Shown: in pieces, positions 1 to 64,000 of the stretch
Layout: each line of letters begins with the position of its first letter
Numbering within the stretch: the stretch's first letter is position 1
IMG/VR virus record: IMGVR_UViG_3300020175_001039
Location: 1-64,000 of that record
Length of the DNA stretch: 64,000 bases
DNA from: a virus
Strand: one strand, 5' to 3'
Notes under the pieces: generated by a model
What the model was told of the DNA's origin: nothing
Database searches by the model: none
What the model saw: the letters and a program-made list of their open reading frames with translations, nothing else
Position numbers and translations under genes: made by a program

Positions 1-266
1 TTTTGCACGATGCCCGTGTCATCTTTAAATTTCTTATTGTATTGTTGGCGCAGGCTTTCCTGTCCCATGTCTTCACTCTGTTTGCATTCTTTGCAATTGG
101 GTAACCATTCTTTTTCTTGTAGTTTGTCCCACTTGGCATGTCTATCTTGCCAGTTGCCATTAAACGGAATATTAGGTACACCGTTAGTATCAAATGCACA
201 ACACGGTCGTACCGCTCCAGTAGGTCCTATTGTTACTCCAGCTTTAAAGATCGAACATCTGGGCAT
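1..266 (-). CDS. Radical SAM protein with N-terminal twitch/SPASM domain (5' part only; runs off window)
   Basis: Read manually: MPRCSIFKAGVTIGPTGAVRPCCAF...WLPNCKECKQSEDMGQESLRQ, the same C...PCC...CxxC...S-x-R N-terminus as other rSAMs here. Not in the ORF track. Confidence 0.8.
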   Translation of the reverse strand, partial: MPRCSIFKAGVTIGPTGAVRPCCAFDTNGVPNIPFNGNWQDRHAKWDKLQEKEWLPNCKECKQSEDMGQESLRQQYNKKFKDDTGIVQ

Positions 267-996
267 AGCCAACGTTTACCTTTCTCTTGAAGTAATCACT
301 TGGATCACCGTCAAGTATCATATGGATACGTGGCTCGTCACTACGATTCCACACAGCATGTTTATAACCTGTATTGATCTTAAACATACTTCCCGGAGTA
401 AATGGCATTGTACCCCAATCTTCCATTACCAAAGCACAGCCATCTGGATTATTGATAGCTACGTTGGTTGCTCCAACCCCACGTATGTTGTCAGTATCTC
501 TATGAGGACCTAACCACCCGCCCGGCAGCACTGCCATAAAACGTACTCTACTAAACGGAGAGTAACGTACTTCGTCCATTAACCATTGTTTAGTTTTTGG
601 AGCAAACTTGGCAATATCAGTCCAATCACTTAGTTCATACTCTGCTTCATCAGGTAGCCCATAGTCCTCTGGAACGTTTGTGTGTACTGAACTCATTCCG
701 TGAATGCACAAACTCATCCATCCGCTACTGTTGGGACGATGCATTGTATAGCAACTGGTGTATAATAGGTGGTTAGCTTCCTCAAAGATATCATTATGTG
801 GCACATCAATCGGCACTGGGATCCAGGGCAAATGGGTATCATCCATAATGACGTCTAAGTCTTCTTCATTAGGGGTTAATAGGCGTAGATCATCCACACC
901 AATTAAACTTTTGTTCTTGTTTTCATTTTCCTCAAAAAAGTGTCTTGTTTCATCACTAACACTTAATTGTTCCATATGTCTGCCTTCATACCACAT
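244..996 (-). CDS. Aspartyl/asparaginyl beta-hydroxylase-like Fe(II)/2OG oxygenase
   Basis: RVRFMAVLPGGWLGPHRD (HxD) ... NTGYKHAVWN...PRIHMI (distal His, 2OG-binding Arg). Confidence 0.8.
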   Translation of the reverse strand: MWYEGRHMEQLSVSDETRHFFEENENKNKSLIGVDDLRLLTPNEEDLDVIMDDTHLPWIPVPIDVPHNDIFEEANHLLYTSCYTMHRPNSSGWMSLCIHGMSSVHTNVPEDYGLPDEAEYELSDWTDIAKFAPKTKQWLMDEVRYSPFSRVRFMAVLPGGWLGPHRDTDNIRGVGATNVAINNPDGCALVMEDWGTMPFTPGSMFKINTGYKHAVWNRSDEPRIHMILDGDPSDYFKRKVNVGYAQMFDL

Positions 997-2444
997 TATA
1001 AAATACCCGGCAACAGTTTCATATCTTGGTACTCATAATATACACCATTTGGAGTATCACCACTAAAGAATACATCTCTATTAGTAGCAATTAAACCGTC
1101 AATTAAACTTACAAAATTAAGCTGGGCTTTGAATCCTCGAGTGTTTAAATAATTAATTTCATATTGCCAAATGTTACTTAATTGAATATGCACAACTTCC
1201 TTGTCTTCAATGCTATCGATAACTGTCTGATAATTTTTAACAATGTCCAATACTTTAAAAAAATGTTTGATTGCACGTATTTTGTCCCACAGTTCCAGCC
1301 ATTCGTCTTCACTCCATTGCTCAAAGAAATCATCTACATTGCCTTGCTGATACCACATGTTGTCATCTTGCCCAAATCCCATGTCGTACAAAATACTTTT
1401 GTTATCCTCAAAGAACTTTGTAAAATTACGTCCATCCCAATTTTCAAGTAAATGTCGAGTCCAAGTAACGCCGTATTCGCTAAAGTCAGTCCATTGTACT
1501 TCTTGAATAGTATCTAAGGCTCCAATAATATGTTGAAATTGGTGTAGCCCACTGCATGGCGCAACCATAAGTGTGATTCCTAGTTTGGGTGTTTGTGGAA
1601 TACTTTCAGTATTTGTGATATATACAATAGCAGTATCCAGTAATTTGTAACTATACAAATCACGCTTGTCTTCACTGACATGAGAATATTTAAAATCAGC
1701 TAGCTCTTGTGGATCATCAAAACTTTCACGGAAGTTTTCATCCAACAACCAAGCTGCTGTCATAGCTACGTCGTCCTCAGGATAACAGCAATACTTGTAT
1801 TCCCTTACACTATAAGGAAAGTTATAAACACGGCAGCCAGCATGTAATGCTGCTGGAATTAAACTATCCATAAAGTCACCTGACCAACCACCTTCAATTT
1901 TAGTGTTTGGTTCAGAATTATTTGGCTCAATGAACACTGGAGTATATTTGCTATTGATTGTTTCTTTACTGCATAACCAAGCTGGATGGTTTTTTAAATG
2001 CCACGTTTCAAATTCAGGACGTCCTATTTCTTTCCATTTTTTTAGATTAACTACAACACATTGTTGATGAAAATGAGGATAATGATTATCTTTTGCAATA
2101 ATATGTCCAGCGCACAACCAATCTCCATTTTCATTCCATTCATCAATTGCTTCCAATAATGCAGTATCAAATTCATCACAGGTTGGCCAACTTCCGTCTG
2201 CCCAAACAATAGCATACTTGAAGTTCATTTCATATGCAAGGTTAATCATATCATAACCATCCATATCACTCCAATTGTCACAATGTAAATGAGGGAAATC
2301 ACTCATATTTTTCATGTTAATTGTTTGAACTTTTTTTAATTTTCCAGCATAATAAGTATTGGCTTTGAGTTCTTCAACTGTAATTTCATTAAATGTAATA
2401 TTAATAGCATTAATATTTGGGTTTAGATTCATATATCCGTTCAT
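996..2444 (-). CDS. Unknown two-domain protein (GT8-like N-terminus, Rossmann-like C-terminus); paralog of 2444-3988
   Basis: 482 aa ORF, TAATG-coupled; CVVVNLKKW resembles GT8 motif; shares blocks with neighbour. Confidence 0.5.
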   Translation of the reverse strand: MNGYMNLNPNINAINITFNEITVEELKANTYYAGKLKKVQTINMKNMSDFPHLHCDNWSDMDGYDMINLAYEMNFKYAIVWADGSWPTCDEFDTALLEAIDEWNENGDWLCAGHIIAKDNHYPHFHQQCVVVNLKKWKEIGRPEFETWHLKNHPAWLCSKETINSKYTPVFIEPNNSEPNTKIEGGWSGDFMDSLIPAALHAGCRVYNFPYSVREYKYCCYPEDDVAMTAAWLLDENFRESFDDPQELADFKYSHVSEDKRDLYSYKLLDTAIVYITNTESIPQTPKLGITLMVAPCSGLHQFQHIIGALDTIQEVQWTDFSEYGVTWTRHLLENWDGRNFTKFFEDNKSILYDMGFGQDDNMWYQQGNVDDFFEQWSEDEWLELWDKIRAIKHFFKVLDIVKNYQTVIDSIEDKEVVHIQLSNIWQYEINYLNTRGFKAQLNFVSLIDGLIATNRDVFFSGDTPNGVYYEYQDMKLLPGIL

Positions 2445-3988
2445 TATTCAAATCCTATATTTTTATTGTCGCCCACTGTTAAAATAGCACTGGCAGGACA
2501 CATAATATCATTATCATTAATATCAGTTCCACTAAACCAACTATCAGCGTGAGTAGTTTTTAATTTTGTAATTAGGCTGATGAAACTACTTTCTAATTGA
2601 AAGGGCTGCGCCAGTAATTTAGGAAGTATGTAACTGTAGATATTACTACTCCACATAAATGTTCTTTTATTATCTAATTTTTTAAACAATTCATCATGTC
2701 CGTTAATCAAATCACATTGCACAACACTTAGATCACAGAAGCTGATTTGTGTCCAAAAATCTCTCCAGCTTTCCGTACCGCCAAATTGATCAACAACAGT
2801 GGGCCACCGTTCTCTCACAAATCCCAAGTCTTGTCCGTATGCGTCTGGATTGCGTTCCATCCATGCCTCTACCCAACCTGGATAATCTGTACCGTCCCAT
2901 TGTTTGAGAGTTTCTCTTTTAAAATTAACACTGTCTGTGTCAAAATCAAAAAATACAAAGTTAGTGAATCCAGGATTCACTCCGTATTTATATGCGTAGT
3001 AAAGTAGCTTGAATCCTGCGCTGGCGCCAGTATAACAATCGAAGTCTGTATTTTCCAGTAGTTCACTGGTTTGGGGTTGACTGGGTTCAGTATTAACAAA
3101 GTACACTGGGCTGGTTGGTGATAGAGCTCTACCAACTAGATTACGGGCTTGGTAACTTACTTGTGTTTTATCAAACTCACCACCCGTGATGCCACTCTCA
3201 AAAGTTTCAGTACCAATGTGTGGCCTAGTGTAGGTTAGTTCGTCCATAAATTTATCACTTAGTCCCCACACATATAAACGTCTGCGGAGAGACCACGCAA
3301 TCCAAGCATTGCCAAACTCGTTCTGCTTTTCAAAGTTGAACTCTTGTGGTGTTACTTCTTTTAGTTCGCCATTGTGATCGTGATCAGATACTTTCCACCA
3401 GTCTTGGTTGCGTTTCTTTTCTCGTTTAATTTCTTCTCGGCGGCGATATTTGTCAATGTTTGTAATACCATATACACTATCTTCCCAATCCTCGTGCATA
3501 GGTTTAACACGATGCCACATTGGGTTACTGCTGGGAATAACATACGGGTTGGGCTGATCAACCTCCATCCACTTGGCAATGTTAATAACAAGAACACTTG
3601 GATTAAACCATGGATAGTAGATAGTATCAATGTTCAGTTGTCCAGCAATGAGCCAATCTCCCTCACTCTCATCGTTAAAACGATCAATCTCTGTTAATAG
3701 AACATCATTATATTCTTCACTGCTAGCCCAGCATCCATCATGCCAAACCACTGCATAGCGGTATCCCATCTTTTGAGCTGCAATAAGCCAGCTGGTGTCA
3801 CTCGGGTTGTACAAATTAACAACGCCGCCTCGCAAATGGTTAATACTTTCCACTTGCTGTAAGATTTGCAGTTTTTGTTTTAATATTGGATTTTTATTTA
3901 ATTGTTGACTGCCGGGAACAAATACGTTCACTACCGGCCACGAATGTTCAGTGTGACTATATGTCCACCCACTTTGCCCGTTATCCAT
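2444..3988 (-). CDS. Unknown two-domain protein (GT8-like N-terminus, Rossmann-like C-terminus); paralog of 996-2444
   Basis: 514 aa; WFNPSVLVINIAKW resembles GT8 FNSGVLLINLxKW; TGASAGFK...FVFFDFD resembles SAM-binding motifs I/II. Confidence 0.5.
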   Translation of the reverse strand: MDNGQSGWTYSHTEHSWPVVNVFVPGSQQLNKNPILKQKLQILQQVESINHLRGGVVNLYNPSDTSWLIAAQKMGYRYAVVWHDGCWASSEEYNDVLLTEIDRFNDESEGDWLIAGQLNIDTIYYPWFNPSVLVINIAKWMEVDQPNPYVIPSSNPMWHRVKPMHEDWEDSVYGITNIDKYRRREEIKREKKRNQDWWKVSDHDHNGELKEVTPQEFNFEKQNEFGNAWIAWSLRRRLYVWGLSDKFMDELTYTRPHIGTETFESGITGGEFDKTQVSYQARNLVGRALSPTSPVYFVNTEPSQPQTSELLENTDFDCYTGASAGFKLLYYAYKYGVNPGFTNFVFFDFDTDSVNFKRETLKQWDGTDYPGWVEAWMERNPDAYGQDLGFVRERWPTVVDQFGGTESWRDFWTQISFCDLSVVQCDLINGHDELFKKLDNKRTFMWSSNIYSYILPKLLAQPFQLESSFISLITKLKTTHADSWFSGTDINDNDIMCPASAILTVGDNKNIGFE

Positions 3989-5210
3989 TTTCTAATCTTT
4001 CGTTTACTTCGTCCATATTTTCCAATGGCATCTTTAAGTATCTTTTAACCATGCCTTTTAACTTGATATCTTGTACATAACGTGCTTCAATGTCACGAGT
4101 ATACTTGCGCATCTTTGCATAGTCTCTGATAGTTTTCTCTGTGTTTTCCAAGTATGTTGCAAAGCGATCCATTTCAGGATGCCTACTTTCAGCATCACGT
4201 AGTTTTTTAATAATTGCTGTTCTGTATTCTCCATGCCAGAGCGCCGGCGATAGATATTTAGGTGTCTGTAGTATATTAGCAGTTATAAATTTAATGTCAA
4301 TCGGAGATTTCCTCCAGAAGTCATAAAACTCTGGCATCTGGAATACATTGTGTGATTGCACTGTAATACCCACTGCTAGATCAATATCAGGCTCGGCATT
4401 TAATACCAGCATATTATTGTATACTGTATCCCAATCCCCATCCTGCCTGATGTAATTGTATACGTCTTCAATACCATCCATACTTACTTTGATATTAACA
4501 TGTTTAAACTGGCGCCAAATTTCCACAAGATCATATTTTTTAAATTTAATGTAGCTGATGTTTGTAGCATACCTAAGTTTAATATTCTTTTTAACATGCT
4601 CTGGAATACCAGCCAATAAGTCATAATGCTCTTGGTTAATAATCGGCTCCCCGCCAGTAAACTGTAGTGTGTGTACATTTTCCCACAAGTCAGGCCATTC
4701 ATTTAAACTAGCAAACAAATCTGTTGGGCGTAGCAAACGTGTCTCATATCCGTCCGATGTGTACTTACTGATGATATCCAAGTCACTTACACGTTTATAG
4801 CTACTGTGAGTACTACACATAATACACTTTAGATTACAGAAGTTACTGACTTTTAACTCCACCCACAATGGCGGATTATTGACACTGTAGTCATCGTTTA
4901 CACTTATGACGTCGCTAAATGTATCCCAGTTGTCTTTTTCCCATTGTTGACGATTGCTTACAATGCCACTGTCCTCGTTGTGCCAACACACTTCACAGCG
5001 TTTTGGTCTTTCTCCGTTGGCCAAAGCTCGTCTTAGTTCTCTATAGTGTTCATTGTTCCAGCTTTCAAGTGCAGACTCGCCAGGATTATTAAGTGGCAAC
5101 TCTTGCGCTTCGCAACACGGAACCATGTCTCCTCCTGCACTACCATAAATGTGCATAAATGGCAACATGCAGAAAGTATCGCTGTTTTTTAGTTTATCTT
5201 TTTCAATCAT
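3981..5210 (-). CDS. Radical SAM protein, N-terminal twitch domain
   Basis: FCMLPF..PCC..CEVC N-term; CNLKCIMC; FTGGEP; start set at ATGA overlap 5210. Confidence 0.9.
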   Translation of the reverse strand: MIEKDKLKNSDTFCMLPFMHIYGSAGGDMVPCCEAQELPLNNPGESALESWNNEHYRELRRALANGERPKRCEVCWHNEDSGIVSNRQQWEKDNWDTFSDVISVNDDYSVNNPPLWVELKVSNFCNLKCIMCSTHSSYKRVSDLDIISKYTSDGYETRLLRPTDLFASLNEWPDLWENVHTLQFTGGEPIINQEHYDLLAGIPEHVKKNIKLRYATNISYIKFKKYDLVEIWRQFKHVNIKVSMDGIEDVYNYIRQDGDWDTVYNNMLVLNAEPDIDLAVGITVQSHNVFQMPEFYDFWRKSPIDIKFITANILQTPKYLSPALWHGEYRTAIIKKLRDAESRHPEMDRFATYLENTEKTIRDYAKMRKYTRDIEARYVQDIKLKGMVKRYLKMPLENMDEVNERLENG

Positions 5211-6424
5211 AGTTGATTGTCTGCTTTCCAAATAATATTTTCATTCTTGGTCCAATCAACTCCTGGAGACTTAAACTCCAATAAATCTTTGAACTTGCGT
5301 ACCTGTCCCATATCAAGCCCACGTAACTTTAATACACGTTTAATTTTGTCCAAATGTTCTATGGCTACATCCTCAACATCATTATGTTCAGTTAGTTTGA
5401 GTAGCAGGTCCTTTGCTGGACGTATTTTTCCTGGTTTAATTGTATCATTAAATTGTGCATTAATAGTGTATCGTAAATTATCTTTAAACCAATCTGGATA
5501 ATGAAGTATACTCATGTAATTGGGTTCATACACTGTTTGCAATATAACATCAATATTTTTAGTTACCTTTGCCCAATACATAAACTCATACATATAAGGT
5601 GCATTAATGGCACCCACTGTTGTTGCAGTAGCAATACTTACTTTATCTGGATATTGTGTTCGCATATCAATCCACTGATCCAATACTTCTTCTACTTTAT
5701 CCCACTTGCTGGGGAAGCGCAGTACATCATTAACAACGCCAATGCTGTCAATGCTTGGACGAATGCGCAATGCTTTGTATTGCAATAGTGCATCGTAGTC
5801 TGCCTTTTTTGGCCACCATGTGCAATTTGTAAATATCTCTATTTCAATATTTGGCGCAACGCCAGCTTCAGCAAGCCTAGTGACAAAACTTAAAAACTGT
5901 CGATGTAGGAATGGCTCACCACCTGTTACTTTAATATGACGCAAACCTTTCAACAAATCAACATTGATGCTATCCAGGTCAAGCTCTTGTACTTCCTTGA
6001 GCTTTTTAATGTATTCTGGAGTTTCCAGTTTCATAGCAAGTGTGTCATCATCCCATGTATGACTAAATTCTGGACCACAGCTCATGCATTTTAAGTTACA
6101 CAATCTCCCCACTGTAATTTCCAAATACTGTAGTTCAACATCGTTAGTAAAGTCATTAAAGAACTCATCTGCTTCGGTTCGCATACTCGAACCTTTGGTT
6201 TCTTCATCAGCTTTGCATTTATAGCAACCAGGATGCCATTCATTGCGCATCATAGTGTCACGTATATCAGCAAATGTTGCACCGTAGGCATCAACAGGTT
6301 CCATGTCAGTACTATCTAAAAATCTATTGTGAAATCTACAACATGGTGTCGCAGGAACACCATGCATAAGCATGGCACCTTTGAAGGGATAAGCACAGGC
6401 ATTTTCAGGTAGTTTCGTTGTCAT
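5207..6424 (-). CDS. Radical SAM protein, N-terminal twitch domain
   Basis: ACAYPF..PCC..CYKC; CNLKCMSC; VTGGEP. Confidence 0.9.
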   Translation of the reverse strand: MTTKLPENACAYPFKGAMLMHGVPATPCCRFHNRFLDSTDMEPVDAYGATFADIRDTMMRNEWHPGCYKCKADEETKGSSMRTEADEFFNDFTNDVELQYLEITVGRLCNLKCMSCGPEFSHTWDDDTLAMKLETPEYIKKLKEVQELDLDSINVDLLKGLRHIKVTGGEPFLHRQFLSFVTRLAEAGVAPNIEIEIFTNCTWWPKKADYDALLQYKALRIRPSIDSIGVVNDVLRFPSKWDKVEEVLDQWIDMRTQYPDKVSIATATTVGAINAPYMYEFMYWAKVTKNIDVILQTVYEPNYMSILHYPDWFKDNLRYTINAQFNDTIKPGKIRPAKDLLLKLTEHNDVEDVAIEHLDKIKRVLKLRGLDMGQVRKFKDLLEFKSPGVDWTKNENIIWKADNQL

Positions 6425-7233
6425 ATTTTGAATAAATCCGTTTCAGGTGGTGGTGTCCATGTGTCTAGGTCCACTATTTCCATATCCAAATGTTGAATCA
6501 ATGATTGAATGAGATTTTTGTTCAAAAAGTTATCGTCCAAGGTACTTTTTACAAAATATATATTTGTCAACAATTGTTTATAAGTTTGCAGATTTAATAA
6601 TTGTTGCAACGGATGATGATGTATACATATTACACCGTCTGACATATAAACAATTGGACTTCCATTAATGGGGTTTACTTCATGATCATTTCCGCCGACG
6701 GTTGTTCGTGTGGCCAGTGACTTTTTGTATGTAATAAGCTGCTGTGATCCTATTGAATAAAAATGCGGCACATCTAACACTGATTTATGATCTGCGGCGA
6801 TTAGAAAAATGTTATTGTGCGGACTAGCGGTGTCATATGTAAAAACTTTGTAAGCTGCATTTAATATTGCCAGATGATCCACTGACCCATCCTCATACTC
6901 ATAATTAAATTCTTTTCTAATAGTTATATCTAATCCCATGCTTTGAGTTAGGCTTCCAATGAGTTTTATTTGTTTAGTAGCCCAATTTTTAGTAACAAAT
7001 CTATAAAAATTTAGATCAGCATGGTGTTGTTTTAATCCGCCAATATTTTCAAATCTTTTTCTCAGTTGATTTACTACATCATCGCTAACTGGACTACCAT
7101 CTGTAATATAGGCATGATAGATTATATTATAACAATTTCCTGTCCAGGTTTCGGATCTTAATTCTTCAGCTGGAGGTATAGATACATTTAGTAGATTTTC
7201 ACTTCTGCCATAATATATTACGATATTATTCAT
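6421..7233 (-). CDS. Hypothetical protein (AT-rich)
   Basis: Long ORF coupled to both neighbours; no motif recognised; ATG at 7233 preferred to upstream TTG. Confidence 0.6.
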   Translation of the reverse strand: MNNIVIYYGRSENLLNVSIPPAEELRSETWTGNCYNIIYHAYITDGSPVSDDVVNQLRKRFENIGGLKQHHADLNFYRFVTKNWATKQIKLIGSLTQSMGLDITIRKEFNYEYEDGSVDHLAILNAAYKVFTYDTASPHNNIFLIAADHKSVLDVPHFYSIGSQQLITYKKSLATRTTVGGNDHEVNPINGSPIVYMSDGVICIHHHPLQQLLNLQTYKQLLTNIYFVKSTLDDNFLNKNLIQSLIQHLDMEIVDLDTWTPPPETDLFKI

Positions 7234-8134
7234 AAAAATTACCTTTTTGTTTATAGCGTTTGATTGCTTTGGCAATGTTTACACGATTAAATGTTCCATC
7301 ACGACTGTAACTATTCCATTCATCAGTCAATGGTGCTTGTGCAACATGCACTGTATTGGTTGGTTGGAAACCATAATGATCACAAACTGCCTTGTGGCTT
7401 TCGCGATATTTTTTAGCAATAGTATCCGGACCAAACTCGCGCATTAGGCAATTGCCAATAGCAACATTTAAATGGATGCCATGTTTCCATTCTGTCTGAA
7501 CACTCAGCGAACCTTCATCAATACGACTGAAGCATATTCCACTACGCCAGTTACCACAGCTGAGTCCTTTAGTAGTACTGAATGCAACCATTTTAATGCA
7601 TGGCTCATCCAGATTAACATCAATATCAAAACATGTTCCGAACCAAGCACAGTCTACTAATACTGGAATATTTTTTTCATTGCATTCGTTGATGAGCCAC
7701 TGCCAACGCTCGGGCTTGCGCCCGCTTCCACTGAAAGGGACACTTACTACTACTGCGTCACCTGTTTTTAATTCAGTATCATCGATATATCTATCCTGTG
7801 TCCAATCGCCCTCGAGCAAAACGTCTCGATTATATGGATACTCGCCACGGAACATACGCAAACGATATCCATTTGCCATACAATAGTAATGCCACCAGTC
7901 TAATGTTTGTGTCACACCCAAACTAATAAAGCGATAAGGGAAAGCATCCAAACCGTCAAAATTATTTAAAAAGCTCTTTTTAATCCATTTGGGGTAATAG
8001 TTCAAATAATATTCTGCTTCTCTGGGCAGGGTACTGGGATCAACATACGGAAAATATTCTTTTTCCAAATATTCCATAAATGGTTGATTCCATACACTAT
8101 TACCAGTTTTAGAAAAATCTTCATTTGTTGACAT
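7226..8134 (-). CDS. PLP-dependent fold-type I enzyme (aminotransferase-like)
   Basis: VLVDCAW (PLP Asp) and FSTTKGL...RSG (Schiff-base Lys) motifs. Confidence 0.7.
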   Translation of the reverse strand: MSTNEDFSKTGNSVWNQPFMEYLEKEYFPYVDPSTLPREAEYYLNYYPKWIKKSFLNNFDGLDAFPYRFISLGVTQTLDWWHYYCMANGYRLRMFRGEYPYNRDVLLEGDWTQDRYIDDTELKTGDAVVVSVPFSGSGRKPERWQWLINECNEKNIPVLVDCAWFGTCFDIDVNLDEPCIKMVAFSTTKGLSCGNWRSGICFSRIDEGSLSVQTEWKHGIHLNVAIGNCLMREFGPDTIAKKYRESHKAVCDHYGFQPTNTVHVAQAPLTDEWNSYSRDGTFNRVNIAKAIKRYKQKGNFYE

Positions 8135-9371
8135 ATTGTTTTACCTCTTGTATATATTCTAACGTATTTGTATTACGAAGTCTATCTAAATCTGATGTAT
8201 ACTGTAAGAAGTGTCTCCAGTTTCGATTTGCTGTCTCAGTATCCACGTGTTGTGCCAAGCCTTTTCGTATATCATCAATACCAGTTTGGTACTCGAATTC
8301 TTCTTTGTGGTAGCTGCCTTCTGGCCAATATGCTTCGCTGGGTATATCAGAAATTGCTTTTAATGCCTGTTGTTTAAGTTCTTCTGGCATGTGTGCAATA
8401 TTTAAATAGCTTGGATTTACAACAACGTTACTCATTGCAATACTTGCTCTTGTTGCATGGTATTTATTAAACCATTCCCACACTGCCGGAAGATTAAATA
8501 TATTTGTAATCATAACAGTAACAGCGAACACCATTTCCAAGTTTTCAATCTCATAGAACTTTTCAATGTTCTCATTGAGTTGTTGCCAACTATGTGGGCC
8601 ACCTCGTACAATGCTGTACAGTTCATCAGTTGCCTCAACACTTACCATTAATTCCACATGCTTAAATTGAGCAAATAAAATACGGAATTCATCATTAAAC
8701 ACAGTTGCGTTAGTTGAAATATCTAACATAATATTGTGACTGAGATTGTTGTCTACAAACCACTGCAAAATCTCTAAACAACGTTCGTCATACAGTGGCT
8801 CACCGCCACGCAGCGCTACCCATTGTAAGTTGCGGAAATATTCTGGATTAGCAAACAAGTTATCCATAAAACTAACTTTGGCACCGTGAAATCCCACAGG
8901 AGTATTTTCCCCATACTCAGGTGCTTCTTTGTTTAACTTCTTGCCGTCTTTTGTCCATGCTGTTGATACAAATGGATTGCAGTGAATACATGCTAGGTTA
9001 CATTTGTTGCTTACTGTAAAATCTAGATAACGAATGTCTGGAATGTCTTCTACTTGTAAATTCTTTGCTTGCACACGCACATCATAGTCAATTTTGTCCC
9101 AGAAAAACATACGCCTACTGCGTCCACTTTTTTCTTTTTTAGCACAGTTTTGGCATACGTCCGGTATTACACGATCACGATGACTGCGACGCAAATCTTT
9201 CATTGCTTCGCCATCAATAATTTCTTTCAGTGTATTTTTATTAATGTTACCTAATTTACCCTTGTAAATAATATCAGGGATAACATTGCCGCCCCATTTG
9301 ATAGTCAGTGCATGCCAAGGAGCCAAACAGGTTGGCATATCAGTTCTATCTAAAAATTTATTTCTATACAT
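8121..9371 (-). CDS. Radical SAM protein, N-terminal twitch domain (PCC replaced by PDI)
   Basis: TCLAPW..IPDII..CQNC; CNLACIHC; LRGGEP. Confidence 0.9.
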   Translation of the reverse strand: MYRNKFLDRTDMPTCLAPWHALTIKWGGNVIPDIIYKGKLGNINKNTLKEIIDGEAMKDLRRSHRDRVIPDVCQNCAKKEKSGRSRRMFFWDKIDYDVRVQAKNLQVEDIPDIRYLDFTVSNKCNLACIHCNPFVSTAWTKDGKKLNKEAPEYGENTPVGFHGAKVSFMDNLFANPEYFRNLQWVALRGGEPLYDERCLEILQWFVDNNLSHNIMLDISTNATVFNDEFRILFAQFKHVELMVSVEATDELYSIVRGGPHSWQQLNENIEKFYEIENLEMVFAVTVMITNIFNLPAVWEWFNKYHATRASIAMSNVVVNPSYLNIAHMPEELKQQALKAISDIPSEAYWPEGSYHKEEFEYQTGIDDIRKGLAQHVDTETANRNWRHFLQYTSDLDRLRNTNTLEYIQEVKQYVNK

Positions 9372-10422
9372 TAAATTTTGCCGCTTCTCCGTTTATTCCA
9401 CATGTTCTCTGACATATGAATAAATCTTTATTTTTAATTCTGGTACTCAGTTTGTTCTGGTACCAATCGTGATTTAAAATATCTAAAAATGAATGATTTT
9501 CTAGATTGTTAAAATCTTTGTCGTCAACTTGGTCATATACTTCCTGTTGCATTGCAAACTCTTTAACACGTATCTTTTCACCAGTAATTGGATCAATAAC
9601 TTTTACATACTGATCTGTTAAACTTTGTGCAGCTATGTGACAACATGGCCAAATCTTGTGCCAGGGATCTAATTGTACTTTAAACGTGTCATACCAAGGG
9701 CAGCCGCTGTCTCTTGTACGATCGATAAACGGTGATTCACTTAAAAATGTTTCATTATCAAAGTCTTGCTTTTGCACATTATTAGTTGTAATCTCGTATT
9801 GTTCATCACCATCACTTACTCTAATATTACTGGCATTACTTTGTCGACTACGGAAAGTAGAAAATCCCATACTCTTTGCTAATGCACGTGCCTCTGTTAG
9901 TTGGTGGCGGTTGTGATCAAATACTGTCATAATCCAGGCGGCCCGTCCGCCGTTTTCAATAAAGGCAGTTGCATTGGCCATTAGCTTTTCATAACTTACT
10001 CGCCGCCTGTATATCTCATGAGTATCATTAAGTCCATCAAATGCAAAATCAACACGATGATATTTAAATGCACTTAAACTTTTTGCTAACCTAGCCCACC
10101 ATTCAGGAGTATGAGTACCACCATTTGTCGCCAAACTAGTAATAATTGTTTCTGGATGACTATTATGCAAAACTGTTAGCATTTCAGGAAGATGCGGATG
10201 CATACCCGGATCGCCCCACATTCCATTAAATGTTATACTATTCACATTGTGATCTTTCAAGTCCTGCGTGAATATTCTTTCCCAGATAGCAGTGTCAAAA
10301 TGATTTAAACTTAGTCCTTCTACTGTTGCGCCGCCAAATTCATTTCGAGTGCATGCGCCGCAACGGGCATTGCAATAGCTGGTTAAGTCTATTTGCATAC
10401 TATCAATTGTTTTCCAATCCAT
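9364..10422 (-). CDS. Radical SPASM/twitch-type radical SAM protein, C-terminal auxiliary domain
   Basis: CNARCGAC; NGMWGDP; C-terminal CPW..PCC..CQRTC. Confidence 0.9.
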   Translation of the reverse strand: MDWKTIDSMQIDLTSYCNARCGACTRNEFGGATVEGLSLNHFDTAIWERIFTQDLKDHNVNSITFNGMWGDPGMHPHLPEMLTVLHNSHPETIITSLATNGGTHTPEWWARLAKSLSAFKYHRVDFAFDGLNDTHEIYRRRVSYEKLMANATAFIENGGRAAWIMTVFDHNRHQLTEARALAKSMGFSTFRSRQSNASNIRVSDGDEQYEITTNNVQKQDFDNETFLSESPFIDRTRDSGCPWYDTFKVQLDPWHKIWPCCHIAAQSLTDQYVKVIDPITGEKIRVKEFAMQQEVYDQVDDKDFNNLENHSFLDILNHDWYQNKLSTRIKNKDLFICQRTCGINGEAAKFNV

Positions 10423-11441
10423 CAGCTAACCCCACATTGCTTTTTGCAAATGGACCATCCGCCATCATCTAAACTGTCTGGCAATATTTGATTAAACCAA
10501 CGGTTACTTAGTATTTCCCCAAGCGAGTGATCGTGTAAGTTATTTGTTGAAGTTATGTGAGGCCAGCTTTCTGCATCAGTGAGTATTCCTGCTTTTTTAT
10601 TATGATATATTGATCCAATGTGGCAACACGGAATAACTGTAGCCCAGGGTGTAATTTGTACCATGTTATTATTGTACCACGGGCATTTAGTGTTATGCTG
10701 TGCTTGTTTGTCAAACATTAAATCATATTGATCTGAGTCACGTGCGTTGTCATGATTCCTATGTGAAGGAAATTGCTTTTGATATTCAGCAATTTCCTTG
10801 GACATTGCGACTTCATAAGGATTATCATCATGTCTGAATATCATATGCGGGTTATGGCTCCAGCGCAGTTCAAAGTTCGTACACCCAGTGTCTTTAGCCA
10901 GCTGCTCTAATTGTGTAATCTGATGCACATTATAATCAAATAATGTCACAATCATTTTACTTTGGCCGCCTGCGTTATTGAATGCCTGGATATTGTCTAT
11001 AATTTTATTGAAGTCAGTTCCACGCCTATAAAGACTATGGGTATCGGCTAATCCATCAACTGCCCACTGCATCATGTGACCACGGCTCCAATTCATAACC
11101 TTGGCAAATCTTGACCAAAAGTCAGTGGATCTTATTGATCCATTTGTTGCTATTGATATACGTGATTCGGGGTGATACTGGGTAAACGTTTCCATCATCT
11201 GTTCGATTTTTGGATGCATCATTGCATCACCCCAACTACCATTTAGTACTAATTCGGCAATAGCCCAGCCACGAGTATCTTCAGAAAACATTCTATTCCA
11301 GACATCTACATCGAAGTGTGACATTTTAAGCCATGGTTGCACTGGGCCACCATCTTGATTTCGTACACAGCCTCCACACGAAGCATTGCAATACGTAGTT
11401 AAATCAAATTGCAGCTTATTGACGATACGTTCCCATTGCAT
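10422..11441 (-). CDS. Radical SAM protein, C-terminal twitch domain (tandem paralog of 9364-10422)
   Basis: CNASCGGC; NGSWGDA; CPW..PCC..CKKQC. Confidence 0.9.
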   Translation of the reverse strand: MQWERIVNKLQFDLTTYCNASCGGCVRNQDGGPVQPWLKMSHFDVDVWNRMFSEDTRGWAIAELVLNGSWGDAMMHPKIEQMMETFTQYHPESRISIATNGSIRSTDFWSRFAKVMNWSRGHMMQWAVDGLADTHSLYRRGTDFNKIIDNIQAFNNAGGQSKMIVTLFDYNVHQITQLEQLAKDTGCTNFELRWSHNPHMIFRHDDNPYEVAMSKEIAEYQKQFPSHRNHDNARDSDQYDLMFDKQAQHNTKCPWYNNNMVQITPWATVIPCCHIGSIYHNKKAGILTDAESWPHITSTNNLHDHSLGEILSNRWFNQILPDSLDDGGWSICKKQCGVS

Positions 11442-12505
11442 TACATATAGTCCTCACAGTCGCCTTCTCTGACGATATCACTTGTTAGACAATGGATGCC
11501 GCCGTCCCAGAAATATTGGTGACGGAAGCGCCAAAGGATAGGTTCGATGCCGTTAGCTTCCATTTCAGCGAAAGCCTGCTTGTTATAACCGGTGCAGATA
11601 ACTGTCTTCTCATCTAGAGATAGCACATTAACGTCAAATACACTTTCGTCAGCAAATCCTACCCAATGGCTTAACCAACGCTCTACATACTCTTTGTAGA
11701 AGCGTCTCTTTCGAGTATTTTGAAAGTCTGCTGGCATGTCATGATCATCATCAACTTCAATGATATGCCAGTTTTTCATTTCTTCTGGAACCCAATTCTT
11801 GTTCCAAGTCATTAGCACACCAGGCGCTAGTAGAGCAATTTTCCCGTCGATATGTCCTCCTACTGGAATGTCCAAAAATTTTGTGTCAGGATATCGCAAC
11901 TTTATTTCACGTTGAATCCACTCACGGCCCAGCACCGTACCTTTACCACGTTTATTGTCGCCTTCATAAGGCTGGCTAAACAGCACATGGTTTCCGCACT
12001 TTATCATATTAGCCGCATGATAAAGTACTCGACGGTTATCCACAAAGTAGTCATATTTTTTGCCGCTCTCTACCATTACGCCCGGCATACTAACCCATCC
12101 TGCTCCTTCACCAAACCATTTACTACAATGGTCGTAATAGGCAAGATTCTCAAAGTAGCGATTATCGCTACCCGTAAACAATTCAAATATAGTTTCGCCA
12201 TATGGCATTAACGTATCACGTGGCATTAACGGATGGTTCGGAAAGCCACAATGCATCCATGGTAATTGAATTGATTCTTCACCAGTGATTGTAAATATAT
12301 TCTTTGGACGCACCACTTCGATGCCTCTGTCCTTTAATATCCCCTCTAGTACCGCAATGTCCTCGGCAGTCTCTTCGAAAATCTGTCGCATTACACGACG
12401 AGTTTCTTCGTCCTCGTTCCAATCAAATGTTTCTGGTGGAAATGGTGCTCCTAGCACCACTTTTTTGAGCGGTTGAAATTCGCTCCATACGTTTACTGGT
12501 TTCAT
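11441..12505 (-). CDS. Amidinotransferase (glycine/inosamine-phosphate amidinotransferase family)
   Basis: N-term WSEFQPLKKVVLG; PRD, HIDG, GGIHC catalytic Asp/His/Cys. Confidence 0.85.
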   Translation of the reverse strand: MKPVNVWSEFQPLKKVVLGAPFPPETFDWNEDEETRRVMRQIFEETAEDIAVLEGILKDRGIEVVRPKNIFTITGEESIQLPWMHCGFPNHPLMPRDTLMPYGETIFELFTGSDNRYFENLAYYDHCSKWFGEGAGWVSMPGVMVESGKKYDYFVDNRRVLYHAANMIKCGNHVLFSQPYEGDNKRGKGTVLGREWIQREIKLRYPDTKFLDIPVGGHIDGKIALLAPGVLMTWNKNWVPEEMKNWHIIEVDDDHDMPADFQNTRKRRFYKEYVERWLSHWVGFADESVFDVNVLSLDEKTVICTGYNKQAFAEMEANGIEPILWRFRHQYFWDGGIHCLTSDIVREGDCEDYM

Positions 12506-12843
12506 TTAAGATCTCTTTTGGTTTGTTTTGCTCCAGACGAGCCGGTATCTTCGTCCAAGATATGTTCAGGATTTGAACAGGCTACCAGGCATGCCTGCAG
12601 TGGTGTTTTTGAATTCCACGTGTCTTCTATCTTCTTATACTCTTCACTCTTATTTATTTCAGCAATGGTCCTGCCAGATTTAAGATTAATATTTTTGATA
12701 TCATCTCCCAGTAACTCTACTAACTGATCAAAAGCACGTTGGCTACCAAAGTAACAACAAGGTATAATCGTGCCATCAGATCTGCATCCCATGGAATTTC
12801 CCATTTTATTTGGGTTTGTGTCTTTGCACTTAGGATATATCAT
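12502..12843 (-). CDS. Stand-alone twitch/SPASM Fe-S domain protein
   Basis: PKC...DGTIIPCCY...ACLVAC, matching the C-terminal domain of 9364/10422/62706 rSAMs. Confidence 0.7.
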   Translation of the reverse strand: MIYPKCKDTNPNKMGNSMGCRSDGTIIPCCYFGSQRAFDQLVELLGDDIKNINLKSGRTIAEINKSEEYKKIEDTWNSKTPLQACLVACSNPEHILDEDTGSSGAKQTKRDLK

Positions 12844-13516
12844 TTAATAATTCTTCCCATGATCTACTTTTGAGTTTCATATTTTTAGGAGTTCTATCAT
12901 CACCTATTAAAATATGAAACTTATTCATCTTTAGATCACTAGCAAGCTGTTGGGCCTGTTTAACTTGATGATAGTTATGTTCAAAAACAATATATCTCCA
13001 ATTTAATCTTCCTGGCCAACCTGCCCGTAATGTTTTAATGCCAGTGATTATACTATCCCATTTGGCGTTCACACGGTATATGTGATTTGTATCTTCAAGA
13101 CCATCTACTGCAAATTCCACCAAGTCCATTGGACCAAGCAGACTGGCAAATTCTTGCCACCATTTGATACTTTTTCCACTTCCATTGGTAGACATCTGGA
13201 TAATCGGGCGCCGCTTCAGTGAATTTAAATACTTTATTTGCTCAAACAGTGTGCCACTATATATTGGATCACTCAATGCCATGTTATATGTTATTGCTGT
13301 TAATCCGTTCTCTGGTCTTACCAATAACTTAAATATCTCCATATCCATGTCTCCAATTTCCCAAGTTCTATAATGCCCATCCATTTCCAATACATCGCGA
13401 GTTCTGGAACAACCAGGACACAATAATGGACATCGTGTACTTGCTTCAAGATTTATTCGTTTTCTATGGTGAATAAAGTTTTGATTTAATCCAGAATATG
13501 TGTTATCATATGGCAT
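12830..13516 (-). CDS. Radical SAM core domain only (no auxiliary domain)
   Basis: CPLLCPGC; STNGS; FAVDGLEDTNHIYR; 228 aa. Confidence 0.85.
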   Translation of the reverse strand: MPYDNTYSGLNQNFIHHRKRINLEASTRCPLLCPGCSRTRDVLEMDGHYRTWEIGDMDMEIFKLLVRPENGLTAITYNMALSDPIYSGTLFEQIKYLNSLKRRPIIQMSTNGSGKSIKWWQEFASLLGPMDLVEFAVDGLEDTNHIYRVNAKWDSIITGIKTLRAGWPGRLNWRYIVFEHNYHQVKQAQQLASDLKMNKFHILIGDDRTPKNMKLKSRSWEELLNDIS

Positions 13517-13528
13517 AAATATATTTAT
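13515..13528. promoter_or_regulatory. Perfect 14-bp palindrome ATAAATATATTTAT; candidate bidirectional late-type promoter
   Basis: Lies between divergent starts at 13516 (-) and 13551 (+); carries ATAAATA on each strand. Confidence 0.45.
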
Positions 13529-13550
13529 CTACACAGTTAATGGAGTAAAG

Positions 13551-14381
13551 ATGACACGCATTGCTAAAGACACTATAGCAGGAAAAGACTTTATTGTCAA
13601 TGTTTTTGATGCCAATAAAGATGATCTTGACGACAATGAAAAACTATATGCTGCCTTTGAGAGTGGCTGGCCAGTTGTTATAAAAAACTTAACTATACCT
13701 AATCTTGATTATGAGTATTATGACAACTTGCCAGATTGGACAATCAAAGACAACAAATGGATTATGCCTTGGTATAATAGTCATATTAAAAAAAGAGAAC
13801 GTTTGAGGACGGAGCGCGGATGGACAGGTGGTGAAATAGATATTTTTCACAAAAAGCACAAGCAGTCACAGGCTGGCTGGAACGAAATATTCGACCGACT
13901 ATTTCCAAGGTATAATACCACTGAACGCATGCTAAGTCATCGCTACAATACGCTAGTAGAAAATAAATTGCATTTAGATGAACTAGACGAGCAACACACT
14001 GGAAATGAACAGCAAATACGCATGTTTGTGCAGTTGGACAAAAAACGCCCACGGGTGTTGTCATTTGGTCCTGACTTGGAACAGATGTACATGCAATACA
14101 AAGACGAATTTAACTTAGAGGAATTAGACAAAAATGACGTACACAAATTTATTACTGAAATGCGAAACCGTTGCGTGTGGAATGATCAGAAATGGGACCA
14201 GTTTCACCACCCCCTTCATTATATTACATTCGATCCAGGTGATATTTGGTTCTTTAATGCACAGTGGATAACACACCAAATTGTATTTGGAACAAAATTA
14301 CAATGTTTTGAAGCGGATATTTTAAACAATAGTTTACAGCATCCAGAATTATGTATGGTGGATCGCATACGTGATTTGTAA
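13551..14381 (+). CDS. Kdo hydroxylase (KdoO)-like Fe(II)/2OG oxygenase
   Basis: LHLD...IRMFVQLD..PRV...FDPGDIWFF..QWITHQIVFG parallels KdoO LHVD..LRVFxN..PRVW..FPPG.TW...HA..G; GGAG RBS before ATG 13551. Confidence 0.65.
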   Translation: MTRIAKDTIAGKDFIVNVFDANKDDLDDNEKLYAAFESGWPVVIKNLTIPNLDYEYYDNLPDWTIKDNKWIMPWYNSHIKKRERLRTERGWTGGEIDIFHKKHKQSQAGWNEIFDRLFPRYNTTERMLSHRYNTLVENKLHLDELDEQHTGNEQQIRMFVQLDKKRPRVLSFGPDLEQMYMQYKDEFNLEELDKNDVHKFITEMRNRCVWNDQKWDQFHHPLHYITFDPGDIWFFNAQWITHQIVFGTKLQCFEADILNNSLQHPELCMVDRIRDL

Positions 14382-15282
14382 GATACCAAACTTTTTACCA
14401 GAGAAGTTCTATAATAGATATAATGAAAATTATCCAGTAGAACATATTATGTCACACTGTGCTAATCCACAAGCAAGCGAACATGAAGCAAGTTTGGATG
14501 GCAATTATAGTGCGCCAGTACAAGAGCAGGACTTTTTAGATCATATACATGACATTGTACTGCCTATCTTAAAGGAAAAACATTTAGGTTGTGAACCCAA
14601 GCATGATCATCACTATGTTAACTTTCACATGGATGAACCTGGCAGTAGTCTTGAAATACACAACGACTTAAAAAACTTCCGTTGGTTAATAACATGCCAG
14701 ATATACTTTGATGACAACTATCAGGGCGTGAGGATTTTGGATGAAAACTTAAATGTCATAGAACAAATACCATGTAAACCAAATCTATTTTACAGCCTGG
14801 ACGCATCGCCTTGGAGTTGGCACAATGTGCCTGAGCTAACTGAACGTAAACGCAGTATATTGTTTAGAGTGGGCAAGAAGCGCCACCGTACAATTGCACA
14901 TTATAAACCAGACGCCGAGGCTTGGTTAATTGTAAATGATGCACACAGTGACAAGCATTATGCCAAACTTGGCCCACGTATGGGAAACTTAACAGAGGCA
15001 TGGTTGTGGAGGCAGGGAGCATATAATATATGCCATACTGACTGGCGGGGTGATTGGAAGCCACAATTGGAAAAATTAAACAAAAAGTTTGACAAGGTAA
15101 ATATTATACCCAGTGGTGTATTTCATAATTTAGGAACAGTGATGGTTACTGACAAAAATTATAAAGAAATTGCCGATATCGTTTTTAATCGAAATCGGCA
15201 ACCTAGTTTTTTAAATTTAGCTGAAGCAACAATGGCTGAATATTATGAATATCAGAACCATATGACATATATTGATTTATAA
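14371..15282 (+). CDS. Fe(II)/2OG oxygenase with extra C-terminal domain
   Basis: SLEIHND ... SWHNV ... RKRSI. Confidence 0.7.
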   Translation: MICKIPNFLPEKFYNRYNENYPVEHIMSHCANPQASEHEASLDGNYSAPVQEQDFLDHIHDIVLPILKEKHLGCEPKHDHHYVNFHMDEPGSSLEIHNDLKNFRWLITCQIYFDDNYQGVRILDENLNVIEQIPCKPNLFYSLDASPWSWHNVPELTERKRSILFRVGKKRHRTIAHYKPDAEAWLIVNDAHSDKHYAKLGPRMGNLTEAWLWRQGAYNICHTDWRGDWKPQLEKLNKKFDKVNIIPSGVFHNLGTVMVTDKNYKEIADIVFNRNRQPSFLNLAEATMAEYYEYQNHMTYIDL

Positions 15283-16497
15283 ATCTCTATTGTTGTCTTT
15301 TTGTGCCATACCATCGTCATAAGGTGATCCAAAATCCAATCCAACATCACTACGCTCTGGGAACAAGTCAGTCATTTCACCGTCTCTGTACAGGTCAAGA
15401 GTATTGCAGTGAATGCCACCATCCCAGAAATATCTGTGACGCATTGGTGTAACAATAACTTCTATACCTAGTTTATTTAGATCTTTTTCCACCTGTGCAT
15501 TGTAGCCGCTTGTAAGTACAGTATTCTCATCAATGCTCAGGGTGTTTACATCGAAGTTTGTTTCATACGCATATCCAACATTTTTATTCATGTGTACTTT
15601 TATAAACTCAGTTAGTGCGGCGTTGCCTTCTTCTCCAGCAACCCAATATTTTTTGTGCATGAAACCATTGTCATCAATATACTTGCTGTTGTTTTTTATA
15701 TCCCAAAACTTTTCAATGTATTCATTTTTAGGTTTGGGAGCTCTAATGACAGTCCAGCCTGGATATGTATTTTCATAGTCAGTAACTGCTACACTACTAA
15801 GTATAACGCCAGGGCGTGGAATGCTCATTAAGCCATCACTGTGTCTACCAAAGCGAACTTTATGTCCGCGGAAATTATATCCAAACTCTTGATTATATGC
15901 TTGCAGCCACCTGTCACAAAACGTGTGTCCGGCTGCATTTTTAATTTGTACATCAACGGTAATGTCTCTGCCTGTTCTAACCATGCAAGGACCATCGAAA
16001 CGTGGCTTTTCATCATCCTGCATATCAAAATGGCTAATGTGCCAAGGACTGTCTTTATCCCAACATACGTCCAATACATCTTCACATCCAGCCCAGGGTG
16101 CAGGTTCAAATAAATCAAACTTTGGATCACACCACATTGGATATCCATTGCCCGGGCGTCCCATAATTAAATTTTCTCCCAGCACAATAAACTCGTCACG
16201 TGGACTCATACGACACTTGGGTATTTCACCAGTCTGATCCATATACTCTGCAACACTGTGCATAACTTTGCCGTGATCTAATGTTTGATCGGGAGTACGA
16301 TAAACTTCTACTCCACGCTCCTGTAGTACATGTGCTAGGTTGTCTAAGTCCTCACGAGTTTCCTCATTGACTTTTGTCATTGCATCTCTTACTAAGGGAT
16401 CTGGGTGATCATTAAACCAGCCACTGGTAAATGCACTGCCCACTACAACTTTTTTTAATGGATCCCAACTGTTGTAACTCTTAAATCCAAACTTCAT
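15277..16497 (-). CDS. Amidinotransferase (second copy)
   Basis: SWDPLKKVVVG; PRD, HSDG, GGIHC. Confidence 0.85.
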   Translation of the reverse strand: MKFGFKSYNSWDPLKKVVVGSAFTSGWFNDHPDPLVRDAMTKVNEETREDLDNLAHVLQERGVEVYRTPDQTLDHGKVMHSVAEYMDQTGEIPKCRMSPRDEFIVLGENLIMGRPGNGYPMWCDPKFDLFEPAPWAGCEDVLDVCWDKDSPWHISHFDMQDDEKPRFDGPCMVRTGRDITVDVQIKNAAGHTFCDRWLQAYNQEFGYNFRGHKVRFGRHSDGLMSIPRPGVILSSVAVTDYENTYPGWTVIRAPKPKNEYIEKFWDIKNNSKYIDDNGFMHKKYWVAGEEGNAALTEFIKVHMNKNVGYAYETNFDVNTLSIDENTVLTSGYNAQVEKDLNKLGIEVIVTPMRHRYFWDGGIHCNTLDLYRDGEMTDLFPERSDVGLDFGSPYDDGMAQKDNNRDL

Positions 16498-17756
16498 AAT
16501 TCATCCTTAATTCTTTTAAATTCAGGGGCAACGTCCATGACATTGTGTCCACGAAATATATCATAATTTTCTGTGATATCCGCATATTGCTTCATAATAG
16601 AAGGATTATACTGGTGCTCAGGATCTTTACCAAAATTAATAATTTCCATTAAAGGCTCTTCATAATCTTCCAAGTGTGGACTATTACTAATACTGTTTAA
16701 AAACTCTAGTATTTGTTTTTCTTGTTCATCTTTTAACCATTGCGGAGCGTGTGCCATACTATAATAGTGCGGCTCAATTAGTTGATTGGTGCTCATGCCA
16801 ATTCCCCTGTCGCTTGTCATCTGATAGTCATGCATAAAGCGCCAGAAATCTGTGATGTGCAATGCGTTTGTAATTTGGTTAACCGTGGTCACTCGTACTT
16901 TGATACGTTTGCCTTGTTTTGTATTTGAAAACTTTACCAGTTTGTCAAACTTCTGCCATACAGAATCCCACTTGGAAGGCGGACGCAAATAGTCGTTCAT
17001 TGCGCCCATGCCTTCCAGTGAGCAGTTTACAATCACTCGTTCAAATTTACTCAATTGATCTAACCATTTGTCCTGCATATTGGTTATGTTTGTGTAAAAT
17101 GAAAGCTCGATGTGATTAGCGTGTCCGGATTTTACTGCGGCGTCTAGCAACCGAAACATGTCAGGTGCTACCGTCGGCTCGCCGCCAATTATTTTTATTT
17201 TTCGAGCTCCCTCTAACATCTCCTCGAAGCTCGTCCAGTCTATTCCAGGCTGCAAGATGGCTTTTTTCTTATCAGCTTCATTGTCATACCAGTCAGGGTG
17301 GTTGGACCCCAGTCCTTTGCTAACCATTGCGCCTCGCTCGACACTCACCAGATGCGATGCTTCTTTATTGCACATTTGACATTGTAGGTTACACAAATTG
17401 CCTAGCCTGAAATCGAATTGAAGAGGCTGTGGGACCTCCCATTCGTTGACTGAGGCAGACGCTACTACCTCGTCGATAACATCAGTCCATTGCTTATTTT
17501 CCCACTGTCGTGAACTGACGATTCCGTTACGTTCTAGATGTTGGCACTCCACACACTCAGGCAACCATTCACCTGATGTCATGCGCTTGCGAACATCTTT
17601 AATGTATTCGTGATTCCATGTTCCTGCAATACCAAGCTCTTCTTGATCAACTAATTGTTCAGGCTCTTTGGCCATACAACATAATCTATAACGTCCGCCG
17701 TTATATGTGCTATATTGTACAAATGGTAGTGCGCAAAAACCGTTCTCTTTTTCCAT
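16494..17756 (-). CDS. Radical SAM protein, N-terminal twitch domain
   Basis: FCALPF..LCC..CVEC; CNLQCQMC; IIGGEP. Confidence 0.9.
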   Translation of the reverse strand: MEKENGFCALPFVQYSTYNGGRYRLCCMAKEPEQLVDQEELGIAGTWNHEYIKDVRKRMTSGEWLPECVECQHLERNGIVSSRQWENKQWTDVIDEVVASASVNEWEVPQPLQFDFRLGNLCNLQCQMCNKEASHLVSVERGAMVSKGLGSNHPDWYDNEADKKKAILQPGIDWTSFEEMLEGARKIKIIGGEPTVAPDMFRLLDAAVKSGHANHIELSFYTNITNMQDKWLDQLSKFERVIVNCSLEGMGAMNDYLRPPSKWDSVWQKFDKLVKFSNTKQGKRIKVRVTTVNQITNALHITDFWRFMHDYQMTSDRGIGMSTNQLIEPHYYSMAHAPQWLKDEQEKQILEFLNSISNSPHLEDYEEPLMEIINFGKDPEHQYNPSIMKQYADITENYDIFRGHNVMDVAPEFKRIKDEL

Positions 17757-17758
17757 AA

Positions 17759-18316
17759 TTATTCTTTAGCTTCTAATGCTCTTAAATATTTTAAAAATTC
17801 TTGTGCGCCGTTGGCTTGATTTTCTTCCCAGGTTTTTGGTGCATCTGCATCTGCCATGTCACTGCCATACTTTAGCATCAATACAGATTTACTGAAATGC
17901 TTTGCTACTTTTGCAATTGCATAACCTTCCATGTCAACTAAATCGCTCTCAAGCTCAGGTGTTGAAGTTACAAAATTATCTCCAGTGCTTAATGTAATAC
18001 TACTGTTGTTTAATATAATTTCAGATTCCATACCAGTCTTCTCAAAAGGTGTTACGCCTAGTGCTGCTTGGGGGCGGGCATCCATGTCGCGCTGAACCAC
18101 TTTGCCTACGATATTCATTTTACCGGCAAGTTCGGCATTTAACACGCCTGCTGTGCCATAGTTAATGATACTTTCACAATCTGATTGAATAGATGCCAAT
18201 GATGCAAACATTGCAGCATTTACTTTCCCAACACCAGTGTACCATACTTTGTATGTTTCTGGGTCTAAATTGTGCTCTGGTAATTCGCCCTTTAAAGCTA
18301 CTAAAATATAAATCAT
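17759..18316 (-). CDS. mtnN: 5'-methylthioadenosine/S-adenosylhomocysteine nucleosidase
   Basis: TGVGKVNAA, NYGTAG, STGDNFV, VDMEG, SD motifs. Confidence 0.8.
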   Translation of the reverse strand: MIYILVALKGELPEHNLDPETYKVWYTGVGKVNAAMFASLASIQSDCESIINYGTAGVLNAELAGKMNIVGKVVQRDMDARPQAALGVTPFEKTGMESEIILNNSSITLSTGDNFVTSTPELESDLVDMEGYAIAKVAKHFSKSVLMLKYGSDMADADAPKTWEENQANGAQEFLKYLRALEAKE

Positions 18317-19743
18317 TCTTTATCCTCTATTGGTTCGTCTAGCAAATAACCCATTTCAGGGAATGTGGCACGGAAGTCTGTACCACGCATTTCGTCTAGC
18401 CTTGTGATGTATTCACGGAATTCTGGCAAGCGTTGGCTCCAATCTTCACTACGGGCGAAATTAATCATACCACGCAATCGCTTGATACCATAACTAGCGT
18501 TTTCCCAGTCTTCATAAGACACTTTGCCTTTGTGCCAACTTGGAACACCCAATTCCCAATTAGCTTTCCACCACTCGATAAATTCTTCGTATTTGGCTTC
18601 TGTTTTGTCCAGGAATTCATCAGGCAATACCTTAACATTCAAATGCCCTGGCCAGTACACAAAGTGATAGTTAATACCACCAGCACCGAATGGCCACATG
18701 TTTGTTTTCTTTAGTCCACTCTCTGTTAGCTTCCATTTTAGGAAGTCTGGAATGTAGTGAATGTTTAGTGCATTAACAGCACAGGCAATTGTAATCTCTA
18801 CGTTGTTTGATGTTTTGGTATCCAAGCGTTCAAACATTGCTAACTGGTGTTCCCATTTACTTGGATAACGGATATAGTCATTCATATCACCAATGCTGTC
18901 AATACTATAGTGGAAACGTACCTTCTTGAAGTGCTTCCATTGCTCTAGTAAACGATCTGGCAATTCAATACCATTTGAATTATAGCGCACTTCCATCTCA
19001 CCGGCGTAGCCCATTTCGATAACTTTGTCTAGTATCTCGTAATGTTCTTCAATAACAGTACTCTCGCCGCCTGCGAAATATAATTGACGCATATGTGGAA
19101 TTTGGGCGTAAAATTGTTCCCAAAATACTGGATTGTCTTTATGCCAGTTATAGCTTGCGCCAAATGTTTTACCTTTTGCATCCCAGTTCATAGTTTGCTT
19201 TAATGATTCATTTGTAATTTGCGGATACAGACCTTGCCAATCTTTAACCCAGCCGCTGGAGTCATGTGGACTACACATGATACATCCAAGTTGGCATTTA
19301 GTACCCATACGAATATCAATGTATCTTAGTTTACTGTTAGTGCTTCCATCCTCAAATGTCTGATCTACTAGCTCATCAATGTCAATACCGTTGTTAGCCC
19401 AGTATTCGCTTTCCCATTGCCGCTTACTGCGGTGTCCGGCGTCTTCTTCTTTATAACATTTCATACATGAAGGTGGCTTTTCTCCTGCTAACATCATTTT
19501 ACGAACACTTCGCATATATGTGTTATTCCAGGCACTGTTCAAATCACTGTTGTTCAGGTTAGCGGGGCGACCGTCTTCTGTTTTAACTACGCCAATACGC
19601 CCACCATGTTCTTTATCATTGGTGGCGCCGACACTAGATGCATTTGCGGTACAGCACACTCGCATACTGCCGTCTGGTCTTGTTGATAGATGAATCCATG
19701 GTAAGATACAAAAAGTATCCGATGGAAAATTATGTTCTGACAT
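18313..19743 (-). CDS. Radical SAM protein, N-terminal twitch domain
   Basis: FCILPW..VCC..CMKC; CQLGCIMC; FAGGE. Confidence 0.9.
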   Translation of the reverse strand: MSEHNFPSDTFCILPWIHLSTRPDGSMRVCCTANASSVGATNDKEHGGRIGVVKTEDGRPANLNNSDLNSAWNNTYMRSVRKMMLAGEKPPSCMKCYKEEDAGHRSKRQWESEYWANNGIDIDELVDQTFEDGSTNSKLRYIDIRMGTKCQLGCIMCSPHDSSGWVKDWQGLYPQITNESLKQTMNWDAKGKTFGASYNWHKDNPVFWEQFYAQIPHMRQLYFAGGESTVIEEHYEILDKVIEMGYAGEMEVRYNSNGIELPDRLLEQWKHFKKVRFHYSIDSIGDMNDYIRYPSKWEHQLAMFERLDTKTSNNVEITIACAVNALNIHYIPDFLKWKLTESGLKKTNMWPFGAGGINYHFVYWPGHLNVKVLPDEFLDKTEAKYEEFIEWWKANWELGVPSWHKGKVSYEDWENASYGIKRLRGMINFARSEDWSQRLPEFREYITRLDEMRGTDFRATFPEMGYLLDEPIEDKE

Positions 19744-19791
19744 TTTTGTGGTTTCCTTTTGAGCAAGTTCGTCTGCTCCATTATATACTGC

Positions 19792-19799
19792 TATTTATA
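19792..19799 (-). promoter_or_regulatory. T4-type late promoter motif TATAAATA upstream of rSAM operon
   Basis: Exact TATAAATA on minus strand about 50 nt upstream of ATG 19743. Confidence 0.45.
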
Positions 19800-20499
19800 C
19801 AGTGTAAATTTTGTCTATTGATCCATTGCGAACAATGTCCCAAGTTGCTGGAGATGCGGCACCAGTAAGCTGTAATGCTCCACGTTTTGACCAGCTACCA
19901 TTCCATGTTGCATGTGGCAAGGTGCTCCATTCCCATGTAATTGCCGTACCAGCACGCCACTGCGTGTAAATTTTATTACCAAATTGAACCATTTGTCCTG
20001 GCTCCCAATCTTCCATGAGGATCAAGAAGCGTATCTTGTTTGGATCTGAGTGCATAAATTCTGGATTGTCAATTACCCGGTCCTTGCGTGGTTGTCCTGG
20101 AAGGTTGTCAATATGAAACATGAGCTGTTGGTTGGGTAATTGATCATTAAATTTTTGTGTTAGTTTCTTGCTTGTATCAAATTGAAGAAAGTCTACAATC
20201 TTTTCAAACACTGGGCAAGCGCCAGGGTGTTTATCGAAGTTCATCTTGGAAAACATAACTGCGTCAGGCTTACCATGTGGATTGTCTGCATCTTCTTGCT
20301 TGTGACCTTCGCTGGCTGGATTGGCAGCATGCCCGTATTCTTGTTTATTGTAAGCCTGCGGCTTTACTCCAATCTCACGGGCATTCAAAATGTCCTGTTG
20401 CCAGTCGCCTTGAAATACACCAATGATTTTGCTGTATTCGCCTTCCTGGTCAATACGAAATTTATCAAAATGGTAGGGAGATTTAAATGGTGATTTCAT
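19795..20499 (-). CDS. Fe(II)/2OG oxygenase-like (cupin/DSBH) protein
   Basis: FHID ... WSTLPHATWN..R; paralog of 24787-25734. Confidence 0.65.
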   Translation of the reverse strand: MKSPFKSPYHFDKFRIDQEGEYSKIIGVFQGDWQQDILNAREIGVKPQAYNKQEYGHAANPASEGHKQEDADNPHGKPDAVMFSKMNFDKHPGACPVFEKIVDFLQFDTSKKLTQKFNDQLPNQQLMFHIDNLPGQPRKDRVIDNPEFMHSDPNKIRFLILMEDWEPGQMVQFGNKIYTQWRAGTAITWEWSTLPHATWNGSWSKRGALQLTGAASPATWDIVRNGSIDKIYTV

Positions 20500-20517
20500 A
20501 ATAAGTTTCTTTTCAAT

Positions 20518-21222
20518 TTATTTCTTTCGCCACCACCAAATATACCAGCCCTTCATAACAACGGGTACTTTGGCTATCTCTTGATTATAGCGGCAGGCGA
20601 TTTCTTTTTCAATCGTGGATAATACATCAATGTGATTTTTAAACTTTTCTCTGAATTTAATCAAGTCGTTATATGAAATATTACTCAACAATACCTGTCT
20701 CAATTCAATTGGTTTGATTATATTAAAATTAAATTCCTGTGTCCAAGTTGAAATGTCTGAAATACTCCAAGAGTACAAATCAGGACGACGTGGAGTATCT
20801 TGATTAAGCTGATACAATTCCTCGACATCGCTACGTACTCGCATTACTGCAATCCCCCCTGGTTTCAGCCACTTGTGTACTAGTGCTATCTTGTCATGTA
20901 TACATTGTACTGAGTTTGACATATCTTCAATATTGTGGACACTTCCAAGACAAAAAACAAAGTCTGCTGAACTGGGCGATACTTGTGAGTCAAAGTCATC
21001 AAATGACCCAATAAAGTCGCCACCTGGAAACCTATCAAATCCAATAACATTGTCAATAGAATCTTTCCATATATTCATACCACACCCAGCATCAATAACC
21101 AATGACGGACTATATGAATTTATCTGTTCTGCAAATGTATCCATCTGATCGGTAGAGTGGTATGCATTGTGCATTTCATTATGGTAAAAACCCGTGGTGA
21201 TATGTTCCGGTAGTTTAGGCAC
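20518..21222 (-). CDS. Class I SAM-dependent methyltransferase
   Basis: VIDAGCG, ADFVFCLGS, WLKPGG; GTG start with GGAG RBS. Confidence 0.75.
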   Translation of the reverse strand: MPKLPEHITTGFYHNEMHNAYHSTDQMDTFAEQINSYSPSLVIDAGCGMNIWKDSIDNVIGFDRFPGGDFIGSFDDFDSQVSPSSADFVFCLGSVHNIEDMSNSVQCIHDKIALVHKWLKPGGIAVMRVRSDVEELYQLNQDTPRRPDLYSWSISDISTWTQEFNFNIIKPIELRQVLLSNISYNDLIKFREKFKNHIDVLSTIEKEIACRYNQEIAKVPVVMKGWYIWWWRKK

Positions 21223-21880
21223 TTGGAATCTCCGCGATGGCCATGTATAAATCATCTGGCCACTTTTGGAATTCTGCTGCAACCAACGGATTAAATCCTG
21301 GAATTTTACGAAGTGTAATATTCGGGTTCCAATGCTCGAACTGCATATTTTTCCTCATAGCAAAGTCTAGCATCTTGGAATTTTCTTCATATAGTCTTGG
21401 GCGCATCGTATTGTAGTCTTTATAACCCGGAGTGTAATCTGGGAAATGATCTTCACCAAAGTCCATTACATTTGCCCACCAACTAAAGCTAGCTTGTGGC
21501 TCACGGTACAATAGCATCATGTAATCACCCGGAAAATGATTCCAAATATAGTCTAGGTTAAACTGTCTTGCAAAGAAGTGACTTTTAACAATTTTATAAC
21601 CTTCACCAGTAAACACTTCGTCAATGTCATCTAGTAGTTTTTGTTTTTCAATATGATTAAAGTCTGTCCAATCTTCGCCGCAACCCATTCCTGGCCCCCA
21701 ATATGCACCGCGGTGCCCATTGTTTGTATCGCCTGGCGTGTTTACACGATGATAGAAAATTCTGTCTGGAGTTTCGTCAGTGGTGTCTGCTGGAAGTGCT
21801 TTGCGTAGTTGAATATCTACGCCACTCCATTTACTGCCTGGTATTCCACAAAACCATATACGTTTATTATAATCTGTCAT
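21215..21880 (-). CDS. Sulfotransferase-fold-like protein (atypical)
   Basis: WFCGIPGSKWS (5'-PSB-like loop), KSH, YREPQAS (3'-PB-like); paralog of 23341-24015. Confidence 0.45.
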   Translation of the reverse strand: MTDYNKRIWFCGIPGSKWSGVDIQLRKALPADTTDETPDRIFYHRVNTPGDTNNGHRGAYWGPGMGCGEDWTDFNHIEKQKLLDDIDEVFTGEGYKIVKSHFFARQFNLDYIWNHFPGDYMMLLYREPQASFSWWANVMDFGEDHFPDYTPGYKDYNTMRPRLYEENSKMLDFAMRKNMQFEHWNPNITLRKIPGFNPLVAAEFQKWPDDLYMAIAEIPSA

Positions 21881-21893
21881 AACCCAATCCATT

Positions 21894-21925
21894 AAAAAAG
21901 GGAGAGTAAGTTTCCCTACTCTCCC
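21894..21925 (-). terminator. Rho-independent terminator after ferritin-like gene
   Basis: GGGAGAGTAGG-GAAA-CTTACTCTCCC followed by T6 on minus strand. Confidence 0.85.
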
Positions 21926-21939
21926 CAATATTATAACAC

Positions 21940-22788
21940 TTATTGTGCGAAGTTGTCAACTGCTGATTCTTCTTGTTCGAACTGACCACGTGGAGTTGGT
22001 ACCCAATCCACTAGCTCACCTTTTGGCTCGAACCATGTTTTGCCCATTTCAGCCATTTTGTCTTCACCAAGATCATGACCATATGCGCCTTCTACAAGAG
22101 CTGCTGCTTCACGTGTAGCTTCTGTACCCATGCAGTTAATCCAGTACATGCGCTCTGTCATTTGTGGAATTACTGCTAGTACTGCTGCCTGTGCTTCTTC
22201 TGTCACTGCTAGACGCTCTAGTGTACGTGCGCCGATGTGTGAGTGGAATGTCTCATCCTTAGCAATTTTAGCGTATGTGCGTGATACGATTGGATCTGCA
22301 ATTGATGTTGCCATTGCATTCCATACGCGACCTGCGCGACCTTCAGCTACGAACTGGTATACTGCTGCCATTAGCTCTGATTCATGACCACCAATTTCTT
22401 CAAATAGTGATGCACCTTTTGCTTTGATGTTCTTTTCGTCCATCTGCCATGCAAATTCTGCTTCTAGTTCTTGGTCTGAAAATGCTTCACCTGAAAGATA
22501 TTCAATTACATTCTTAACCATGTCGTAATGCTTCGCTTCGTCAAGTACTTGCTTTGCTAGTAGCTTTAGCTGAGTTGGATCAGCTGATGCTGGCATATCT
22601 GCAAGTGTTTTTGAGATTTCTACGATGTTCATACGTTCGTTAAACATACGGCGTTTGAAGTGAAAGATCGCTTCATCTAGATCCGGTTGGTTACGGAAAT
22701 ACGCTTGTGTTTGGATTTCTGAAGCACGGAATAGTGGTTCAATAGTGGCTGCAACGTGTGCAACAAATTCTTTACCTGTCATTGTCAT
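21940..22788 (-). CDS. Ferritin-like diiron carboxylate protein
   Basis: E...DEAKH...E...DETFH paired ExxH motifs; AAGGAG RBS. Confidence 0.75.
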   Translation of the reverse strand: MTMTGKEFVAHVAATIEPLFRASEIQTQAYFRNQPDLDEAIFHFKRRMFNERMNIVEISKTLADMPASADPTQLKLLAKQVLDEAKHYDMVKNVIEYLSGEAFSDQELEAEFAWQMDEKNIKAKGASLFEEIGGHESELMAAVYQFVAEGRAGRVWNAMATSIADPIVSRTYAKIAKDETFHSHIGARTLERLAVTEEAQAAVLAVIPQMTERMYWINCMGTEATREAAALVEGAYGHDLGEDKMAEMGKTWFEPKGELVDWVPTPRGQFEQEESAVDNFAQ

Positions 22789-23357
22789 TTTTTTGACTCC
22801 TTTAAAGTTTTTAAGATATCTTGAAATTCGTCTGGTACCCAATGATTATCGAGATCTCGTTCTGGATGCCAGACAACAGCCATGACGTTTTCTAACTGCC
22901 ACGACTCAATAAACCCGTTGTCGTCGGTCACAAGGACCTTTGCATCGGTGGGAGCCATAGTAATTGCGCTACCGTGGTAACTATTTACTATGCGCTGTTC
23001 GTATTTATACCAAACAGTGTGTTCGGTACGCCTATGTCCCTCAACGGATTCACATTTTCCATCCATTAATTGTGTTAGCAGAAATGCGCCATGACAGATT
23101 CCCAATATCGGCTTTCCTTGCAGTCTAAACTGCTTAATCATTTCTATTTCTGTAACCAATCGCTGTGGATGATCGTCACCTCCGCTAAGAACCAGTAGAT
23201 CATGTTCTACTGCTAATTTTTGGAAGTTTTGATTCTTTTTATTAATTAGCGCAGTGGTCTCATGTTCTCGAAACATGCTATAGAAGCCACGCTCAAAAGC
23301 GTCAAATCTAAAGCCGCCTGGACTATCTAATGTTCTTGTGCTAATTAATACTTTCAT
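22785..23357 (-). CDS. Class I glutamine amidotransferase (peptidase C26-like)
   Basis: LSGG, LGICHG nucleophile elbow, NSYH, WHPE triad. Confidence 0.85.
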   Translation of the reverse strand: MKVLISTRTLDSPGGFRFDAFERGFYSMFREHETTALINKKNQNFQKLAVEHDLLVLSGGDDHPQRLVTEIEMIKQFRLQGKPILGICHGAFLLTQLMDGKCESVEGHRRTEHTVWYKYEQRIVNSYHGSAITMAPTDAKVLVTDDNGFIESWQLENVMAVVWHPERDLDNHWVPDEFQDILKTLKESKK

Positions 23358-24015
23358 TATTACTACCTTTGTATAACACAGGCCACAGGGTGTTGTCAAG
23401 TGGATTAATGTCTATGTTACTATTTATTTCATACATTACTTCTGGCATGTGTGTCTCAAGCCACTTTTCTGGTTGACTGAGATTAAAATCTATACGGAGC
23501 CCTTGTTCGCGGATAAACTTGGTCATAAGTTTTGTTTCAACATCAATCTGGCGACGCAACACAGTGTCACTACCGTACCAAGTATAATTGGGATAGCTGA
23601 TATCCCATCCACCGCTTTCATGCCACCATCTGTAGCTCATTTCAGGTTCCCGTAACACCATTAGGATATCAACCCATGGCATATTCTCTGCAATCCAATC
23701 CAACTGATAACTGAACCAGTGACAACGTATAATTCTAACTGGACGGTCATCATCATCGTCATACGCAGTATCAATTTCTGCCATAACTCGTTCTGGACCC
23801 AGTAGGTCCAATCTGTCAAAGCCTTCGCCGTGCTGGTGATATGGTCCCCAGAATGTATATATGTGCTGTGTTCCGTGGCTGGGCAAATCCTGGTGGTAAG
23901 GAAGTTTACAACTAGTGTCCACTATGTCGCATGTTTTATACAACATGTTTTCAATTCTTCCCCATCTGCTTCCAGGTACACCTGTTAAGAATATATATTG
24001 TTTATTTTTCATCAA
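23341..24015 (-). CDS. Sulfotransferase-fold-like protein (atypical), paralog of 21215-21880
   Basis: FLTGVPGSRWG, RCH, LREPEMS. Confidence 0.45.
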   Translation of the reverse strand: MMKNKQYIFLTGVPGSRWGRIENMLYKTCDIVDTSCKLPYHQDLPSHGTQHIYTFWGPYHQHGEGFDRLDLLGPERVMAEIDTAYDDDDDRPVRIIRCHWFSYQLDWIAENMPWVDILMVLREPEMSYRWWHESGGWDISYPNYTWYGSDTVLRRQIDVETKLMTKFIREQGLRIDFNLSQPEKWLETHMPEVMYEINSNIDINPLDNTLWPVLYKGSNNESIN

Positions 24016-24790
24016 TTGCTTCTATAAGTTTCTGTGCTATTACTTGGTGTGTTTTAAAACCTGGATGTACATCATCTCTAGATAAATCAATCATCATATC
24101 ACGGGTAATAGTTACTTTGTTTTCTATATCGTTTTCAAATTTAAAGTTCTTTCTAGGAGCAATTAGAAATATTACCTTTGCCCGCGGAAACAAGTGATTT
24201 ACATAGCCTTCAAATATTTTTAAGATGTCATTATTAGTCTTGTTAAATGTTTCATTAAAAAATTGGGGTTCTTGGTTTCCTATATTTAGATTTCCACGCT
24301 TTAAATTAGTTTTAATATAAGCCATAAGCCAGTTGTTTTCTGCAACAAACCGAGTATCACCAATAATTACAATATCAGGATCATAATTTACACCAACATC
24401 ACGCAACGGATCCACTAGCGCGGTTAAACTATCATAATCACTAATATTTAAGTAATCAGCACCATAATGCTGTACAATAAGTTCTGGTATAATGCCTTCC
24501 AACGGCAATCCACACCCTACTAGTAAACTACCACCAGCAAATAGTATCTTGTGTTTAGCTGAATAGTCTGGTTCCGGTCCTCGATATCCTAGACTGTTCC
24601 ACGTGTATTCTATAGTGTGTTGATTCCAATCAGTGTCTGGCTTTAAATGCAAGCTCATGCTTTCAGGTATTGTGCTTTTTTCCTTTTGGTCCTTGCCATA
24701 GTATAGCACAGTTTCTCCAGGAATACGATCTTCTTTTACAATGGCCGGAAAATTTTTTGTTTTAAAATCCTGATAATCTTGTGAATTCAT
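24002..24790 (-). CDS. SGNH/GDSL hydrolase-like protein (possible acyl esterase/transferase)
   Basis: NSLGYRG, AGGS..G, DDVHPG (DxxH). Confidence 0.6.
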   Translation of the reverse strand: MNSQDYQDFKTKNFPAIVKEDRIPGETVLYYGKDQKEKSTIPESMSLHLKPDTDWNQHTIEYTWNSLGYRGPEPDYSAKHKILFAGGSLLVGCGLPLEGIIPELIVQHYGADYLNISDYDSLTALVDPLRDVGVNYDPDIVIIGDTRFVAENNWLMAYIKTNLKRGNLNIGNQEPQFFNETFNKTNNDILKIFEGYVNHLFPRAKVIFLIAPRKNFKFENDIENKVTITRDMMIDLSRDDVHPGFKTHQVIAQKLIEAIDEK

Positions 24791-25734
24791 AATTTGATTA
24801 CTCTATCGGGATCGGGATTATCAATCATCCACTGGCATTTCTCACTAACAAACCCAGTGATTTGAAATGTTACTCTTGGAGTATATCCAAAGTTTGCAGT
24901 ACCGTGAGGCATATTGCACCAATCGTAAGTAGTAACAGTTCCTGCTTTATATCCCTGATGATAGGTATTACCGAATTGCCACACGTGTCCCATTTCCCAA
25001 TCTTGTAGGTGTATAAGGAACCTACGTAACATAAGAGGGTTCTTGTCTGCTCCAGCATCTTGCCATACCTTTTGCCAACCAGGACGAGCATATCGCATCT
25101 GTTGATCAATGTGAATAGGCGTAACCTGGCCTAGTCGTTGGATATGCAATCTACTCTGGTGAACATCTACGCCTAATTCTTCAATAATTTTAAAAAATAT
25201 TTCATACTCTGGTATACGATTTTCAATTACTTCTTTTTTGCCAGTCTCTTTGTTGAATTTTGTCCTTGCAATTTTATCATAATACATACTACTAAGATCG
25301 TCTTTGCCAGTGGCACGTTTGACATCCAGTATTTCACCATCATGCAAGTCAGCATCTTGTTTACTGTCATTTCTACTTCGGTAGTTGCCAATTGTCATTT
25401 CTTTAGCTTGCTTTAATGCATACGCAATAGCCTCAGAATAATCTCCCTCAAACCTACAAGGTACTACAAATGACTGCTCATTGGGATCTTCAAATGGATC
25501 AAAGTGCCAAGTACTTCTAGTTTTATTATGATCCCAACGACTTGGATTGTTGTCTACCTTAAAGATGTTATCCATCTTGTCATGTCGTTCCATTTGTTCA
25601 GCACTATACATTTCATCTTCATAATTGCTGTCAATGTGCGTTTCGCCAACAATGACTTCTTTCTCAACCATTGCATCAGCCAAGTCTTTAACCTTGTCTC
25701 CGGAATAGTAATTTACGCCTTTATTTTTTTTCAT
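24787..25734 (-). CDS. Fe(II)/2OG oxygenase-like protein
   Basis: PIHID ... WCNMPHGTAN..PR; paralog of 19795-20499; start uncertain. Confidence 0.65.
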   Translation of the reverse strand: MKKNKGVNYYSGDKVKDLADAMVEKEVIVGETHIDSNYEDEMYSAEQMERHDKMDNIFKVDNNPSRWDHNKTRSTWHFDPFEDPNEQSFVVPCRFEGDYSEAIAYALKQAKEMTIGNYRSRNDSKQDADLHDGEILDVKRATGKDDLSSMYYDKIARTKFNKETGKKEVIENRIPEYEIFFKIIEELGVDVHQSRLHIQRLGQVTPIHIDQQMRYARPGWQKVWQDAGADKNPLMLRRFLIHLQDWEMGHVWQFGNTYHQGYKAGTVTTYDWCNMPHGTANFGYTPRVTFQITGFVSEKCQWMIDNPDPDRVIKL

Positions 25735-26923
25735 AATGTTTGAACTCTTCATAATATAATGCCAAGGTTGCCCATATGGCATCTGGATACAAATTAGTAT
25801 ATTTGTTTCCAGTCTTTGAGTAATGATCCCACACCGTTTGGCTCATGTCTAAATCAGCATACTCTCTCCAGAACGATGTATCAGTACGTGAACTTAATCC
25901 ATAATGATGCAGTATGTAATCACTATTTTCACGCCAGGTTCTTCTCATCATGCGGTTGTATAATTTTGAGTTATTACCTCGTTTGATACACTCTGCTAAT
26001 GCCGTTATGCCATGTTGTATCATAAACAATGCATTTGATTCAAGAGGATCAATAAATCCCTGACTCAATCCAATTGCCACTACATTACCACTCCAAGGGT
26101 TTTGCAACCAATTGGGTTTCCAGGTAATATTACGTGGCTCTTTATTCATATATGGATTTAGATGTGCAGTATACTTTTTAAAATCATCGAGTGCTTGTTC
26201 ATGACTAACATGATCACTACTATAAACATAACCTGTTCCAACACGACTTGTCAGCCCAATTTTAAATTGCCAACCATGATCACGTGCAATGCTGCGAGTA
26301 TAAGGAACATCTTCGTCTAATTCAAAAGGACAAACCCAAGCACTGTTTACTAAATGATAATTTGATATCTCGTCTTGTGTTTTATCTACAACAAACTGTT
26401 GACGAAATCCAGTACAGTCTATGTACAAATCATACCCTGAAGGAAGCTCGTCTAACGTTTGTATAATATGTGTGACACGTTTACAGTTGTCTTTAACAAT
26501 ACGTCCAGCGGCTTCAGCATGCAAATGATATGCAACAGCACTCCAGCCTTCTTTGTGGTACAGTGCATCATTAATATTGTTCTTGTCTACCTCGCCAGAT
26601 TTATATTTCTGATACCAATTATCAAATGCATCGTTGTCATTATGCCAAAACGTAAAGGCGAACTCATCGTCATCTTTATCAGTCCAGCCTTGCTTTATAT
26701 TTCCATATTTGTATACTGCATCACATTTTGACATCCAGGAATCTTCATCCATACCAAAGCTGTCAAAAAAAGTCTTGATCATTGGCAAGGTGCTTTCGCC
26801 TACTCCAATGATAGGTATATCAGAGCTTTCTATTAGTGTAATGTCACAATCTGGCAAATTATGCTCTAGATATCCAGCTGCCCACCATCCCGTCGTGCCA
26901 CCTCCGATAATGCATATTTTCAT
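25721..26923 (-). CDS. Flavin-dependent (tryptophan) halogenase family protein
   Basis: GGGTTGW, IGVGEST, AVYKYG (catalytic Lys position), IDCTG, GWQFKIGL, FIDPLES. Confidence 0.8.
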   Translation of the reverse strand: MKICIIGGGTTGWWAAGYLEHNLPDCDITLIESSDIPIIGVGESTLPMIKTFFDSFGMDEDSWMSKCDAVYKYGNIKQGWTDKDDDEFAFTFWHNDNDAFDNWYQKYKSGEVDKNNINDALYHKEGWSAVAYHLHAEAAGRIVKDNCKRVTHIIQTLDELPSGYDLYIDCTGFRQQFVVDKTQDEISNYHLVNSAWVCPFELDEDVPYTRSIARDHGWQFKIGLTSRVGTGYVYSSDHVSHEQALDDFKKYTAHLNPYMNKEPRNITWKPNWLQNPWSGNVVAIGLSQGFIDPLESNALFMIQHGITALAECIKRGNNSKLYNRMMRRTWRENSDYILHHYGLSSRTDTSFWREYADLDMSQTVWDHYSKTGNKYTNLYPDAIWATLALYYEEFKHYEKK

Positions 26924-26924
26924 A

Positions 26925-27509
26925 TCAATGTTCCTTGCAGTTGGGCAACATATTTTGTACTGTTTTGATATTTTCTTCTGTTATGAAAACGCTCATTAAT
27001 ATATGATAAATTCCATCTACCATAGCAAAACTGCCATGTTGCTTGCGAGTATTTAGTATATAGGCTTTTGCAGGTTTAAAATGATGTAACTCAGTATTAT
27101 AGACAAAATTCCATTGGTGTACATCTGTTTTATTGAGTGGAATAAAAATTCTCATTTGGGGGCGCATTTTGTGAGCATCGCGGTGCATACCAAAAAAGCT
27201 ACCAGCTTGTAACTCAACTGCCCGACATCTTGCTAACTTTTCCCACTTAGAGAAAAAAGGAACCAATCCAGTGCATGAATTTAAATTTTGATTGGGTACT
27301 TGATATGCGTCATGCTTTTTTTCATGTTCCAAGTCAAGTCCACTTGGTGGCCCAGTTAGATTAAGTCCTGACTTTCCGTTAGGTCCTTGTTCCCATTTTA
27401 GATTTTTTAAATCTGATATGATACCATTTGCATCAAACTCCCAATCAAGTTCAATAATGTCCCCATAACTATTCAGTAGGGTCAGTAGTTGTATCTCTGT
27501 ATCGTTCAT
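26925..27509 (-). CDS. Aspartyl/asparaginyl beta-hydroxylase-like Fe(II)/2OG oxygenase
   Basis: GMHRD ... LNTRKQHGS. Confidence 0.7.
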   Translation of the reverse strand: MNDTEIQLLTLLNSYGDIIELDWEFDANGIISDLKNLKWEQGPNGKSGLNLTGPPSGLDLEHEKKHDAYQVPNQNLNSCTGLVPFFSKWEKLARCRAVELQAGSFFGMHRDAHKMRPQMRIFIPLNKTDVHQWNFVYNTELHHFKPAKAYILNTRKQHGSFAMVDGIYHILMSVFITEENIKTVQNMLPNCKEH

Positions 27510-27756
27510 TTTTTGAATTTTTCCTAAGTGTGTCCATCTCTTTGATATGCTGAATACGCATAATTTGATGATACATCTTAATCACACCTTTTGGTGCGTC
27601 TGCCTTCCATATCCATGGCAACAGTCCATGTATTAGGCTCATTAAGGCGATCTTTATTAATGCCCAACTATTTTTGATGCTGTGCCAGAGATGATACCAG
27701 TATCCCCAACCAGTTTCTACTTGTAAATGATGCCTGGCTTCACGAAACCATTTCAT
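27469..27756 (-). CDS. Small membrane-associated protein (DUF6356-like)
   Basis: HL...GYWYHL...IHGLLPW pattern; ATGA-coupled. Confidence 0.5.
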   Translation of the reverse strand: MKWFREARHHLQVETGWGYWYHLWHSIKNSWALIKIALMSLIHGLLPWIWKADAPKGVIKMYHQIMRIQHIKEMDTLRKNSKNERYRDTTTDPTE

Positions 27757-28373
27757 TTGTGTTTCCAATACCAGACTGCTAAATTAATTTTTCTATCATG
27801 ATCAGGTGATCCATGATTGCCGTTGATTCTCTTGGCGCCACCTGCTGCTGTTTCCACTACAGGTTCACGATATAATTCTACTTTGTCTGAAAAAATCTCA
27901 GTCGCAGTGTATATATCTTCAACTTTCCAACCATATTGCACAAAGCCCTTCTTGAGATTAAGTTCAGTATGGTCATTCAGTCTTGCTCGGCATACAATAT
28001 ACCCGCCGGGCTTGCACCAGTCAATGCATATTTCCAGTTGATTAAGAACATTATCCCAATCGCCAAAGTTGATACTGCCTAATGCCATAACAATGTCTGC
28101 ACAGTTGTCTTGAAATATTCCAGCATCTTTAACTTCTTCAGCTGCCATGTTTAGATCTGCTTCTGGATAGTTTGCAGCATCCATGCCAATAAGATTATTA
28201 ACATGTTCCTTGTAGGGATTGGTGCCACATCCTATATCCAGAATCAGATCTGCTTCTTGTTCCTGAAGCCATGGTATAAGAGAGTAACTGCTTTCACTGT
28301 GAGTTTTCCATCTATCTCTAGAATAGTTAGCACTGTTAAAGTGATTTCTGACTTGCTTGATTGTCTCAGTCAT
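27753..28373 (-). CDS. Class I SAM-dependent methyltransferase (paralog of 20518-21222)
   Basis: ILDIGCG, ADIVMALGS, WCKPGG. Confidence 0.8.
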   Translation of the reverse strand: MTETIKQVRNHFNSANYSRDRWKTHSESSYSLIPWLQEQEADLILDIGCGTNPYKEHVNNLIGMDAANYPEADLNMAAEEVKDAGIFQDNCADIVMALGSINFGDWDNVLNQLEICIDWCKPGGYIVCRARLNDHTELNLKKGFVQYGWKVEDIYTATEIFSDKVELYREPVVETAAGGAKRINGNHGSPDHDRKINLAVWYWKHK

Positions 28374-28662
28374 CTTTAAATAATGTATCCAAAATTGCAT
28401 TGACATTTTTTGTAACATCATTTTTAATCAGATCATAATCTAATTGAATAGCAATATCAATCACATCTTCCCTTGCTAATTTGGAAATTAAATCTTCTTG
28501 ACTATCAGTACCTAAGAATGCAAGATCTTCACTGTGAAGTTCTACCTCACTGCCATCCATTAGTACTAGAATAACGCTTTTGACATAATCAAAAGGAATA
28601 GTCTCGAGACTTACTTCGTCAAAGATCCTATCAAAAGATCTGTCCTTGCGTTCAATAGCCAT
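28366..28662 (-). CDS. Hypothetical protein
   Basis: ORF in operon orientation. Confidence 0.6.
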   Translation of the reverse strand: MAIERKDRSFDRIFDEVSLETIPFDYVKSVILVLMDGSEVELHSEDLAFLGTDSQEDLISKLAREDVIDIAIQLDYDLIKNDVTKNVNAILDTLFKDD

Positions 28663-28675
28663 TTTTAATCACTTT

Positions 28676-29248
28676 TCATGCAGTCTGTTTGACTGACTTT
28701 TTTCTGCCAGGCTTCAATTCTGGAGCCATATCATATGCTTGCGCTTTAAGAGCCTTTGCTTCTTCTTCGAATGTTTTGGCCTGTGCTAGCATAGTTTTTG
28801 CGATATCAGCTTCATTCATTGTATTTTCTGCTGGTGCCGATTGAGATGCCATTGTAATTTGATCAGTTGGAGGTGCTACTACATCCTCGCCTGATTGCTC
28901 ACGAATGATTGCATTTAATTCATCTAAACGAATTTTTACTTCAGCATTAGGAGTCATTGATATATTTTTGGTTTGTTGCTTTTGCAAGATACCACGTGAA
29001 TGTAATGTATTCAACATATTTGTACCATCACTAAGTGCTTGGCGTGCTGCATACTCATAAAAGTTTGCACTAGCCTGGGCACCCGGGCTGTCAACTGCGT
29101 TAATGATATCATCATGCATCCAGTCTGGCAGGCTATCAGTGTCTACTACCAAGCAATTTTGCGGTTCATCAGGCACTTCACGAAATACTACTACACAACG
29201 TTTTTGTGTATTAATAATCTGTCCCACATGTTTTGTATTTTTAGCCAT
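28676..29248 (-). CDS. Hypothetical phage protein
   Basis: ORF with GGAG RBS. Confidence 0.7.
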   Translation of the reverse strand: MAKNTKHVGQIINTQKRCVVVFREVPDEPQNCLVVDTDSLPDWMHDDIINAVDSPGAQASANFYEYAARQALSDGTNMLNTLHSRGILQKQQTKNISMTPNAEVKIRLDELNAIIREQSGEDVVAPPTDQITMASQSAPAENTMNEADIAKTMLAQAKTFEEEAKALKAQAYDMAPELKPGRKKSVKQTA

Positions 29249-29458
29249 TTACTCCTCCTCGGATGTGGTCGTCTCATCTGGTTGTTCTGGCGCAAGTGCT
29301 TTAAGCAAATTAACTAGTTTGTTAAATGCTGTGCCAACAGTTTCAGCTTCAGCGCCTTTAAATGCACCACGTTGTACTGAAAGATCAATGATGTTAGCCA
29401 TCAGTGTCAAGTCTTGCAACGTAAGTTGTGGTACTTCTTGTGTGTTTTGTTCAGTCAT
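29249..29458 (-). CDS. Hypothetical phage protein
   Basis: AGGAG RBS; CATAAATA late-like motif upstream at 29487-29494. Confidence 0.7.
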   Translation of the reverse strand: MTEQNTQEVPQLTLQDLTLMANIIDLSVQRGAFKGAEAETVGTAFNKLVNLLKALAPEQPDETTTSEEE

Positions 29459-29489
29459 AATTTTCTCCTATATTAACTGCTATGTTTAT

Positions 29490-29771
29490 TTATGCAGATA
29501 GTTTCTGCGTAAATAGATTTTTTTCAAATGTTTCTAGGTCAGCTTCTAATTCAAACCATACTTGAAAAATTTTATGTGGATCAAGTTTCCTAATATGATA
29601 TAGTCCTTGTATATCTGTAGTTAACTGTTCCCAACTTGGGTCATATGAATCGGCAACTTTTACTATGCGCCGGTTTCTCATCATCTGCAACAGAATTGGA
29701 TCACCTATTAATAAAGACAAGTCAGTTTCACTTAAACTTCCTCTGTTGCTGTACATCTTAATCTTACTCAT
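29490..29771 (-). CDS. Hypothetical protein
   Basis: ORF coupled to VWA gene. Confidence 0.55.
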   Translation of the reverse strand: MSKIKMYSNRGSLSETDLSLLIGDPILLQMMRNRRIVKVADSYDPSWEQLTTDIQGLYHIRKLDPHKIFQVWFELEADLETFEKNLFTQKLSA

Positions 29772-30933
29772 AATGAATGGTTACTCCCCATGGCGCTTGA
29801 ATACGCTGTTTAGGATCTCCGTGAACAACAAACAATGTATCACAGTAGTCTGGGTTACCCCAAGAGCTCCATGGATATCCGTCAGTAAACATGATTAGTT
29901 GATCTGGCACAATGTCTTCTTGAGCCAAATAACTAAACACTACATCAAAGTCAGTGCCGCCCCCGCCTACCAATTCGTATTCAGATATTGAACGACCATC
30001 ATCACTTGTAAAGTCTTCTGCACCGTATACGTTAGTATCAAACTGCAATACATGAATACGATAGCTTGAATATTGATCCATAATGCCACCAACTTCACTT
30101 AGGAAGTCACGCAACATATCTTGGCTAATACTACCACTGGTATCCAGTGCAACGCAGATATTTAGTTCCTCGTCACGGTTCATACCTGGAAAGATAACAT
30201 CTCCTGAACGCTTGGAGGGACGCATAAAAGTAAAGTCACTTTTAATACTGCTCTCAAGTTGAGTGCGTAGTACGTCCCTCCAGTCCATTTTAGGTGCTAC
30301 CAGCTCATTAATCATACGCTTGATTACTTCTGGCACACCATCACCGGCGGCTTGAGCGGCTTGGATAGTGGCTTGTTTGATCTCGTCAGCAAGTTGCTTG
30401 CGCTCCTCTTCTGACATTTCAATTTTTACACCTTTGCCTTCGCCGTCTTCATCGCCGGGTTCAGCTACTTCCAAATGCACGTCCATGCCCTCGGCATCTT
30501 TTGCATTTTCAAATAGATCGTCATAAATTTCGTAGCTGTTCCAGCCTTTGTATTTCCAGTCCAGGCACATTGAACCACCATCTAGTTTATCACTAGTAAT
30601 TGGCTCCCCGATATTTTGCTCTACAAGAGTCATGTTGATATTAAAGTCTGCGGCGGCATTATACAACCTCGGCAACCGATCACCACGTGCTTCCATGTGA
30701 TCAAACACACAGTGCAATACCTCGTGTCCTACCAAGAAATCCAACATAGGATCAGTAAGGTTATCTACAAATGTACGATTGAACATAAACTTACGGCCAT
30801 CAGTTGCCGCGGTTGGAATGTAATCACTGGCATCTTCAATACGAAGCCGTACAGCTAGTGTACCAAAGAATGGCTTTGTCATTAGTAGTCGAACACGTGA
30901 CTGAGTAATACGTTCTTCAGCTGTCTTTTGCAT
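29764..30933 (-). CDS. HEXXH metallopeptidase-like / VWA domain protein (DUF2201-type)
   Basis: TAATDG, HEVLH, DTSGS MIDAS, GGGTDF, FTDG. Confidence 0.85.
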   Translation of the reverse strand: MQKTAEERITQSRVRLLMTKPFFGTLAVRLRIEDASDYIPTAATDGRKFMFNRTFVDNLTDPMLDFLVGHEVLHCVFDHMEARGDRLPRLYNAAADFNINMTLVEQNIGEPITSDKLDGGSMCLDWKYKGWNSYEIYDDLFENAKDAEGMDVHLEVAEPGDEDGEGKGVKIEMSEEERKQLADEIKQATIQAAQAAGDGVPEVIKRMINELVAPKMDWRDVLRTQLESSIKSDFTFMRPSKRSGDVIFPGMNRDEELNICVALDTSGSISQDMLRDFLSEVGGIMDQYSSYRIHVLQFDTNVYGAEDFTSDDGRSISEYELVGGGGTDFDVVFSYLAQEDIVPDQLIMFTDGYPWSSWGNPDYCDTLFVVHGDPKQRIQAPWGVTIHYE

Positions 30934-30964
30934 AGTGTTTACCTTTTTATCAACTTACCCTGTT

Positions 30965-30992
30965 ATAATAGCACATCTAGAAGCAATGTCAA
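30965..30992 (-). promoter_or_regulatory. sigma70-type promoter
   Basis: TTGACA-16-TATTAT with TG extension; TTCTAGAT in spacer. Confidence 0.55.
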
Positions 30993-31324
30993 CCATAAAT
31001 TGAAAGTTTAAAGATTAAAGCATCTTCTGGATTTTTAAAATAGAACAAATGACTATCATCTGGATGTGCAAACTTACGATAGTCCCAATCTTGCATGAAT
31101 AAATTTTGTTTACACCACTTAATTGCCTTGTCTAAATTGCCACGCACAGTTATAGTTTCGCATGATTCAGCCCAGGATTTTTTGAACTCATATACATCAC
31201 GTGGAACCCAATCTTTACATTCTAGTCCGTACAACCGAATATTGGTGCGTTCTCTTGGATTATAAAGGGAGAGATCAACAGTCTCTCCCTCCTTTAGTTT
31301 AGGTGTAATATACGAAGCTGACAT
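30989..31324 (-). CDS. Hypothetical protein
   Basis: TAATG-coupled ORF. Confidence 0.6.
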   Translation of the reverse strand: MSASYITPKLKEGETVDLSLYNPRERTNIRLYGLECKDWVPRDVYEFKKSWAESCETITVRGNLDKAIKWCKQNLFMQDWDYRKFAHPDDSHLFYFKNPEDALIFKLSIYG

Positions 31325-32442
31325 TATGCATCCAACACAAGACGACCGTAACGCTCGAAATATTCATTAAAACGTTCAATTTTGTCTTGCTTTGGTACTA
31401 ACTTGTATTGTTGCATAGCAATACGTGATGCCATGATAACCATCTCAGTCTCAAAGTTATCCATCATAAAGCCAATAAAGTTACTGAAGCTCTTGTGGTA
31501 AAGTGCCATTTGCTTGCTATCAGCACCTGCTTTTTCTCCAGCAATGTGGCGGTCCCGCAATACATAACATAGGCTGGTAGCCAATGCATACTTGGCACTG
31601 ATTTCAGTGCTTTCCATTTTTTTAACTTTGGCATCTAGTACATCTTCTGGAATAGGAAGGTCACCTGCAATTTTTTTGTGTGCCATAAATTTAACAGCCG
31701 TGCCTTCTCCTACACAACCTGCAACCATATCAGTCTGTAAGCTATCGCTAAGGTCATCTGCATCCTGTACTAGCTCTGAAACAAATGTCCACGAGCGAGG
31801 TGTAGCAAAACCACGTGAGCTGGATTGTGGATCAAAGTTATAAAGATCGCCTTTAGCAAATGAAAGGTAACCAACAACATCTGCATCCATGCCGTTGTTA
31901 ACAGCCCAATTCAACCAATCACCAAAATCAACACGTAGTTCAAAGTGAACAAAACGATTCTCAAGTGGCTTAGGCATGCGGTATGTAACACCTTTGTCTG
32001 TCTCACGGTTACCTGCTGCAATAATAACAACGTTGTCTGGCAATACATATTGTCCAATACGACGGTTAAGAATAAGCTGATAGCCAGCAGCCTGTACACT
32101 TGGTGCGGCGCTGTTCATTTCGTCTAGGAACATAATAACAGTATCATACTGATCTGCTTCAGCCTGTGTTGGCAAATCTGCAGGCGGCAACCAAACCATT
32201 TCACGTGTTACCATATCTGGTGCAGGATATCCACGCAAGTCTGTAGGCTCAAACAATGCAAGCCGCATGTCAATTACTTTGGTATTGCCTAGTACGCCAC
32301 TGTCACCAATACCTTGCACTAGTTCTGATTTACCAATGCCCGGAGGACCCCACAAAAATACAGGGCGTTTTTTCTTAAATGCACGAGTAATAAGCTGCGT
32401 GGCTTCGGAAATTTTTACGGTGCGTGTATCTGTTATTTGCAT
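31324..32442 (-). CDS. AAA+ ATPase (MoxR-like partner of VWA protein)
   Basis: GPPGIGKS Walker A, MFLDE Walker B, AAGNR, NRF. Confidence 0.85.
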   Translation of the reverse strand: MQITDTRTVKISEATQLITRAFKKKRPVFLWGPPGIGKSELVQGIGDSGVLGNTKVIDMRLALFEPTDLRGYPAPDMVTREMVWLPPADLPTQAEADQYDTVIMFLDEMNSAAPSVQAAGYQLILNRRIGQYVLPDNVVIIAAGNRETDKGVTYRMPKPLENRFVHFELRVDFGDWLNWAVNNGMDADVVGYLSFAKGDLYNFDPQSSSRGFATPRSWTFVSELVQDADDLSDSLQTDMVAGCVGEGTAVKFMAHKKIAGDLPIPEDVLDAKVKKMESTEISAKYALATSLCYVLRDRHIAGEKAGADSKQMALYHKSFSNFIGFMMDNFETEMVIMASRIAMQQYKLVPKQDKIERFNEYFERYGRLVLDA

Positions 32443-32474
32443 CTTGCTAGTCCTTCTTTTTTAGCTATACCGTC

Positions 32475-32503
32475 ATACTATATTATTATTGTTATACAGT
32501 CAA
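32475..32503 (-). promoter_or_regulatory. sigma70-type promoter
   Basis: TTGACT-17-TAGTAT. Confidence 0.5.
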
Positions 32504-32504
32504 G

Positions 32505-32529
32505 AAAAAAGCGAACCTAAGTTCGCTTT
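32505..32529 (-). terminator. Intrinsic terminator (repeated at 51874-51903)
   Basis: AAAGCGAAC-TTAG-GTTCGC-T6. Confidence 0.65.
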
Positions 32530-32541
32530 GATATCAATGGG

Positions 32542-32898
32542 TTAGGATTTTTTTTGACAATTTTTAATTAGATCTCTTGCCATTGTTAGATCAGAATCTT
32601 CATCTACTATTTGATCAACAATGTCCAATGCCATCATTTCTATTTGTACTTCCTCTTCCATCTCTTGACTAAGTTTATCAATTTCTTCAGATATCCATTT
32701 GTCCAATGCTTCCATGTCTCCATCAACCATGTTGAGAAGTTTGTCAGCAAAGTCATCCTTTTGGGTGTCTGTAAGAGGCTTGAACGGCCATTGTTGTCCA
32801 CTTGCCATGCGATTGTATTCCCATCCATTTTTAAACCCATAATAGGGCTGTGTAAAATTAAAACTAATAGACCAATTGTCTGGTTTATCAGTACTCAT
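32542..32898 (-). CDS. Hypothetical protein
   Basis: ORF in operon. Confidence 0.55.
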   Translation of the reverse strand: MSTDKPDNWSISFNFTQPYYGFKNGWEYNRMASGQQWPFKPLTDTQKDDFADKLLNMVDGDMEALDKWISEEIDKLSQEMEEEVQIEMMALDIVDQIVDEDSDLTMARDLIKNCQKKS

Positions 32899-33070
32899 CG
32901 ATCAAGAACTCTTCTTCCATATCGTCCTCAAATTGCTGTAACATTTGTCGTTTTTCCAGCAATAACTTTTCCAGATTCCAAACTGCTGCATATTTTTCAT
33001 CACTTGCGCCTTCGTTAAAAGCAACCAGTGCTGATTCTAAAACAACGATATCGTTAACTACGTCTTGCAT
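32888..33070 (-). CDS. Hypothetical protein
   Basis: AGGAG RBS, TAATG coupling. Confidence 0.6.
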   Translation of the reverse strand: MQDVVNDIVVLESALVAFNEGASDEKYAAVWNLEKLLLEKRQMLQQFEDDMEEEFLIDEY

Positions 33071-33276
33071 TATTCTTCTCCTACGAAGTTTGTTTCGATT
33101 GATTTGATATGTTTGCATTTCTTAAATGCTGGACAATCACACGTAAAGCCGTTGTCTAACATCTTTATAGTATACTGTCTATTATTACTTCCGTCAACAG
33201 TCCATTGGGTATCTACTGCCCAATGTTTACGGGTATTAATCAGTTCTGACGGAAATATTTTCGGTCCGTACTTCAT
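33070..33276 (-). CDS. SWIM zinc-finger protein
   Basis: FTCDCPAFKKCKH (CxC..CxH). Confidence 0.7.
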   Translation of the reverse strand: MKYGPKIFPSELINTRKHWAVDTQWTVDGSNNRQYTIKMLDNGFTCDCPAFKKCKHIKSIETNFVGEE

Positions 33277-33279
33277 GAT

Positions 33280-33519
33280 TTATTCCTGGATTTGTGGATA
33301 TTTTTTAGCAATAGCTTGAATAAATCGACGTTGCTCTGGAGTGATTTCATTTAATCGGGTGCCGAAAGGAGCGCCTACTGTTGTGAGCATATTGCCTATT
33401 ACTGCCATTTTATTGGATAGTGCATCGTCCTTTTCAACTGCGGCGAGGTCCATAATCTTACGTCCCATATTGCCAAGTTTGCGTTGTGATTCTGTAACCT
33501 CAAAAAATTGCACATTCAT
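33280..33519 (-). CDS. Hypothetical protein
   Basis: GGAG RBS, own promoter. Confidence 0.65.
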   Translation of the reverse strand: MNVQFFEVTESQRKLGNMGRKIMDLAAVEKDDALSNKMAVIGNMLTTVGAPFGTRLNEITPEQRRFIQAIAKKYPQIQE

Positions 33520-33557
33520 GTAATAAAACTCCGGTTGTTTATTTAACTTACTATACC

Positions 33558-33586
33558 AATATACAGTAAGATGTCTTACTTGTCAA
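33558..33586 (-). promoter_or_regulatory. sigma70-type promoter with palindromic operator in spacer
   Basis: TTGACA-17-TATATT; spacer AGTAAGA-CA-TCTTACT inverted repeat. Confidence 0.65.
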
Positions 33587-34889
33587 CACTTTTTTCATCT
33601 TTTTTTGATAAAAAATTATACATTTTTGGACACAACGATACGATACTCATGTTGTATATTTTATCCAGTTGTTTAAAATAGTCGTATGTTTTTTCAGGCA
33701 ACTCAGCATAATCGTCACCTCTTGATAAAAACTCAACCACACGTTCAACTTGCTTAACTGCCATAGTTGCTTTGCGTTTGTGTTTGTACTTTGAAATTAT
33801 CTGCAAACTCTTGCTTAGATCCACAAGGGCTTTTGTTTTTAATGCTTCGGGCATATACACTGCGCTTAATGGATGTGGAGGGTCAACAAATGCAACATGC
33901 ATGTCGAGATCATTTTCAACAATATATTCTACTACGCCCAACCAATCTAACATAGTAATAAAGTTAACAGTAATAGTTGCTTTAACTGTGATATTTTCTA
34001 CATTATTTTGTAAATCTATAATATTCTCATGCATCAAGTCCCAATCTGACCCATAACGAAAATATCCATAAAATTTCTTGCTGGTGTCGATACTGGCAAA
34101 TACCCTAAGGCTTTTAAATTTGTTCCATTCATCATAAAATTTATCATAGAGCTTGTGCTGTAAGTTTGTGTGATACCGCAAATCAATATTTTCTTTACGT
34201 TTAATCTTTGTGAGCCATTTTAAGTGCTTTTTATCCATCAGCGGTTCTCCGCCAGTAAAGTGTACACTTTTTAAATTGTCAGCCAAATCGTAAAACTCAT
34301 CCAGTGAATCTGGACAATTAATGAAATTGTCAATATATTTGATAGTTAAATTATCCGCTGTGGCACTTTCTGGCAAATATAATACTTCTGACATTTCTGG
34401 TACCATGTCAGGATTATGCCTAAGTAAACTCATCCAGCCGGTGCTGCTTTCAGGACTGCAATGTGCGCATGCTAAATTACAAACTCCGTGAGGACGTATT
34501 TCCATTGTGCTGATGTTTGATGGATAGCTCTGTGTTGGATCTTGTTTTATCTTTTCAACCACAGTGGCCAATTCTTGTTCTTCAACAATATTTTCCATAT
34601 AGTGCTTGTTAAATTCTTGCCTAGTACTAGTTACACCATCTGTTTCACGTGCATGGCACTGTCTGCAATTAGCATGTTCTTGTCCATTCCACAAGGCATT
34701 GCGCAACTCTTGCATATTTTGATTGTTGTATTCAGTTAATAGATTTTCGTTAGATCTCTTCCAACGTCCCATTTGCTCTTTGCTGCGATAACATGGCCTA
34801 AAAGAACCGCTTTGATCCAAGTCAAGATTAACATATGGTGCAAAACAAAAACTGTCTGGCAGTCCAAGTTTTTTTAGTTTATTTGCCAT
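33576..34889 (-). CDS. Radical SAM protein, N-terminal twitch domain (outside main island)
   Basis: FCFAPY..PCY..CRQC; CNLACAHC; FTGGEP. Confidence 0.9.
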   Translation of the reverse strand: MANKLKKLGLPDSFCFAPYVNLDLDQSGSFRPCYRSKEQMGRWKRSNENLLTEYNNQNMQELRNALWNGQEHANCRQCHARETDGVTSTRQEFNKHYMENIVEEQELATVVEKIKQDPTQSYPSNISTMEIRPHGVCNLACAHCSPESSTGWMSLLRHNPDMVPEMSEVLYLPESATADNLTIKYIDNFINCPDSLDEFYDLADNLKSVHFTGGEPLMDKKHLKWLTKIKRKENIDLRYHTNLQHKLYDKFYDEWNKFKSLRVFASIDTSKKFYGYFRYGSDWDLMHENIIDLQNNVENITVKATITVNFITMLDWLGVVEYIVENDLDMHVAFVDPPHPLSAVYMPEALKTKALVDLSKSLQIISKYKHKRKATMAVKQVERVVEFLSRGDDYAELPEKTYDYFKQLDKIYNMSIVSLCPKMYNFLSKKDEKSVDK

Positions 34890-35196
34890 CTAGCCATCCT
34901 TGCGCACCGGCCATGCGAGCCATAAATGCATCTCTTTCAGTAAAAAGTATAATTTTCTTTTTGTCCAAGTAATAGGGAAATGTCATTTTGCGCATAAGTG
35001 ATATTATATTACCAGCAGTTTTTGCAGGAGGATCAAATTCCCAATACTCGTATTGCTTCATCAAGACATTAGCACCATGTTTTTTTAAACGCAAGGTGCT
35101 TTTGTTGTGGAATACTTGTGTAATGGTATATTTGTTATCCAATAAGCCCAGTATTTTACTCTGGACTTTTTCCGTCTCTAGTAATTGTTTCTCCAT
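34879..35196 (-). CDS. Hypothetical phage protein
   Basis: ORF in operon. Confidence 0.55.
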   Translation of the reverse strand: MEKQLLETEKVQSKILGLLDNKYTITQVFHNKSTLRLKKHGANVLMKQYEYWEFDPPAKTAGNIISLMRKMTFPYYLDKKKIILFTERDAFMARMAGAQGWLDGK

Positions 35197-35458
35197 GTGA
35201 TAATTTTACAACCGTAAATTTGTGTGTATTAAACTTTTTATTCAGCCTGTCTGCTAAATTAAAGGCGTGGCCGCTGTTGCTGAAACTTACCTTTTTATAC
35301 TTTGGTCCTGGATAGTTAACTAGTGTATTTAAAGAACGAATATTAATTGGCTTATTTTCATAATAGACTGCATAGATTGCACCTGCTTCCAAAATTTGTT
35401 CTGTATTGTATTGCTTGTCACTAATCTCTATAATGATATTTGGTTTAGGTCTAGCCAT
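35156..35458 (-). CDS. Hypothetical phage protein
   Basis: AGGAG RBS, TATAAATA upstream. Confidence 0.7.
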   Translation of the reverse strand: MARPKPNIIIEISDKQYNTEQILEAGAIYAVYYENKPINIRSLNTLVNYPGPKYKKVSFSNSGHAFNLADRLNKKFNTHKFTVVKLSHGETITRDGKSPE

Positions 35459-35481
35459 GTAATATTTCTCTCCTGTATGTA

Positions 35482-35489
35482 TATTTATA
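35482..35489 (-). promoter_or_regulatory. T4-type late promoter motif TATAAATA
   Basis: Exact motif in intergenic gap upstream of ATG 35458. Confidence 0.5.
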
Positions 35490-35516
35490 CAAATTTGCAG
35501 GAAGGACGCATAATAG

Positions 35517-35975
35517 CTATCGGTTGTGCCTTTTCAAATCTAAATTCATCTCCCATTCCGTGGGATATGGTCCAGAATATTCATATTTGGTTAGTGTATC
35601 CAGCTTAGGACAATAGCTTGGTAGCCATTTCTTAAACTTAATGATGTAATAACCAGCCGCAAATATACTTTTACCAGTAGCAGTCTTTTTATATAATGGA
35701 AGATTACCATCATGTTCATATTCAATTGGATTAGAGAAGCTGCACGGAAACTTTTCTGAAAATCTTGTTACATATGACTCGGCTTTATTGTCACTCGTGT
35801 CTTTTGTCTGCAAGGTAAAAAGTTCATCTACATCAGTTAACATCTCAAGAGTGTTTGACTTTTGATTAAAAAATTCATACATTGAGTCATTTACACGGCG
35901 AAGTGTTCCCACCTTTCCGTGCTTGGTATTAACGATCCAATATTTGTCCTTGATAACTTCGTTTGCTGTATACAT
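35517..35975 (-). CDS. Hypothetical phage protein
   Basis: ATG immediately after upstream stop. Confidence 0.6.
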   Translation of the reverse strand: MYTANEVIKDKYWIVNTKHGKVGTLRRVNDSMYEFFNQKSNTLEMLTDVDELFTLQTKDTSDNKAESYVTRFSEKFPCSFSNPIEYEHDGNLPLYKKTATGKSIFAAGYYIIKFKKWLPSYCPKLDTLTKYEYSGPYPTEWEMNLDLKRHNR

Positions 35976-35976
35976 A

Positions 35977-36303
35977 TCAACGCTTTGCGTGGCTGCCGTC
36001 ACAGTATGGCTTATTTTCACTCTTTCCACAACTGCATACTCCGCCCAGACGGCGGAAGCCAGTTACACTGGCGAGGCGAAAGCTGCGCCAGCCATTGGCA
36101 TTAATATCCCACACTACATGCACATTTTCGTTGGGTTCTCGATTGCGATTGATTTCATCTTCAGAAGCAACTGGGGTGGGTATTACACGTTTATGGAGTG
36201 TGCATGTCATTACACGTTGTTCTCCGTCTACTTTGTTAAACGTTACTTCAAAAATACCACGTTTAAGTTCATTCAGTGCGTCTTGATAGGATAAATTTTC
36301 CAT
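35977..36303 (-). CDS. SH3/Sm-like (T4 gp24.3/WYL_2-like) domain fused to CDGSH iron-sulfur motif
   Basis: VTFNKVDGEQRVMTCTL...VWDINANGWRSFR plus C-terminal CSCGKSENKPYCDGSH. Confidence 0.75.
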   Translation of the reverse strand: MENLSYQDALNELKRGIFEVTFNKVDGEQRVMTCTLHKRVIPTPVASEDEINRNREPNENVHVVWDINANGWRSFRLASVTGFRRLGGVCSCGKSENKPYCDGSHAKR

Positions 36304-36304
36304 G

Positions 36305-37297
36305 TTAGTCTCCATATGCTGAGTTAAGATATTTTGCATGATCGTTAGCGTTTTTACTTACGTTGTCCAATTGATACTTTCCACAAAAACGCATAAAATG
36401 AATGCCTACTTGAGGGATACGTTCTTTTTGTACCTGTTCAACAATAGCTGCGTCCAACTGTGCTTTTACTTCATCGGGCTGTTGTGTCAAGTCAATCAAG
36501 TGTACGTTGCGTTGATAGTCTTCCAATACACGATGCTCTACGCCTTCATGATCTACCCATCGCTGTAGCATGAAATTATTCCAGTTGTAGCCTTTGGTAT
36601 CTTTATCAGCATATGCTTCCAGCATACCAACCTTGTTCTTAGTGCCCTTCTTGCGTACGCCAGGGTATGCACTAAACACGTTATCAGCAGTGTCACCACG
36701 TACACACTTTTCGAACAACAGCCACTTAGGATCACCAATTACTTTGGGCTCCTTGGTCTTCTTGTCTTTTACTGGGCGACCACGGTCATCAAACACACCA
36801 TCGATTGTCATCAGATGTCCAGCAATGCCATTATATTGTGTTACGTTTTCATTAATAAGCTGATAGAAGTCACTGTCACTACTAACAATAACATGCTTGT
36901 CATCCGGATGGTTCTGGATCCAACGTGCAATAAAGTCATCAGCCTCACAGATTCTGTCCTGCAATACTGTTACATTTGTCTTCTCACGCATAAACCCTTG
37001 GAACTCATCAAATGCGTCCCAGAACTTCTGATCTTCAGCCTGTTGTGCATCTGTTTTTGCATCACGTACTTCTGCACGGTTACGCTTATACGGAGTATAA
37101 AAGTCCTTGCGCCAGCTACGCCCTTCCAAGCACACAACTACATGAGTACCGCCTTGGTCTCGCCATGTTTTATTAATACTGTTAAACATGATATGATAAC
37201 TCATAGCAATTTTAGTATCCATGTCATCGCCACGTACTACGTGACGAGCTCGCATGAACATATTAGCAGCATCTACCAGAATGTAAGTATTACTCAT
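36305..37297 (-). CDS. rnh: T4-like RNase H / 5'-3' flap exonuclease
   Basis: LVD, SWRK..Y..YK.NR, EADD, SSDSDF.QL, GDTADN. Confidence 0.85.
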   Translation of the reverse strand: MSNTYILVDAANMFMRARHVVRGDDMDTKIAMSYHIMFNSINKTWRDQGGTHVVVCLEGRSWRKDFYTPYKRNRAEVRDAKTDAQQAEDQKFWDAFDEFQGFMREKTNVTVLQDRICEADDFIARWIQNHPDDKHVIVSSDSDFYQLINENVTQYNGIAGHLMTIDGVFDDRGRPVKDKKTKEPKVIGDPKWLLFEKCVRGDTADNVFSAYPGVRKKGTKNKVGMLEAYADKDTKGYNWNNFMLQRWVDHEGVEHRVLEDYQRNVHLIDLTQQPDEVKAQLDAAIVEQVQKERIPQVGIHFMRFCGKYQLDNVSKNANDHAKYLNSAYGD

Positions 37298-37307
37298 GAG
37301 GTTCTCT

Positions 37308-37496
37308 CTATGTTAGGATTTCAGTTTCAAGAGCTACAATCTTTTCTTTTAGTAGCAATTTCTCTTGTTTAAGAGCCTTAATTTCTTGGTCAGTGGCAAT
37401 AGACGTAATCTCAATAATCTTGCTATCAAGATCACGATGCTTATTTGTCAAACTTGTCAAATAACGCTTTTTACTATTAATAGTACCAGTACCCAT
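37308..37496 (-). CDS. DUF465/YdcH-like coiled-coil protein
   Basis: HRDLDSKI...LKQEKLLLKEKI. Confidence 0.6.
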   Translation of the reverse strand: MGTGTINSKKRYLTSLTNKHRDLDSKIIEITSIATDQEIKALKQEKLLLKEKIVALETEILT

Positions 37497-37522
37497 GTTG
37501 TATCTCCTTTATGTTATTCTTT

Positions 37523-37551
37523 ATAATAGCATATGAATTATCACAAGTCAA
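37523..37551 (-). promoter_or_regulatory. sigma70-type promoter
   Basis: TTGACT-17-TATTAT, followed by AAGGAG RBS. Confidence 0.6.
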
Positions 37552-38213
37552 CTGGAAATTAATTCAAAATTGTAGCCGCACTCTTGAATAAATCTTAAAT
37601 TTTCTCTGTGGTAAGATTCAATTATATTCTTGTAATTTGGATCATAATCAACGTCTAAAAAGTCACACATTTTTTTAAGTTGATTTTCAGTATCATAGTG
37701 TACCATCTCGTGATATTCAATATCAAGTACCTTAATATTATTTTTCCGTGCTATCCAGGACAAGAACTTATAATGTTTAGCATATTTCAACTGTTTTAGG
37801 TTTGAGTATGTTGGTTTATTAGTAATGTTTAACCTTAAATTATGTTTTAAAGTGGCCAAATTATTAGCATAGTCTGAGCTTTTTGTAGTTTGGATAATGA
37901 TTACTTTTTTATTTTTAAGTGCCCTGAGATGCTCCTTATAGCGTGAAGCAGTGTATCGTTCGCTACCATATGCGTAAAATCCAGGGCCACGAAACCACAG
38001 GTTTATGTGGCTATGGCTAATGAGTTCATTATTTTTAGAATCATAGTATTCATTACTTAAACTATTATATTTTCCATGATACTTATAATTTAACAAATAA
38101 GTGCTTATAAAATAATGAAAAAAATTGCCGCCAGAGCCTCCGCGGAACACGACAGTGACCTCCCCAAAGATTTCTAGATCCTGGTATATTGGAGGATTAT
38201 ACTTCTTCAGCAA
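37548..38213 (-). CDS. Sulfotransferase-fold-like hypothetical protein (AT-rich)
   Basis: VFRGGSGGNF loop; C-term IEYHEM...LKKMCDFL resembles sulfotransferase tail. Confidence 0.4.
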   Translation of the reverse strand: MLKKYNPPIYQDLEIFGEVTVVFRGGSGGNFFHYFISTYLLNYKYHGKYNSLSNEYYDSKNNELISHSHINLWFRGPGFYAYGSERYTASRYKEHLRALKNKKVIIIQTTKSSDYANNLATLKHNLRLNITNKPTYSNLKQLKYAKHYKFLSWIARKNNIKVLDIEYHEMVHYDTENQLKKMCDFLDVDYDPNYKNIIESYHRENLRFIQECGYNFELISS

Positions 38214-38466
38214 TTTGTCTGCACAATCCAGTAAACCATGAATCTACGATTTCACTTTCGTCTTGTCCACTGTAACCAGAGTCAAGTAGTTTGCGAACAA
38301 AAATCTCGTTCCACTCCAATTCAAAATAGCCATCGCTTGGATTTTCTGGATCAATATTAGTGCTTAGTACACGCACATATGGTTCACCACGTGCTGTTGC
38401 TTTATCTTTGTCAGACAAAGGCTCCGAAGAGCCTTTGCCAAATAAACTTTTAATTTTCTGTAACAT
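38197..38466 (-). CDS. Hypothetical phage protein
   Basis: TAATG-coupled to metK. Confidence 0.6.
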   Translation of the reverse strand: MLQKIKSLFGKGSSEPLSDKDKATARGEPYVRVLSTNIDPENPSDGYFELEWNEIFVRKLLDSGYSGQDESEIVDSWFTGLCRQIAEEV

Positions 38467-39560
38467 TAGATTTTCTCCCATGGAACGTCTTTGTCTCCAA
38501 AGTGTCCGTATACACAGTTTTCACTGTAGTTGTAGAAGTTAAACATATCAAACTTTCGAATAATTCCCAATGGAGTCATATTTTGTGTAGCGATCCAGTT
38601 TTCAAGTGCCTGTACGTTAGCCCCATCATTGCAGTCAATATACACTGCCATTGGCGCTTTTACTCCGATGGCGTATGAGAGTTGGATCGTCGCCCAGTCG
38701 CAATATCCTTTGGCCACCGCCTGTTTTGCAAGCCATCTTGCCATGTAGGCTGCTGATCGGTCAACCTTTGTTGGATCTTTGCCAGAAAAAGCGCCGCCGC
38801 CATGGGGAGCATAGCCCCCATAAGTATCAACGATAATCTTGCGTCCAGTAAGGCCAGTATCACCGTCAGGGCCACCAATAACAAAATTCCCAGTGGGATT
38901 AATAAAAAATTTAGTATGTTTCTCATTATACAATTCTCCAAGCTCATCAATACAAACCTGTCTTGCAATCTCTATTGCACTGTCTCCACGTTTGTCTGCG
39001 TGTTGAGTACTACATACTACATTAGTTGCATATGCTGGCTTGCCGTCAATATATTTAATACTAACTTGGCTTTTTGCATCCGGACCCAATACATCTTTGT
39101 TATTCTGTCGCATCACATCCAGTGTTTTTAGAATTTCATGACTATAGTGGATGGGCGCTGGCATCATACTTGGCGTATCATTACATGCATAGCCGAACAT
39201 AATGCCCTGATCGCCTGCGCCAAAATTATCTGTACCCAATCCAATGTCACCACTTTGTGCGTGGATTTCGTTGTATACTTTTAAATTTTGCCAATGAAAT
39301 CCTTCTTGTTCGTATCCAATTTCACGTACCTTATCGCGAATAATTTCATCTACTTGTTCTTTAGTGATATTAAAGTTTTTCACTTCTCCTGCCACTGTAA
39401 CCATATTAGTTGTAACAAGTGTTTCAATTGCAACACGGGTCGTCTCGTCCCCATTGCGTAATCCTGCATCCAATAGTGCGTCACTGATTTGGTCAGCGAC
39501 TTTATCTGGATGACCAGCACTAACTGATTCGCTTGTGAAGGTGTAATTACCTTTGTTCAT
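38466..39560 (-). CDS. metK: S-adenosylmethionine synthetase
   Basis: FTSESVSAGHPDK, GAGDQG, GGGAFSGKD. Confidence 0.97.
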   Translation of the reverse strand: MNKGNYTFTSESVSAGHPDKVADQISDALLDAGLRNGDETTRVAIETLVTTNMVTVAGEVKNFNITKEQVDEIIRDKVREIGYEQEGFHWQNLKVYNEIHAQSGDIGLGTDNFGAGDQGIMFGYACNDTPSMMPAPIHYSHEILKTLDVMRQNNKDVLGPDAKSQVSIKYIDGKPAYATNVVCSTQHADKRGDSAIEIARQVCIDELGELYNEKHTKFFINPTGNFVIGGPDGDTGLTGRKIIVDTYGGYAPHGGGAFSGKDPTKVDRSAAYMARWLAKQAVAKGYCDWATIQLSYAIGVKAPMAVYIDCNDGANVQALENWIATQNMTPLGIIRKFDMFNFYNYSENCVYGHFGDKDVPWEKI

Positions 39561-39952
39561 AGTTTACCTACCTTATATATAATAGTTTTTATTAAGCTGC
39601 CAAGACCATTACGGCGTTGTGCCGTCAACAGCTCTTTAATTCCCAGTGCTTCTAAGTCACTTGGTTCAATTGCTTTAGCTTGTGATAATGGTATACCACT
39701 AAAACAATCACATACAATATGCGTGATTCCTTTTGTAATCATTGCATCGCTATCGTATTTTACTTGTACAATACCTTCTTCATTAAATGCTGATACCCAA
39801 ATTTGACTCATGCATCCATCAATTTTGTTATAATCAGTCTTGAAAGCGTCATCCAATGTTGCTGATTTTTTTGCAAGATCAATCAAATGTACTAGACGAT
39901 CATCATCGTCCAACCACTCCATCTCCTCTGCCCAATTATTTATCTTATCCAT
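39557..39952 (-). CDS. sufE: SufE family Fe-S sulfur acceptor
   Basis: GCMSQIW, DSDAMITKG, LT.QRRNGL. Confidence 0.9.
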   Translation of the reverse strand: MDKINNWAEEMEWLDDDDRLVHLIDLAKKSATLDDAFKTDYNKIDGCMSQIWVSAFNEEGIVQVKYDSDAMITKGITHIVCDCFSGIPLSQAKAIEPSDLEALGIKELLTAQRRNGLGSLIKTIIYKVGKL

Positions 39953-39953
39953 G

Positions 39954-41072
39954 TTATACTTTCTTTTTGAAGACATATACACCTTCAAATTTTTCTCTGC
40001 CTGCTAGTTTATCGTTACCTACTCCAGGGCGTGTGTTGAGCATCATCTTAATTGTCTTGGTGTGTTCAAAACCTAATTTTTCGGCTGTAGCAATCCATTT
40101 ATCAACTACTTCTACTGGTTCTTTCTGGCTGTATGTTTTATAATCTGCAATATTTGTAGCAAACGTTCCAGTTGATTTTAATCCACGATGTATGTTAATC
40201 ATAGTTGGTTCAACGTAACCTTCAAACCATTCATCCAGTGTAGTATAATTAACCATACACTGAGTAGGTTCATCACTATACTTTTCTAAGTTAAAGTATG
40301 GCGGAGAGCTGAATGCCAAATCAATATTCTCTGATTGGTAATTTTCACTAACGTCTTGGATAATTTCACTATTGGTATTTAAAAATGTATTTAAGTATTT
40401 TAGATAGTTATATGTCTCAGTGTTTGGATCTGTTCCAACATATGTATATCTCATATTACTACTACTTATGCCTAATAACCTGCCGCCATAACCACAACTG
40501 TAATCGTATACCCTGCCCCACATTACTGGGCATAGATGCTCTACGATAGCACGTGCATTCTGCGCTTTGAAGTTGGTAACATTCTCTCCAGTCACTAACT
40601 CTAATGCTCTGCGCATTGCTGTAGGGTATACTAGTTTGTTGCCTTCTCTAAATTCAAAACAGATTCTGATAGCACGTTTTAGTTTTGCATCATCGTAAAA
40701 TCTATCCTTTAATGAATTTGATCCTCTACCTTTTGGTTCTGCTGTTTGCATGTTGGTAAAGATAAATCTGTTAATGGTTTGACCTGCATTGTTTCCGAGT
40801 CCAATTCGTCCAGAAGACACACCGTTATATGACTTGGCTCGAAACCCTCGGACAGCGTCTCGAATTCCTTGCTCAGTGTAATATACCACAGGGACAAGCC
40901 CACGATTGCGGTAGAGATTAAAAACGCTATCAATAGTTCCTTCAGGATCTGCCGCATATGTTTCTTTCGTGTGTTTATCAAATTCAGGATACAGGTCTTC
41001 ATAACCAGTAAACTCATCCCCGAAGATGTGTTCAGATTTTATACCCCAAAAATCATAAATCTTATCTATCAT
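39954..41072 (-). CDS. DNA amino-methyltransferase (N4C/N6A type)
   Basis: YDYSCGYGGRL (motif I), FSSPPYF (motif IV). Confidence 0.75.
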   Translation of the reverse strand: MIDKIYDFWGIKSEHIFGDEFTGYEDLYPEFDKHTKETYAADPEGTIDSVFNLYRNRGLVPVVYYTEQGIRDAVRGFRAKSYNGVSSGRIGLGNNAGQTINRFIFTNMQTAEPKGRGSNSLKDRFYDDAKLKRAIRICFEFREGNKLVYPTAMRRALELVTGENVTNFKAQNARAIVEHLCPVMWGRVYDYSCGYGGRLLGISSSNMRYTYVGTDPNTETYNYLKYLNTFLNTNSEIIQDVSENYQSENIDLAFSSPPYFNLEKYSDEPTQCMVNYTTLDEWFEGYVEPTMINIHRGLKSTGTFATNIADYKTYSQKEPVEVVDKWIATAEKLGFEHTKTIKMMLNTRPGVGNDKLAGREKFEGVYVFKKKV

Positions 41073-41253
41073 TATTTTCCTGTCGCAATCTAAATGGAGT
41101 ATAAATGTTATCCCAAATATAAAAAATACTATAAGCACCTATGCCACCAATAAACATTGATAGCCAATTACCGCTAAACAATGCTATTTGTATATTGCCC
41201 CATAAAAAGTCTGCCGCAAAAAATGCCGCAATATAATCATACCATCTGATCAT
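41062..41253 (-). CDS. Small membrane protein
   Basis: Hydrophobic ORF, ATGA-coupled. Confidence 0.55.
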   Translation of the reverse strand: MIRWYDYIAAFFAADFLWGNIQIALFSGNWLSMFIGGIGAYSIFYIWDNIYTPFRLRQENNDR

Positions 41254-41414
41254 CCGAATACCGCCCATACTAAAAAAAGTATAAGCATCCATCCAAAGAA
41301 GCCTATACCATTACTACCAACTAGACCTTTGCTTTTCGCACAATCATAACAATAGCGATACTTCTTTGGAGTTTGCTTACTACAAAAAAACGCATCACAT
41401 GTTTTCTTACTCAT
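41250..41414 (-). CDS. 54-aa Cys-rich (zinc ribbon-like) protein with C-terminal TM helix
   Basis: Manual: MSKKTCDAFFCSKQTPKKYRYCYDCAKSKGLVGSNGIGFFGWMLILFLVWAVFG; coupled at both ends. Confidence 0.6.
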   Translation of the reverse strand: MSKKTCDAFFCSKQTPKKYRYCYDCAKSKGLVGSNGIGFFGWMLILFLVWAVFG

Positions 41415-41527
41415 TAAATTAAGCCCTTCTTACGCAACTTTTCATCTAGCTCTTCATACATTTTAATCGGAGCCTTCATTGCTTTTTCGTGCTGTGCGTT
41501 TTTATACTCTCTAAGTTCCCCAGGCAT
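41414..41527 (-). CDS. 37-aa hypothetical protein
   Basis: MPGELREYKN... fills the gap after queE; TAATG-coupled downstream. Confidence 0.4.
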   Translation of the reverse strand: MPGELREYKNAQHEKAMKAPIKMYEELDEKLRKKGLI

Positions 41528-42404
41528 TTCCGAATAAGCTAATGTGGAGTCTTGGACTGAATCGCCATCCTCTTGCCATACAGGCTTCCGCCACGTCTTT
41601 AACGTTGAGGGAATATTCTTCACTGCGTCCGCCCATTGGCATAAGGTATACTGGACATTGTATCCCGGCATCTGCATAAGTTGCAACAGCCCTTTCGACT
41701 TCTTCAAAGTCAGACTCAGTAGCAACAACAAATTTGAAATACATGTTGCTATCAGTAACACAGGAATACTCACTAGCAATGTTAGGCTTGATAGCATCAT
41801 CCCAAGACTCGCCCGAAACGGAGAGTTTTGGTGAACAACTAAATGTGACTGTAATTCTGTCTGAATTGTTGAGATAATTGTACAGTTCATCGTGTAAAGG
41901 TTGTGTAGTGTTTGTTTCAAATGTAACATTTTTTAAATCCGCCATACGTGGGTGTTCGAATAATTCTACGTAAAGTCGTTGCCACGCTAACAACGGCTCG
42001 CCGCCTGTGAGAATAAGATGGATATCTTGTCCATCATCTTGTGTCCATTTACCTTGAGGAGTCAAAGAAAGCAAATGCTCTACTACTTCATCAATAGTTG
42101 CCAGCTTGTTGAAGTCTTTAAACTCTGGATAGATACTTGCATATGTATCACAGCCTGTGTGAACAATAGGAAGATCTTCAAATGTTTTAGTCTTCTCAAT
42201 AATACCATCATCCAACAATGCCTTTACTTCTGCATTGTAACGCTGACCTTCTGCATGTTGTTCCCAACGATCTTTCTTTGTATCTACACCAAAGTTCATA
42301 CAACGGAAGTTACAACCAAAGGTACGTAGGAATACACTTGGTACCCCTACAAACTGGCCTTCGCCCTGTACGCTATAAAACGCTTCTGAATATCTTAGTT
42401 TCAT
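41511..42404 (-). CDS. queE: 7-carboxy-7-deazaguanine synthase (radical SAM)
   Basis: YSEAFYSVQGEG..G.PSVFLRTFGCNFRC...CDT, TGGEP, ETN, SPKL, PRLH. Confidence 0.9.
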   Translation of the reverse strand: MKLRYSEAFYSVQGEGQFVGVPSVFLRTFGCNFRCMNFGVDTKKDRWEQHAEGQRYNAEVKALLDDGIIEKTKTFEDLPIVHTGCDTYASIYPEFKDFNKLATIDEVVEHLLSLTPQGKWTQDDGQDIHLILTGGEPLLAWQRLYVELFEHPRMADLKNVTFETNTTQPLHDELYNYLNNSDRITVTFSCSPKLSVSGESWDDAIKPNIASEYSCVTDSNMYFKFVVATESDFEEVERAVATYADAGIQCPVYLMPMGGRSEEYSLNVKDVAEACMARGWRFSPRLHISLFGNAWGT

Positions 42405-42541
42405 TTGTTTAGCATCCTTGCACATGTAAAGAAACTGTTTTCTTTCAAACAATCACTCCATTGATGATATGCAAGTGCTAGTACACCCGCAATAATTGCT
42501 GTTGACAGTACCAGTGTACTAATAATCTTAAGCCAATTCAT
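42401..42541 (-). CDS. 46-aa membrane-anchored protein
   Basis: Manual: MNWLKIISTLVLSTAIIAGVLALAYHQWSDCLKENSFFTCARMLNK; ATGA-coupled both sides. Confidence 0.55.
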   Translation of the reverse strand: MNWLKIISTLVLSTAIIAGVLALAYHQWSDCLKENSFFTCARMLNK

Positions 42542-42702
42542 TTTGTAGTTACCTTCCGTAATGTCCATGAGCCATCTTTGTTATCAATCCACTCGATTGT
42601 ATCGCCAACACCAGCGTCCAGCGCCTCTAGCATTTCGTCAGTCAGCTCAAAGAACAGTTCATCACTGCCTTCAACTTGTTGTAGGGTTAATGTTTTTTGC
42701 AT
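42538..42702 (-). CDS. AbrB/MazE-like DNA-binding protein (54 aa)
   Basis: Manual: ...LFFELTDEMLEALDAGVGDTIEWIDNKDGSWTLRK; GAGG RBS. Confidence 0.6.
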   Translation of the reverse strand: MQKTLTLQQVEGSDELFFELTDEMLEALDAGVGDTIEWIDNKDGSWTLRKVTTK

Positions 42703-43453
42703 TTAATACCTCATTTGTTTCTTTAACTTGTTCTAGTATACTATGATCTATTACTGTTGTCAAGGCTTTTACGTCCTTGGGAAAGCATGCACCTTGATAA
42801 CCCAAGTTACCCTGGGCGTTAGGCGCTTTCATCATATCAGGCCCGATGCGATAGAAGTTTCCGAGAGCATTCGTTACTGTTTCATAATCAATACTTTCAG
42901 GCATGTTTGCATATAACTCGTGAAACCATGCTACCTTGGTAGCTAAAAATGCATTGTGTGCATACTTGATCATGCTTGCTTCTTCGGTGCTGCAATATAC
43001 TGTATTTAGATCGTGTCCAGATGCCTCTGCAAACAAATCATCCCACCATACTGCATCATCTCGGTTATTTTCGTGGTGACCAAATATCCACTGTTCTTGG
43101 TTATTGAAGTCTTCTTCTGCTCTAGCCTCACGTAAAAACTCTGGGTTGTATACTACATTAGCTTCATAGTCACGTAAACAATCAAATGTTACACTACTTT
43201 TAAGTAACACTTTGGTACGGTGATCTGTCATCTCCAATATTTCACGTACAATACTATCATCACATGTGCCGTCTTCTGCACTAGGTGTCGGGACACATAT
43301 GATAATTCCATCATTTTCAAATATTGCATCATGTGGGTCTACACCTGGATACAATACTGGATCTACTCTACTAACCGCTACTCCATTATTTTGCAGAAAG
43401 TTGGCGACAGTGCCGCCAACAAATCCACATCCAAAAACAGCTATATGCATCAA
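42671..43453 (-). CDS. UDP-glucose/GDP-mannose dehydrogenase family (short form)
   Basis: GCGFVG, CVPTP, KSS, NPEFLRE, GACFPKD catalytic Cys. Confidence 0.85.
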   Translation of the reverse strand: MMHIAVFGCGFVGGTVANFLQNNGVAVSRVDPVLYPGVDPHDAIFENDGIIICVPTPSAEDGTCDDSIVREILEMTDHRTKVLLKSSVTFDCLRDYEANVVYNPEFLREARAEEDFNNQEQWIFGHHENNRDDAVWWDDLFAEASGHDLNTVYCSTEEASMIKYAHNAFLATKVAWFHELYANMPESIDYETVTNALGNFYRIGPDMMKAPNAQGNLGYQGACFPKDVKALTTVIDHSILEQVKETNEVLNAKNINPTTS

Positions 43454-44820
43454 TAGTCCATATCCTCGTCAATTGCAAGACCAATGGTGCCTGGCTTGTT
43501 TACAAAATTATGTAATGTGCGTACACCAAATCCAACTGCGCCTTTGGGAGTAAGTGGCTTGCCGTTATCTTCCCATGCCATGCCTGCAATATCCAAGTGA
43601 GCCCATACAACGTCATTTTCGATAAACTTGAACAAGAACTCCGCCGCCGTTGTTGAGCCAGCGTATGGGCCGCCAATGTTCTGCATATCAGCAATTGGCG
43701 ATTCAATCATTTTTGCATATTCAGGACCCATTGGCATGCGATAAAATCCTTCACTACAATCTTTGCCTGCGGCAAGAATTAGCTTCTCCAACTCTGTTGA
43801 GTTAGTAAACAATCCTGCCATTTGTTTTCCCAATGCGGCGACAATTGCACCAGTTAAGGTAGCCAAATTAATCACAGTAGCTGGTTTATATTCACGTTGA
43901 ACATATGTCAAAATATCCGCAAGTACAAGCCGACCCTCTGCATCAGTATTCAAGTTTTCTACTGTCTGTCCGCTTAGTGATGTAACAACATCACCTGGCT
44001 TGATTGCTTTACCGTCTGGCATGTTCTCTACAAGACCTACAATACCCACAACGTTTCTTTTAGTATTCGTTGAAGCAATTGCATGCATGGCACCTACCAC
44101 TGCGGCGCTGCCTCCCATGTCATACTTCATATCTCCCATACCACGCCCTGGCTTGAGGCTAATGCCGCCACTGTCAAATGTAACACCTTTGCCTACTAGT
44201 GCAACTGGCTGATCATCTTTTTTACCATTCATGTATTCCATAACAACAACTTGTGAATCCCTGTCGCTACCTTGTCCTACACTTAGTAGCAAGTTAAATC
44301 CCATCTTTTCTAGTTGACGTTGACTGTATACTTTGACAGTTACACCAAGAGGTGTAAGTGTTGATTGGATACGATCAGCATATTCTTCTGGATATAATTC
44401 GTTACCAGGCTCACTAACAAAGTCACGAGCCCAATTTACACTAGTAGAAACACCACTTCCATGTGTTACAACGCCGCCATATAATATTTCTTTAAGTTTA
44501 TTGGCTTTCGGATCAGTTTTGTATTTGTTAAATTCATACATTGCCAATTCCGCACCGTCGACAATAGCGTCTCCAAAACATCCAGTATCAAAATTAAGTG
44601 TTTCTACTTTTGATTTATATTTACCTACCATTTTGCCAGCAAGTGTGCGCCATGCTTCACCATTTTCTTCGGGCTTTTTTTCTACAATAGTGATGTAGTC
44701 ATACTCATCATGTGCAAATGATACATCAACATCTCCTTGTTGTACGCTTGCACGTTTTGCAATATCACCAAGTGCTTTGGCTTGTTTGCTGTCTTTAATT
44801 ACTACTAATGCTTTAGACAT
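43450..44820 (-). CDS. pepA: Leucyl aminopeptidase (M17)
   Basis: VGKGVTFDSGG, MKYDMGG, NTDAEGRL, HLDIAG. Confidence 0.93.
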   Translation of the reverse strand: MSKALVVIKDSKQAKALGDIAKRASVQQGDVDVSFAHDEYDYITIVEKKPEENGEAWRTLAGKMVGKYKSKVETLNFDTGCFGDAIVDGAELAMYEFNKYKTDPKANKLKEILYGGVVTHGSGVSTSVNWARDFVSEPGNELYPEEYADRIQSTLTPLGVTVKVYSQRQLEKMGFNLLLSVGQGSDRDSQVVVMEYMNGKKDDQPVALVGKGVTFDSGGISLKPGRGMGDMKYDMGGSAAVVGAMHAIASTNTKRNVVGIVGLVENMPDGKAIKPGDVVTSLSGQTVENLNTDAEGRLVLADILTYVQREYKPATVINLATLTGAIVAALGKQMAGLFTNSTELEKLILAAGKDCSEGFYRMPMGPEYAKMIESPIADMQNIGGPYAGSTTAAEFLFKFIENDVVWAHLDIAGMAWEDNGKPLTPKGAVGFGVRTLHNFVNKPGTIGLAIDEDMDY

Positions 44821-44822
44821 TG

Positions 44823-45152
44823 TTACTCCTCGATTAAATTTGAATATCTTTTTAATTTTAAACGCTTTACTTGTTTTCGAGCATCTAGTTCTTGTCTTGT
44901 AATATAGCCGTGTTCAATTAATAAATCCAACATCAATGCTACATCGCCAGCCTCTTCGATAAGACCTTCTATTTTCTTTTTATCAGTTCCCCATCGTACA
45001 ATTTTCATACACGATTGAATTAATTCACCACATTCTTCAGCAGTAATTGCCATGAGTTCTGTTTCCAATGGCTGTTTACTTTTGTCAGATCGATTAACTG
45101 CATCATATGATGGGTATCCTTTTTCATATACTGGTGGTGCATTAGTGTCCAT
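44823..45152 (-). CDS. MazG-like NTP pyrophosphohydrolase
   Basis: AEECGEL...EEAGDV. Confidence 0.7.
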   Translation of the reverse strand: MDTNAPPVYEKGYPSYDAVNRSDKSKQPLETELMAITAEECGELIQSCMKIVRWGTDKKKIEGLIEEAGDVALMLDLLIEHGYITRQELDARKQVKRLKLKRYSNLIEE

Positions 45153-45188
45153 TTATTAAATCTCCAAAGTTTGATATTTTATACTTCC

Positions 45189-45217
45189 ATTATAATCTAA
45201 AATTTGCAAGAAGTCAA
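45189..45217 (-). promoter_or_regulatory. sigma70-type promoter
   Basis: TTGACT-17-TATAAT. Confidence 0.65.
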
Positions 45218-45223
45218 TCGTTT

Positions 45224-45565
45224 TTAAGCATGTCCCACAGTCTCACGCATAATGTCATTATGCGAAAATTCTGCCCAATATAATTCAAAAGCGACACCAT
45301 CTTCTAAACATTCAAACTGATGATACACTCCAGGCTTAACCTTAGTGTACATGCCTGGTTCGAGAATAGTCTCATCAACTAAATCATAATCTTTCTGCCA
45401 TACACGAATAAGCATACGACCAGATTCGACATAAAACCCATTCCACTTAAATTCATGTAGGTGTTTAGAACAAACACCGCCCTTGTTCATTTCAATACGA
45501 TGGAATTCCAAAGCACCATTAGCTTCAACTAATTCAGTGTTGCCCCATACCTTACCTGCTATCAT
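45224..45565 (-). CDS. Cupin (sugar isomerase-like)
   Basis: GKVWG, CSKHLH..K, PGVYHQF. Confidence 0.65.
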   Translation of the reverse strand: MIAGKVWGNTELVEANGALEFHRIEMNKGGVCSKHLHEFKWNGFYVESGRMLIRVWQKDYDLVDETILEPGMYTKVKPGVYHQFECLEDGVAFELYWAEFSHNDIMRETVGHA

Positions 45566-46244
45566 TCCATTTCCCCAAATCTTGTGGTGTGTTAATTTCT
45601 ATACCATTAAACTCAACTGGGAACACACTCATGCTCCAACCGCTTTTTAACCAACGCAGCTGTTCTAGTTTTTCAATTCTTTCTTCACGTGTACTTACAA
45701 GTGTATCATATAGTGCTAATGCTTCACGTTTATATCCATATACACCTAAATGTTGGTCTCCGTATCCCGACATTCCTCTCCCCATCCACAACACTTTATC
45801 ACCTGCACGTACAAGTTTAACTGTGTTTGGGTCATCTAGTCTTTCATCTTTAATTGGAGTACACACTGTTGCTAATGGATAATGCTTTAATCCAAAGATA
45901 CATTTGTCAATCATTTCCAGTGTCACGTCAGGCATATCACCTTGTACATTAATGAATTGATCGTAGTGTCCTAAGTACTTAGTAAACATGTCATTCGCTA
46001 CTGCGCCAGCACATCTAGCAGTTCCGTTTTCGTATTCTTGTTCTTGATCTATCCAACACGCCCTTGCGCCAAACTGTTCAAAAATACGCATATCGTCTGT
46101 AAGTACATATGTCGGTAGCCCTGTTGCTTTACATGCATTGTAGACACGCTTAATCATAGGAATACCATCTAGCATTGCCAGTGGCTTGCCGAGAAAGCGA
46201 GTGCTGTTATACCTTGCTGGTATAAGAATAGCTGATGATGTCAC
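45552..46244 (-). CDS. kdsB: 3-deoxy-manno-octulosonate cytidylyltransferase (CMP-Kdo synthetase)
   Basis: IPARYNSTRF.GKPL, NVQGD.P, HLGVYGY, E.LEQLRWL. Confidence 0.9.
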   Translation of the reverse strand: MTSSAILIPARYNSTRFLGKPLAMLDGIPMIKRVYNACKATGLPTYVLTDDMRIFEQFGARACWIDQEQEYENGTARCAGAVANDMFTKYLGHYDQFINVQGDMPDVTLEMIDKCIFGLKHYPLATVCTPIKDERLDDPNTVKLVRAGDKVLWMGRGMSGYGDQHLGVYGYKREALALYDTLVSTREERIEKLEQLRWLKSGWSMSVFPVEFNGIEINTPQDLGKWNDSR

Positions 46245-47010
46245 GTACTATCTCCTCAAAGTCTTTTAAGTGTAACATGTTGGGTCCATCACTGGGTGCG
46301 TTGTCTGGATCTGCATGTACTTCTAAGAAGAAGTTACTGACGCCCATAGCAGAAGCAGCCCTAGTAAGACCTGGAACATAATTGCGATTACCCCCACTAC
46401 TAGAACCCTGTCCTCCTGGCGACTGGACTGAGTGAGTGGCATCGAACACAATATTACTAAAATTGTCAAGCATATAGTTGATGCCAGTAAAATCATTAAC
46501 CAAAGTATTATATCCAAAACTGGTACCTCTTTCTGTAATCCACACTTCTTTTGCACCTTGTGTTTTACTAAGGATACCTTTTACATCCCATGGTGCAAGA
46601 AACTGTCCTTTCTTGATGTTGACAATCTTGCCTGTTTTGCAAGCTGCCTTAATCAAATCTGTTTGTCTGCATAAGAATGCTGGTATCTGTAATACATCAA
46701 CGCATTCCTCCCAACCTACGATAATCTCACCAATCTGGCTAACACTATGTACATCTGTTACTGTAGATACTCCATACGTTTCTTTCAGTGTACGAAAATC
46801 CATCATGGTGTTTTCTAGTCCAACCCCACGTTTACTATCTGCACTTGTACGATTTGCTTTGTCGTAACTTGCTTTAAAATAATAATCGATACCATACTTG
46901 TCGCACACACGTTTACACTCACGTGCAATCTCTGCACTTTGTGCTAGACCTTCATGCTGACAAGGTCCTGCAATAATTCTCATGACAGGTAATTCTATAA
47001 TTTTATTCAT
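46207..47010 (-). CDS. kdsA: Kdo-8-phosphate synthase
   Basis: IAGPC, KASYDKANRTS, QIPAFLCRQTDL, KKGQF, DATHSVQ, SDGPN. Confidence 0.95.
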   Translation of the reverse strand: MNKIIELPVMRIIAGPCQHEGLAQSAEIARECKRVCDKYGIDYYFKASYDKANRTSADSKRGVGLENTMMDFRTLKETYGVSTVTDVHSVSQIGEIIVGWEECVDVLQIPAFLCRQTDLIKAACKTGKIVNIKKGQFLAPWDVKGILSKTQGAKEVWITERGTSFGYNTLVNDFTGINYMLDNFSNIVFDATHSVQSPGGQGSSSGGNRNYVPGLTRAASAMGVSNFFLEVHADPDNAPSDGPNMLHLKDFEEIVRDIISYSYTSKV

Positions 47011-47012
47011 TT

Positions 47013-47486
47013 CTAATCCCAGAGATTTTCAAAATAAGTCCCGAACAAACGGAAACCATTGCTCATGCGATCTTGGTGGGCTTTTGCACCTTCACTATCC
47101 CATTTGTTATAGTCGTAATCTTCCATCCAATCGTCACGACACTTTTGTTCGAACGCCCAGATCATTTCATCCATGATCCAGTCCCAACGTTCAAAGAACT
47201 TAGGGTCAGAATCACCGTTTTTGCCGTATGCGTCCAGTTGCTTTTTAGTAGCACGTAGTTCTCGTGGAACATCTTTCATGTCTACCATAGGAGCACCATG
47301 CTTTGTAGCTCTTAGCTGTACAAGCATAGGCAATATGATAGGTGCAAGAGTATGATCCATACTCCAAGTATCATAGTCGTGAATCTTTATACTCGTTCGT
47401 TGCTGTTGACTATAACCAAACCAGCGGTACAACCAGTTGTGATAGAACCTATGTTTAGGATAATCGCTGATATAAACTTTCATCAC
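47013..47486 (-). CDS. Hypothetical phage protein
   Basis: ORF in operon. Confidence 0.65.
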   Translation of the reverse strand: MMKVYISDYPKHRFYHNWLYRWFGYSQQQRTSIKIHDYDTWSMDHTLAPIILPMLVQLRATKHGAPMVDMKDVPRELRATKKQLDAYGKNGDSDPKFFERWDWIMDEMIWAFEQKCRDDWMEDYDYNKWDSEGAKAHQDRMSNGFRLFGTYFENLWD

Positions 47487-47794
47487 GATCCCTCATAGCT
47501 AATAGTGCGACCAGTGTCTTCATAAATCATTGACCAACCACATCCATATGCAGGGACAATTTCTACAAACTGCGGCATCTGATTATCATCTTTAGGTCCA
47601 TGACCACCAGACAAGAAATATGCACCACTCATTTCTGGTGTTGCGTGTTTAAAACGATTACGCTCACGTGCATAGATTTCAAGACCTTTGCGCAGTTTTT
47701 CGTTCTCTGCTTCCAGTTCAACAATCTTAGCCTCAGCCTCAAGCCACGCATCGAGCACCTTCGGGGTCTCCGCCTCTGCCTGCTCATCACTCAT
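47483..47794 (-). CDS. Hypothetical protein
   Basis: AAGGAG RBS. Confidence 0.65.
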   Translation of the reverse strand: MSDEQAEAETPKVLDAWLEAEAKIVELEAENEKLRKGLEIYARERNRFKHATPEMSGAYFLSGGHGPKDDNQMPQFVEIVPAYGCGWSMIYEDTGRTISYEGS

Positions 47795-47812
47795 CTTTCT
47801 TCTCCTTTAACA

Positions 47813-48025
47813 TTAATCCACCAAAGTGTTCTTAAGTTCTTTCAGAACCTGCTCTAGTTTCTCTACATCTGCGTTACGACAAGAAGAGATTCGATTAGGA
47901 CGAAAGACCCTACCTTCATTTGTCTCTTCGGTTTTGTCAAGAAGTTCAAACAGCTCTTTAATGAGAGTCTTCGTTTTTTCCAGATCCATCAATAGACCTT
48001 CTTCGTATAATTCCCGATCATTCAC
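47813..48025 (-). CDS. Hypothetical protein
   Basis: GTG start overlapping stop of an 11-aa upstream ORF. Confidence 0.5.
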   Translation of the reverse strand: MNDRELYEEGLLMDLEKTKTLIKELFELLDKTEETNEGRVFRPNRISSCRNADVEKLEQVLKELKNTLVD

Positions 48026-48091
48026 CGTCTTGTCCTTTAAGTTCTGTTGACATCTTGTTGCCCTCTTTGTTAACTTCTTCTAGTACGTTCC

Positions 48092-48120
48092 AGCTTAATG
48101 TATCTAGAAAGAAATGTCAA
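48092..48120 (-). promoter_or_regulatory. sigma70-type promoter
   Basis: TTGACA-17-TAAGCT; TTCTAGAT in spacer. Confidence 0.5.
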
Positions 48121-48136
48121 CGGTTAATTTTATATC

Positions 48137-48592
48137 TTACTTAAAAGCCTTGCCAAATCCCTCAACATATAAATGATCATATTGCTCGAACCTGTATATA
48201 TTAAAATCTCCAAACATACCATACATTGTAGCACCTTTGTCCAATTTGTCAAATTCTATTAACATGTTTTTATATTGTTCTGAATTTTTATTATCATTAT
48301 ACGGCACGGGGTATAATTTCCCCATCACAGTATATCGTGGATTATTTAATCGTGTACCATGCTTTTCTACAGAAGCAAAATAGATACTAACACGTTTACT
48401 TATGTCCTGAATATTTCTAGTATGCTCGCTTAAATCACTTAGTAGCAAATAAATCTCACCATTTACTACTGCAGGCATTACCTTGGATACATGTGGAAAT
48501 CGTTCACCAGTAGTTGCCAATGCTGCTTGTTGGAAATTTTCCATCAAATCATTAATCTTAAACTGTGTCTCTGTATCAATTTCGTGGTACAT
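48137..48592 (-). CDS. Pyridoxamine 5'-phosphate oxidase/HugZ-like split-barrel protein
   Basis: LAT...PHVS...LSDLSEHTRNI...YVEGFGKA. Confidence 0.7.
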   Translation of the reverse strand: MYHEIDTETQFKINDLMENFQQAALATTGERFPHVSKVMPAVVNGEIYLLLSDLSEHTRNIQDISKRVSIYFASVEKHGTRLNNPRYTVMGKLYPVPYNDNKNSEQYKNMLIEFDKLDKGATMYGMFGDFNIYRFEQYDHLYVEGFGKAFK

Positions 48593-49158
48593 TATTTGCC
48601 TTCCCAATGCGCATGGCAACGTGGCTCATATTTGTCTGCGCCGCCGACATTTACTCGACCGCCGCCAGTACTTAATCGCTGTGTTTTACTGGCGCTCTGG
48701 CCGCATACATTACAAAATGCTGTGATCTTTTCAATATCATCTGCCAGCGCCAACATGCGGGCAGTTGTGTCAAACGGTACACCGCGGCTGTCCTGGTCCA
48801 GTCCCGCACATACAAAGTTAACGCCTTCGCGGAGGCCTTCCTCCACAAACCACAGTGTTTCTTTTGGATCAAAAAACTGAACTTCATCAATAAAAATAGT
48901 ATGAAAGTTATAAGGCTTGATTGTATAATTGTCTTTTACAAGTTCTAAATCAATCACGGAAACTGCCTCATGTTTTAGTTGGTTATGTGTTACGATACTG
49001 TTGGGATCATATCTATCATCAATTACTGGCTTTAGTACTAAGACTTTGTTGCCGCCGTGTTCAAGAAAAAGTAGACGCTTTAACAGCGCACTACTCTTTC
49101 CTGCAAACATTGGACCAGCTATAACTTCTAACTGTCCTCTTTTGTATGTTGAACTCAT
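48592..49158 (-). CDS. tdk: Thymidine kinase
   Basis: GPMFAGKS, IDEVQF, AGLD, CNVC...C..H zinc site. Confidence 0.93.
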   Translation of the reverse strand: MSSTYKRGQLEVIAGPMFAGKSSALLKRLLFLEHGGNKVLVLKPVIDDRYDPNSIVTHNQLKHEAVSVIDLELVKDNYTIKPYNFHTIFIDEVQFFDPKETLWFVEEGLREGVNFVCAGLDQDSRGVPFDTTARMLALADDIEKITAFCNVCGQSASKTQRLSTGGGRVNVGGADKYEPRCHAHWEGK

Positions 49159-51812
49159 TAAAATTGTACCTTAAAGTTTACACCAATCGACCCTGATGTA
49201 TTTCCTGAAATGCTACCTGCATTGTCTGTGAAGCTAGCATATGTACCAACACCTGCATTGTCGTTAAATGCATAATCGTAACCAAATCCAACAGTAAGCT
49301 CACGTGATGCATTTTCAAGGCTGGATGACATGTTCATAGTCTCAATGTCTCCGGTTGCGCTAACGCCGCTAGCAACTTCAAAATTTCCGTTACCATTTGC
49401 AATTGCTACTGGAAGAGCTGCACTAAGACTAAACATTCCTTTGCCTACCATTTGGCGGACACCAACAGTTGCACTATTGCTAACCAAAGTGTCTGCTGAC
49501 TTCATCATTGCACTACTATTTACATCCAGTGTTGTTAAACCAATTGTTGCGTTGCCATAAAAGGTAGTGTTACCTTGTGAAAATTCTGCTTCGTAACCAG
49601 CATATACTGTTGTGGCACCATCAACATCAATCATCATGTTATCAGCAACGTTGCCTAGAAATGTTTCATTTTCACTCATTACTCCTACTTGAACACCGTC
49701 AAAATTTACTTCAACGCCATTTGCCATTTCACCAAAACTAACATTTACATTTTCCATCGGCACAGTAACATTTGTCATTGCGCTATAGCTTGTCAACGAC
49801 GCGGCGCCTGCGTTCATGTTGTTGCCGTCAATATAGAAGTCACGATCATAATCATCAACCACCATCATATTGCCCAGTGCGCTGATACTGGCACCTGCAA
49901 TGTTCATAGTACCAACACTAGCAACACTTGTTGATGACCCATCAATACGTCCAGTTGTTGGAATTCCAATTACGCCCTGTGGGCTAGTTGCTTCAGCCAA
50001 ATCCAACAATCCCTGACCATGTACATTTTCATTGTAATTAAAAATTTCGTCAGTGCTTGCTGTATCCAACAATAGGTTAGTCAAGTTAGCACCTGTCATA
50101 TGCGGCCACATCTGGTGTATTACTGCCACTGCACCTGATACTGTGGGAGCTGCCATTGAGGTACCGCTGAGAGTACGATACTCTCCGTTGTTATCTGCAC
50201 TCATCACATACTGTCCTGGCGCCATAATATAACGATCACTAATACGCTTATCATTATTACAAGTAGATGTAGCTTCATTAAAATCGTAGCACACGGTGCC
50301 TGCTGCATTTGAACTGGATGCCAGAGCGTTTGAGCGTAGGTCATAGTTACCAACCACCAACACACGTTCGCCAACTTCATCATCCAATGCAATCTTTGTA
50401 GGCTGTCCTGCGAAATCCAAACCTTGGTTGCCTGCAGATAGTACCATTACCAACTCATTGCCTTTCATCGCAGTTACAGTATCACCATAGTACGCCGGGC
50501 TTGAATACATGTTAGCATATCCATTATTGTCATATGAAACACCATTACGTCCACGAGTATCGTTGGAACGGAAGACGCCGTCGGCAATTTCTGTCATGCT
50601 GTTCTTGTAAGTGGCGTCTACATTGTAGTTTGCACTGATGTTAACAACATCCGCACCGTTGTCTACTGCCCATTCAATAGCCTCGTCAACTACAGTAAAG
50701 TCAAAGAACCCACTGTTGTATGCTGTCTTAGCAATCAGCAGGTCTGCATCATAAGCGACACCAGTTGATCCATTACCGTCTAAATTACCAGCTGCAATAC
50801 CTGCAACGTGTGTACCATGTGAGTTACGATTTTCGTCTTGCACAGTTGCATAACCAGCTGAACATTCACGTGTAAAGCATTTTGTGCCGGCAATGCTGTC
50901 CTCAAACTCAACATGATCTAGGTCGATACCAGAGTCTAAAATAGCAATAGTAGAGCCTTTGCCTGTCCAACCACGTGCCCATGCTTCTGGAGCGCCAATT
51001 GCTGGCAAGTTACCAGCATATGGTTGCATAGCAGTATTAATATAGTCAGGATTAATTCTGGCATTCATATTAAGAACTGCTGATTGATATGCTTCACTTG
51101 CAGAATAGTCGACATCATCACGTGCCATATATTCTTCAACAGTTAGAACTTGTGATACTGTGTTATTTACTGGAGTATCTTCTACTACCACCGCAGTCTG
51201 ACGAATCAGTTCACGTGTTACTTTTGTTTCTGTTTCATCCACTGTGTCATTTGACGTAACTTTAACTTGGTTGCTTGTTTGGCGATCGCCATCACTGTAT
51301 ACCTTGACTGTTGTAGTCACAGTGTAAAGTATTGTGTTTACTGGAGTTGTTAATACTTTTGTGTTTACTGCATATTCATTAATGAACTCAGCAGTTGTTT
51401 CAATCTCAACAGTATCTACATCACTAGTTACCGCCGTGGGGCGGCGGCGCACTATTGAACGATCTTCAGTAGTAACAATGGTATCAATTAATGTAGTTTT
51501 TGGAGCTGCGTTTGCGTCCAGTAAGCTCTTGAATTTTGCAATTTCAGATACTTGGAACGTATACCGACGTTTCATATTATCATACCAACTATGCCCAGCA
51601 AACTGAGAATATTTGTTAATGAAATTTGAATATGCTTTGTTGCTGCGCTCAAGATTGCGGATCATACTATTAGCAAAATTAATCTGCTGTGCTGGTTTCC
51701 ACTTTTGTGCCATATTGTAATAGCTTTTAAATTCTGAAGCAGTTGCAGTAAGCGGGATGGCACTCAGGGCTAACGCACTAACTGTAGCAATAAGAGTTTT
51801 TTTGATATCCAT
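49158..51812 (-). CDS. Secreted S8 (subtilisin) serine protease with probable C-terminal beta-barrel
   Basis: Signal peptide; LDSGID, HGTHVAG, SAGN, GTSMAAP; HGQGLLDL; ends NFKVQF. Confidence 0.88.
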   Translation of the reverse strand: MDIKKTLIATVSALALSAIPLTATASEFKSYYNMAQKWKPAQQINFANSMIRNLERSNKAYSNFINKYSQFAGHSWYDNMKRRYTFQVSEIAKFKSLLDANAAPKTTLIDTIVTTEDRSIVRRRPTAVTSDVDTVEIETTAEFINEYAVNTKVLTTPVNTILYTVTTTVKVYSDGDRQTSNQVKVTSNDTVDETETKVTRELIRQTAVVVEDTPVNNTVSQVLTVEEYMARDDVDYSASEAYQSAVLNMNARINPDYINTAMQPYAGNLPAIGAPEAWARGWTGKGSTIAILDSGIDLDHVEFEDSIAGTKCFTRECSAGYATVQDENRNSHGTHVAGIAAGNLDGNGSTGVAYDADLLIAKTAYNSGFFDFTVVDEAIEWAVDNGADVVNISANYNVDATYKNSMTEIADGVFRSNDTRGRNGVSYDNNGYANMYSSPAYYGDTVTAMKGNELVMVLSAGNQGLDFAGQPTKIALDDEVGERVLVVGNYDLRSNALASSSNAAGTVCYDFNEATSTCNNDKRISDRYIMAPGQYVMSADNNGEYRTLSGTSMAAPTVSGAVAVIHQMWPHMTGANLTNLLLDTASTDEIFNYNENVHGQGLLDLAEATSPQGVIGIPTTGRIDGSSTSVASVGTMNIAGASISALGNMMVVDDYDRDFYIDGNNMNAGAASLTSYSAMTNVTVPMENVNVSFGEMANGVEVNFDGVQVGVMSENETFLGNVADNMMIDVDGATTVYAGYEAEFSQGNTTFYGNATIGLTTLDVNSSAMMKSADTLVSNSATVGVRQMVGKGMFSLSAALPVAIANGNGNFEVASGVSATGDIETMNMSSSLENASRELTVGFGYDYAFNDNAGVGTYASFTDNAGSISGNTSGSIGVNFKVQF

Positions 51813-51843
51813 TATGTTGTCCTCTTTGTTAACTTACTCATAT

Positions 51844-51872
51844 AATATAGCAGTAAGACATCTTGATGTCAA
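51844..51872 (-). promoter_or_regulatory. sigma70-type promoter with operator-like spacer
   Basis: TTGACA-17-TATATT; spacer TCAAGATGTCTTACTGC similar to 33564-33580. Confidence 0.65.
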
Positions 51873-51873
51873 G

Positions 51874-51903
51874 AAAAAAGCGAACAATAAAATCGTTCGC
51901 TTT
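51874..51903 (-). terminator. Intrinsic terminator (repeat of 32505-32529)
   Basis: AAAGCGAAC-9 nt-GTTCGC-T6. Confidence 0.6.
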
Positions 51904-51922
51904 CAATGGGTTGTAATTTTTA

Positions 51923-52324
51923 TCACTGTAAATCTAATTGTTCTTGCACAGTTAAAATAAAATTTCCCATAGCAACCACACATGCTATATTATTTTCTGG
52001 CTGTAACAGCACAACTGCATATGAAAATGTTTGTGGGTGTCTTACAATAACAATCGAGCTAAATGGATCTCCTGGAATATAATCAGGAGTTTTTCGACCA
52101 CCTGCCCACAATACTAAACCCTGTGCATCCAGCATTTCACGAACGTATGTTGATGTTCCGCACATCATTGTTCTGGGCACAGCCACGAGTGGAGTTTCAT
52201 CAGGCGTGGGCTCGGTTGTTTCTGGTACTATAGGATTTAATGGCTGTATTGGCATCGTTTGAGAAAATGCGGATGAAGCAGTAAACGTTAAAAGTACCAA
52301 TAGATAAAGTTTTAAGTTTTTCAA
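51923..52324 (-). CDS. Hypothetical exported protein
   Basis: TTG start after AAGGA; signal-peptide-like N-terminus. Confidence 0.55.
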   Translation of the reverse strand: MKNLKLYLLVLLTFTASSAFSQTMPIQPLNPIVPETTEPTPDETPLVAVPRTMMCGTSTYVREMLDAQGLVLWAGGRKTPDYIPGDPFSSIVIVRHPQTFSYAVVLLQPENNIACVVAMGNFILTVQEQLDLQ

Positions 52325-52334
52325 AATATATTCC

Positions 52335-52904
52335 TTACAGATTTTCATAAAATTCCCAACCAGATGACTTAGTGCGGGTGTCAATATCATCGCTATCTAT
52401 AGCTTGTCCGTCATATTCTATACTATCAATTACCACATCACCATCAATGTTAGTTGCAGAAAATACCAGTTTGTCCGGATCAAATTTATCTGTTTCAATT
52501 TCCGCAGTGAAAAAGTTTCCTTTTTCAGTCTGCCATATTTTAATATAATATCCAGCTTCCTGCTCTTCTGGATCAATGATTGAAGTACTCTTAATTGCTG
52601 GCTCATCACATTCCCATATTTCTTGGTCATCTTCATCCAGTACAATTACTACACACTTTTCTGAAAAGGCACCGTAAGAATGTTCAATATCATCATTCTC
52701 ATACCAATTTCCTAGAAATCGTGGATCAGATTCGTCAGTAACTTCATTGCCTTCTTCAGCTTCGTATGGATCCCAGAACAAATGGTTAGCTAGTCCACTA
52801 TCATCTTCATCTTTAATACTCCAGTAATCATAGGCTTGTTTGGTGATTGCGCCAAGTACCATCTCTGTACCCCAACCATTAATTTGTATAGTATATGTTG
52901 CCAT
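52335..52904 (-). CDS. Hypothetical acidic phage protein
   Basis: ORF in operon. Confidence 0.65.
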   Translation of the reverse strand: MATYTIQINGWGTEMVLGAITKQAYDYWSIKDEDDSGLANHLFWDPYEAEEGNEVTDESDPRFLGNWYENDDIEHSYGAFSEKCVVIVLDEDDQEIWECDEPAIKSTSIIDPEEQEAGYYIKIWQTEKGNFFTAEIETDKFDPDKLVFSATNIDGDVVIDSIEYDGQAIDSDDIDTRTKSSGWEFYENL

Positions 52905-52906
52905 GG

Positions 52907-53242
52907 TTACTTTCCACCCAGCTTGTTCAGAAATCTTTTTTGTTCAACCCTCTTTTCAAGATCATATTCAACATTGAAATCTTTCTTTATTACCATGTCA
53001 GCAATAATTTCACTAAGAGCTTCGATTTGCATTTTTTGTTCTTTAAGGGTTTCAAGTAATTTAATAGTTTCACAATCTTGATTAATTGTAATTTCTCCAT
53101 TAAATGTCACGTCGTTTGAAAAAGTATCTGTCAAAGTTATAGTATCGCACTCATGACCAGTAACGCTGATTACACTGTGGGTAGCGTCAAAAATTAAATC
53201 GTCTATTTCATCTATGTCAATGCTGAGTTTAGAAGTTTCCAT
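52907..53242 (-). CDS. Hypothetical protein
   Basis: ORF in operon. Confidence 0.55.
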   Translation of the reverse strand: METSKLSIDIDEIDDLIFDATHSVISVTGHECDTITLTDTFSNDVTFNGEITINQDCETIKLLETLKEQKMQIEALSEIIADMVIKKDFNVEYDLEKRVEQKRFLNKLGGK

Positions 53243-53804
53243 AATCTCTCTCACCTTCCCAAGGGAATACTACCCAAACATCACGTTCGCTTTTGTCCAG
53301 TTCCATTGCAGTGTAATCGACATCACCAAACGCACTGCCCACATTATCCATTAATGTTGCAAATTTAACATTGTTGCCCCACACTGAGTCCCAAGCATTA
53401 TCCTCGTTAGGGAAACAACTAGATCTCCAATCATCTTTAATCCATTGCATTGTTTTGCCGCTGTCATTAATATCATCAAAAATTAATATATTTTTACGAA
53501 GTTTAATATCCCAACGAGCGCCAGTGATGCCAGTTTTTTCTGTATCGTTATATCCAAATGCCTCTTCGCTCATCCAGCAATTGCTTTCAGGACCATTTAG
53601 TCCCTCATTATCTCGAAAACGTACATCTAATGTGTGCATTGGAATGCCTGTTAGATTTGACATAATTACTGAAGGAACCAATCCTCCACGTGTAAGTCCA
53701 ACAATATAATCTGGTCGCCAATTATCGGCATACATCAAATTGTTAATTGTATGAATCATATGTTCTACATCTTTCCAGGTGTAGTGAACTTTATCAATGG
53801 CCAT
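53229..53804 (-). CDS. Type I phosphoribosyltransferase (xanthine/guanine PRT-like)
   Basis: IVGLTRGGL, ILIFDDINDSGKT PRPP loop, WVVFPWE. Confidence 0.85.
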   Translation of the reverse strand: MAIDKVHYTWKDVEHMIHTINNLMYADNWRPDYIVGLTRGGLVPSVIMSNLTGIPMHTLDVRFRDNEGLNGPESNCWMSEEAFGYNDTEKTGITGARWDIKLRKNILIFDDINDSGKTMQWIKDDWRSSCFPNEDNAWDSVWGNNVKFATLMDNVGSAFGDVDYTAMELDKSERDVWVVFPWEGERDYGNF

Positions 53805-54007
53805 TATGATTTACCTCCTGCCAAATAATTTACACTTTGTCTAATTTCACTTACTACTAATGATTTAGGTTCAGTATATGAATGTGTACCCGCAAATTCA
53901 GCACGAACATACACATCGTTAGCTTGCAACTTTGCCCAAGTTGCATTAAGGTCTTTAATTTGTTTCTCAAATTCCTTGACTAGCTTTGTTACTTTTGGAT
54001 CAATCAT
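53804..54007 (-). CDS. Hypothetical protein
   Basis: Coupled ORF between folE and PRTase. Confidence 0.6.
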   Translation of the reverse strand: MIDPKVTKLVKEFEKQIKDLNATWAKLQANDVYVRAEFAGTHSYTEPKSLVVSEIRQSVNYLAGGKS

Positions 54008-54690
54008 CTCGGTGCAAACTCCTGTTGTAATTTAATATTATCAAAAAACTCTTGCTTACATGCTGGATCTTTGATAAAAGTACCGTTGAGTACAGTTGTT
54101 TGTGTTAATGAACTGTGTGCCATAATGCCACGATTTTCACAACAGCCGTGTGTTGCTTGAATGTAAACACCCACGTCTTCACTATCAGTTGCTTTTATAA
54201 TCTCACGCATAATATCATTGCACAGTTCTTCCTGTAGTGTGCCACGTCTTGCACACCACTGTGCAATGCGTGTATACTTTGAAAGTCCGATGACTTTCTC
54301 ACCTGGAATGATACCAATATACGCAACACCGCTCACTGGTTGGTGATGATGACTACACATTGATTTAAGCTCGCTACGAACTACCAACATGCCTTTGTAT
54401 GCAGTACCATTGTCGTTTGGAAATGCAGTTGCAGTGGGTGGGGGCTCATATCGTCCTGCCATAATCTCATTAAAGTACATCTTGGCCAAGCGGCGAGCTG
54501 TGCCTTGTGAGTTAGGATCATTTTCGCGATCAATTAGCAGAGCGTCTAGTACACTTTCAAATGCTACTGTAGCATCTTCGATAAGTTCTTCCTTATCGCC
54601 ATTCTGTAATACTTCAGAAATGTTATCGCCTGCCCAATGGCGGATATTTGCATCTTGCAAACGTTGTTTAATCTGGGAAGTCTTTGTCAT
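54004..54690 (-). CDS. folE: GTP cyclohydrolase I
   Basis: SMCSHH, IGLSK..R, QEEL, HGCC..RG. Confidence 0.95.
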   Translation of the reverse strand: MTKTSQIKQRLQDANIRHWAGDNISEVLQNGDKEELIEDATVAFESVLDALLIDRENDPNSQGTARRLAKMYFNEIMAGRYEPPPTATAFPNDNGTAYKGMLVVRSELKSMCSHHHQPVSGVAYIGIIPGEKVIGLSKYTRIAQWCARRGTLQEELCNDIMREIIKATDSEDVGVYIQATHGCCENRGIMAHSSLTQTTVLNGTFIKDPACKQEFFDNIKLQQEFAPR

Positions 54691-54720
54691 ATACTATGTT
54701 CCTTTTATTTTATTACTACT

Positions 54721-54749
54721 ATTATATTATTATTTTCTTAGTTTGTCAA
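54721..54749 (-). promoter_or_regulatory. Consensus sigma70 promoter upstream of folE
   Basis: TTGACA-17-TATAAT exact. Confidence 0.75.
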
Positions 54750-55302
54750 CCAATAAGTCTAAGCTAATTGGCTTATAATTGATCTGCTCTACGCTAACTC
54801 CAATATATGGACCCTCGGGACTTGGGTTGCTATGCAGATGCCCATGTACGTTTGTGACAGTCATCCATTGTGATTGATCATATTTGTCTACGGCTCGGTC
54901 ACCATTTGCATATTTAGGTCTAATTAAACTACCAGCTTCAACAGGAACATGAGTTAACAACAACTCCAAGTCTTGCATTTGTTTCCACATGCTAATATTA
55001 GTAAACCAGCCTCCTGATGCCATTAGCGGAATATCATCATGGTTGCCTACGATTAGTTCACACGTACCGTTCAATCTATGGAAGTTTTGTTCCATCCATC
55101 GCTGTCTATCTTGTTGAACAAAATCACCCAAATGGATAACGTGATCATTAGGACCAACTACGCTATTCCAACTCTCAATCATAAAATCATCAATATGATC
55201 AACACTAGCAAACCCAGGACGGGTTAAGTTACCTTCCCAGTCAGTAAACCCCAACATTTCTGGAAAATTAAAATGGGTATCGCTGATTAGGAAAGTACTC
55301 AT
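54730..55302 (-). CDS. Calcineurin-like metallophosphoesterase
   Basis: SDTH, HLGD, GNHD, TH, HGHLH. Confidence 0.88.
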   Translation of the reverse strand: MSTFLISDTHFNFPEMLGFTDWEGNLTRPGFASVDHIDDFMIESWNSVVGPNDHVIHLGDFVQQDRQRWMEQNFHRLNGTCELIVGNHDDIPLMASGGWFTNISMWKQMQDLELLLTHVPVEAGSLIRPKYANGDRAVDKYDQSQWMTVTNVHGHLHSNPSPEGPYIGVSVEQINYKPISLDLLVDKLRK

Positions 55303-56366
55303 TATAGCCCTAGAAGTTTATCCACCATAACAGTTGCATTCAAGTAACTGTCCATTAGGATATTTTGTTGTTTGTTAACCAGTTCCGCATATTCATCATA
55401 ATTGTCAATACGCTCCTGGATAAATGCTACCAAGTTATCTTTATTACGAACATATGAGTCATAATTTTCAGTCCACTCACTTGGGTATTTGAATTCTGGC
55501 AAATACATTTCAGCATAGCTACACCGATCCGGCAATACTGGAATTGCACCTGTTAGTACCGCTTCCATTACGCTGATACCCAAATTCTCGTGCAATGCAC
55601 AACTAAAGATTACTTTGCTGGTTGCCATTACATCATAATACGCATCTTTATCCAAGTCCATTTTTTGTGTAATAACCATGTCAAAATCGTTACTGAGATC
55701 TTCTGCAATGTCAGGTTGCTTGTCTGCATTATAACGATGTGGCCACATTACCTTGTTGGTTTTCGTTCCACCCTGACGGTTAAGCAACGGCTCAATAATG
55801 AGTTCATGCGGCTGTCCACTGCGTATTGCCTTGCCTTCGTACTTTTCTGGAATGTCCAAGTTCTTGAGGAACATATTTTTGTGGCTATTGGTTGCAAAGT
55901 AATTATAATCACTGCTCATAAACCAACTTTGTTCTTGCAACCAAGGCCAAGGCTTGCTCATTTTGTATCCTAGGATGTCGCTTGGATCATAAGCGCCTGC
56001 ATGCCAAATACTGTGGATTTCGACTGGGATATCCAATAAGTCACTCATGTATTTGATAGGAGTAATAATAAAGTTCCAAGCGTCAGTAATCAAAAACTTG
56101 TCGCCCGCTTTGACTTTGCCGTTACTAAACATCTTGCTTACTGCGGTTGTTTGTGTTGACTTGTATACGTTAGTAGCACCAAAATCTAGGAACGCACCTT
56201 CAGTACGCTGTTCTGGAGCAAAGTCTTCACCATCAATTATTACAATTTGATAATCTAAACCTTCAACACCAATTCGTGCTGCCAATGTCTTGGGAATGTT
56301 ATCATACCACTGTTTAGTATAACGTTGATCTATTGGTTCGATTGGAATAATCCAAATAGTATTCAT
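55302..56366 (-). CDS. GT-B (GT4-like) glycosyltransferase
   Basis: WPHR...KQP, HENLGISVMEAV (E-x7-E). Confidence 0.75.
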   Translation of the reverse strand: MNTIWIIPIEPIDQRYTKQWYDNIPKTLAARIGVEGLDYQIVIIDGEDFAPEQRTEGAFLDFGATNVYKSTQTTAVSKMFSNGKVKAGDKFLITDAWNFIITPIKYMSDLLDIPVEIHSIWHAGAYDPSDILGYKMSKPWPWLQEQSWFMSSDYNYFATNSHKNMFLKNLDIPEKYEGKAIRSGQPHELIIEPLLNRQGGTKTNKVMWPHRYNADKQPDIAEDLSNDFDMVITQKMDLDKDAYYDVMATSKVIFSCALHENLGISVMEAVLTGAIPVLPDRCSYAEMYLPEFKYPSEWTENYDSYVRNKDNLVAFIQERIDNYDEYAELVNKQQNILMDSYLNATVMVDKLLGL

Positions 56367-56578
56367 TTCTTTTCCTTTTTTACTTTGTGTTTGTTTTTGA
56401 CTGGCGTTGTTACTTTCTTGTCATACCATCCCCAACGTTGTAGTAATGGTTCGACAGCATGCTCGACTTGTGATTCATTCCAGTTATAAAGTTTTTTGAG
56501 ATCTTTAAATAACTTATCTTTATCCGTATAGATACCCATCATGCTGACGATGTTTTTGTCAATTTCAATCCAGTTCAT
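56363..56578 (-). CDS. Hypothetical protein
   Basis: Coupled ORF. Confidence 0.55.
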   Translation of the reverse strand: MNWIEIDKNIVSMMGIYTDKDKLFKDLKKLYNWNESQVEHAVEPLLQRWGWYDKKVTTPVKNKHKVKKEKK

Positions 56579-57381
56579 TATTCGCTAGCATCCACAATCA
56601 TTTTAATATTGTATTCAAGTTTAGCATTAAATTCTTCGTCTGTCAAGTCATAACGTAAGCCTTCTGATAACGCTCTGCTAAAGCTCGCACTTACATTGTC
56701 ATTAAGGCCAAGCCTATTACATGCTTCTGCTGTACTGTATCCGCCACTCAGGAACACAACCTGTTCTACATTAGGAAACACTGTAAGGTTGTGATACAGA
56801 TTAGGTACTTCCGGCGGTGTTAGTTTGAGAATACATTTGCCTGGATATTCATCTAAGAACTCTTGCAAGTGATACATAAGAGCGTCTTCAACTTCAGCTT
56901 TGATAGGATGGTCAATAGGCACTTCTGGTTCAATAATAGGTACAAGTCCACAATCCCAAATAGTACGGGCAAGTGTAAACTGTTGTTTGAGTACAGGATG
57001 TACCATTCCTGTACCGTGTACAATACTACGCATCTTGGTGCCGTAGATTTTAGGACCAATGCCGTTAGTAGCAAACTCTAACATTTGTTTTACTGGAAAC
57101 TGTTTGAGTGTTCCATCAGCATCACATCCGCTATCAATCTTTAGGAACGTGTCAATACCTTTTTCATCCAAGATGTTAACCATGCCACGTGTGACTGTGT
57201 CTTGGTAGAGGATTGCTCCCCAGATGTTTGAGTCGTTGAAGTCAGGACTGTTGACCATTCTAAGACGCATAGCATGAACTTTCTCCATCTTGTCTGCTTC
57301 TGTGTATTCTTGTCCGTAACGTTCTAGTACGCCACCTGTTGAACCACCACTGTGATCCATTGCTGCTATAAATCTACTCAT
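56578..57381 (-). CDS. Class I fructose-bisphosphate aldolase
   Basis: AAMDHSGGST, FLKID, GTKMRS, PIIEPEV, LSGGY, SFSRAL. Confidence 0.88.
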   Translation of the reverse strand: MSRFIAAMDHSGGSTGGVLERYGQEYTEADKMEKVHAMRLRMVNSPDFNDSNIWGAILYQDTVTRGMVNILDEKGIDTFLKIDSGCDADGTLKQFPVKQMLEFATNGIGPKIYGTKMRSIVHGTGMVHPVLKQQFTLARTIWDCGLVPIIEPEVPIDHPIKAEVEDALMYHLQEFLDEYPGKCILKLTPPEVPNLYHNLTVFPNVEQVVFLSGGYSTAEACNRLGLNDNVSASFSRALSEGLRYDLTDEEFNAKLEYNIKMIVDASE

Positions 57382-57704
57382 GATATAATCCAATCCATAT
57401 TCATCCAGTCTGTATCTTCTGGCATCATCTCAACTTTGTCGCCGTGAATACCTTGTAACTGTGTCCAAATGTGTGCATTGTTCATCCTCAGTGTGTAGGA
57501 CTCTTTATAACAACGATATCGAGACCCACTAGAACCAGAGAAGTAGTAGAACTCTTCGTCCTCTTCTACCTTTGTAATGCCACTGTTCATACGCCAACTG
57601 TCGCCATCTAAGTAACCACCAGATGTTCCAACAAGAAGACGATAGTGAGGATCATCGCCTTTCATCTTGATAACGACCCAGTTATCACATGTGTAATCAC
57701 TCAT
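57378..57704 (-). CDS. Hypothetical phage protein
   Basis: SGGYLDGDSWRMNSGI block; coupled ORF. Confidence 0.65.
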   Translation of the reverse strand: MSDYTCDNWVVIKMKGDDPHYRLLVGTSGGYLDGDSWRMNSGITKVEEDEEFYYFSGSSGSRYRCYKESYTLRMNNAHIWTQLQGIHGDKVEMMPEDTDWMNMDWIIS

Positions 57705-58035
57705 AAGTTTCCCCTGTTTCGCGGAAGAAGTTTTCACTCCAAAATGCTTTGTCATCAATCCAGATATCGTAGTTTTCTTTTTCACCTACGCTTAGTTCGT
57801 GATGCTTTGCACCCCACTTCATCAGCTGTGCATATGTAAGCTCGTAATAGTCCACGCCACTAACGCACCCACGTGCAGTCATATATTTGATTGTATGTCC
57901 TGCATCGTATAGTGCATTTACTTTTGCAATGCGTTCTGGCATTGGGATATGATTAGCGTAGTCTTTTTTACCACCACTGTCAGGAATGATAACTTCTCGA
58001 CAGATAGTCCCGTCAATATCAATAACATACTTCAT
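57697..58035 (-). CDS. Minimal HAD-superfamily phosphatase
   Basis: DIDGT, TARG, K, IDDK. Confidence 0.8.
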   Translation of the reverse strand: MKYVIDIDGTICREVIIPDSGGKKDYANHIPMPERIAKVNALYDAGHTIKYMTARGCVSGVDYYELTYAQLMKWGAKHHELSVGEKENYDIWIDDKAFWSENFFRETGETYE

Positions 58036-58796
58036 TAATCTCTTCTTTCAATATCTTCTTCACTGAGTTCAGATCCCATCCAAACCTCAATTACTTTTGC
58101 AGTAACTTCTCCTACATTGTGTGCTTTGTGCCAAGTTAATACTGGAATATCAATGCTGTCACCAGGACCATATGTTTTGCTTTCACGATCGCCGTTGGCA
58201 AATTCCAAGTCCATGCGAATTTTGCCTTCAATCACATGCCAGTGTTCACTGCGAATAAAATGCCGTTGATCACTAAGTGGAGTTTCAGTACCAAAAGCAA
58301 GTTCTTTAACAGCCCAACCTGGACCATTGTGTAATACAGTGTAACTACCCCAGGCACGTTGGGTTGTGGGTTGACTCCACTCCTTGAGTATCCAACTACT
58401 GCTATTGCGCTTATCATCACCGCCGACGCCAAACTCAAATGATAGGCGCGGATCAGTTACTGTCATTTCTGGAATATTATCTTTGCCGCGATCGCCGCCG
58501 TTTGCAAAAATAATTTCACTAGATTTACAGTTATTGAGAACTTTAGTTAGTGCATCGCAAGCTGTATCGTCAGTATCATCAAATTTGATAACTTGATCAA
58601 CAACTGCTAATTCACCGATAATACCAGCACGTTCAGTAAATGGCATGAAGGGCCGACCCTTTTTTCGAGTCAGCCAATCATCACTATTCAAGGCAACAAC
58701 CAAGACATCTCCCAATGCCTTGGCTGCTTTAAACATGCTAATGTGTCCGCTGTGAACGGGATCAAAACCACCGCTTACTACAACCACACGATTCAT
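58035..58796 (-). CDS. Nucleotidyltransferase (HxGH, RfaE/TagD-like) fused to sugar-isomerase-type cupin
   Basis: SGGFDPVHSGH, NSD, FANGGDR, SSS; C-term R.WG...QRH..RSEHW...WH. Confidence 0.85.
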   Translation of the reverse strand: MNRVVVVSGGFDPVHSGHISMFKAAKALGDVLVVALNSDDWLTRKKGRPFMPFTERAGIIGELAVVDQVIKFDDTDDTACDALTKVLNNCKSSEIIFANGGDRGKDNIPEMTVTDPRLSFEFGVGGDDKRNSSSWILKEWSQPTTQRAWGSYTVLHNGPGWAVKELAFGTETPLSDQRHFIRSEHWHVIEGKIRMDLEFANGDRESKTYGPGDSIDIPVLTWHKAHNVGEVTAKVIEVWMGSELSEEDIERRD

Positions 58797-58797
58797 A

Positions 58798-59127
58798 TCA
58801 ATCTGCCTTTACGTTGTCACGAAAATGGACAAGACGACCAACATGGATCTTTAGTTTTTTGGGGCTACGATCCTTGTGTAGCCTTAGCGTTAAATCAAAG
58901 GTCACTGCGTTATTTTTTTCAACAGTGATGATTTCAAATTCACGCAATTTCCAGCTTGAACTCAAGTCGCCTAGGTAGGCATGAAACAAGCTAGTAACCT
59001 TTGCTGTGTCTTTGTGGTTATAAATCAAACCATCATATGGTTGGATAATTTTAAGAAGATCGTATTTGATCTCCGGCAAAGTATAGTAGCCACCAATACG
59101 ATATTGATTTGGTTTAGTGTTGGACAT
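58798..59127 (-). CDS. Hypothetical protein
   Basis: AAGGA RBS. Confidence 0.6.
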   Translation of the reverse strand: MSNTKPNQYRIGGYYTLPEIKYDLLKIIQPYDGLIYNHKDTAKVTSLFHAYLGDLSSSWKLREFEIITVEKNNAVTFDLTLRLHKDRSPKKLKIHVGRLVHFRDNVKAD

Positions 59128-59138
59128 TTTATTATTCC

Positions 59139-59528
59139 TTAGTTTGAGTTAAATGTCATTGTTGCGCCGTTTTCATTATCTTCAGCAACAGTGATAGTAA
59201 TGTCGCGGCCCGGGTATTTGTTGTTAATAGTTGTTGCTAGTTCTTCAGCAATCATTTCACAACTACGATGATTGAGATTCAGCGTTCCTACTGAATACAG
59301 TGATTGTAGCCACCGCTTGAATTGGATAAATTCAATATCTCGATCATTGTGTTGTACATCAATTGCTACACGGAAGTGAAAGATATGACGATGTGCGTAT
59401 CCTAAGAAACTTACGTCATCCCAATCGCCTGTGGCCAGGGAAGGGTCATCAATTGCAGCTGGGTACAAGTGTACCCCTTCTTGTTGAAAGGTTACCCAAA
59501 TTTGACGCTGTGAAACTTGAACACCCAT
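59139..59528 (-). CDS. queD: QueD-like 6-carboxytetrahydropterin synthase (T-fold)
   Basis: H..., HRHIFH, DRDIEF, SCE..A, V.EDNENG. Confidence 0.7.
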   Translation of the reverse strand: MGVQVSQRQIWVTFQQEGVHLYPAAIDDPSLATGDWDDVSFLGYAHRHIFHFRVAIDVQHNDRDIEFIQFKRWLQSLYSVGTLNLNHRSCEMIAEELATTINNKYPGRDITITVAEDNENGATMTFNSN

Positions 59529-59531
59529 CGT

Positions 59532-59717
59532 CTACGTGTCCTCGCCAACTTGCGCACGAAGAAGCTTCAAGATTTCCCAAAGTTTCCAATCAATTGCTTC
59601 CGCATATTTCATCATTTGCGCACCATCTAGTCCTGGCACAGATACTTCCGTTGTATTAGTATCTGTTGTTGTTGTAGTAGTACCTTCTTCATCAATTAGT
59701 CTGATCTTTTTCGCCAT
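59532..59717 (-). CDS. Hypothetical protein
   Basis: GGAGG RBS. Confidence 0.55.
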   Translation of the reverse strand: MAKKIRLIDEEGTTTTTTDTNTTEVSVPGLDGAQMMKYAEAIDWKLWEILKLLRAQVGEDT

Positions 59718-59719
59718 AA

Positions 59720-61219
59720 TTAGGCCTCCATATTTGTTAAGATTGTGTTTGCTTGTTCAGCAGCTTCATTGTCGTAATCTGCAGAGATGATATCATCCTG
59801 CATTTTACTTACTTTAAAGAGTCCACTCATCGAGTTGTTTGATGTTTTAAGACTCTTCTGTCCGTTAAAGTCCGCCATCATTGCTCCAGCTTCGTCTAAC
59901 ATCTGCATTGGTGTTTCACTTTTAAATAGTTCTTCAATAAAGTTAGACATATACAATGCATTACGTGGTACCCAAGGATCAAATTGATCCTCTTTACTAC
60001 CATTCTTTACTTTGCGCCATTCGTGATGACTAGTTTTAAATTGTGTTGTAGCAACATCTGTCAATGCATTAGCACGTTGGACACTTTCAATGTGACTATA
60101 TACATTGTGACCCATCTGTAGGAAGTAGCTGAGGCTATCCCACGAAGTCTTGCCTTCTTTGCCATTCTTGTTCAACATGCCTGGATGATACCAATTAATA
60201 TCCCCCATAGTTAAACGATCACCAACTGCGCCGCCCCAAGGGAACGGAATCTCACTACCTGCTAATGTTTTGCTATCTACTGCACTATCCATAACATAAC
60301 CAAATTTGTTATTACGATGTGTGTGCTGTGTGTACACTTGTCCCATTGCCGTAGCAATAAAAGGACTTGCACAATCAAACATAACATCAATATCTTCATT
60401 AACTGTTGAACGTAATGCACGTTTAATAGCAGTAAATGCAGTTGCCCATTCCAGTTTACTTGTTCCTAGATAGTGCAACAAGTCACGCTTTCCACGCTCC
60501 AGCTGATTATCATCACGCATTTGAATAAGTGTGCGCAATACAATATTGATATCATTCTTGGTGCTACCACCAAAAGCAAAGCCATCAAGATCATGGTGCT
60601 TCATACTTTGATACCAATGATTTGCTTCTGCCCAATTACGTCCTTGCATAACATTTAGATATTTTGTTTGGAATTTACGATGCTTTTTAAACCAGTTTAC
60701 ATTAAAATCAGTGTATTCCAAACATTCATTGAATGAAGTAATGCCTGTACGCTCAGTAAATGTAGGTTCAGCTGCCAATGTTGGGATATCCAAAATCATT
60801 GAATAGTCTGCTGTATACTCCAACCAGTTTAGAATAGTTTCACGTAAACTATCATCTGTCTTAAAGTTTTTCCAATCACACTTAATAACACCTTTAATGA
60901 TCTGGAACCCACCTGAGTCTCCTAGGATGAATGTCTTTTCACGATCACGTGCTTGTACCATGTTATCGCTTACATATGCTTTGTCGAGATTTAACTGTGC
61001 ATGTCCTGCAGAGTATAGCCCCCATTTGTATGGAAAGTAACTATCCTCTTTGAGGAAGTCCATGCCTTCCAAACCTTTTTCAAAGCCTGCTGGCACACGT
61101 TCATCAGGGATGAAGTCTGTGCCTTGTTCACGATATTTTGCAAGCACATTGTTATAGAAGGTGCTAATGCTGGGCAAAAACACACTATAATCTTTGTTGC
61201 TAGCTGTTAAGTTTGACAT
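59720..61219 (-). CDS. TGT-family transglycosylase, probable DNA 7-deazaguanine insertase (DpdA-like)
   Basis: GDSGGFQ, LDIP, V.QG, AFGG, HYLG, FD.ASP, HN; clustered with queD/folE. Confidence 0.75.
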   Translation of the reverse strand: MSNLTASNKDYSVFLPSISTFYNNVLAKYREQGTDFIPDERVPAGFEKGLEGMDFLKEDSYFPYKWGLYSAGHAQLNLDKAYVSDNMVQARDREKTFILGDSGGFQIIKGVIKCDWKNFKTDDSLRETILNWLEYTADYSMILDIPTLAAEPTFTERTGITSFNECLEYTDFNVNWFKKHRKFQTKYLNVMQGRNWAEANHWYQSMKHHDLDGFAFGGSTKNDINIVLRTLIQMRDDNQLERGKRDLLHYLGTSKLEWATAFTAIKRALRSTVNEDIDVMFDCASPFIATAMGQVYTQHTHRNNKFGYVMDSAVDSKTLAGSEIPFPWGGAVGDRLTMGDINWYHPGMLNKNGKEGKTSWDSLSYFLQMGHNVYSHIESVQRANALTDVATTQFKTSHHEWRKVKNGSKEDQFDPWVPRNALYMSNFIEELFKSETPMQMLDEAGAMMADFNGQKSLKTSNNSMSGLFKVSKMQDDIISADYDNEAAEQANTILTNMEA

Positions 61220-61222
61220 GTT

Positions 61223-61978
61223 TTATACCGACAATGCTGGAAGGATATAGTTATATTCGCCGATGCCAGTGTCGATTGTAATTTGCAACGCACCCATTGC
61301 ACTGATGTGCAAAGTACATTGTGCTGTCATGCCCAACTTCAATACACTCAAGAATTGTGTAAGTGGCCAACTAAAGCCCTCGCCCAGTTCACCAGTTACA
61401 TTAGTAGCAAATGTACGCTTACCAACAAAACTACCACCAGTATCACCAACAGTAACGATTAGGTTACCATCTTGTGTCTTTAGGCTAAAGTTGGGTTCAA
61501 TGCCACCATAAATGCCAGCAATTTCCTGCAACTCACTTACTTTTTGCTTTGTAGGCTCAACAGTGATATCCCAGTTTGGCATTGAGTTAAATTCAATGTT
61601 TTCAAATGTACTGAGTACCTGGCGTTCATTCATTAGACGATATCGGTCGTTATTGCCTTGTGTGTCTTTGAATAGCAATGCTTGTGGTGTTGTTGCACCA
61701 TCTTTTTCCTGCATTACCATTTCTACAGTCGCGCCATCTTCTTTGTATGTGCGGATGCCGCTAATGCCGTTCAAGAACGCCAAGTTGCCAAATCCAAACA
61801 CACCAGAAAATTCTGGAAGTGCATTGTGTAGTTTCGCTTTGATAATCACAGTGCGCTCTGTGTCTACTGCATCGAACTTGGTAGTAGAAGCATCACCTTC
61901 TACTTTAACAAAGTTTACGATGCCCAAGCTCGCAGTCATTTTAACTACGTCTTGAACTACGTCTTTAATAGTACTCAT
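61223..61978 (-). CDS. Sliding clamp-like (gp45/PCNA-like) protein
   Basis: 251 aa alpha/beta pattern ending GALQITIDTGIGEYNYILPA. Confidence 0.6.
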   Translation of the reverse strand: MSTIKDVVQDVVKMTASLGIVNFVKVEGDASTTKFDAVDTERTVIIKAKLHNALPEFSGVFGFGNLAFLNGISGIRTYKEDGATVEMVMQEKDGATTPQALLFKDTQGNNDRYRLMNERQVLSTFENIEFNSMPNWDITVEPTKQKVSELQEIAGIYGGIEPNFSLKTQDGNLIVTVGDTGGSFVGKRTFATNVTGELGEGFSWPLTQFLSVLKLGMTAQCTLHISAMGALQITIDTGIGEYNYILPALSV

Positions 61979-62018
61979 TTATAGAGTCTCCTTAGGGTTT
62001 GATTGTTGTTATGTATTC

Positions 62019-62047
62019 ATAATACGATGAATTGAAGTTAAAGTCAA
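62019..62047 (-). promoter_or_regulatory. sigma70-type promoter for clamp-DpdA operon
   Basis: TTGACT-17-TATTAT; AAGGAG RBS downstream. Confidence 0.6.
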
Positions 62048-62070
62048 GTATTTTTTGAAATTAAAATACA

Positions 62071-62706
62071 TTATTTTACTCTTATTTTGTAGACGTCCTC
62101 AAATGCTGGTCTAGGATATGGATTTTCTCCATAAGCATACGGAATACGTCTACTTCTATCTGTCCTAGGGTCAATATAAAGTGGATGTGGTTCACGATAT
62201 CCGATTCCAATGAACAAATTAGTTCTTCGGTCTGCACCGATTAATTTTGCCATGCCTTCTGCATCTCGAATACACTGGCATAATCCAGTGTCAATTCCTC
62301 GAGCAGTAAAGCCGTAGATAAATGATACTGCGGCGATACCAATTTCTATATTGTCAGTATTGGCAATTCCAATTCCTGGGCGTTGTTCAATTGTTTGAAA
62401 TTTAGTTTCTTCATAAACAACATCACGTGTGCTGAATGCCAAAAGAGTAGGTGCTAGTACTTGCGGATTACCTTTATCGATCATCATATTATGATCTGTA
62501 TTTCTATGACACATTGTGTGAATCTGTTTTCTCATTTCAGGATCAGTGTTGTCAATAATATCTACTACATAAGGTATTTTTCTGTTTTTACTAGGAGCAT
62601 AATTGTAAACTTCCTCGCATACCTCTTGTATAATTTCCACTGGCACTTGATCCGTCTTCCAACTAAAGGTAGTGCTTCTTGCTTTTAATACGTCTGAATA
62701 TTCCAT
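62071..62706 (-). CDS. Nitroreductase family flavoprotein
   Basis: RSTT..W, APSKN, GIDTG.C, IGIGY. Confidence 0.7.
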   Translation of the reverse strand: MEYSDVLKARSTTFSWKTDQVPVEIIQEVCEEVYNYAPSKNRKIPYVVDIIDNTDPEMRKQIHTMCHRNTDHNMMIDKGNPQVLAPTLLAFSTRDVVYEETKFQTIEQRPGIGIANTDNIEIGIAAVSFIYGFTARGIDTGLCQCIRDAEGMAKLIGADRRTNLFIGIGYREPHPLYIDPRTDRSRRIPYAYGENPYPRPAFEDVYKIRVK

Positions 62707-63806
62707 TATTTAAATTGCTCCGAGAATGGGTCAAACTCTGTGCCACACTTTTGCGCACAAACACCTAGTTTACCAGCTTTGATACTTTCAAGTTTCCAAC
62801 TACGTTGAATGTCTTGCATAATGCCACTATCAAAGACACCTTTTATACCAAATAGTTTTGCATTAATACCTTCTTTCCCGCCAGCTCTGTCAATAAAGTC
62901 CCAAATTTGTTCCACTTTTGGATCTGCTTGCCACCATTTATACATCCGGCCCGCTGTCCAACAACACGGCATAATTAATCCCTCTGCTGTTACAAACATG
63001 CTTTTATTTTTATCTGGCTGCGCTACTTTACAACTAATAGTGGCTTGGTTATAGTAGTCCATCATACTGCCGTATGTTTTTTCTAATTCAGCCTCTTTGG
63101 CCAATGCCAAATTCTGATGCTCTAATTTTTTAGGTTTTGCAAGTGTTGTTGTTTCAGCGCCTTTTCTGTTTACTGCTTGGTGAGACTCTTTGCCTTTGTT
63201 TTTAGCACTGCTAAAGAAACGCCCAGTTTTTTTCTTCATAAATTTTTCACAGCCCCATTCTTTTGCAAGCTGTTCTGCACGTTCTACATCACATTCACTG
63301 TGTTCAAAGATAATATAATCCCACCGGGCTCTGCCGCCTGCTGCAATAAATGCTTTCATATTTCTCTCAACAAACTCCCAACGTACATTCTGTCTATACA
63401 GGTGATTTGTGTTTTCGAGACCATCAACACTAAAGATGACTGCACCTTGGCGTCCGATAACTTCTGCTAAACGTGTCCACCATTCAGTGTCTCTGGCGCC
63501 AGCATTGGTGTTCATACTGAGCCAAATATTGGGATTATGTTTTCTAAAGTACTCCATAATCTCTAGTGTATCAGTGGCACTGATGGGATCACCTAGGTTA
63601 CCACACATATACATCACGTTGAGCTGTTTAATAAATTCTGGAGGGAAGATATCCATACAGTCCTGTAGTGATAATTCTTGTTCATTTCCACGTATGTGTT
63701 GGTTGACAGCGCCACCGTTTTCGTTACGATCACACATTGGACAAGCAGCATTGCATCGCTGTGTTACTTCCAGGTGTAATTCGGTGATTTCGTTATAATT
63801 ATACAT
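62706..63806 (-). CDS. Radical SAM protein, C-terminal twitch domain
   Basis: CNAACPMC; CGNLGDP; C..PCC..CAQKC. Confidence 0.9.
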   Translation of the reverse strand: MYNYNEITELHLEVTQRCNAACPMCDRNENGGAVNQHIRGNEQELSLQDCMDIFPPEFIKQLNVMYMCGNLGDPISATDTLEIMEYFRKHNPNIWLSMNTNAGARDTEWWTRLAEVIGRQGAVIFSVDGLENTNHLYRQNVRWEFVERNMKAFIAAGGRARWDYIIFEHSECDVERAEQLAKEWGCEKFMKKKTGRFFSSAKNKGKESHQAVNRKGAETTTLAKPKKLEHQNLALAKEAELEKTYGSMMDYYNQATISCKVAQPDKNKSMFVTAEGLIMPCCWTAGRMYKWWQADPKVEQIWDFIDRAGGKEGINAKLFGIKGVFDSGIMQDIQRSWKLESIKAGKLGVCAQKCGTEFDPFSEQFK

Positions 63807-64000
63807 TAATATACTCCTCCAAAAATAAAGTAATCAACAGCAAAGGTCATTTCTGCACCAATAAACACCGCTAAGTAATAATTCTGTAGTCTATTCCAGA
63901 TCCATTTAATAACAATCCAAGCAACAAATACTCTAACTGTGTACAATATGTCTGCGTAGATTAACTCTATTAATCTCGGCAATTCTTGCGCTGAATAAAG
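63806..64000 (-). CDS. Membrane protein (3' part only)
   Basis: Manual: ...YTVRVFVAWIVIKWIWNRLQNYYLAVFIGAEMTFAVDYFIFGGVY*. Confidence 0.55.
   Translation of the reverse strand, partial: LYSAQELPRLIELIYADILYTVRVFVAWIVIKWIWNRLQNYYLAVFIGAEMTFAVDYFIFGGVY

Follow-up and report, generated by a model that had tools for sequence, protein, structure and literature searches.

The window analysed here, 64,000 nucleotides of a fragmentary genome from an uncultured giant T4-like phage of marine origin, contains an island of at least 28 kb in which enzyme genes lie back to back, and which most likely rebuilds a sugar by as yet unmeasured chemistry. The gene set is real and conserved, being common to many related phages and to predatory Bdellovibrio-like bacteria. 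We tentatively propose that the island may tailor a sugar or ulosonic-acid precursor in the cytoplasm, most likely an activated sugar or an ulosonic acid resembling Kdo. The contig represents about 26% of a phage genome of roughly 350 kb, and a T4-type capsid gene is present in a complete relative of 342.6 kb.

Composition of the enzyme island

Positions 244 to 28421 of the window accommodate 31-32 tightly spaced genes, and the minus strand encodes 29-30 of these (Table 1). The dense, nearly gap-free array reported in a preliminary description of this DNA stands, as adjacent genes overlap by 1-59 nt with few exceptions, the sole gaps measuring 51, 18, 2 and 1 nt, and its phage context stands as well. 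The island was also said to run off the edge, which is borne out by the contig edge itself and by relatives in which it extends 8-10 kb further. As described before, no NRPS/PKS, transporter or precursor peptide was found in the island; nor did it yield an RRE, a conserved small ORF or space for a precursor ORF, and none of its proteins is a polytopic membrane protein.

Table 1. Coordinates of the features discussed (Fe/2OG, Fe(II)/2-oxoglutarate)
Feature	Position	Strand	Basis
Asp/Asn-beta-hydroxylase-type Fe/2OG oxygenase (cupin)	244..996	-	Pfam PF05118, 3.5e-11
Two tandem paralogs, N-terminal GT-A fold and C-terminal class-I methyltransferase-like domain	996-2444, 2444-3988	-	Paralogs, 3e-24; no Pfam match
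N-terminal-twitch radical SAM pair	3981-5231, 5207-6424	-	NF033640, 314 and 213 bits
Unknown 284-aa protein	6421..7275	-	No Pfam match; no tblastn match in 55 related loci
Short PLP-dependent, fold-type I aminotransferase-like enzyme	7226..8134	-	Weak Pfam Aminotran_1_2 match
N-terminal-twitch radical SAM	8121..9371	-	NF033640, 256 bits
Two radical SAMs, C-terminal SPASM/twitch Cys motif	9364-10422, 10422-11441	-	Pfam Radical_SAM and SPASM; paralogs, 2.8e-69
Amidinotransferase 1	11441..12505	-	Profile A7 against PDB
Split radical SAM (core 12830-13516, separate SPASM/twitch ORF 12502-12843)	12502..13516	-	Pfam matches
Palindrome ATAAATA/TATTTAT between divergent genes	13515..13528	.	Candidate two-way late-type promoter
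KdoO-like Fe/2OG dioxygenase	13551..14381	+	True start 13551
Candidate Fe/2OG oxygenase	14371..15282	+	HxD...H...R pattern, motifs alone; no Pfam match
Amidinotransferase 2	15277..16497	-	Pfam ADI 4e-6; member of profile A7
N-terminal-twitch radical SAM	16494..17756	-	NF033640, 301 bits
MTA/SAH (5'-deoxyadenosine) nucleosidase	17759..18316	-	Pfam PNP_UDP_1 5.6e-16
"Hub" N-terminal-twitch radical SAM	18313..19743	-	NF033640, 425 bits
Hub-gene promoter and leader	19744..19808	-	TTTACA-N17-TATAAT 19808-19780; TATAAATA 19799-19792; hairpin 19778-19761
Candidate Fe/2OG oxygenase	19795..20499	-	Invariant H129, D131, H196, R206 in alignment A1; no match in Pfam or PDB searches
Class-I SAM methyltransferase	20518..21282	-	Pfam Methyltransf_23 9e-6
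Sulfotransferase-like protein (lead only)	21215..21892	-	Probable start 21892; no match in Pfam or PDB searches
Variable insert, nine genes	21940..28421	-	Pfam matches and motifs
Diiron-like (insert)	21940-22842	-	Motifs
GATase (insert)	22785-23399	-	5e-14
Second sulfotransferase-like (insert)	23341-24015	-	
SGNH-like (insert)	24002-24790	-	Motifs
Fe/2OG-like (insert)	24787-25782	-	Invariant HxD...H...R; paralog of 19795-20499
Flavin halogenase (insert)	25721-26923	-	Pfam 1e-76, RebH 2e-47
Cupin-like (insert)	26925-27509	-	
99-aa protein (insert)	27469-27768	-	
Methyltransferase (insert)	27753-28421	-	Paralog of 20518-21282
Further N-terminal-twitch-type radical SAM, outside the island	33576..34889	-	Pfam Radical_SAM; paralog of 3981-5231, 3e-32
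Phage SAM synthetase (MetK)	38466..39560	-	phrog_1569 5e-109; tblastn 43-49% identity to annotated metK genes
KdsB-type cytidylyltransferase	45552-46244	-	Pfam CTP_transf_3 8e-20
KdsA-type synthase	46207-47010	-	Pfam DAHP_synth_1 7e-52

Nine twitch-type radical SAM proteins had been counted; the class holds, and the number becomes eight enzymes in nine ORFs (five N_Twi, three SPASM/twitch) because one SPASM/twitch enzyme is split, in a two-ORF layout that recurs in loci L014 and L016. With the model NCBIfam NF033640 (N_Twi_rSAM, twitch domain-containing radical SAM protein; cut-off 170 bits), the scores of the five N-terminal-twitch proteins range from 213 to 425 bits, and each protein has a CX3CX2C motif and an N-terminal cysteine set, C...CC...CxxC, in a domain that aligns with the twitch domain of BtrN. 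They are diverged paralogs, and the contig as a whole holds at least seven of the kind. The hub enzyme is the best-conserved gene of the island, occurring in 55 viral loci, and its orthologs at 55-66% identity are found in many Bdellovibrionota genomes, within whose tree the phage enzyme is nested. Absent from the first gene inventory was the MTA/SAH nucleosidase, for which all 25 of 25 PDB matches are MTA/SAH or aminodeoxyfutalosine nucleosidases (best 2.5e-7) and which is kept between its two flanking radical SAM genes in about 18-23 loci. This gene and metK are conserved along with the island, and MetK probably provides the SAM that the radical SAM enzymes and methyltransferases consume.

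The two amidinotransferases named earlier are paralogs (3e-31), and their profile matches HsvA (1e-35), SxtG (5e-34), AGAT (1e-32) and StrB1 (6e-31) in the PDB, all enzymes acting on small amines or inosamine phosphate; the first has an invariant His-Asp and a His-Cys near its C-terminus. The PLP enzyme was likewise recovered, through weak profile matches to PDB fold-type I aminotransferases and an invariant Asp, Ser-x-x-Lys and Arg (D161, S186, K189, R197), and some of its homologs carry PF00155. The six Fe/2OG oxygenases of the preliminary description are unequally secured: Pfam identifies the enzyme at 244-996 and fold comparison that at 13551-14381, the proteins at 19795 and 24787 share an invariant HxD...H...R, and those at 14371 (homologs in 9 related loci) and 26925 are assigned by motifs alone. 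Apart from the KdoO-like protein, four or five oxygenase candidates can be counted. The predicted model of 13551-14381 (pLDDT 88.9) superimposes on KdoO (Foldseek 5e-12; VIA Z 20.6, rmsd 3.2 over 241 residues), the next family reaching only Z 11.8. KdoO is also its sole PDB profile match, with the HxD and distal His motifs aligned, and H141, D143 and H242 are invariant, bacterial homologs included.

The two proteins first called GT8-like fusions are indeed fusions, of a GT-A fold and a class-I methyltransferase fold. In the AlphaFold model of 996-2444 (pLDDT 91.7), the N-terminal part (residues 9-267) is similar to GT-A enzymes (majastridin-UDP, hyaluronan synthase, LARGE1, LgtC; Z 10-11) and the C-terminal part (residues 265-482) to NNMT and 6ulo (Z 10-12); their 119 homolog clusters are all unnamed. 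Sugar transfer by the GT-A halves is a prediction only, since these have WxDG and no clear DxD motif. The two separate methyltransferases have weak Pfam matches and are mutual paralogs. For the claimed pair of sulfotransferase-like proteins there is an Atlas lead, the nearest named clusters to 21215-21892 carrying Sulfotransfer_1/3/4 (score 0.93-0.94) and the protein itself invariant GxxGSxW and RE motifs. The nine-gene insert with halogenase, GATase and diiron protein is rare, being found among 55 loci only in L004, L016 and L017; its halogenase and GATase are confirmed, searches turned up no close relative of the halogenase in viruses, and the SGNH and diiron assignments are motif-based.

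The earlier statement that the island has no scaffold gene is open to doubt, since the window also contains genes for CMP-Kdo supply (KdsA and KdsB) and MetK, along with a fragment of a UDP-sugar dehydrogenase and a nucleotidyltransferase-cupin protein; a carbamoyltransferase gene lies on the contig. KdsA and KdsB are candidates for scaffold supply and form a module conserved in 76 viral contigs.

Transcription units and conservation

At 19798 and 13515/13528, unit heads bear genuine ATAAATA motifs, which are conserved in relatives of the close clade. In the hub leader, ATAAATA and the hairpin loop GACGAACT are both conserved, with compensatory substitutions in the stem of the hairpin in L016, L017 and L019. 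The palindrome is kept in 6-9 of 14 relatives, with TTGACA-N17-TATAxT in its place in two, and 9-12 of the 23 ATAAATA copies on the contig lie at most 80 nt upstream of a gene start. The longer TATAAATA, previously taken for a late-type signal, shows no enrichment, with 4 matches where 6.4 were expected, and sigma70-like sites, described earlier as concentrated outside the island, are not restricted to that region, the best ones being inside the island at the unit heads 19808, 13600 and 21959. Late expression is plausible and stays an inference because promoter class varies among relatives, some of which have sigma70-type sites.

Core gene order is common to about 25 related viral contigs, in which co-occurrence of the island genes is conserved, in support of the preliminary description; 244-996, for example, is syntenic with the fusion genes in relatives. 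The phage-encoded island of that description is nonetheless not a phage-specific gene set. Clusters with the same core at 25-45% identity (homologs of the genes at 8121, 11441, 7226, 3981, 12830, 13500, 244 and 996) lie in Bdellovibrionota chromosomes next to rpoD/dnaG, one of them adjoining GT2 and PMT_2 (GT-C) glycosyltransferase genes and another a UDPGP-like gene. In the G006 cluster, identity is 45% for amidinotransferase 1, 42% for the PLP enzyme, which belongs to the core shared with bacteria, and 33-37% for 244-996.

A proposed pathway and its alternatives

Taking these data together, a model can be constructed in which the enzyme classes are shown and the step order and substrate are inferred. 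It proposes an accessory, wholly cytoplasmic pathway for a small carbohydrate-type precursor, possibly acquired by the phage lineage from glycan-modifying Bdellovibrionota clusters. Twitch radical SAM enzymes would abstract hydrogen from sugar carbons, so that hydroxyl positions are oxidised, epimerised or deoxygenated; such chemistry is performed by BtrN, AprD4 and NeoN in aminoglycoside pathways. The short PLP enzyme may then convert the resulting keto group to an amine, and the two amidinotransferases may convert amines to guanidino groups with arginine as donor. Hydroxylation by the KdoO-like enzyme and other Fe/2OG oxygenases could follow, with further groups contributed by methyltransferases and sulfotransferase-like proteins and, in this phage, by the rare halogenase/GATase/diiron insert, before the product is transferred or capped by the two GT-A/methyltransferase-fold fusions. 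MetK would provide SAM, the nucleosidase would clear inhibitory 5'-deoxyadenosine and SAH, and KdsA and KdsB could increase the CMP-Kdo supply. The product probably ends on a glycoconjugate, either a cytoplasm-assembled virion protein or, via host transferases, host LPS, this being the least certain step. Decoration of a macromolecule, as proposed earlier, may describe the end point, but the amidinotransferases, PLP enzyme and twitch radical SAMs are of small-molecule or activated-sugar types, which argues that most steps precede any transfer.

Because no NF033640 member has a measured activity, the substrate class is deduced from neighbours and folds. The modelled likeness of 13551-14381 to a sugar-acid hydroxylase, its closest solved relative, with the facial triad aligned, speaks for sugar tailoring. 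Pointing the same way are the small-molecule matches of the amidinotransferases, the twitch alignment with BtrN, the sugar-related genes in the window and the carbamoyltransferase gene on the contig, the Bdellovibrionota clusters, the lack of polytopic membrane proteins, and the conservation of gene order, metK and the nucleosidase gene. Against it count the distance of KdsA/KdsB from the island (17 kb or more; in other phages they accompany a different gene set) and their absence from the complete relative G001, the finding of the KdoO-like gene in only 1 of the 4 Bdellovibrionota genomes searched, the GT-A halves without a clear DxD, the ability of SPASM/twitch radical SAMs to mature peptides, and the 7-deazaguanine genes also present in the phage.

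A free small molecule of aminoglycoside, aminocyclitol or guanidino type, possibly halogenated here and released at lysis or acting intracellularly, is an unlikely alternative. Twitch radical SAMs with a PLP aminotransferase and two StrB1/HsvA/SxtG-type amidinotransferases mirror streptidine and saxitoxin logic, halogenases, carbamoyltransferases and sulfotransferases are typical of secondary-metabolite tailoring, and the island enzymes are all soluble. However, the island lacks an exporter, a resistance gene and any scaffold synthase of the cyclase/2-deoxy-scyllo-inosose synthase type, the bacterial clusters adjoin envelope glycosylation genes, and the GT-A fusions suggest transfer onto an acceptor. 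Hypermodification of phage DNA, in which the enzymes would build or decorate a modified base or its attached sugar, appears improbable. Glucosylated hmC in T-even phages and the 7-deazaguanines inserted by other phages are precedents, and the T4-like lineage, QueE and FolE in the window, and GT-fold proteins alongside cytoplasmic enzymes suited to post-replicative decoration would accord with it; yet the island is without a DNA-binding, base-exchange, nucleotide kinase or dNMP-modifying domain, the deazaguanine genes are 13-34 kb away, and the same core stands beside envelope glycosyltransferases in bacterial chromosomes. We give a similarly small chance to a ribosomal peptide or protein side chains (a RiPP or virion protein) as the target of the radical SAM/SPASM enzymes, in which case the oxygenases and amidinotransferase-fold enzymes would work on residues. 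SPASM/twitch radical SAMs weakly match many RiPP maturases, and proteins are frequent substrates of AspH-type and JmjC-like oxygenases, but the island holds no PqqD/RRE domain or candidate precursor, the amidinotransferases match the small-molecule branch rather than peptidyl-arginine deiminases, and the fold-tested oxygenase is KdoO-like, not FIH-like (at most Z 11.8).

Relation to known systems

Nishimura et al. 2017 (PMC5332604) report a T4-like genome of marine origin carrying 12 radical SAM genes, which they treat under Fe-S metabolism, and give no family assignment, pathway context or Bdellovibrionota link. NF033640, to which five island proteins belong by score and cysteine motifs, is a catalogued family without tested function, whereas here its members are diverged paralogs set between amidinotransferase and oxygenase genes. 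KdoO (the Kdo 3-hydroxylase of Kdo2-lipid A; PDB 5YKA, 6A2E) shares its full-length fold and HxD...H triad with 13551-14381, but the phage-encoded protein is just 17% identical and has radical SAM genes, not LPS-core genes, as neighbours. In streptidine/aminoglycoside and Kdo8N synthesis a BtrN-type radical SAM or oxidase is followed by a PLP aminotransferase and a StrB1-type amidinotransferase (BtrN, StrB1, KdnA/KdnB). The same three classes are adjacent in the island, with two amidinotransferases as in streptidine synthesis; the island differs in having no cyclitol synthase, kinase or resistance gene, in the N-terminal position of the twitch domain in its N_Twi radical SAMs, and in its setting in a lytic jumbo phage and predatory bacteria. 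The virus-encoded pathways that glycosylate the capsids or fibrils of chloroviruses and mimivirus, and T4 DNA glucosylation, share with the island cytoplasmic virus-encoded GT-A-fold proteins and sugar-supply genes but lack the radical SAM battery, amidinotransferases and halogenase; at the fold level the modelled GT-A half is similar to PBCV-1 A64R and to mimivirus R699.

Gene content of the island

The island is a dense gene array, as the preliminary description had it, with neighbouring ORFs overlapping by 1-59 nt nearly throughout and with sole gaps of 51, 18, 2 and 1 nt. The nine twitch-type radical SAM enzymes counted earlier resolve into five members of the N-terminal-twitch family NF033640 (N_Twi), all exceeding the curated cut-off of 170 bits, and three enzymes whose SPASM/twitch motif is C-terminal; one of these three is divided into two overlapping ORFs that hold the core and the SPASM/twitch domain. 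As this two-ORF layout recurs in two related loci (L014 and L016), a sequencing error is probably not its cause. Cysteine maps of the N_Twi proteins place the CX3CX2C radical SAM motif after an N-terminal auxiliary-cluster Cys motif; C12, C93, C96, C150, C154 and C157 are invariant in the family alignment, C30 and C31 are nearly so, and the N-terminus aligns with the twitch region of BtrN. Profile searches of the PDB with both radical SAM families returned only generic matches (SkfB, NifB, Tes, BlsE, viperin, BtrN), none of which points to a substrate. Further N_Twi-family members lie outside the island, and the edge formerly drawn at 28,373 is no functional boundary. An MTA/SAH nucleosidase gene, overlooked previously, is flanked by two radical SAM genes.

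Features discussed in the text (window positions, or contig positions where stated)
Feature	Coordinates	Remarks
Island	244-28421	31-32 ORFs, two of them on the plus strand
Tandem fusion paralogs	996-2444; 2444-3988	482/514 aa
N_Twi radical SAM	3981-5231	NF033640, 314 bits
N_Twi radical SAM	5207-6424	NF033640, 213 bits
PLP enzyme	7226-8134	short fold-type-I, invariant Ser-x-x-Lys
N_Twi radical SAM	8121-9371	NF033640, 256 bits
Amidinotransferases	11441-12505; 15277-16497	family profile and catalytic residues
Split radical SAM	12502-13516	two ORFs
KdoO-like hydroxylase	13551-14381	start at 13551, not 13500
N_Twi radical SAM	16494-17756	NF033640, 301 bits
MTA/SAH nucleosidase	17759-18316
Hub gene (N_Twi radical SAM)	18313-19743	NF033640, 425 bits
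Leader hairpin of hub gene	19778-19761	minus strand
Methyltransferases	20518-21282; 27753-28421	paralogous
Sigma70-type site with hairpin and T run	21959-21893	minus strand
Variable insert	21940-28421	halogenase, GATase, diiron-like
GATase	22785-23399	class-I glutamine amidotransferase
Flavin halogenase	25721-26923	400 aa
Further N_Twi-family members	33576-34889; 62706-63806; contig 83790-85433
M17 leucyl aminopeptidase	43450-44820	Pfam 2.7e-119
KdsA/KdsB module	45224-47010	113-aa protein, KdsB-like, KdsA-like
Subtilase	49158-51812	884 aa, hydrophobic N-terminus
TctA-family subunit	contig 70255-71799 (L142:6255-7799)	Pfam 5.5e-89
Carbamoyltransferase	contig 74491-76017

Among the remaining tailoring enzymes, both amidinotransferases, the PLP enzyme, the GATase and the two methyltransferases proposed earlier were borne out. 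The amidinotransferase family profile matched HsvA (1e-35), SxtG (4.7e-34), AGAT (1.4e-32) and StrB1 (5.8e-31) in the PDB, each over two stretches; H218, D220, H338 and C339 are invariant in the family, and its GGxHC motif aligns with G-S-F-H-C of HsvA. The flavin halogenase was likewise upheld (Pfam Trp_halogenase 1e-76, 259 bits where the cut-off is 21; RebH 2e-47), with the GxGxxG motif present as GGGTTG at residues 7-12. It differs from solved tryptophan halogenases, however, in that WQFKIG replaces WxWxIP and in its length, theirs being 497-550 aa; neither that motif nor the full-length C-terminal substrate module of the tryptophan type was found in it, and a scan of IMG/VR viral contigs returned no close relative. 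The two proteins described as GT8-like fusions have no Pfam GT8 match but do adopt, in a predicted structure (pLDDT 91.7), a GT-A fold joined to a class-I methyltransferase-like domain (Z about 10-12 each). Residues 9-267 gave Z of 10-11 to majastridin-UDP, hyaluronan synthase, LARGE1, LgtC and GlyE, and the family consensus of this half contains WxDG (W81 and G84 invariant) and no clear DxD. Of six proposed Fe/2OG oxygenases, two were verified, two carry an invariant HxD...H...R and two were assigned on motifs only, while the sulfotransferase-like, SGNH and diiron assignments are retained as leads. Pfam searches at E up to 10 gave nothing usable for ten orphan proteins, Rfam searches over 1-30000 returned no family, and PDB profile searches with the families of genes 19795/24787 and 21215/23341 (genes are named by start coordinate), as well as with a first, shallow alignment of 13500, the KdoO-like gene, gave nothing meaningful.

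The KdoO-like hydroxylase and possible supply genes

The most informative new result is the predicted structural match of this hydroxylase, over its whole length, to the Kdo 3-hydroxylase KdoO (model pLDDT 88.9). Structural alignment (VIA-align) gave Z of 20.6 and an rmsd of 3.2 Å over 241 residues, against Z of at most 11.8 for other 2OG oxygenases, and Foldseek returned KdoO at 5e-12 against 6.5e-6 for the next family. KdoO was also the sole PDB match of a deeper profile, and the HMMER alignment sets lHlDe on LHVDA and isHqi on vlHAV, so that the iron triad HxD...H lines up; these residues are invariant in the family alignment, two Bdellovibrionota homologs included. With KdoO as the closest solved relative, the nearest characterized structure to a core island enzyme is thus one that acts on an eight-carbon acidic sugar.

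The earlier statement that the island lacks a scaffold gene needs qualifying, as a KdsA-type synthase and a KdsB-type cytidylyltransferase are encoded in the same window, together with a UDP-sugar dehydrogenase fragment, a nucleotidyltransferase-cupin protein and MetK; a carbamoyltransferase follows on the contig beyond the window. The KdsA/KdsB module occurs in 76 viral contigs, where its usual immediate neighbours are homologs of the carbamoyltransferase, 72714/73124, 67588 and 58035, genes that are scattered over 30 kb on this contig. A fixed link between Kdo genes and the island was considered and rejected, since KdsA and KdsB were found neither in the complete relative G001 nor in four partial relatives. 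Given this absence, and as the module stands only rarely alongside N_Twi genes in other viral contigs, it is a plausible supply line for the island and no fixed part of it. The aminopeptidase and the subtilase listed in the table are encoded among sugar and nucleotide genes, and besides the TctA-family tripartite tricarboxylate transporter subunit no polytopic membrane protein came to light on the contig.

Distribution, likely transfer and expression

The IMG/VR record is linear and 94,555 bp long; the window spans its bases 1-64000, with window position 1 at the end of the contig. A CheckV completeness of 26% implies a full genome near 350 kb. When the island and its flank were compared by Megablast with 50,697 phage records, neither a match nor a close isolate emerged. 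Phage-like backbone genes include a phrog_1314 HNH endonuclease, a phrog_1297 ATPase, an exonuclease, QueE, GTP cyclohydrolase, thymidine kinase and MetK. The ATPase recurs at 55% identity in G001 (342,607 bp, direct terminal repeats, rated 100% complete), about 20 kb from that phage's own radical SAM block. G001 possesses a T4-type Gp23 capsid gene; none was seen across the 94.5-kb contig studied here, and the label of T4-like jumbo phage is therefore based on relatives. The cultured Ralstonia phage RsoM2USA (L224, MG752970.1 114897-140033; 344 kb, genes annotated as hypothetical) encodes an N_Twi-type radical SAM enzyme 32% identical to that at contig 83790-85433; a carbamoyltransferase with 47% identity to that of this contig lies two genes away, and the phage could possibly serve as a laboratory model. 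Partial relatives are likewise present in the cultured Vibrio phages K566/K567 and in Caulobacter phage CcrPW, the latter with a KdoO-like protein.

Relatives of the hub gene were found in 55 IMG/VR contigs, and a synteny search showed the core order to be kept in about 25 of them. The shared order runs 28676, 28366, 21215, 19795, 18313, 17759, 16494, (15277), then 14371/13500 on the opposite strand, followed by 11441, (12830/12502), 10422, 8121, 7226, 5207 and 3981. The block containing the halogenase is present in just three of the 55 contigs and is hence regarded as a variable insert. Longer relatives keep the order 5207, 3981, 2444, 996, 244 and continue it with five to seven more N_Twi-type genes, from which it follows that the island of this phage probably reaches 8-10 kb past the contig edge.

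A scan for the hub gene in one genome per prokaryote species gave 75 loci. Orthologs with 55-66% identity occur in many Bdellovibrionota, chromosome-level assemblies among them, and one from Bacteriovoracaceae is 62% identical. Around these orthologs stand several radical SAM paralogs, both N_Twi and SPASM, together with homologs of 7226, 11441, 13500, 244 and 996; four Bdellovibrionota genomes carry about 9-24 NF033640 genes each, and G001 carries 13. One bacterial cluster of about 30 kb has a UDPGP-like nucleotidyltransferase gene alongside and acyl-CoA carboxylase genes farther out on the same side, and on its opposite side rpoD and dnaG at a distance of 5-7 kb; another abuts GT2 and PMT_2 (GT-C) glycosyltransferase genes. 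A 551-aa UDPGP-like neighbour seemingly common to two bacterial clusters was rejected, the two proteins being unrelated, and a membrane protein gene adjoins the cluster at L116. In a rapidly computed maximum-likelihood tree with island paralogs as outgroup, 35 of 37 viral hub sequences form, with nine MAG contigs of unrelated phyla, a clade of 44 rows nested in Bdellovibrionota and sister to Bacteriovoracaceae plus Halobacteriovoraceae (SH-aLRT 99); the other two viral sequences (L049, L056) are basal. Transfer of the hub gene from bacteria to phage is therefore likely, rather than proven, on a tree with long outgroup branches and a short search. The nine MAG contigs (L059-L062, L092, L096, L098-L100), assigned to Bacteroidota, Planctomycetota, Pseudomonadota, Verrucomicrobiota, Actinomycetota and Chloroflexota, are probably phage contigs mis-binned into bacterial MAGs.

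The proposal of late expression fared unevenly. The motif TATAAATA is not enriched (4 matches, 6.4 expected), and the best sigma70-like sites of the first 40 kb, said to be concentrated outside the island, stand at unit heads inside it (19808, 13600, 21959), where sigma70-like sites overlap TATAAATA-type boxes. Such boxes lie at 19799-19792, 13515/13528 and 23427 and are kept in about half of close relatives, the box some 45-55 nt before the hub gene among them. Between divergent genes, the palindrome ATAAATA/TATTTAT at 13515-13528 is present in 6-9 of 14 relatives, and 9-12 of the 23 contig copies of ATAAATA lie at most 80 nt upstream of a gene start, the intergenic share of the contig being only 4.6%. 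This placement and conservation favour late-type motifs despite the lack of enrichment, and late expression is plausible in this clade. More distant relatives have a perfect TTGACA-N17-TATAAT at the same places, and promoter class, as read from these motifs, varies across the group. The 5' leader of the hub gene contains a hairpin with an invariant 8-nt loop, GACGAACT, and a 5-bp stem with compensatory pairs (GAGCA/TGCTC here, GTGCA/TGCAC in L016, GTTCA/TGAAC in L017); the loop motif occupies this position in six related loci, occurs once more in L004, and the hairpin matched no Rfam family. At the junction of the variable insert with the conserved core lies a perfect sigma70-type site (TTGACA, 18 nt, TG-TATAAT), and directly after it come a GC-rich hairpin of 12 bp and a run of T; the true start of ORF 21215-21928 is probably 21892.

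A model for the island product

Taken as a whole, the island belongs to a recurrent type that is uncharacterised, and it is well equipped for its kind. This window contributes a core of amidinotransferase, PLP and KdoO-like enzymes, the rare insert with the halogenase, and the conserved palindromes of late-type promoters. The preferred reading, with somewhat less than an even chance of being right, has the enzymes tailor a sugar or ulosonic-acid precursor whose final place is on a glycoconjugate. Every protein of the island appears soluble, which places the chemistry in the cytoplasm, and the nucleosidase and MetK fit with heavy SAM turnover. That the enzymes instead make a free metabolite is unlikely. 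Hypermodification of DNA is less probable still; Pfam scans found no DNA-acting domain in the island, and base exchange enzymes, dNMP hydroxymethylases and DNA glycosyltransferases were recognised by neither Pfam nor NCBIfam, in a set where several proteins are without annotation. Modification of a peptide or protein appears just as improbable, the Pfam PqqD/RRE domain being absent from all 30 island proteins scanned; intergenic gaps, the space for a precursor peptide, never exceed 51 nt.

A broader form of the sugar-tailoring reading, more speculative and unlikely as a whole, would have marine T4-like jumbo phages and predatory Bdellovibrionota use the N_Twi battery, with the PLP enzyme, amidinotransferases and KdoO-like hydroxylase, to make an undescribed guanidinylated, multiply C-/O-edited ulosonic acid or amino-sugar, which would be installed on either the virion or the attacked cell's envelope and affect recognition or resistance in predation and infection. 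If this is true, a large, abundant ocean phage group spends at least 10% of a genome of about 350 kb on radical sugar chemistry, through an enzyme family with hundreds of members and no known reaction; the identity of the product would assign NF033640 a function, would extend the known radical SAM chemistry of sugars, perhaps to guanidino-sugars, and would explain a toolkit common to phages and predatory bacteria, both attackers of Gram-negative cells. Nishimura et al. (2017, PMC5332604) mention 12 radical SAM genes in a T4-like marine genome without analysing their function. Literature searches on NF033640, on radical SAM enzymes of Bdellovibrio/Bacteriovorax and on KdoO together with phage found no functional study.

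For the tailoring of a sugar or ulosonic-acid precursor, the adjacent enzyme classes form a coherent series of steps. The twitch radical SAM enzymes would act first, on a polyol or sugar, to be followed by the PLP enzyme and next by an amidinotransferase; hydroxylation and methyl and sulfo transfer would come thereafter, and the GT-A fusions may perform the last step. Such a series resembles the logic of aminoglycoside and Kdo8N biosynthesis.
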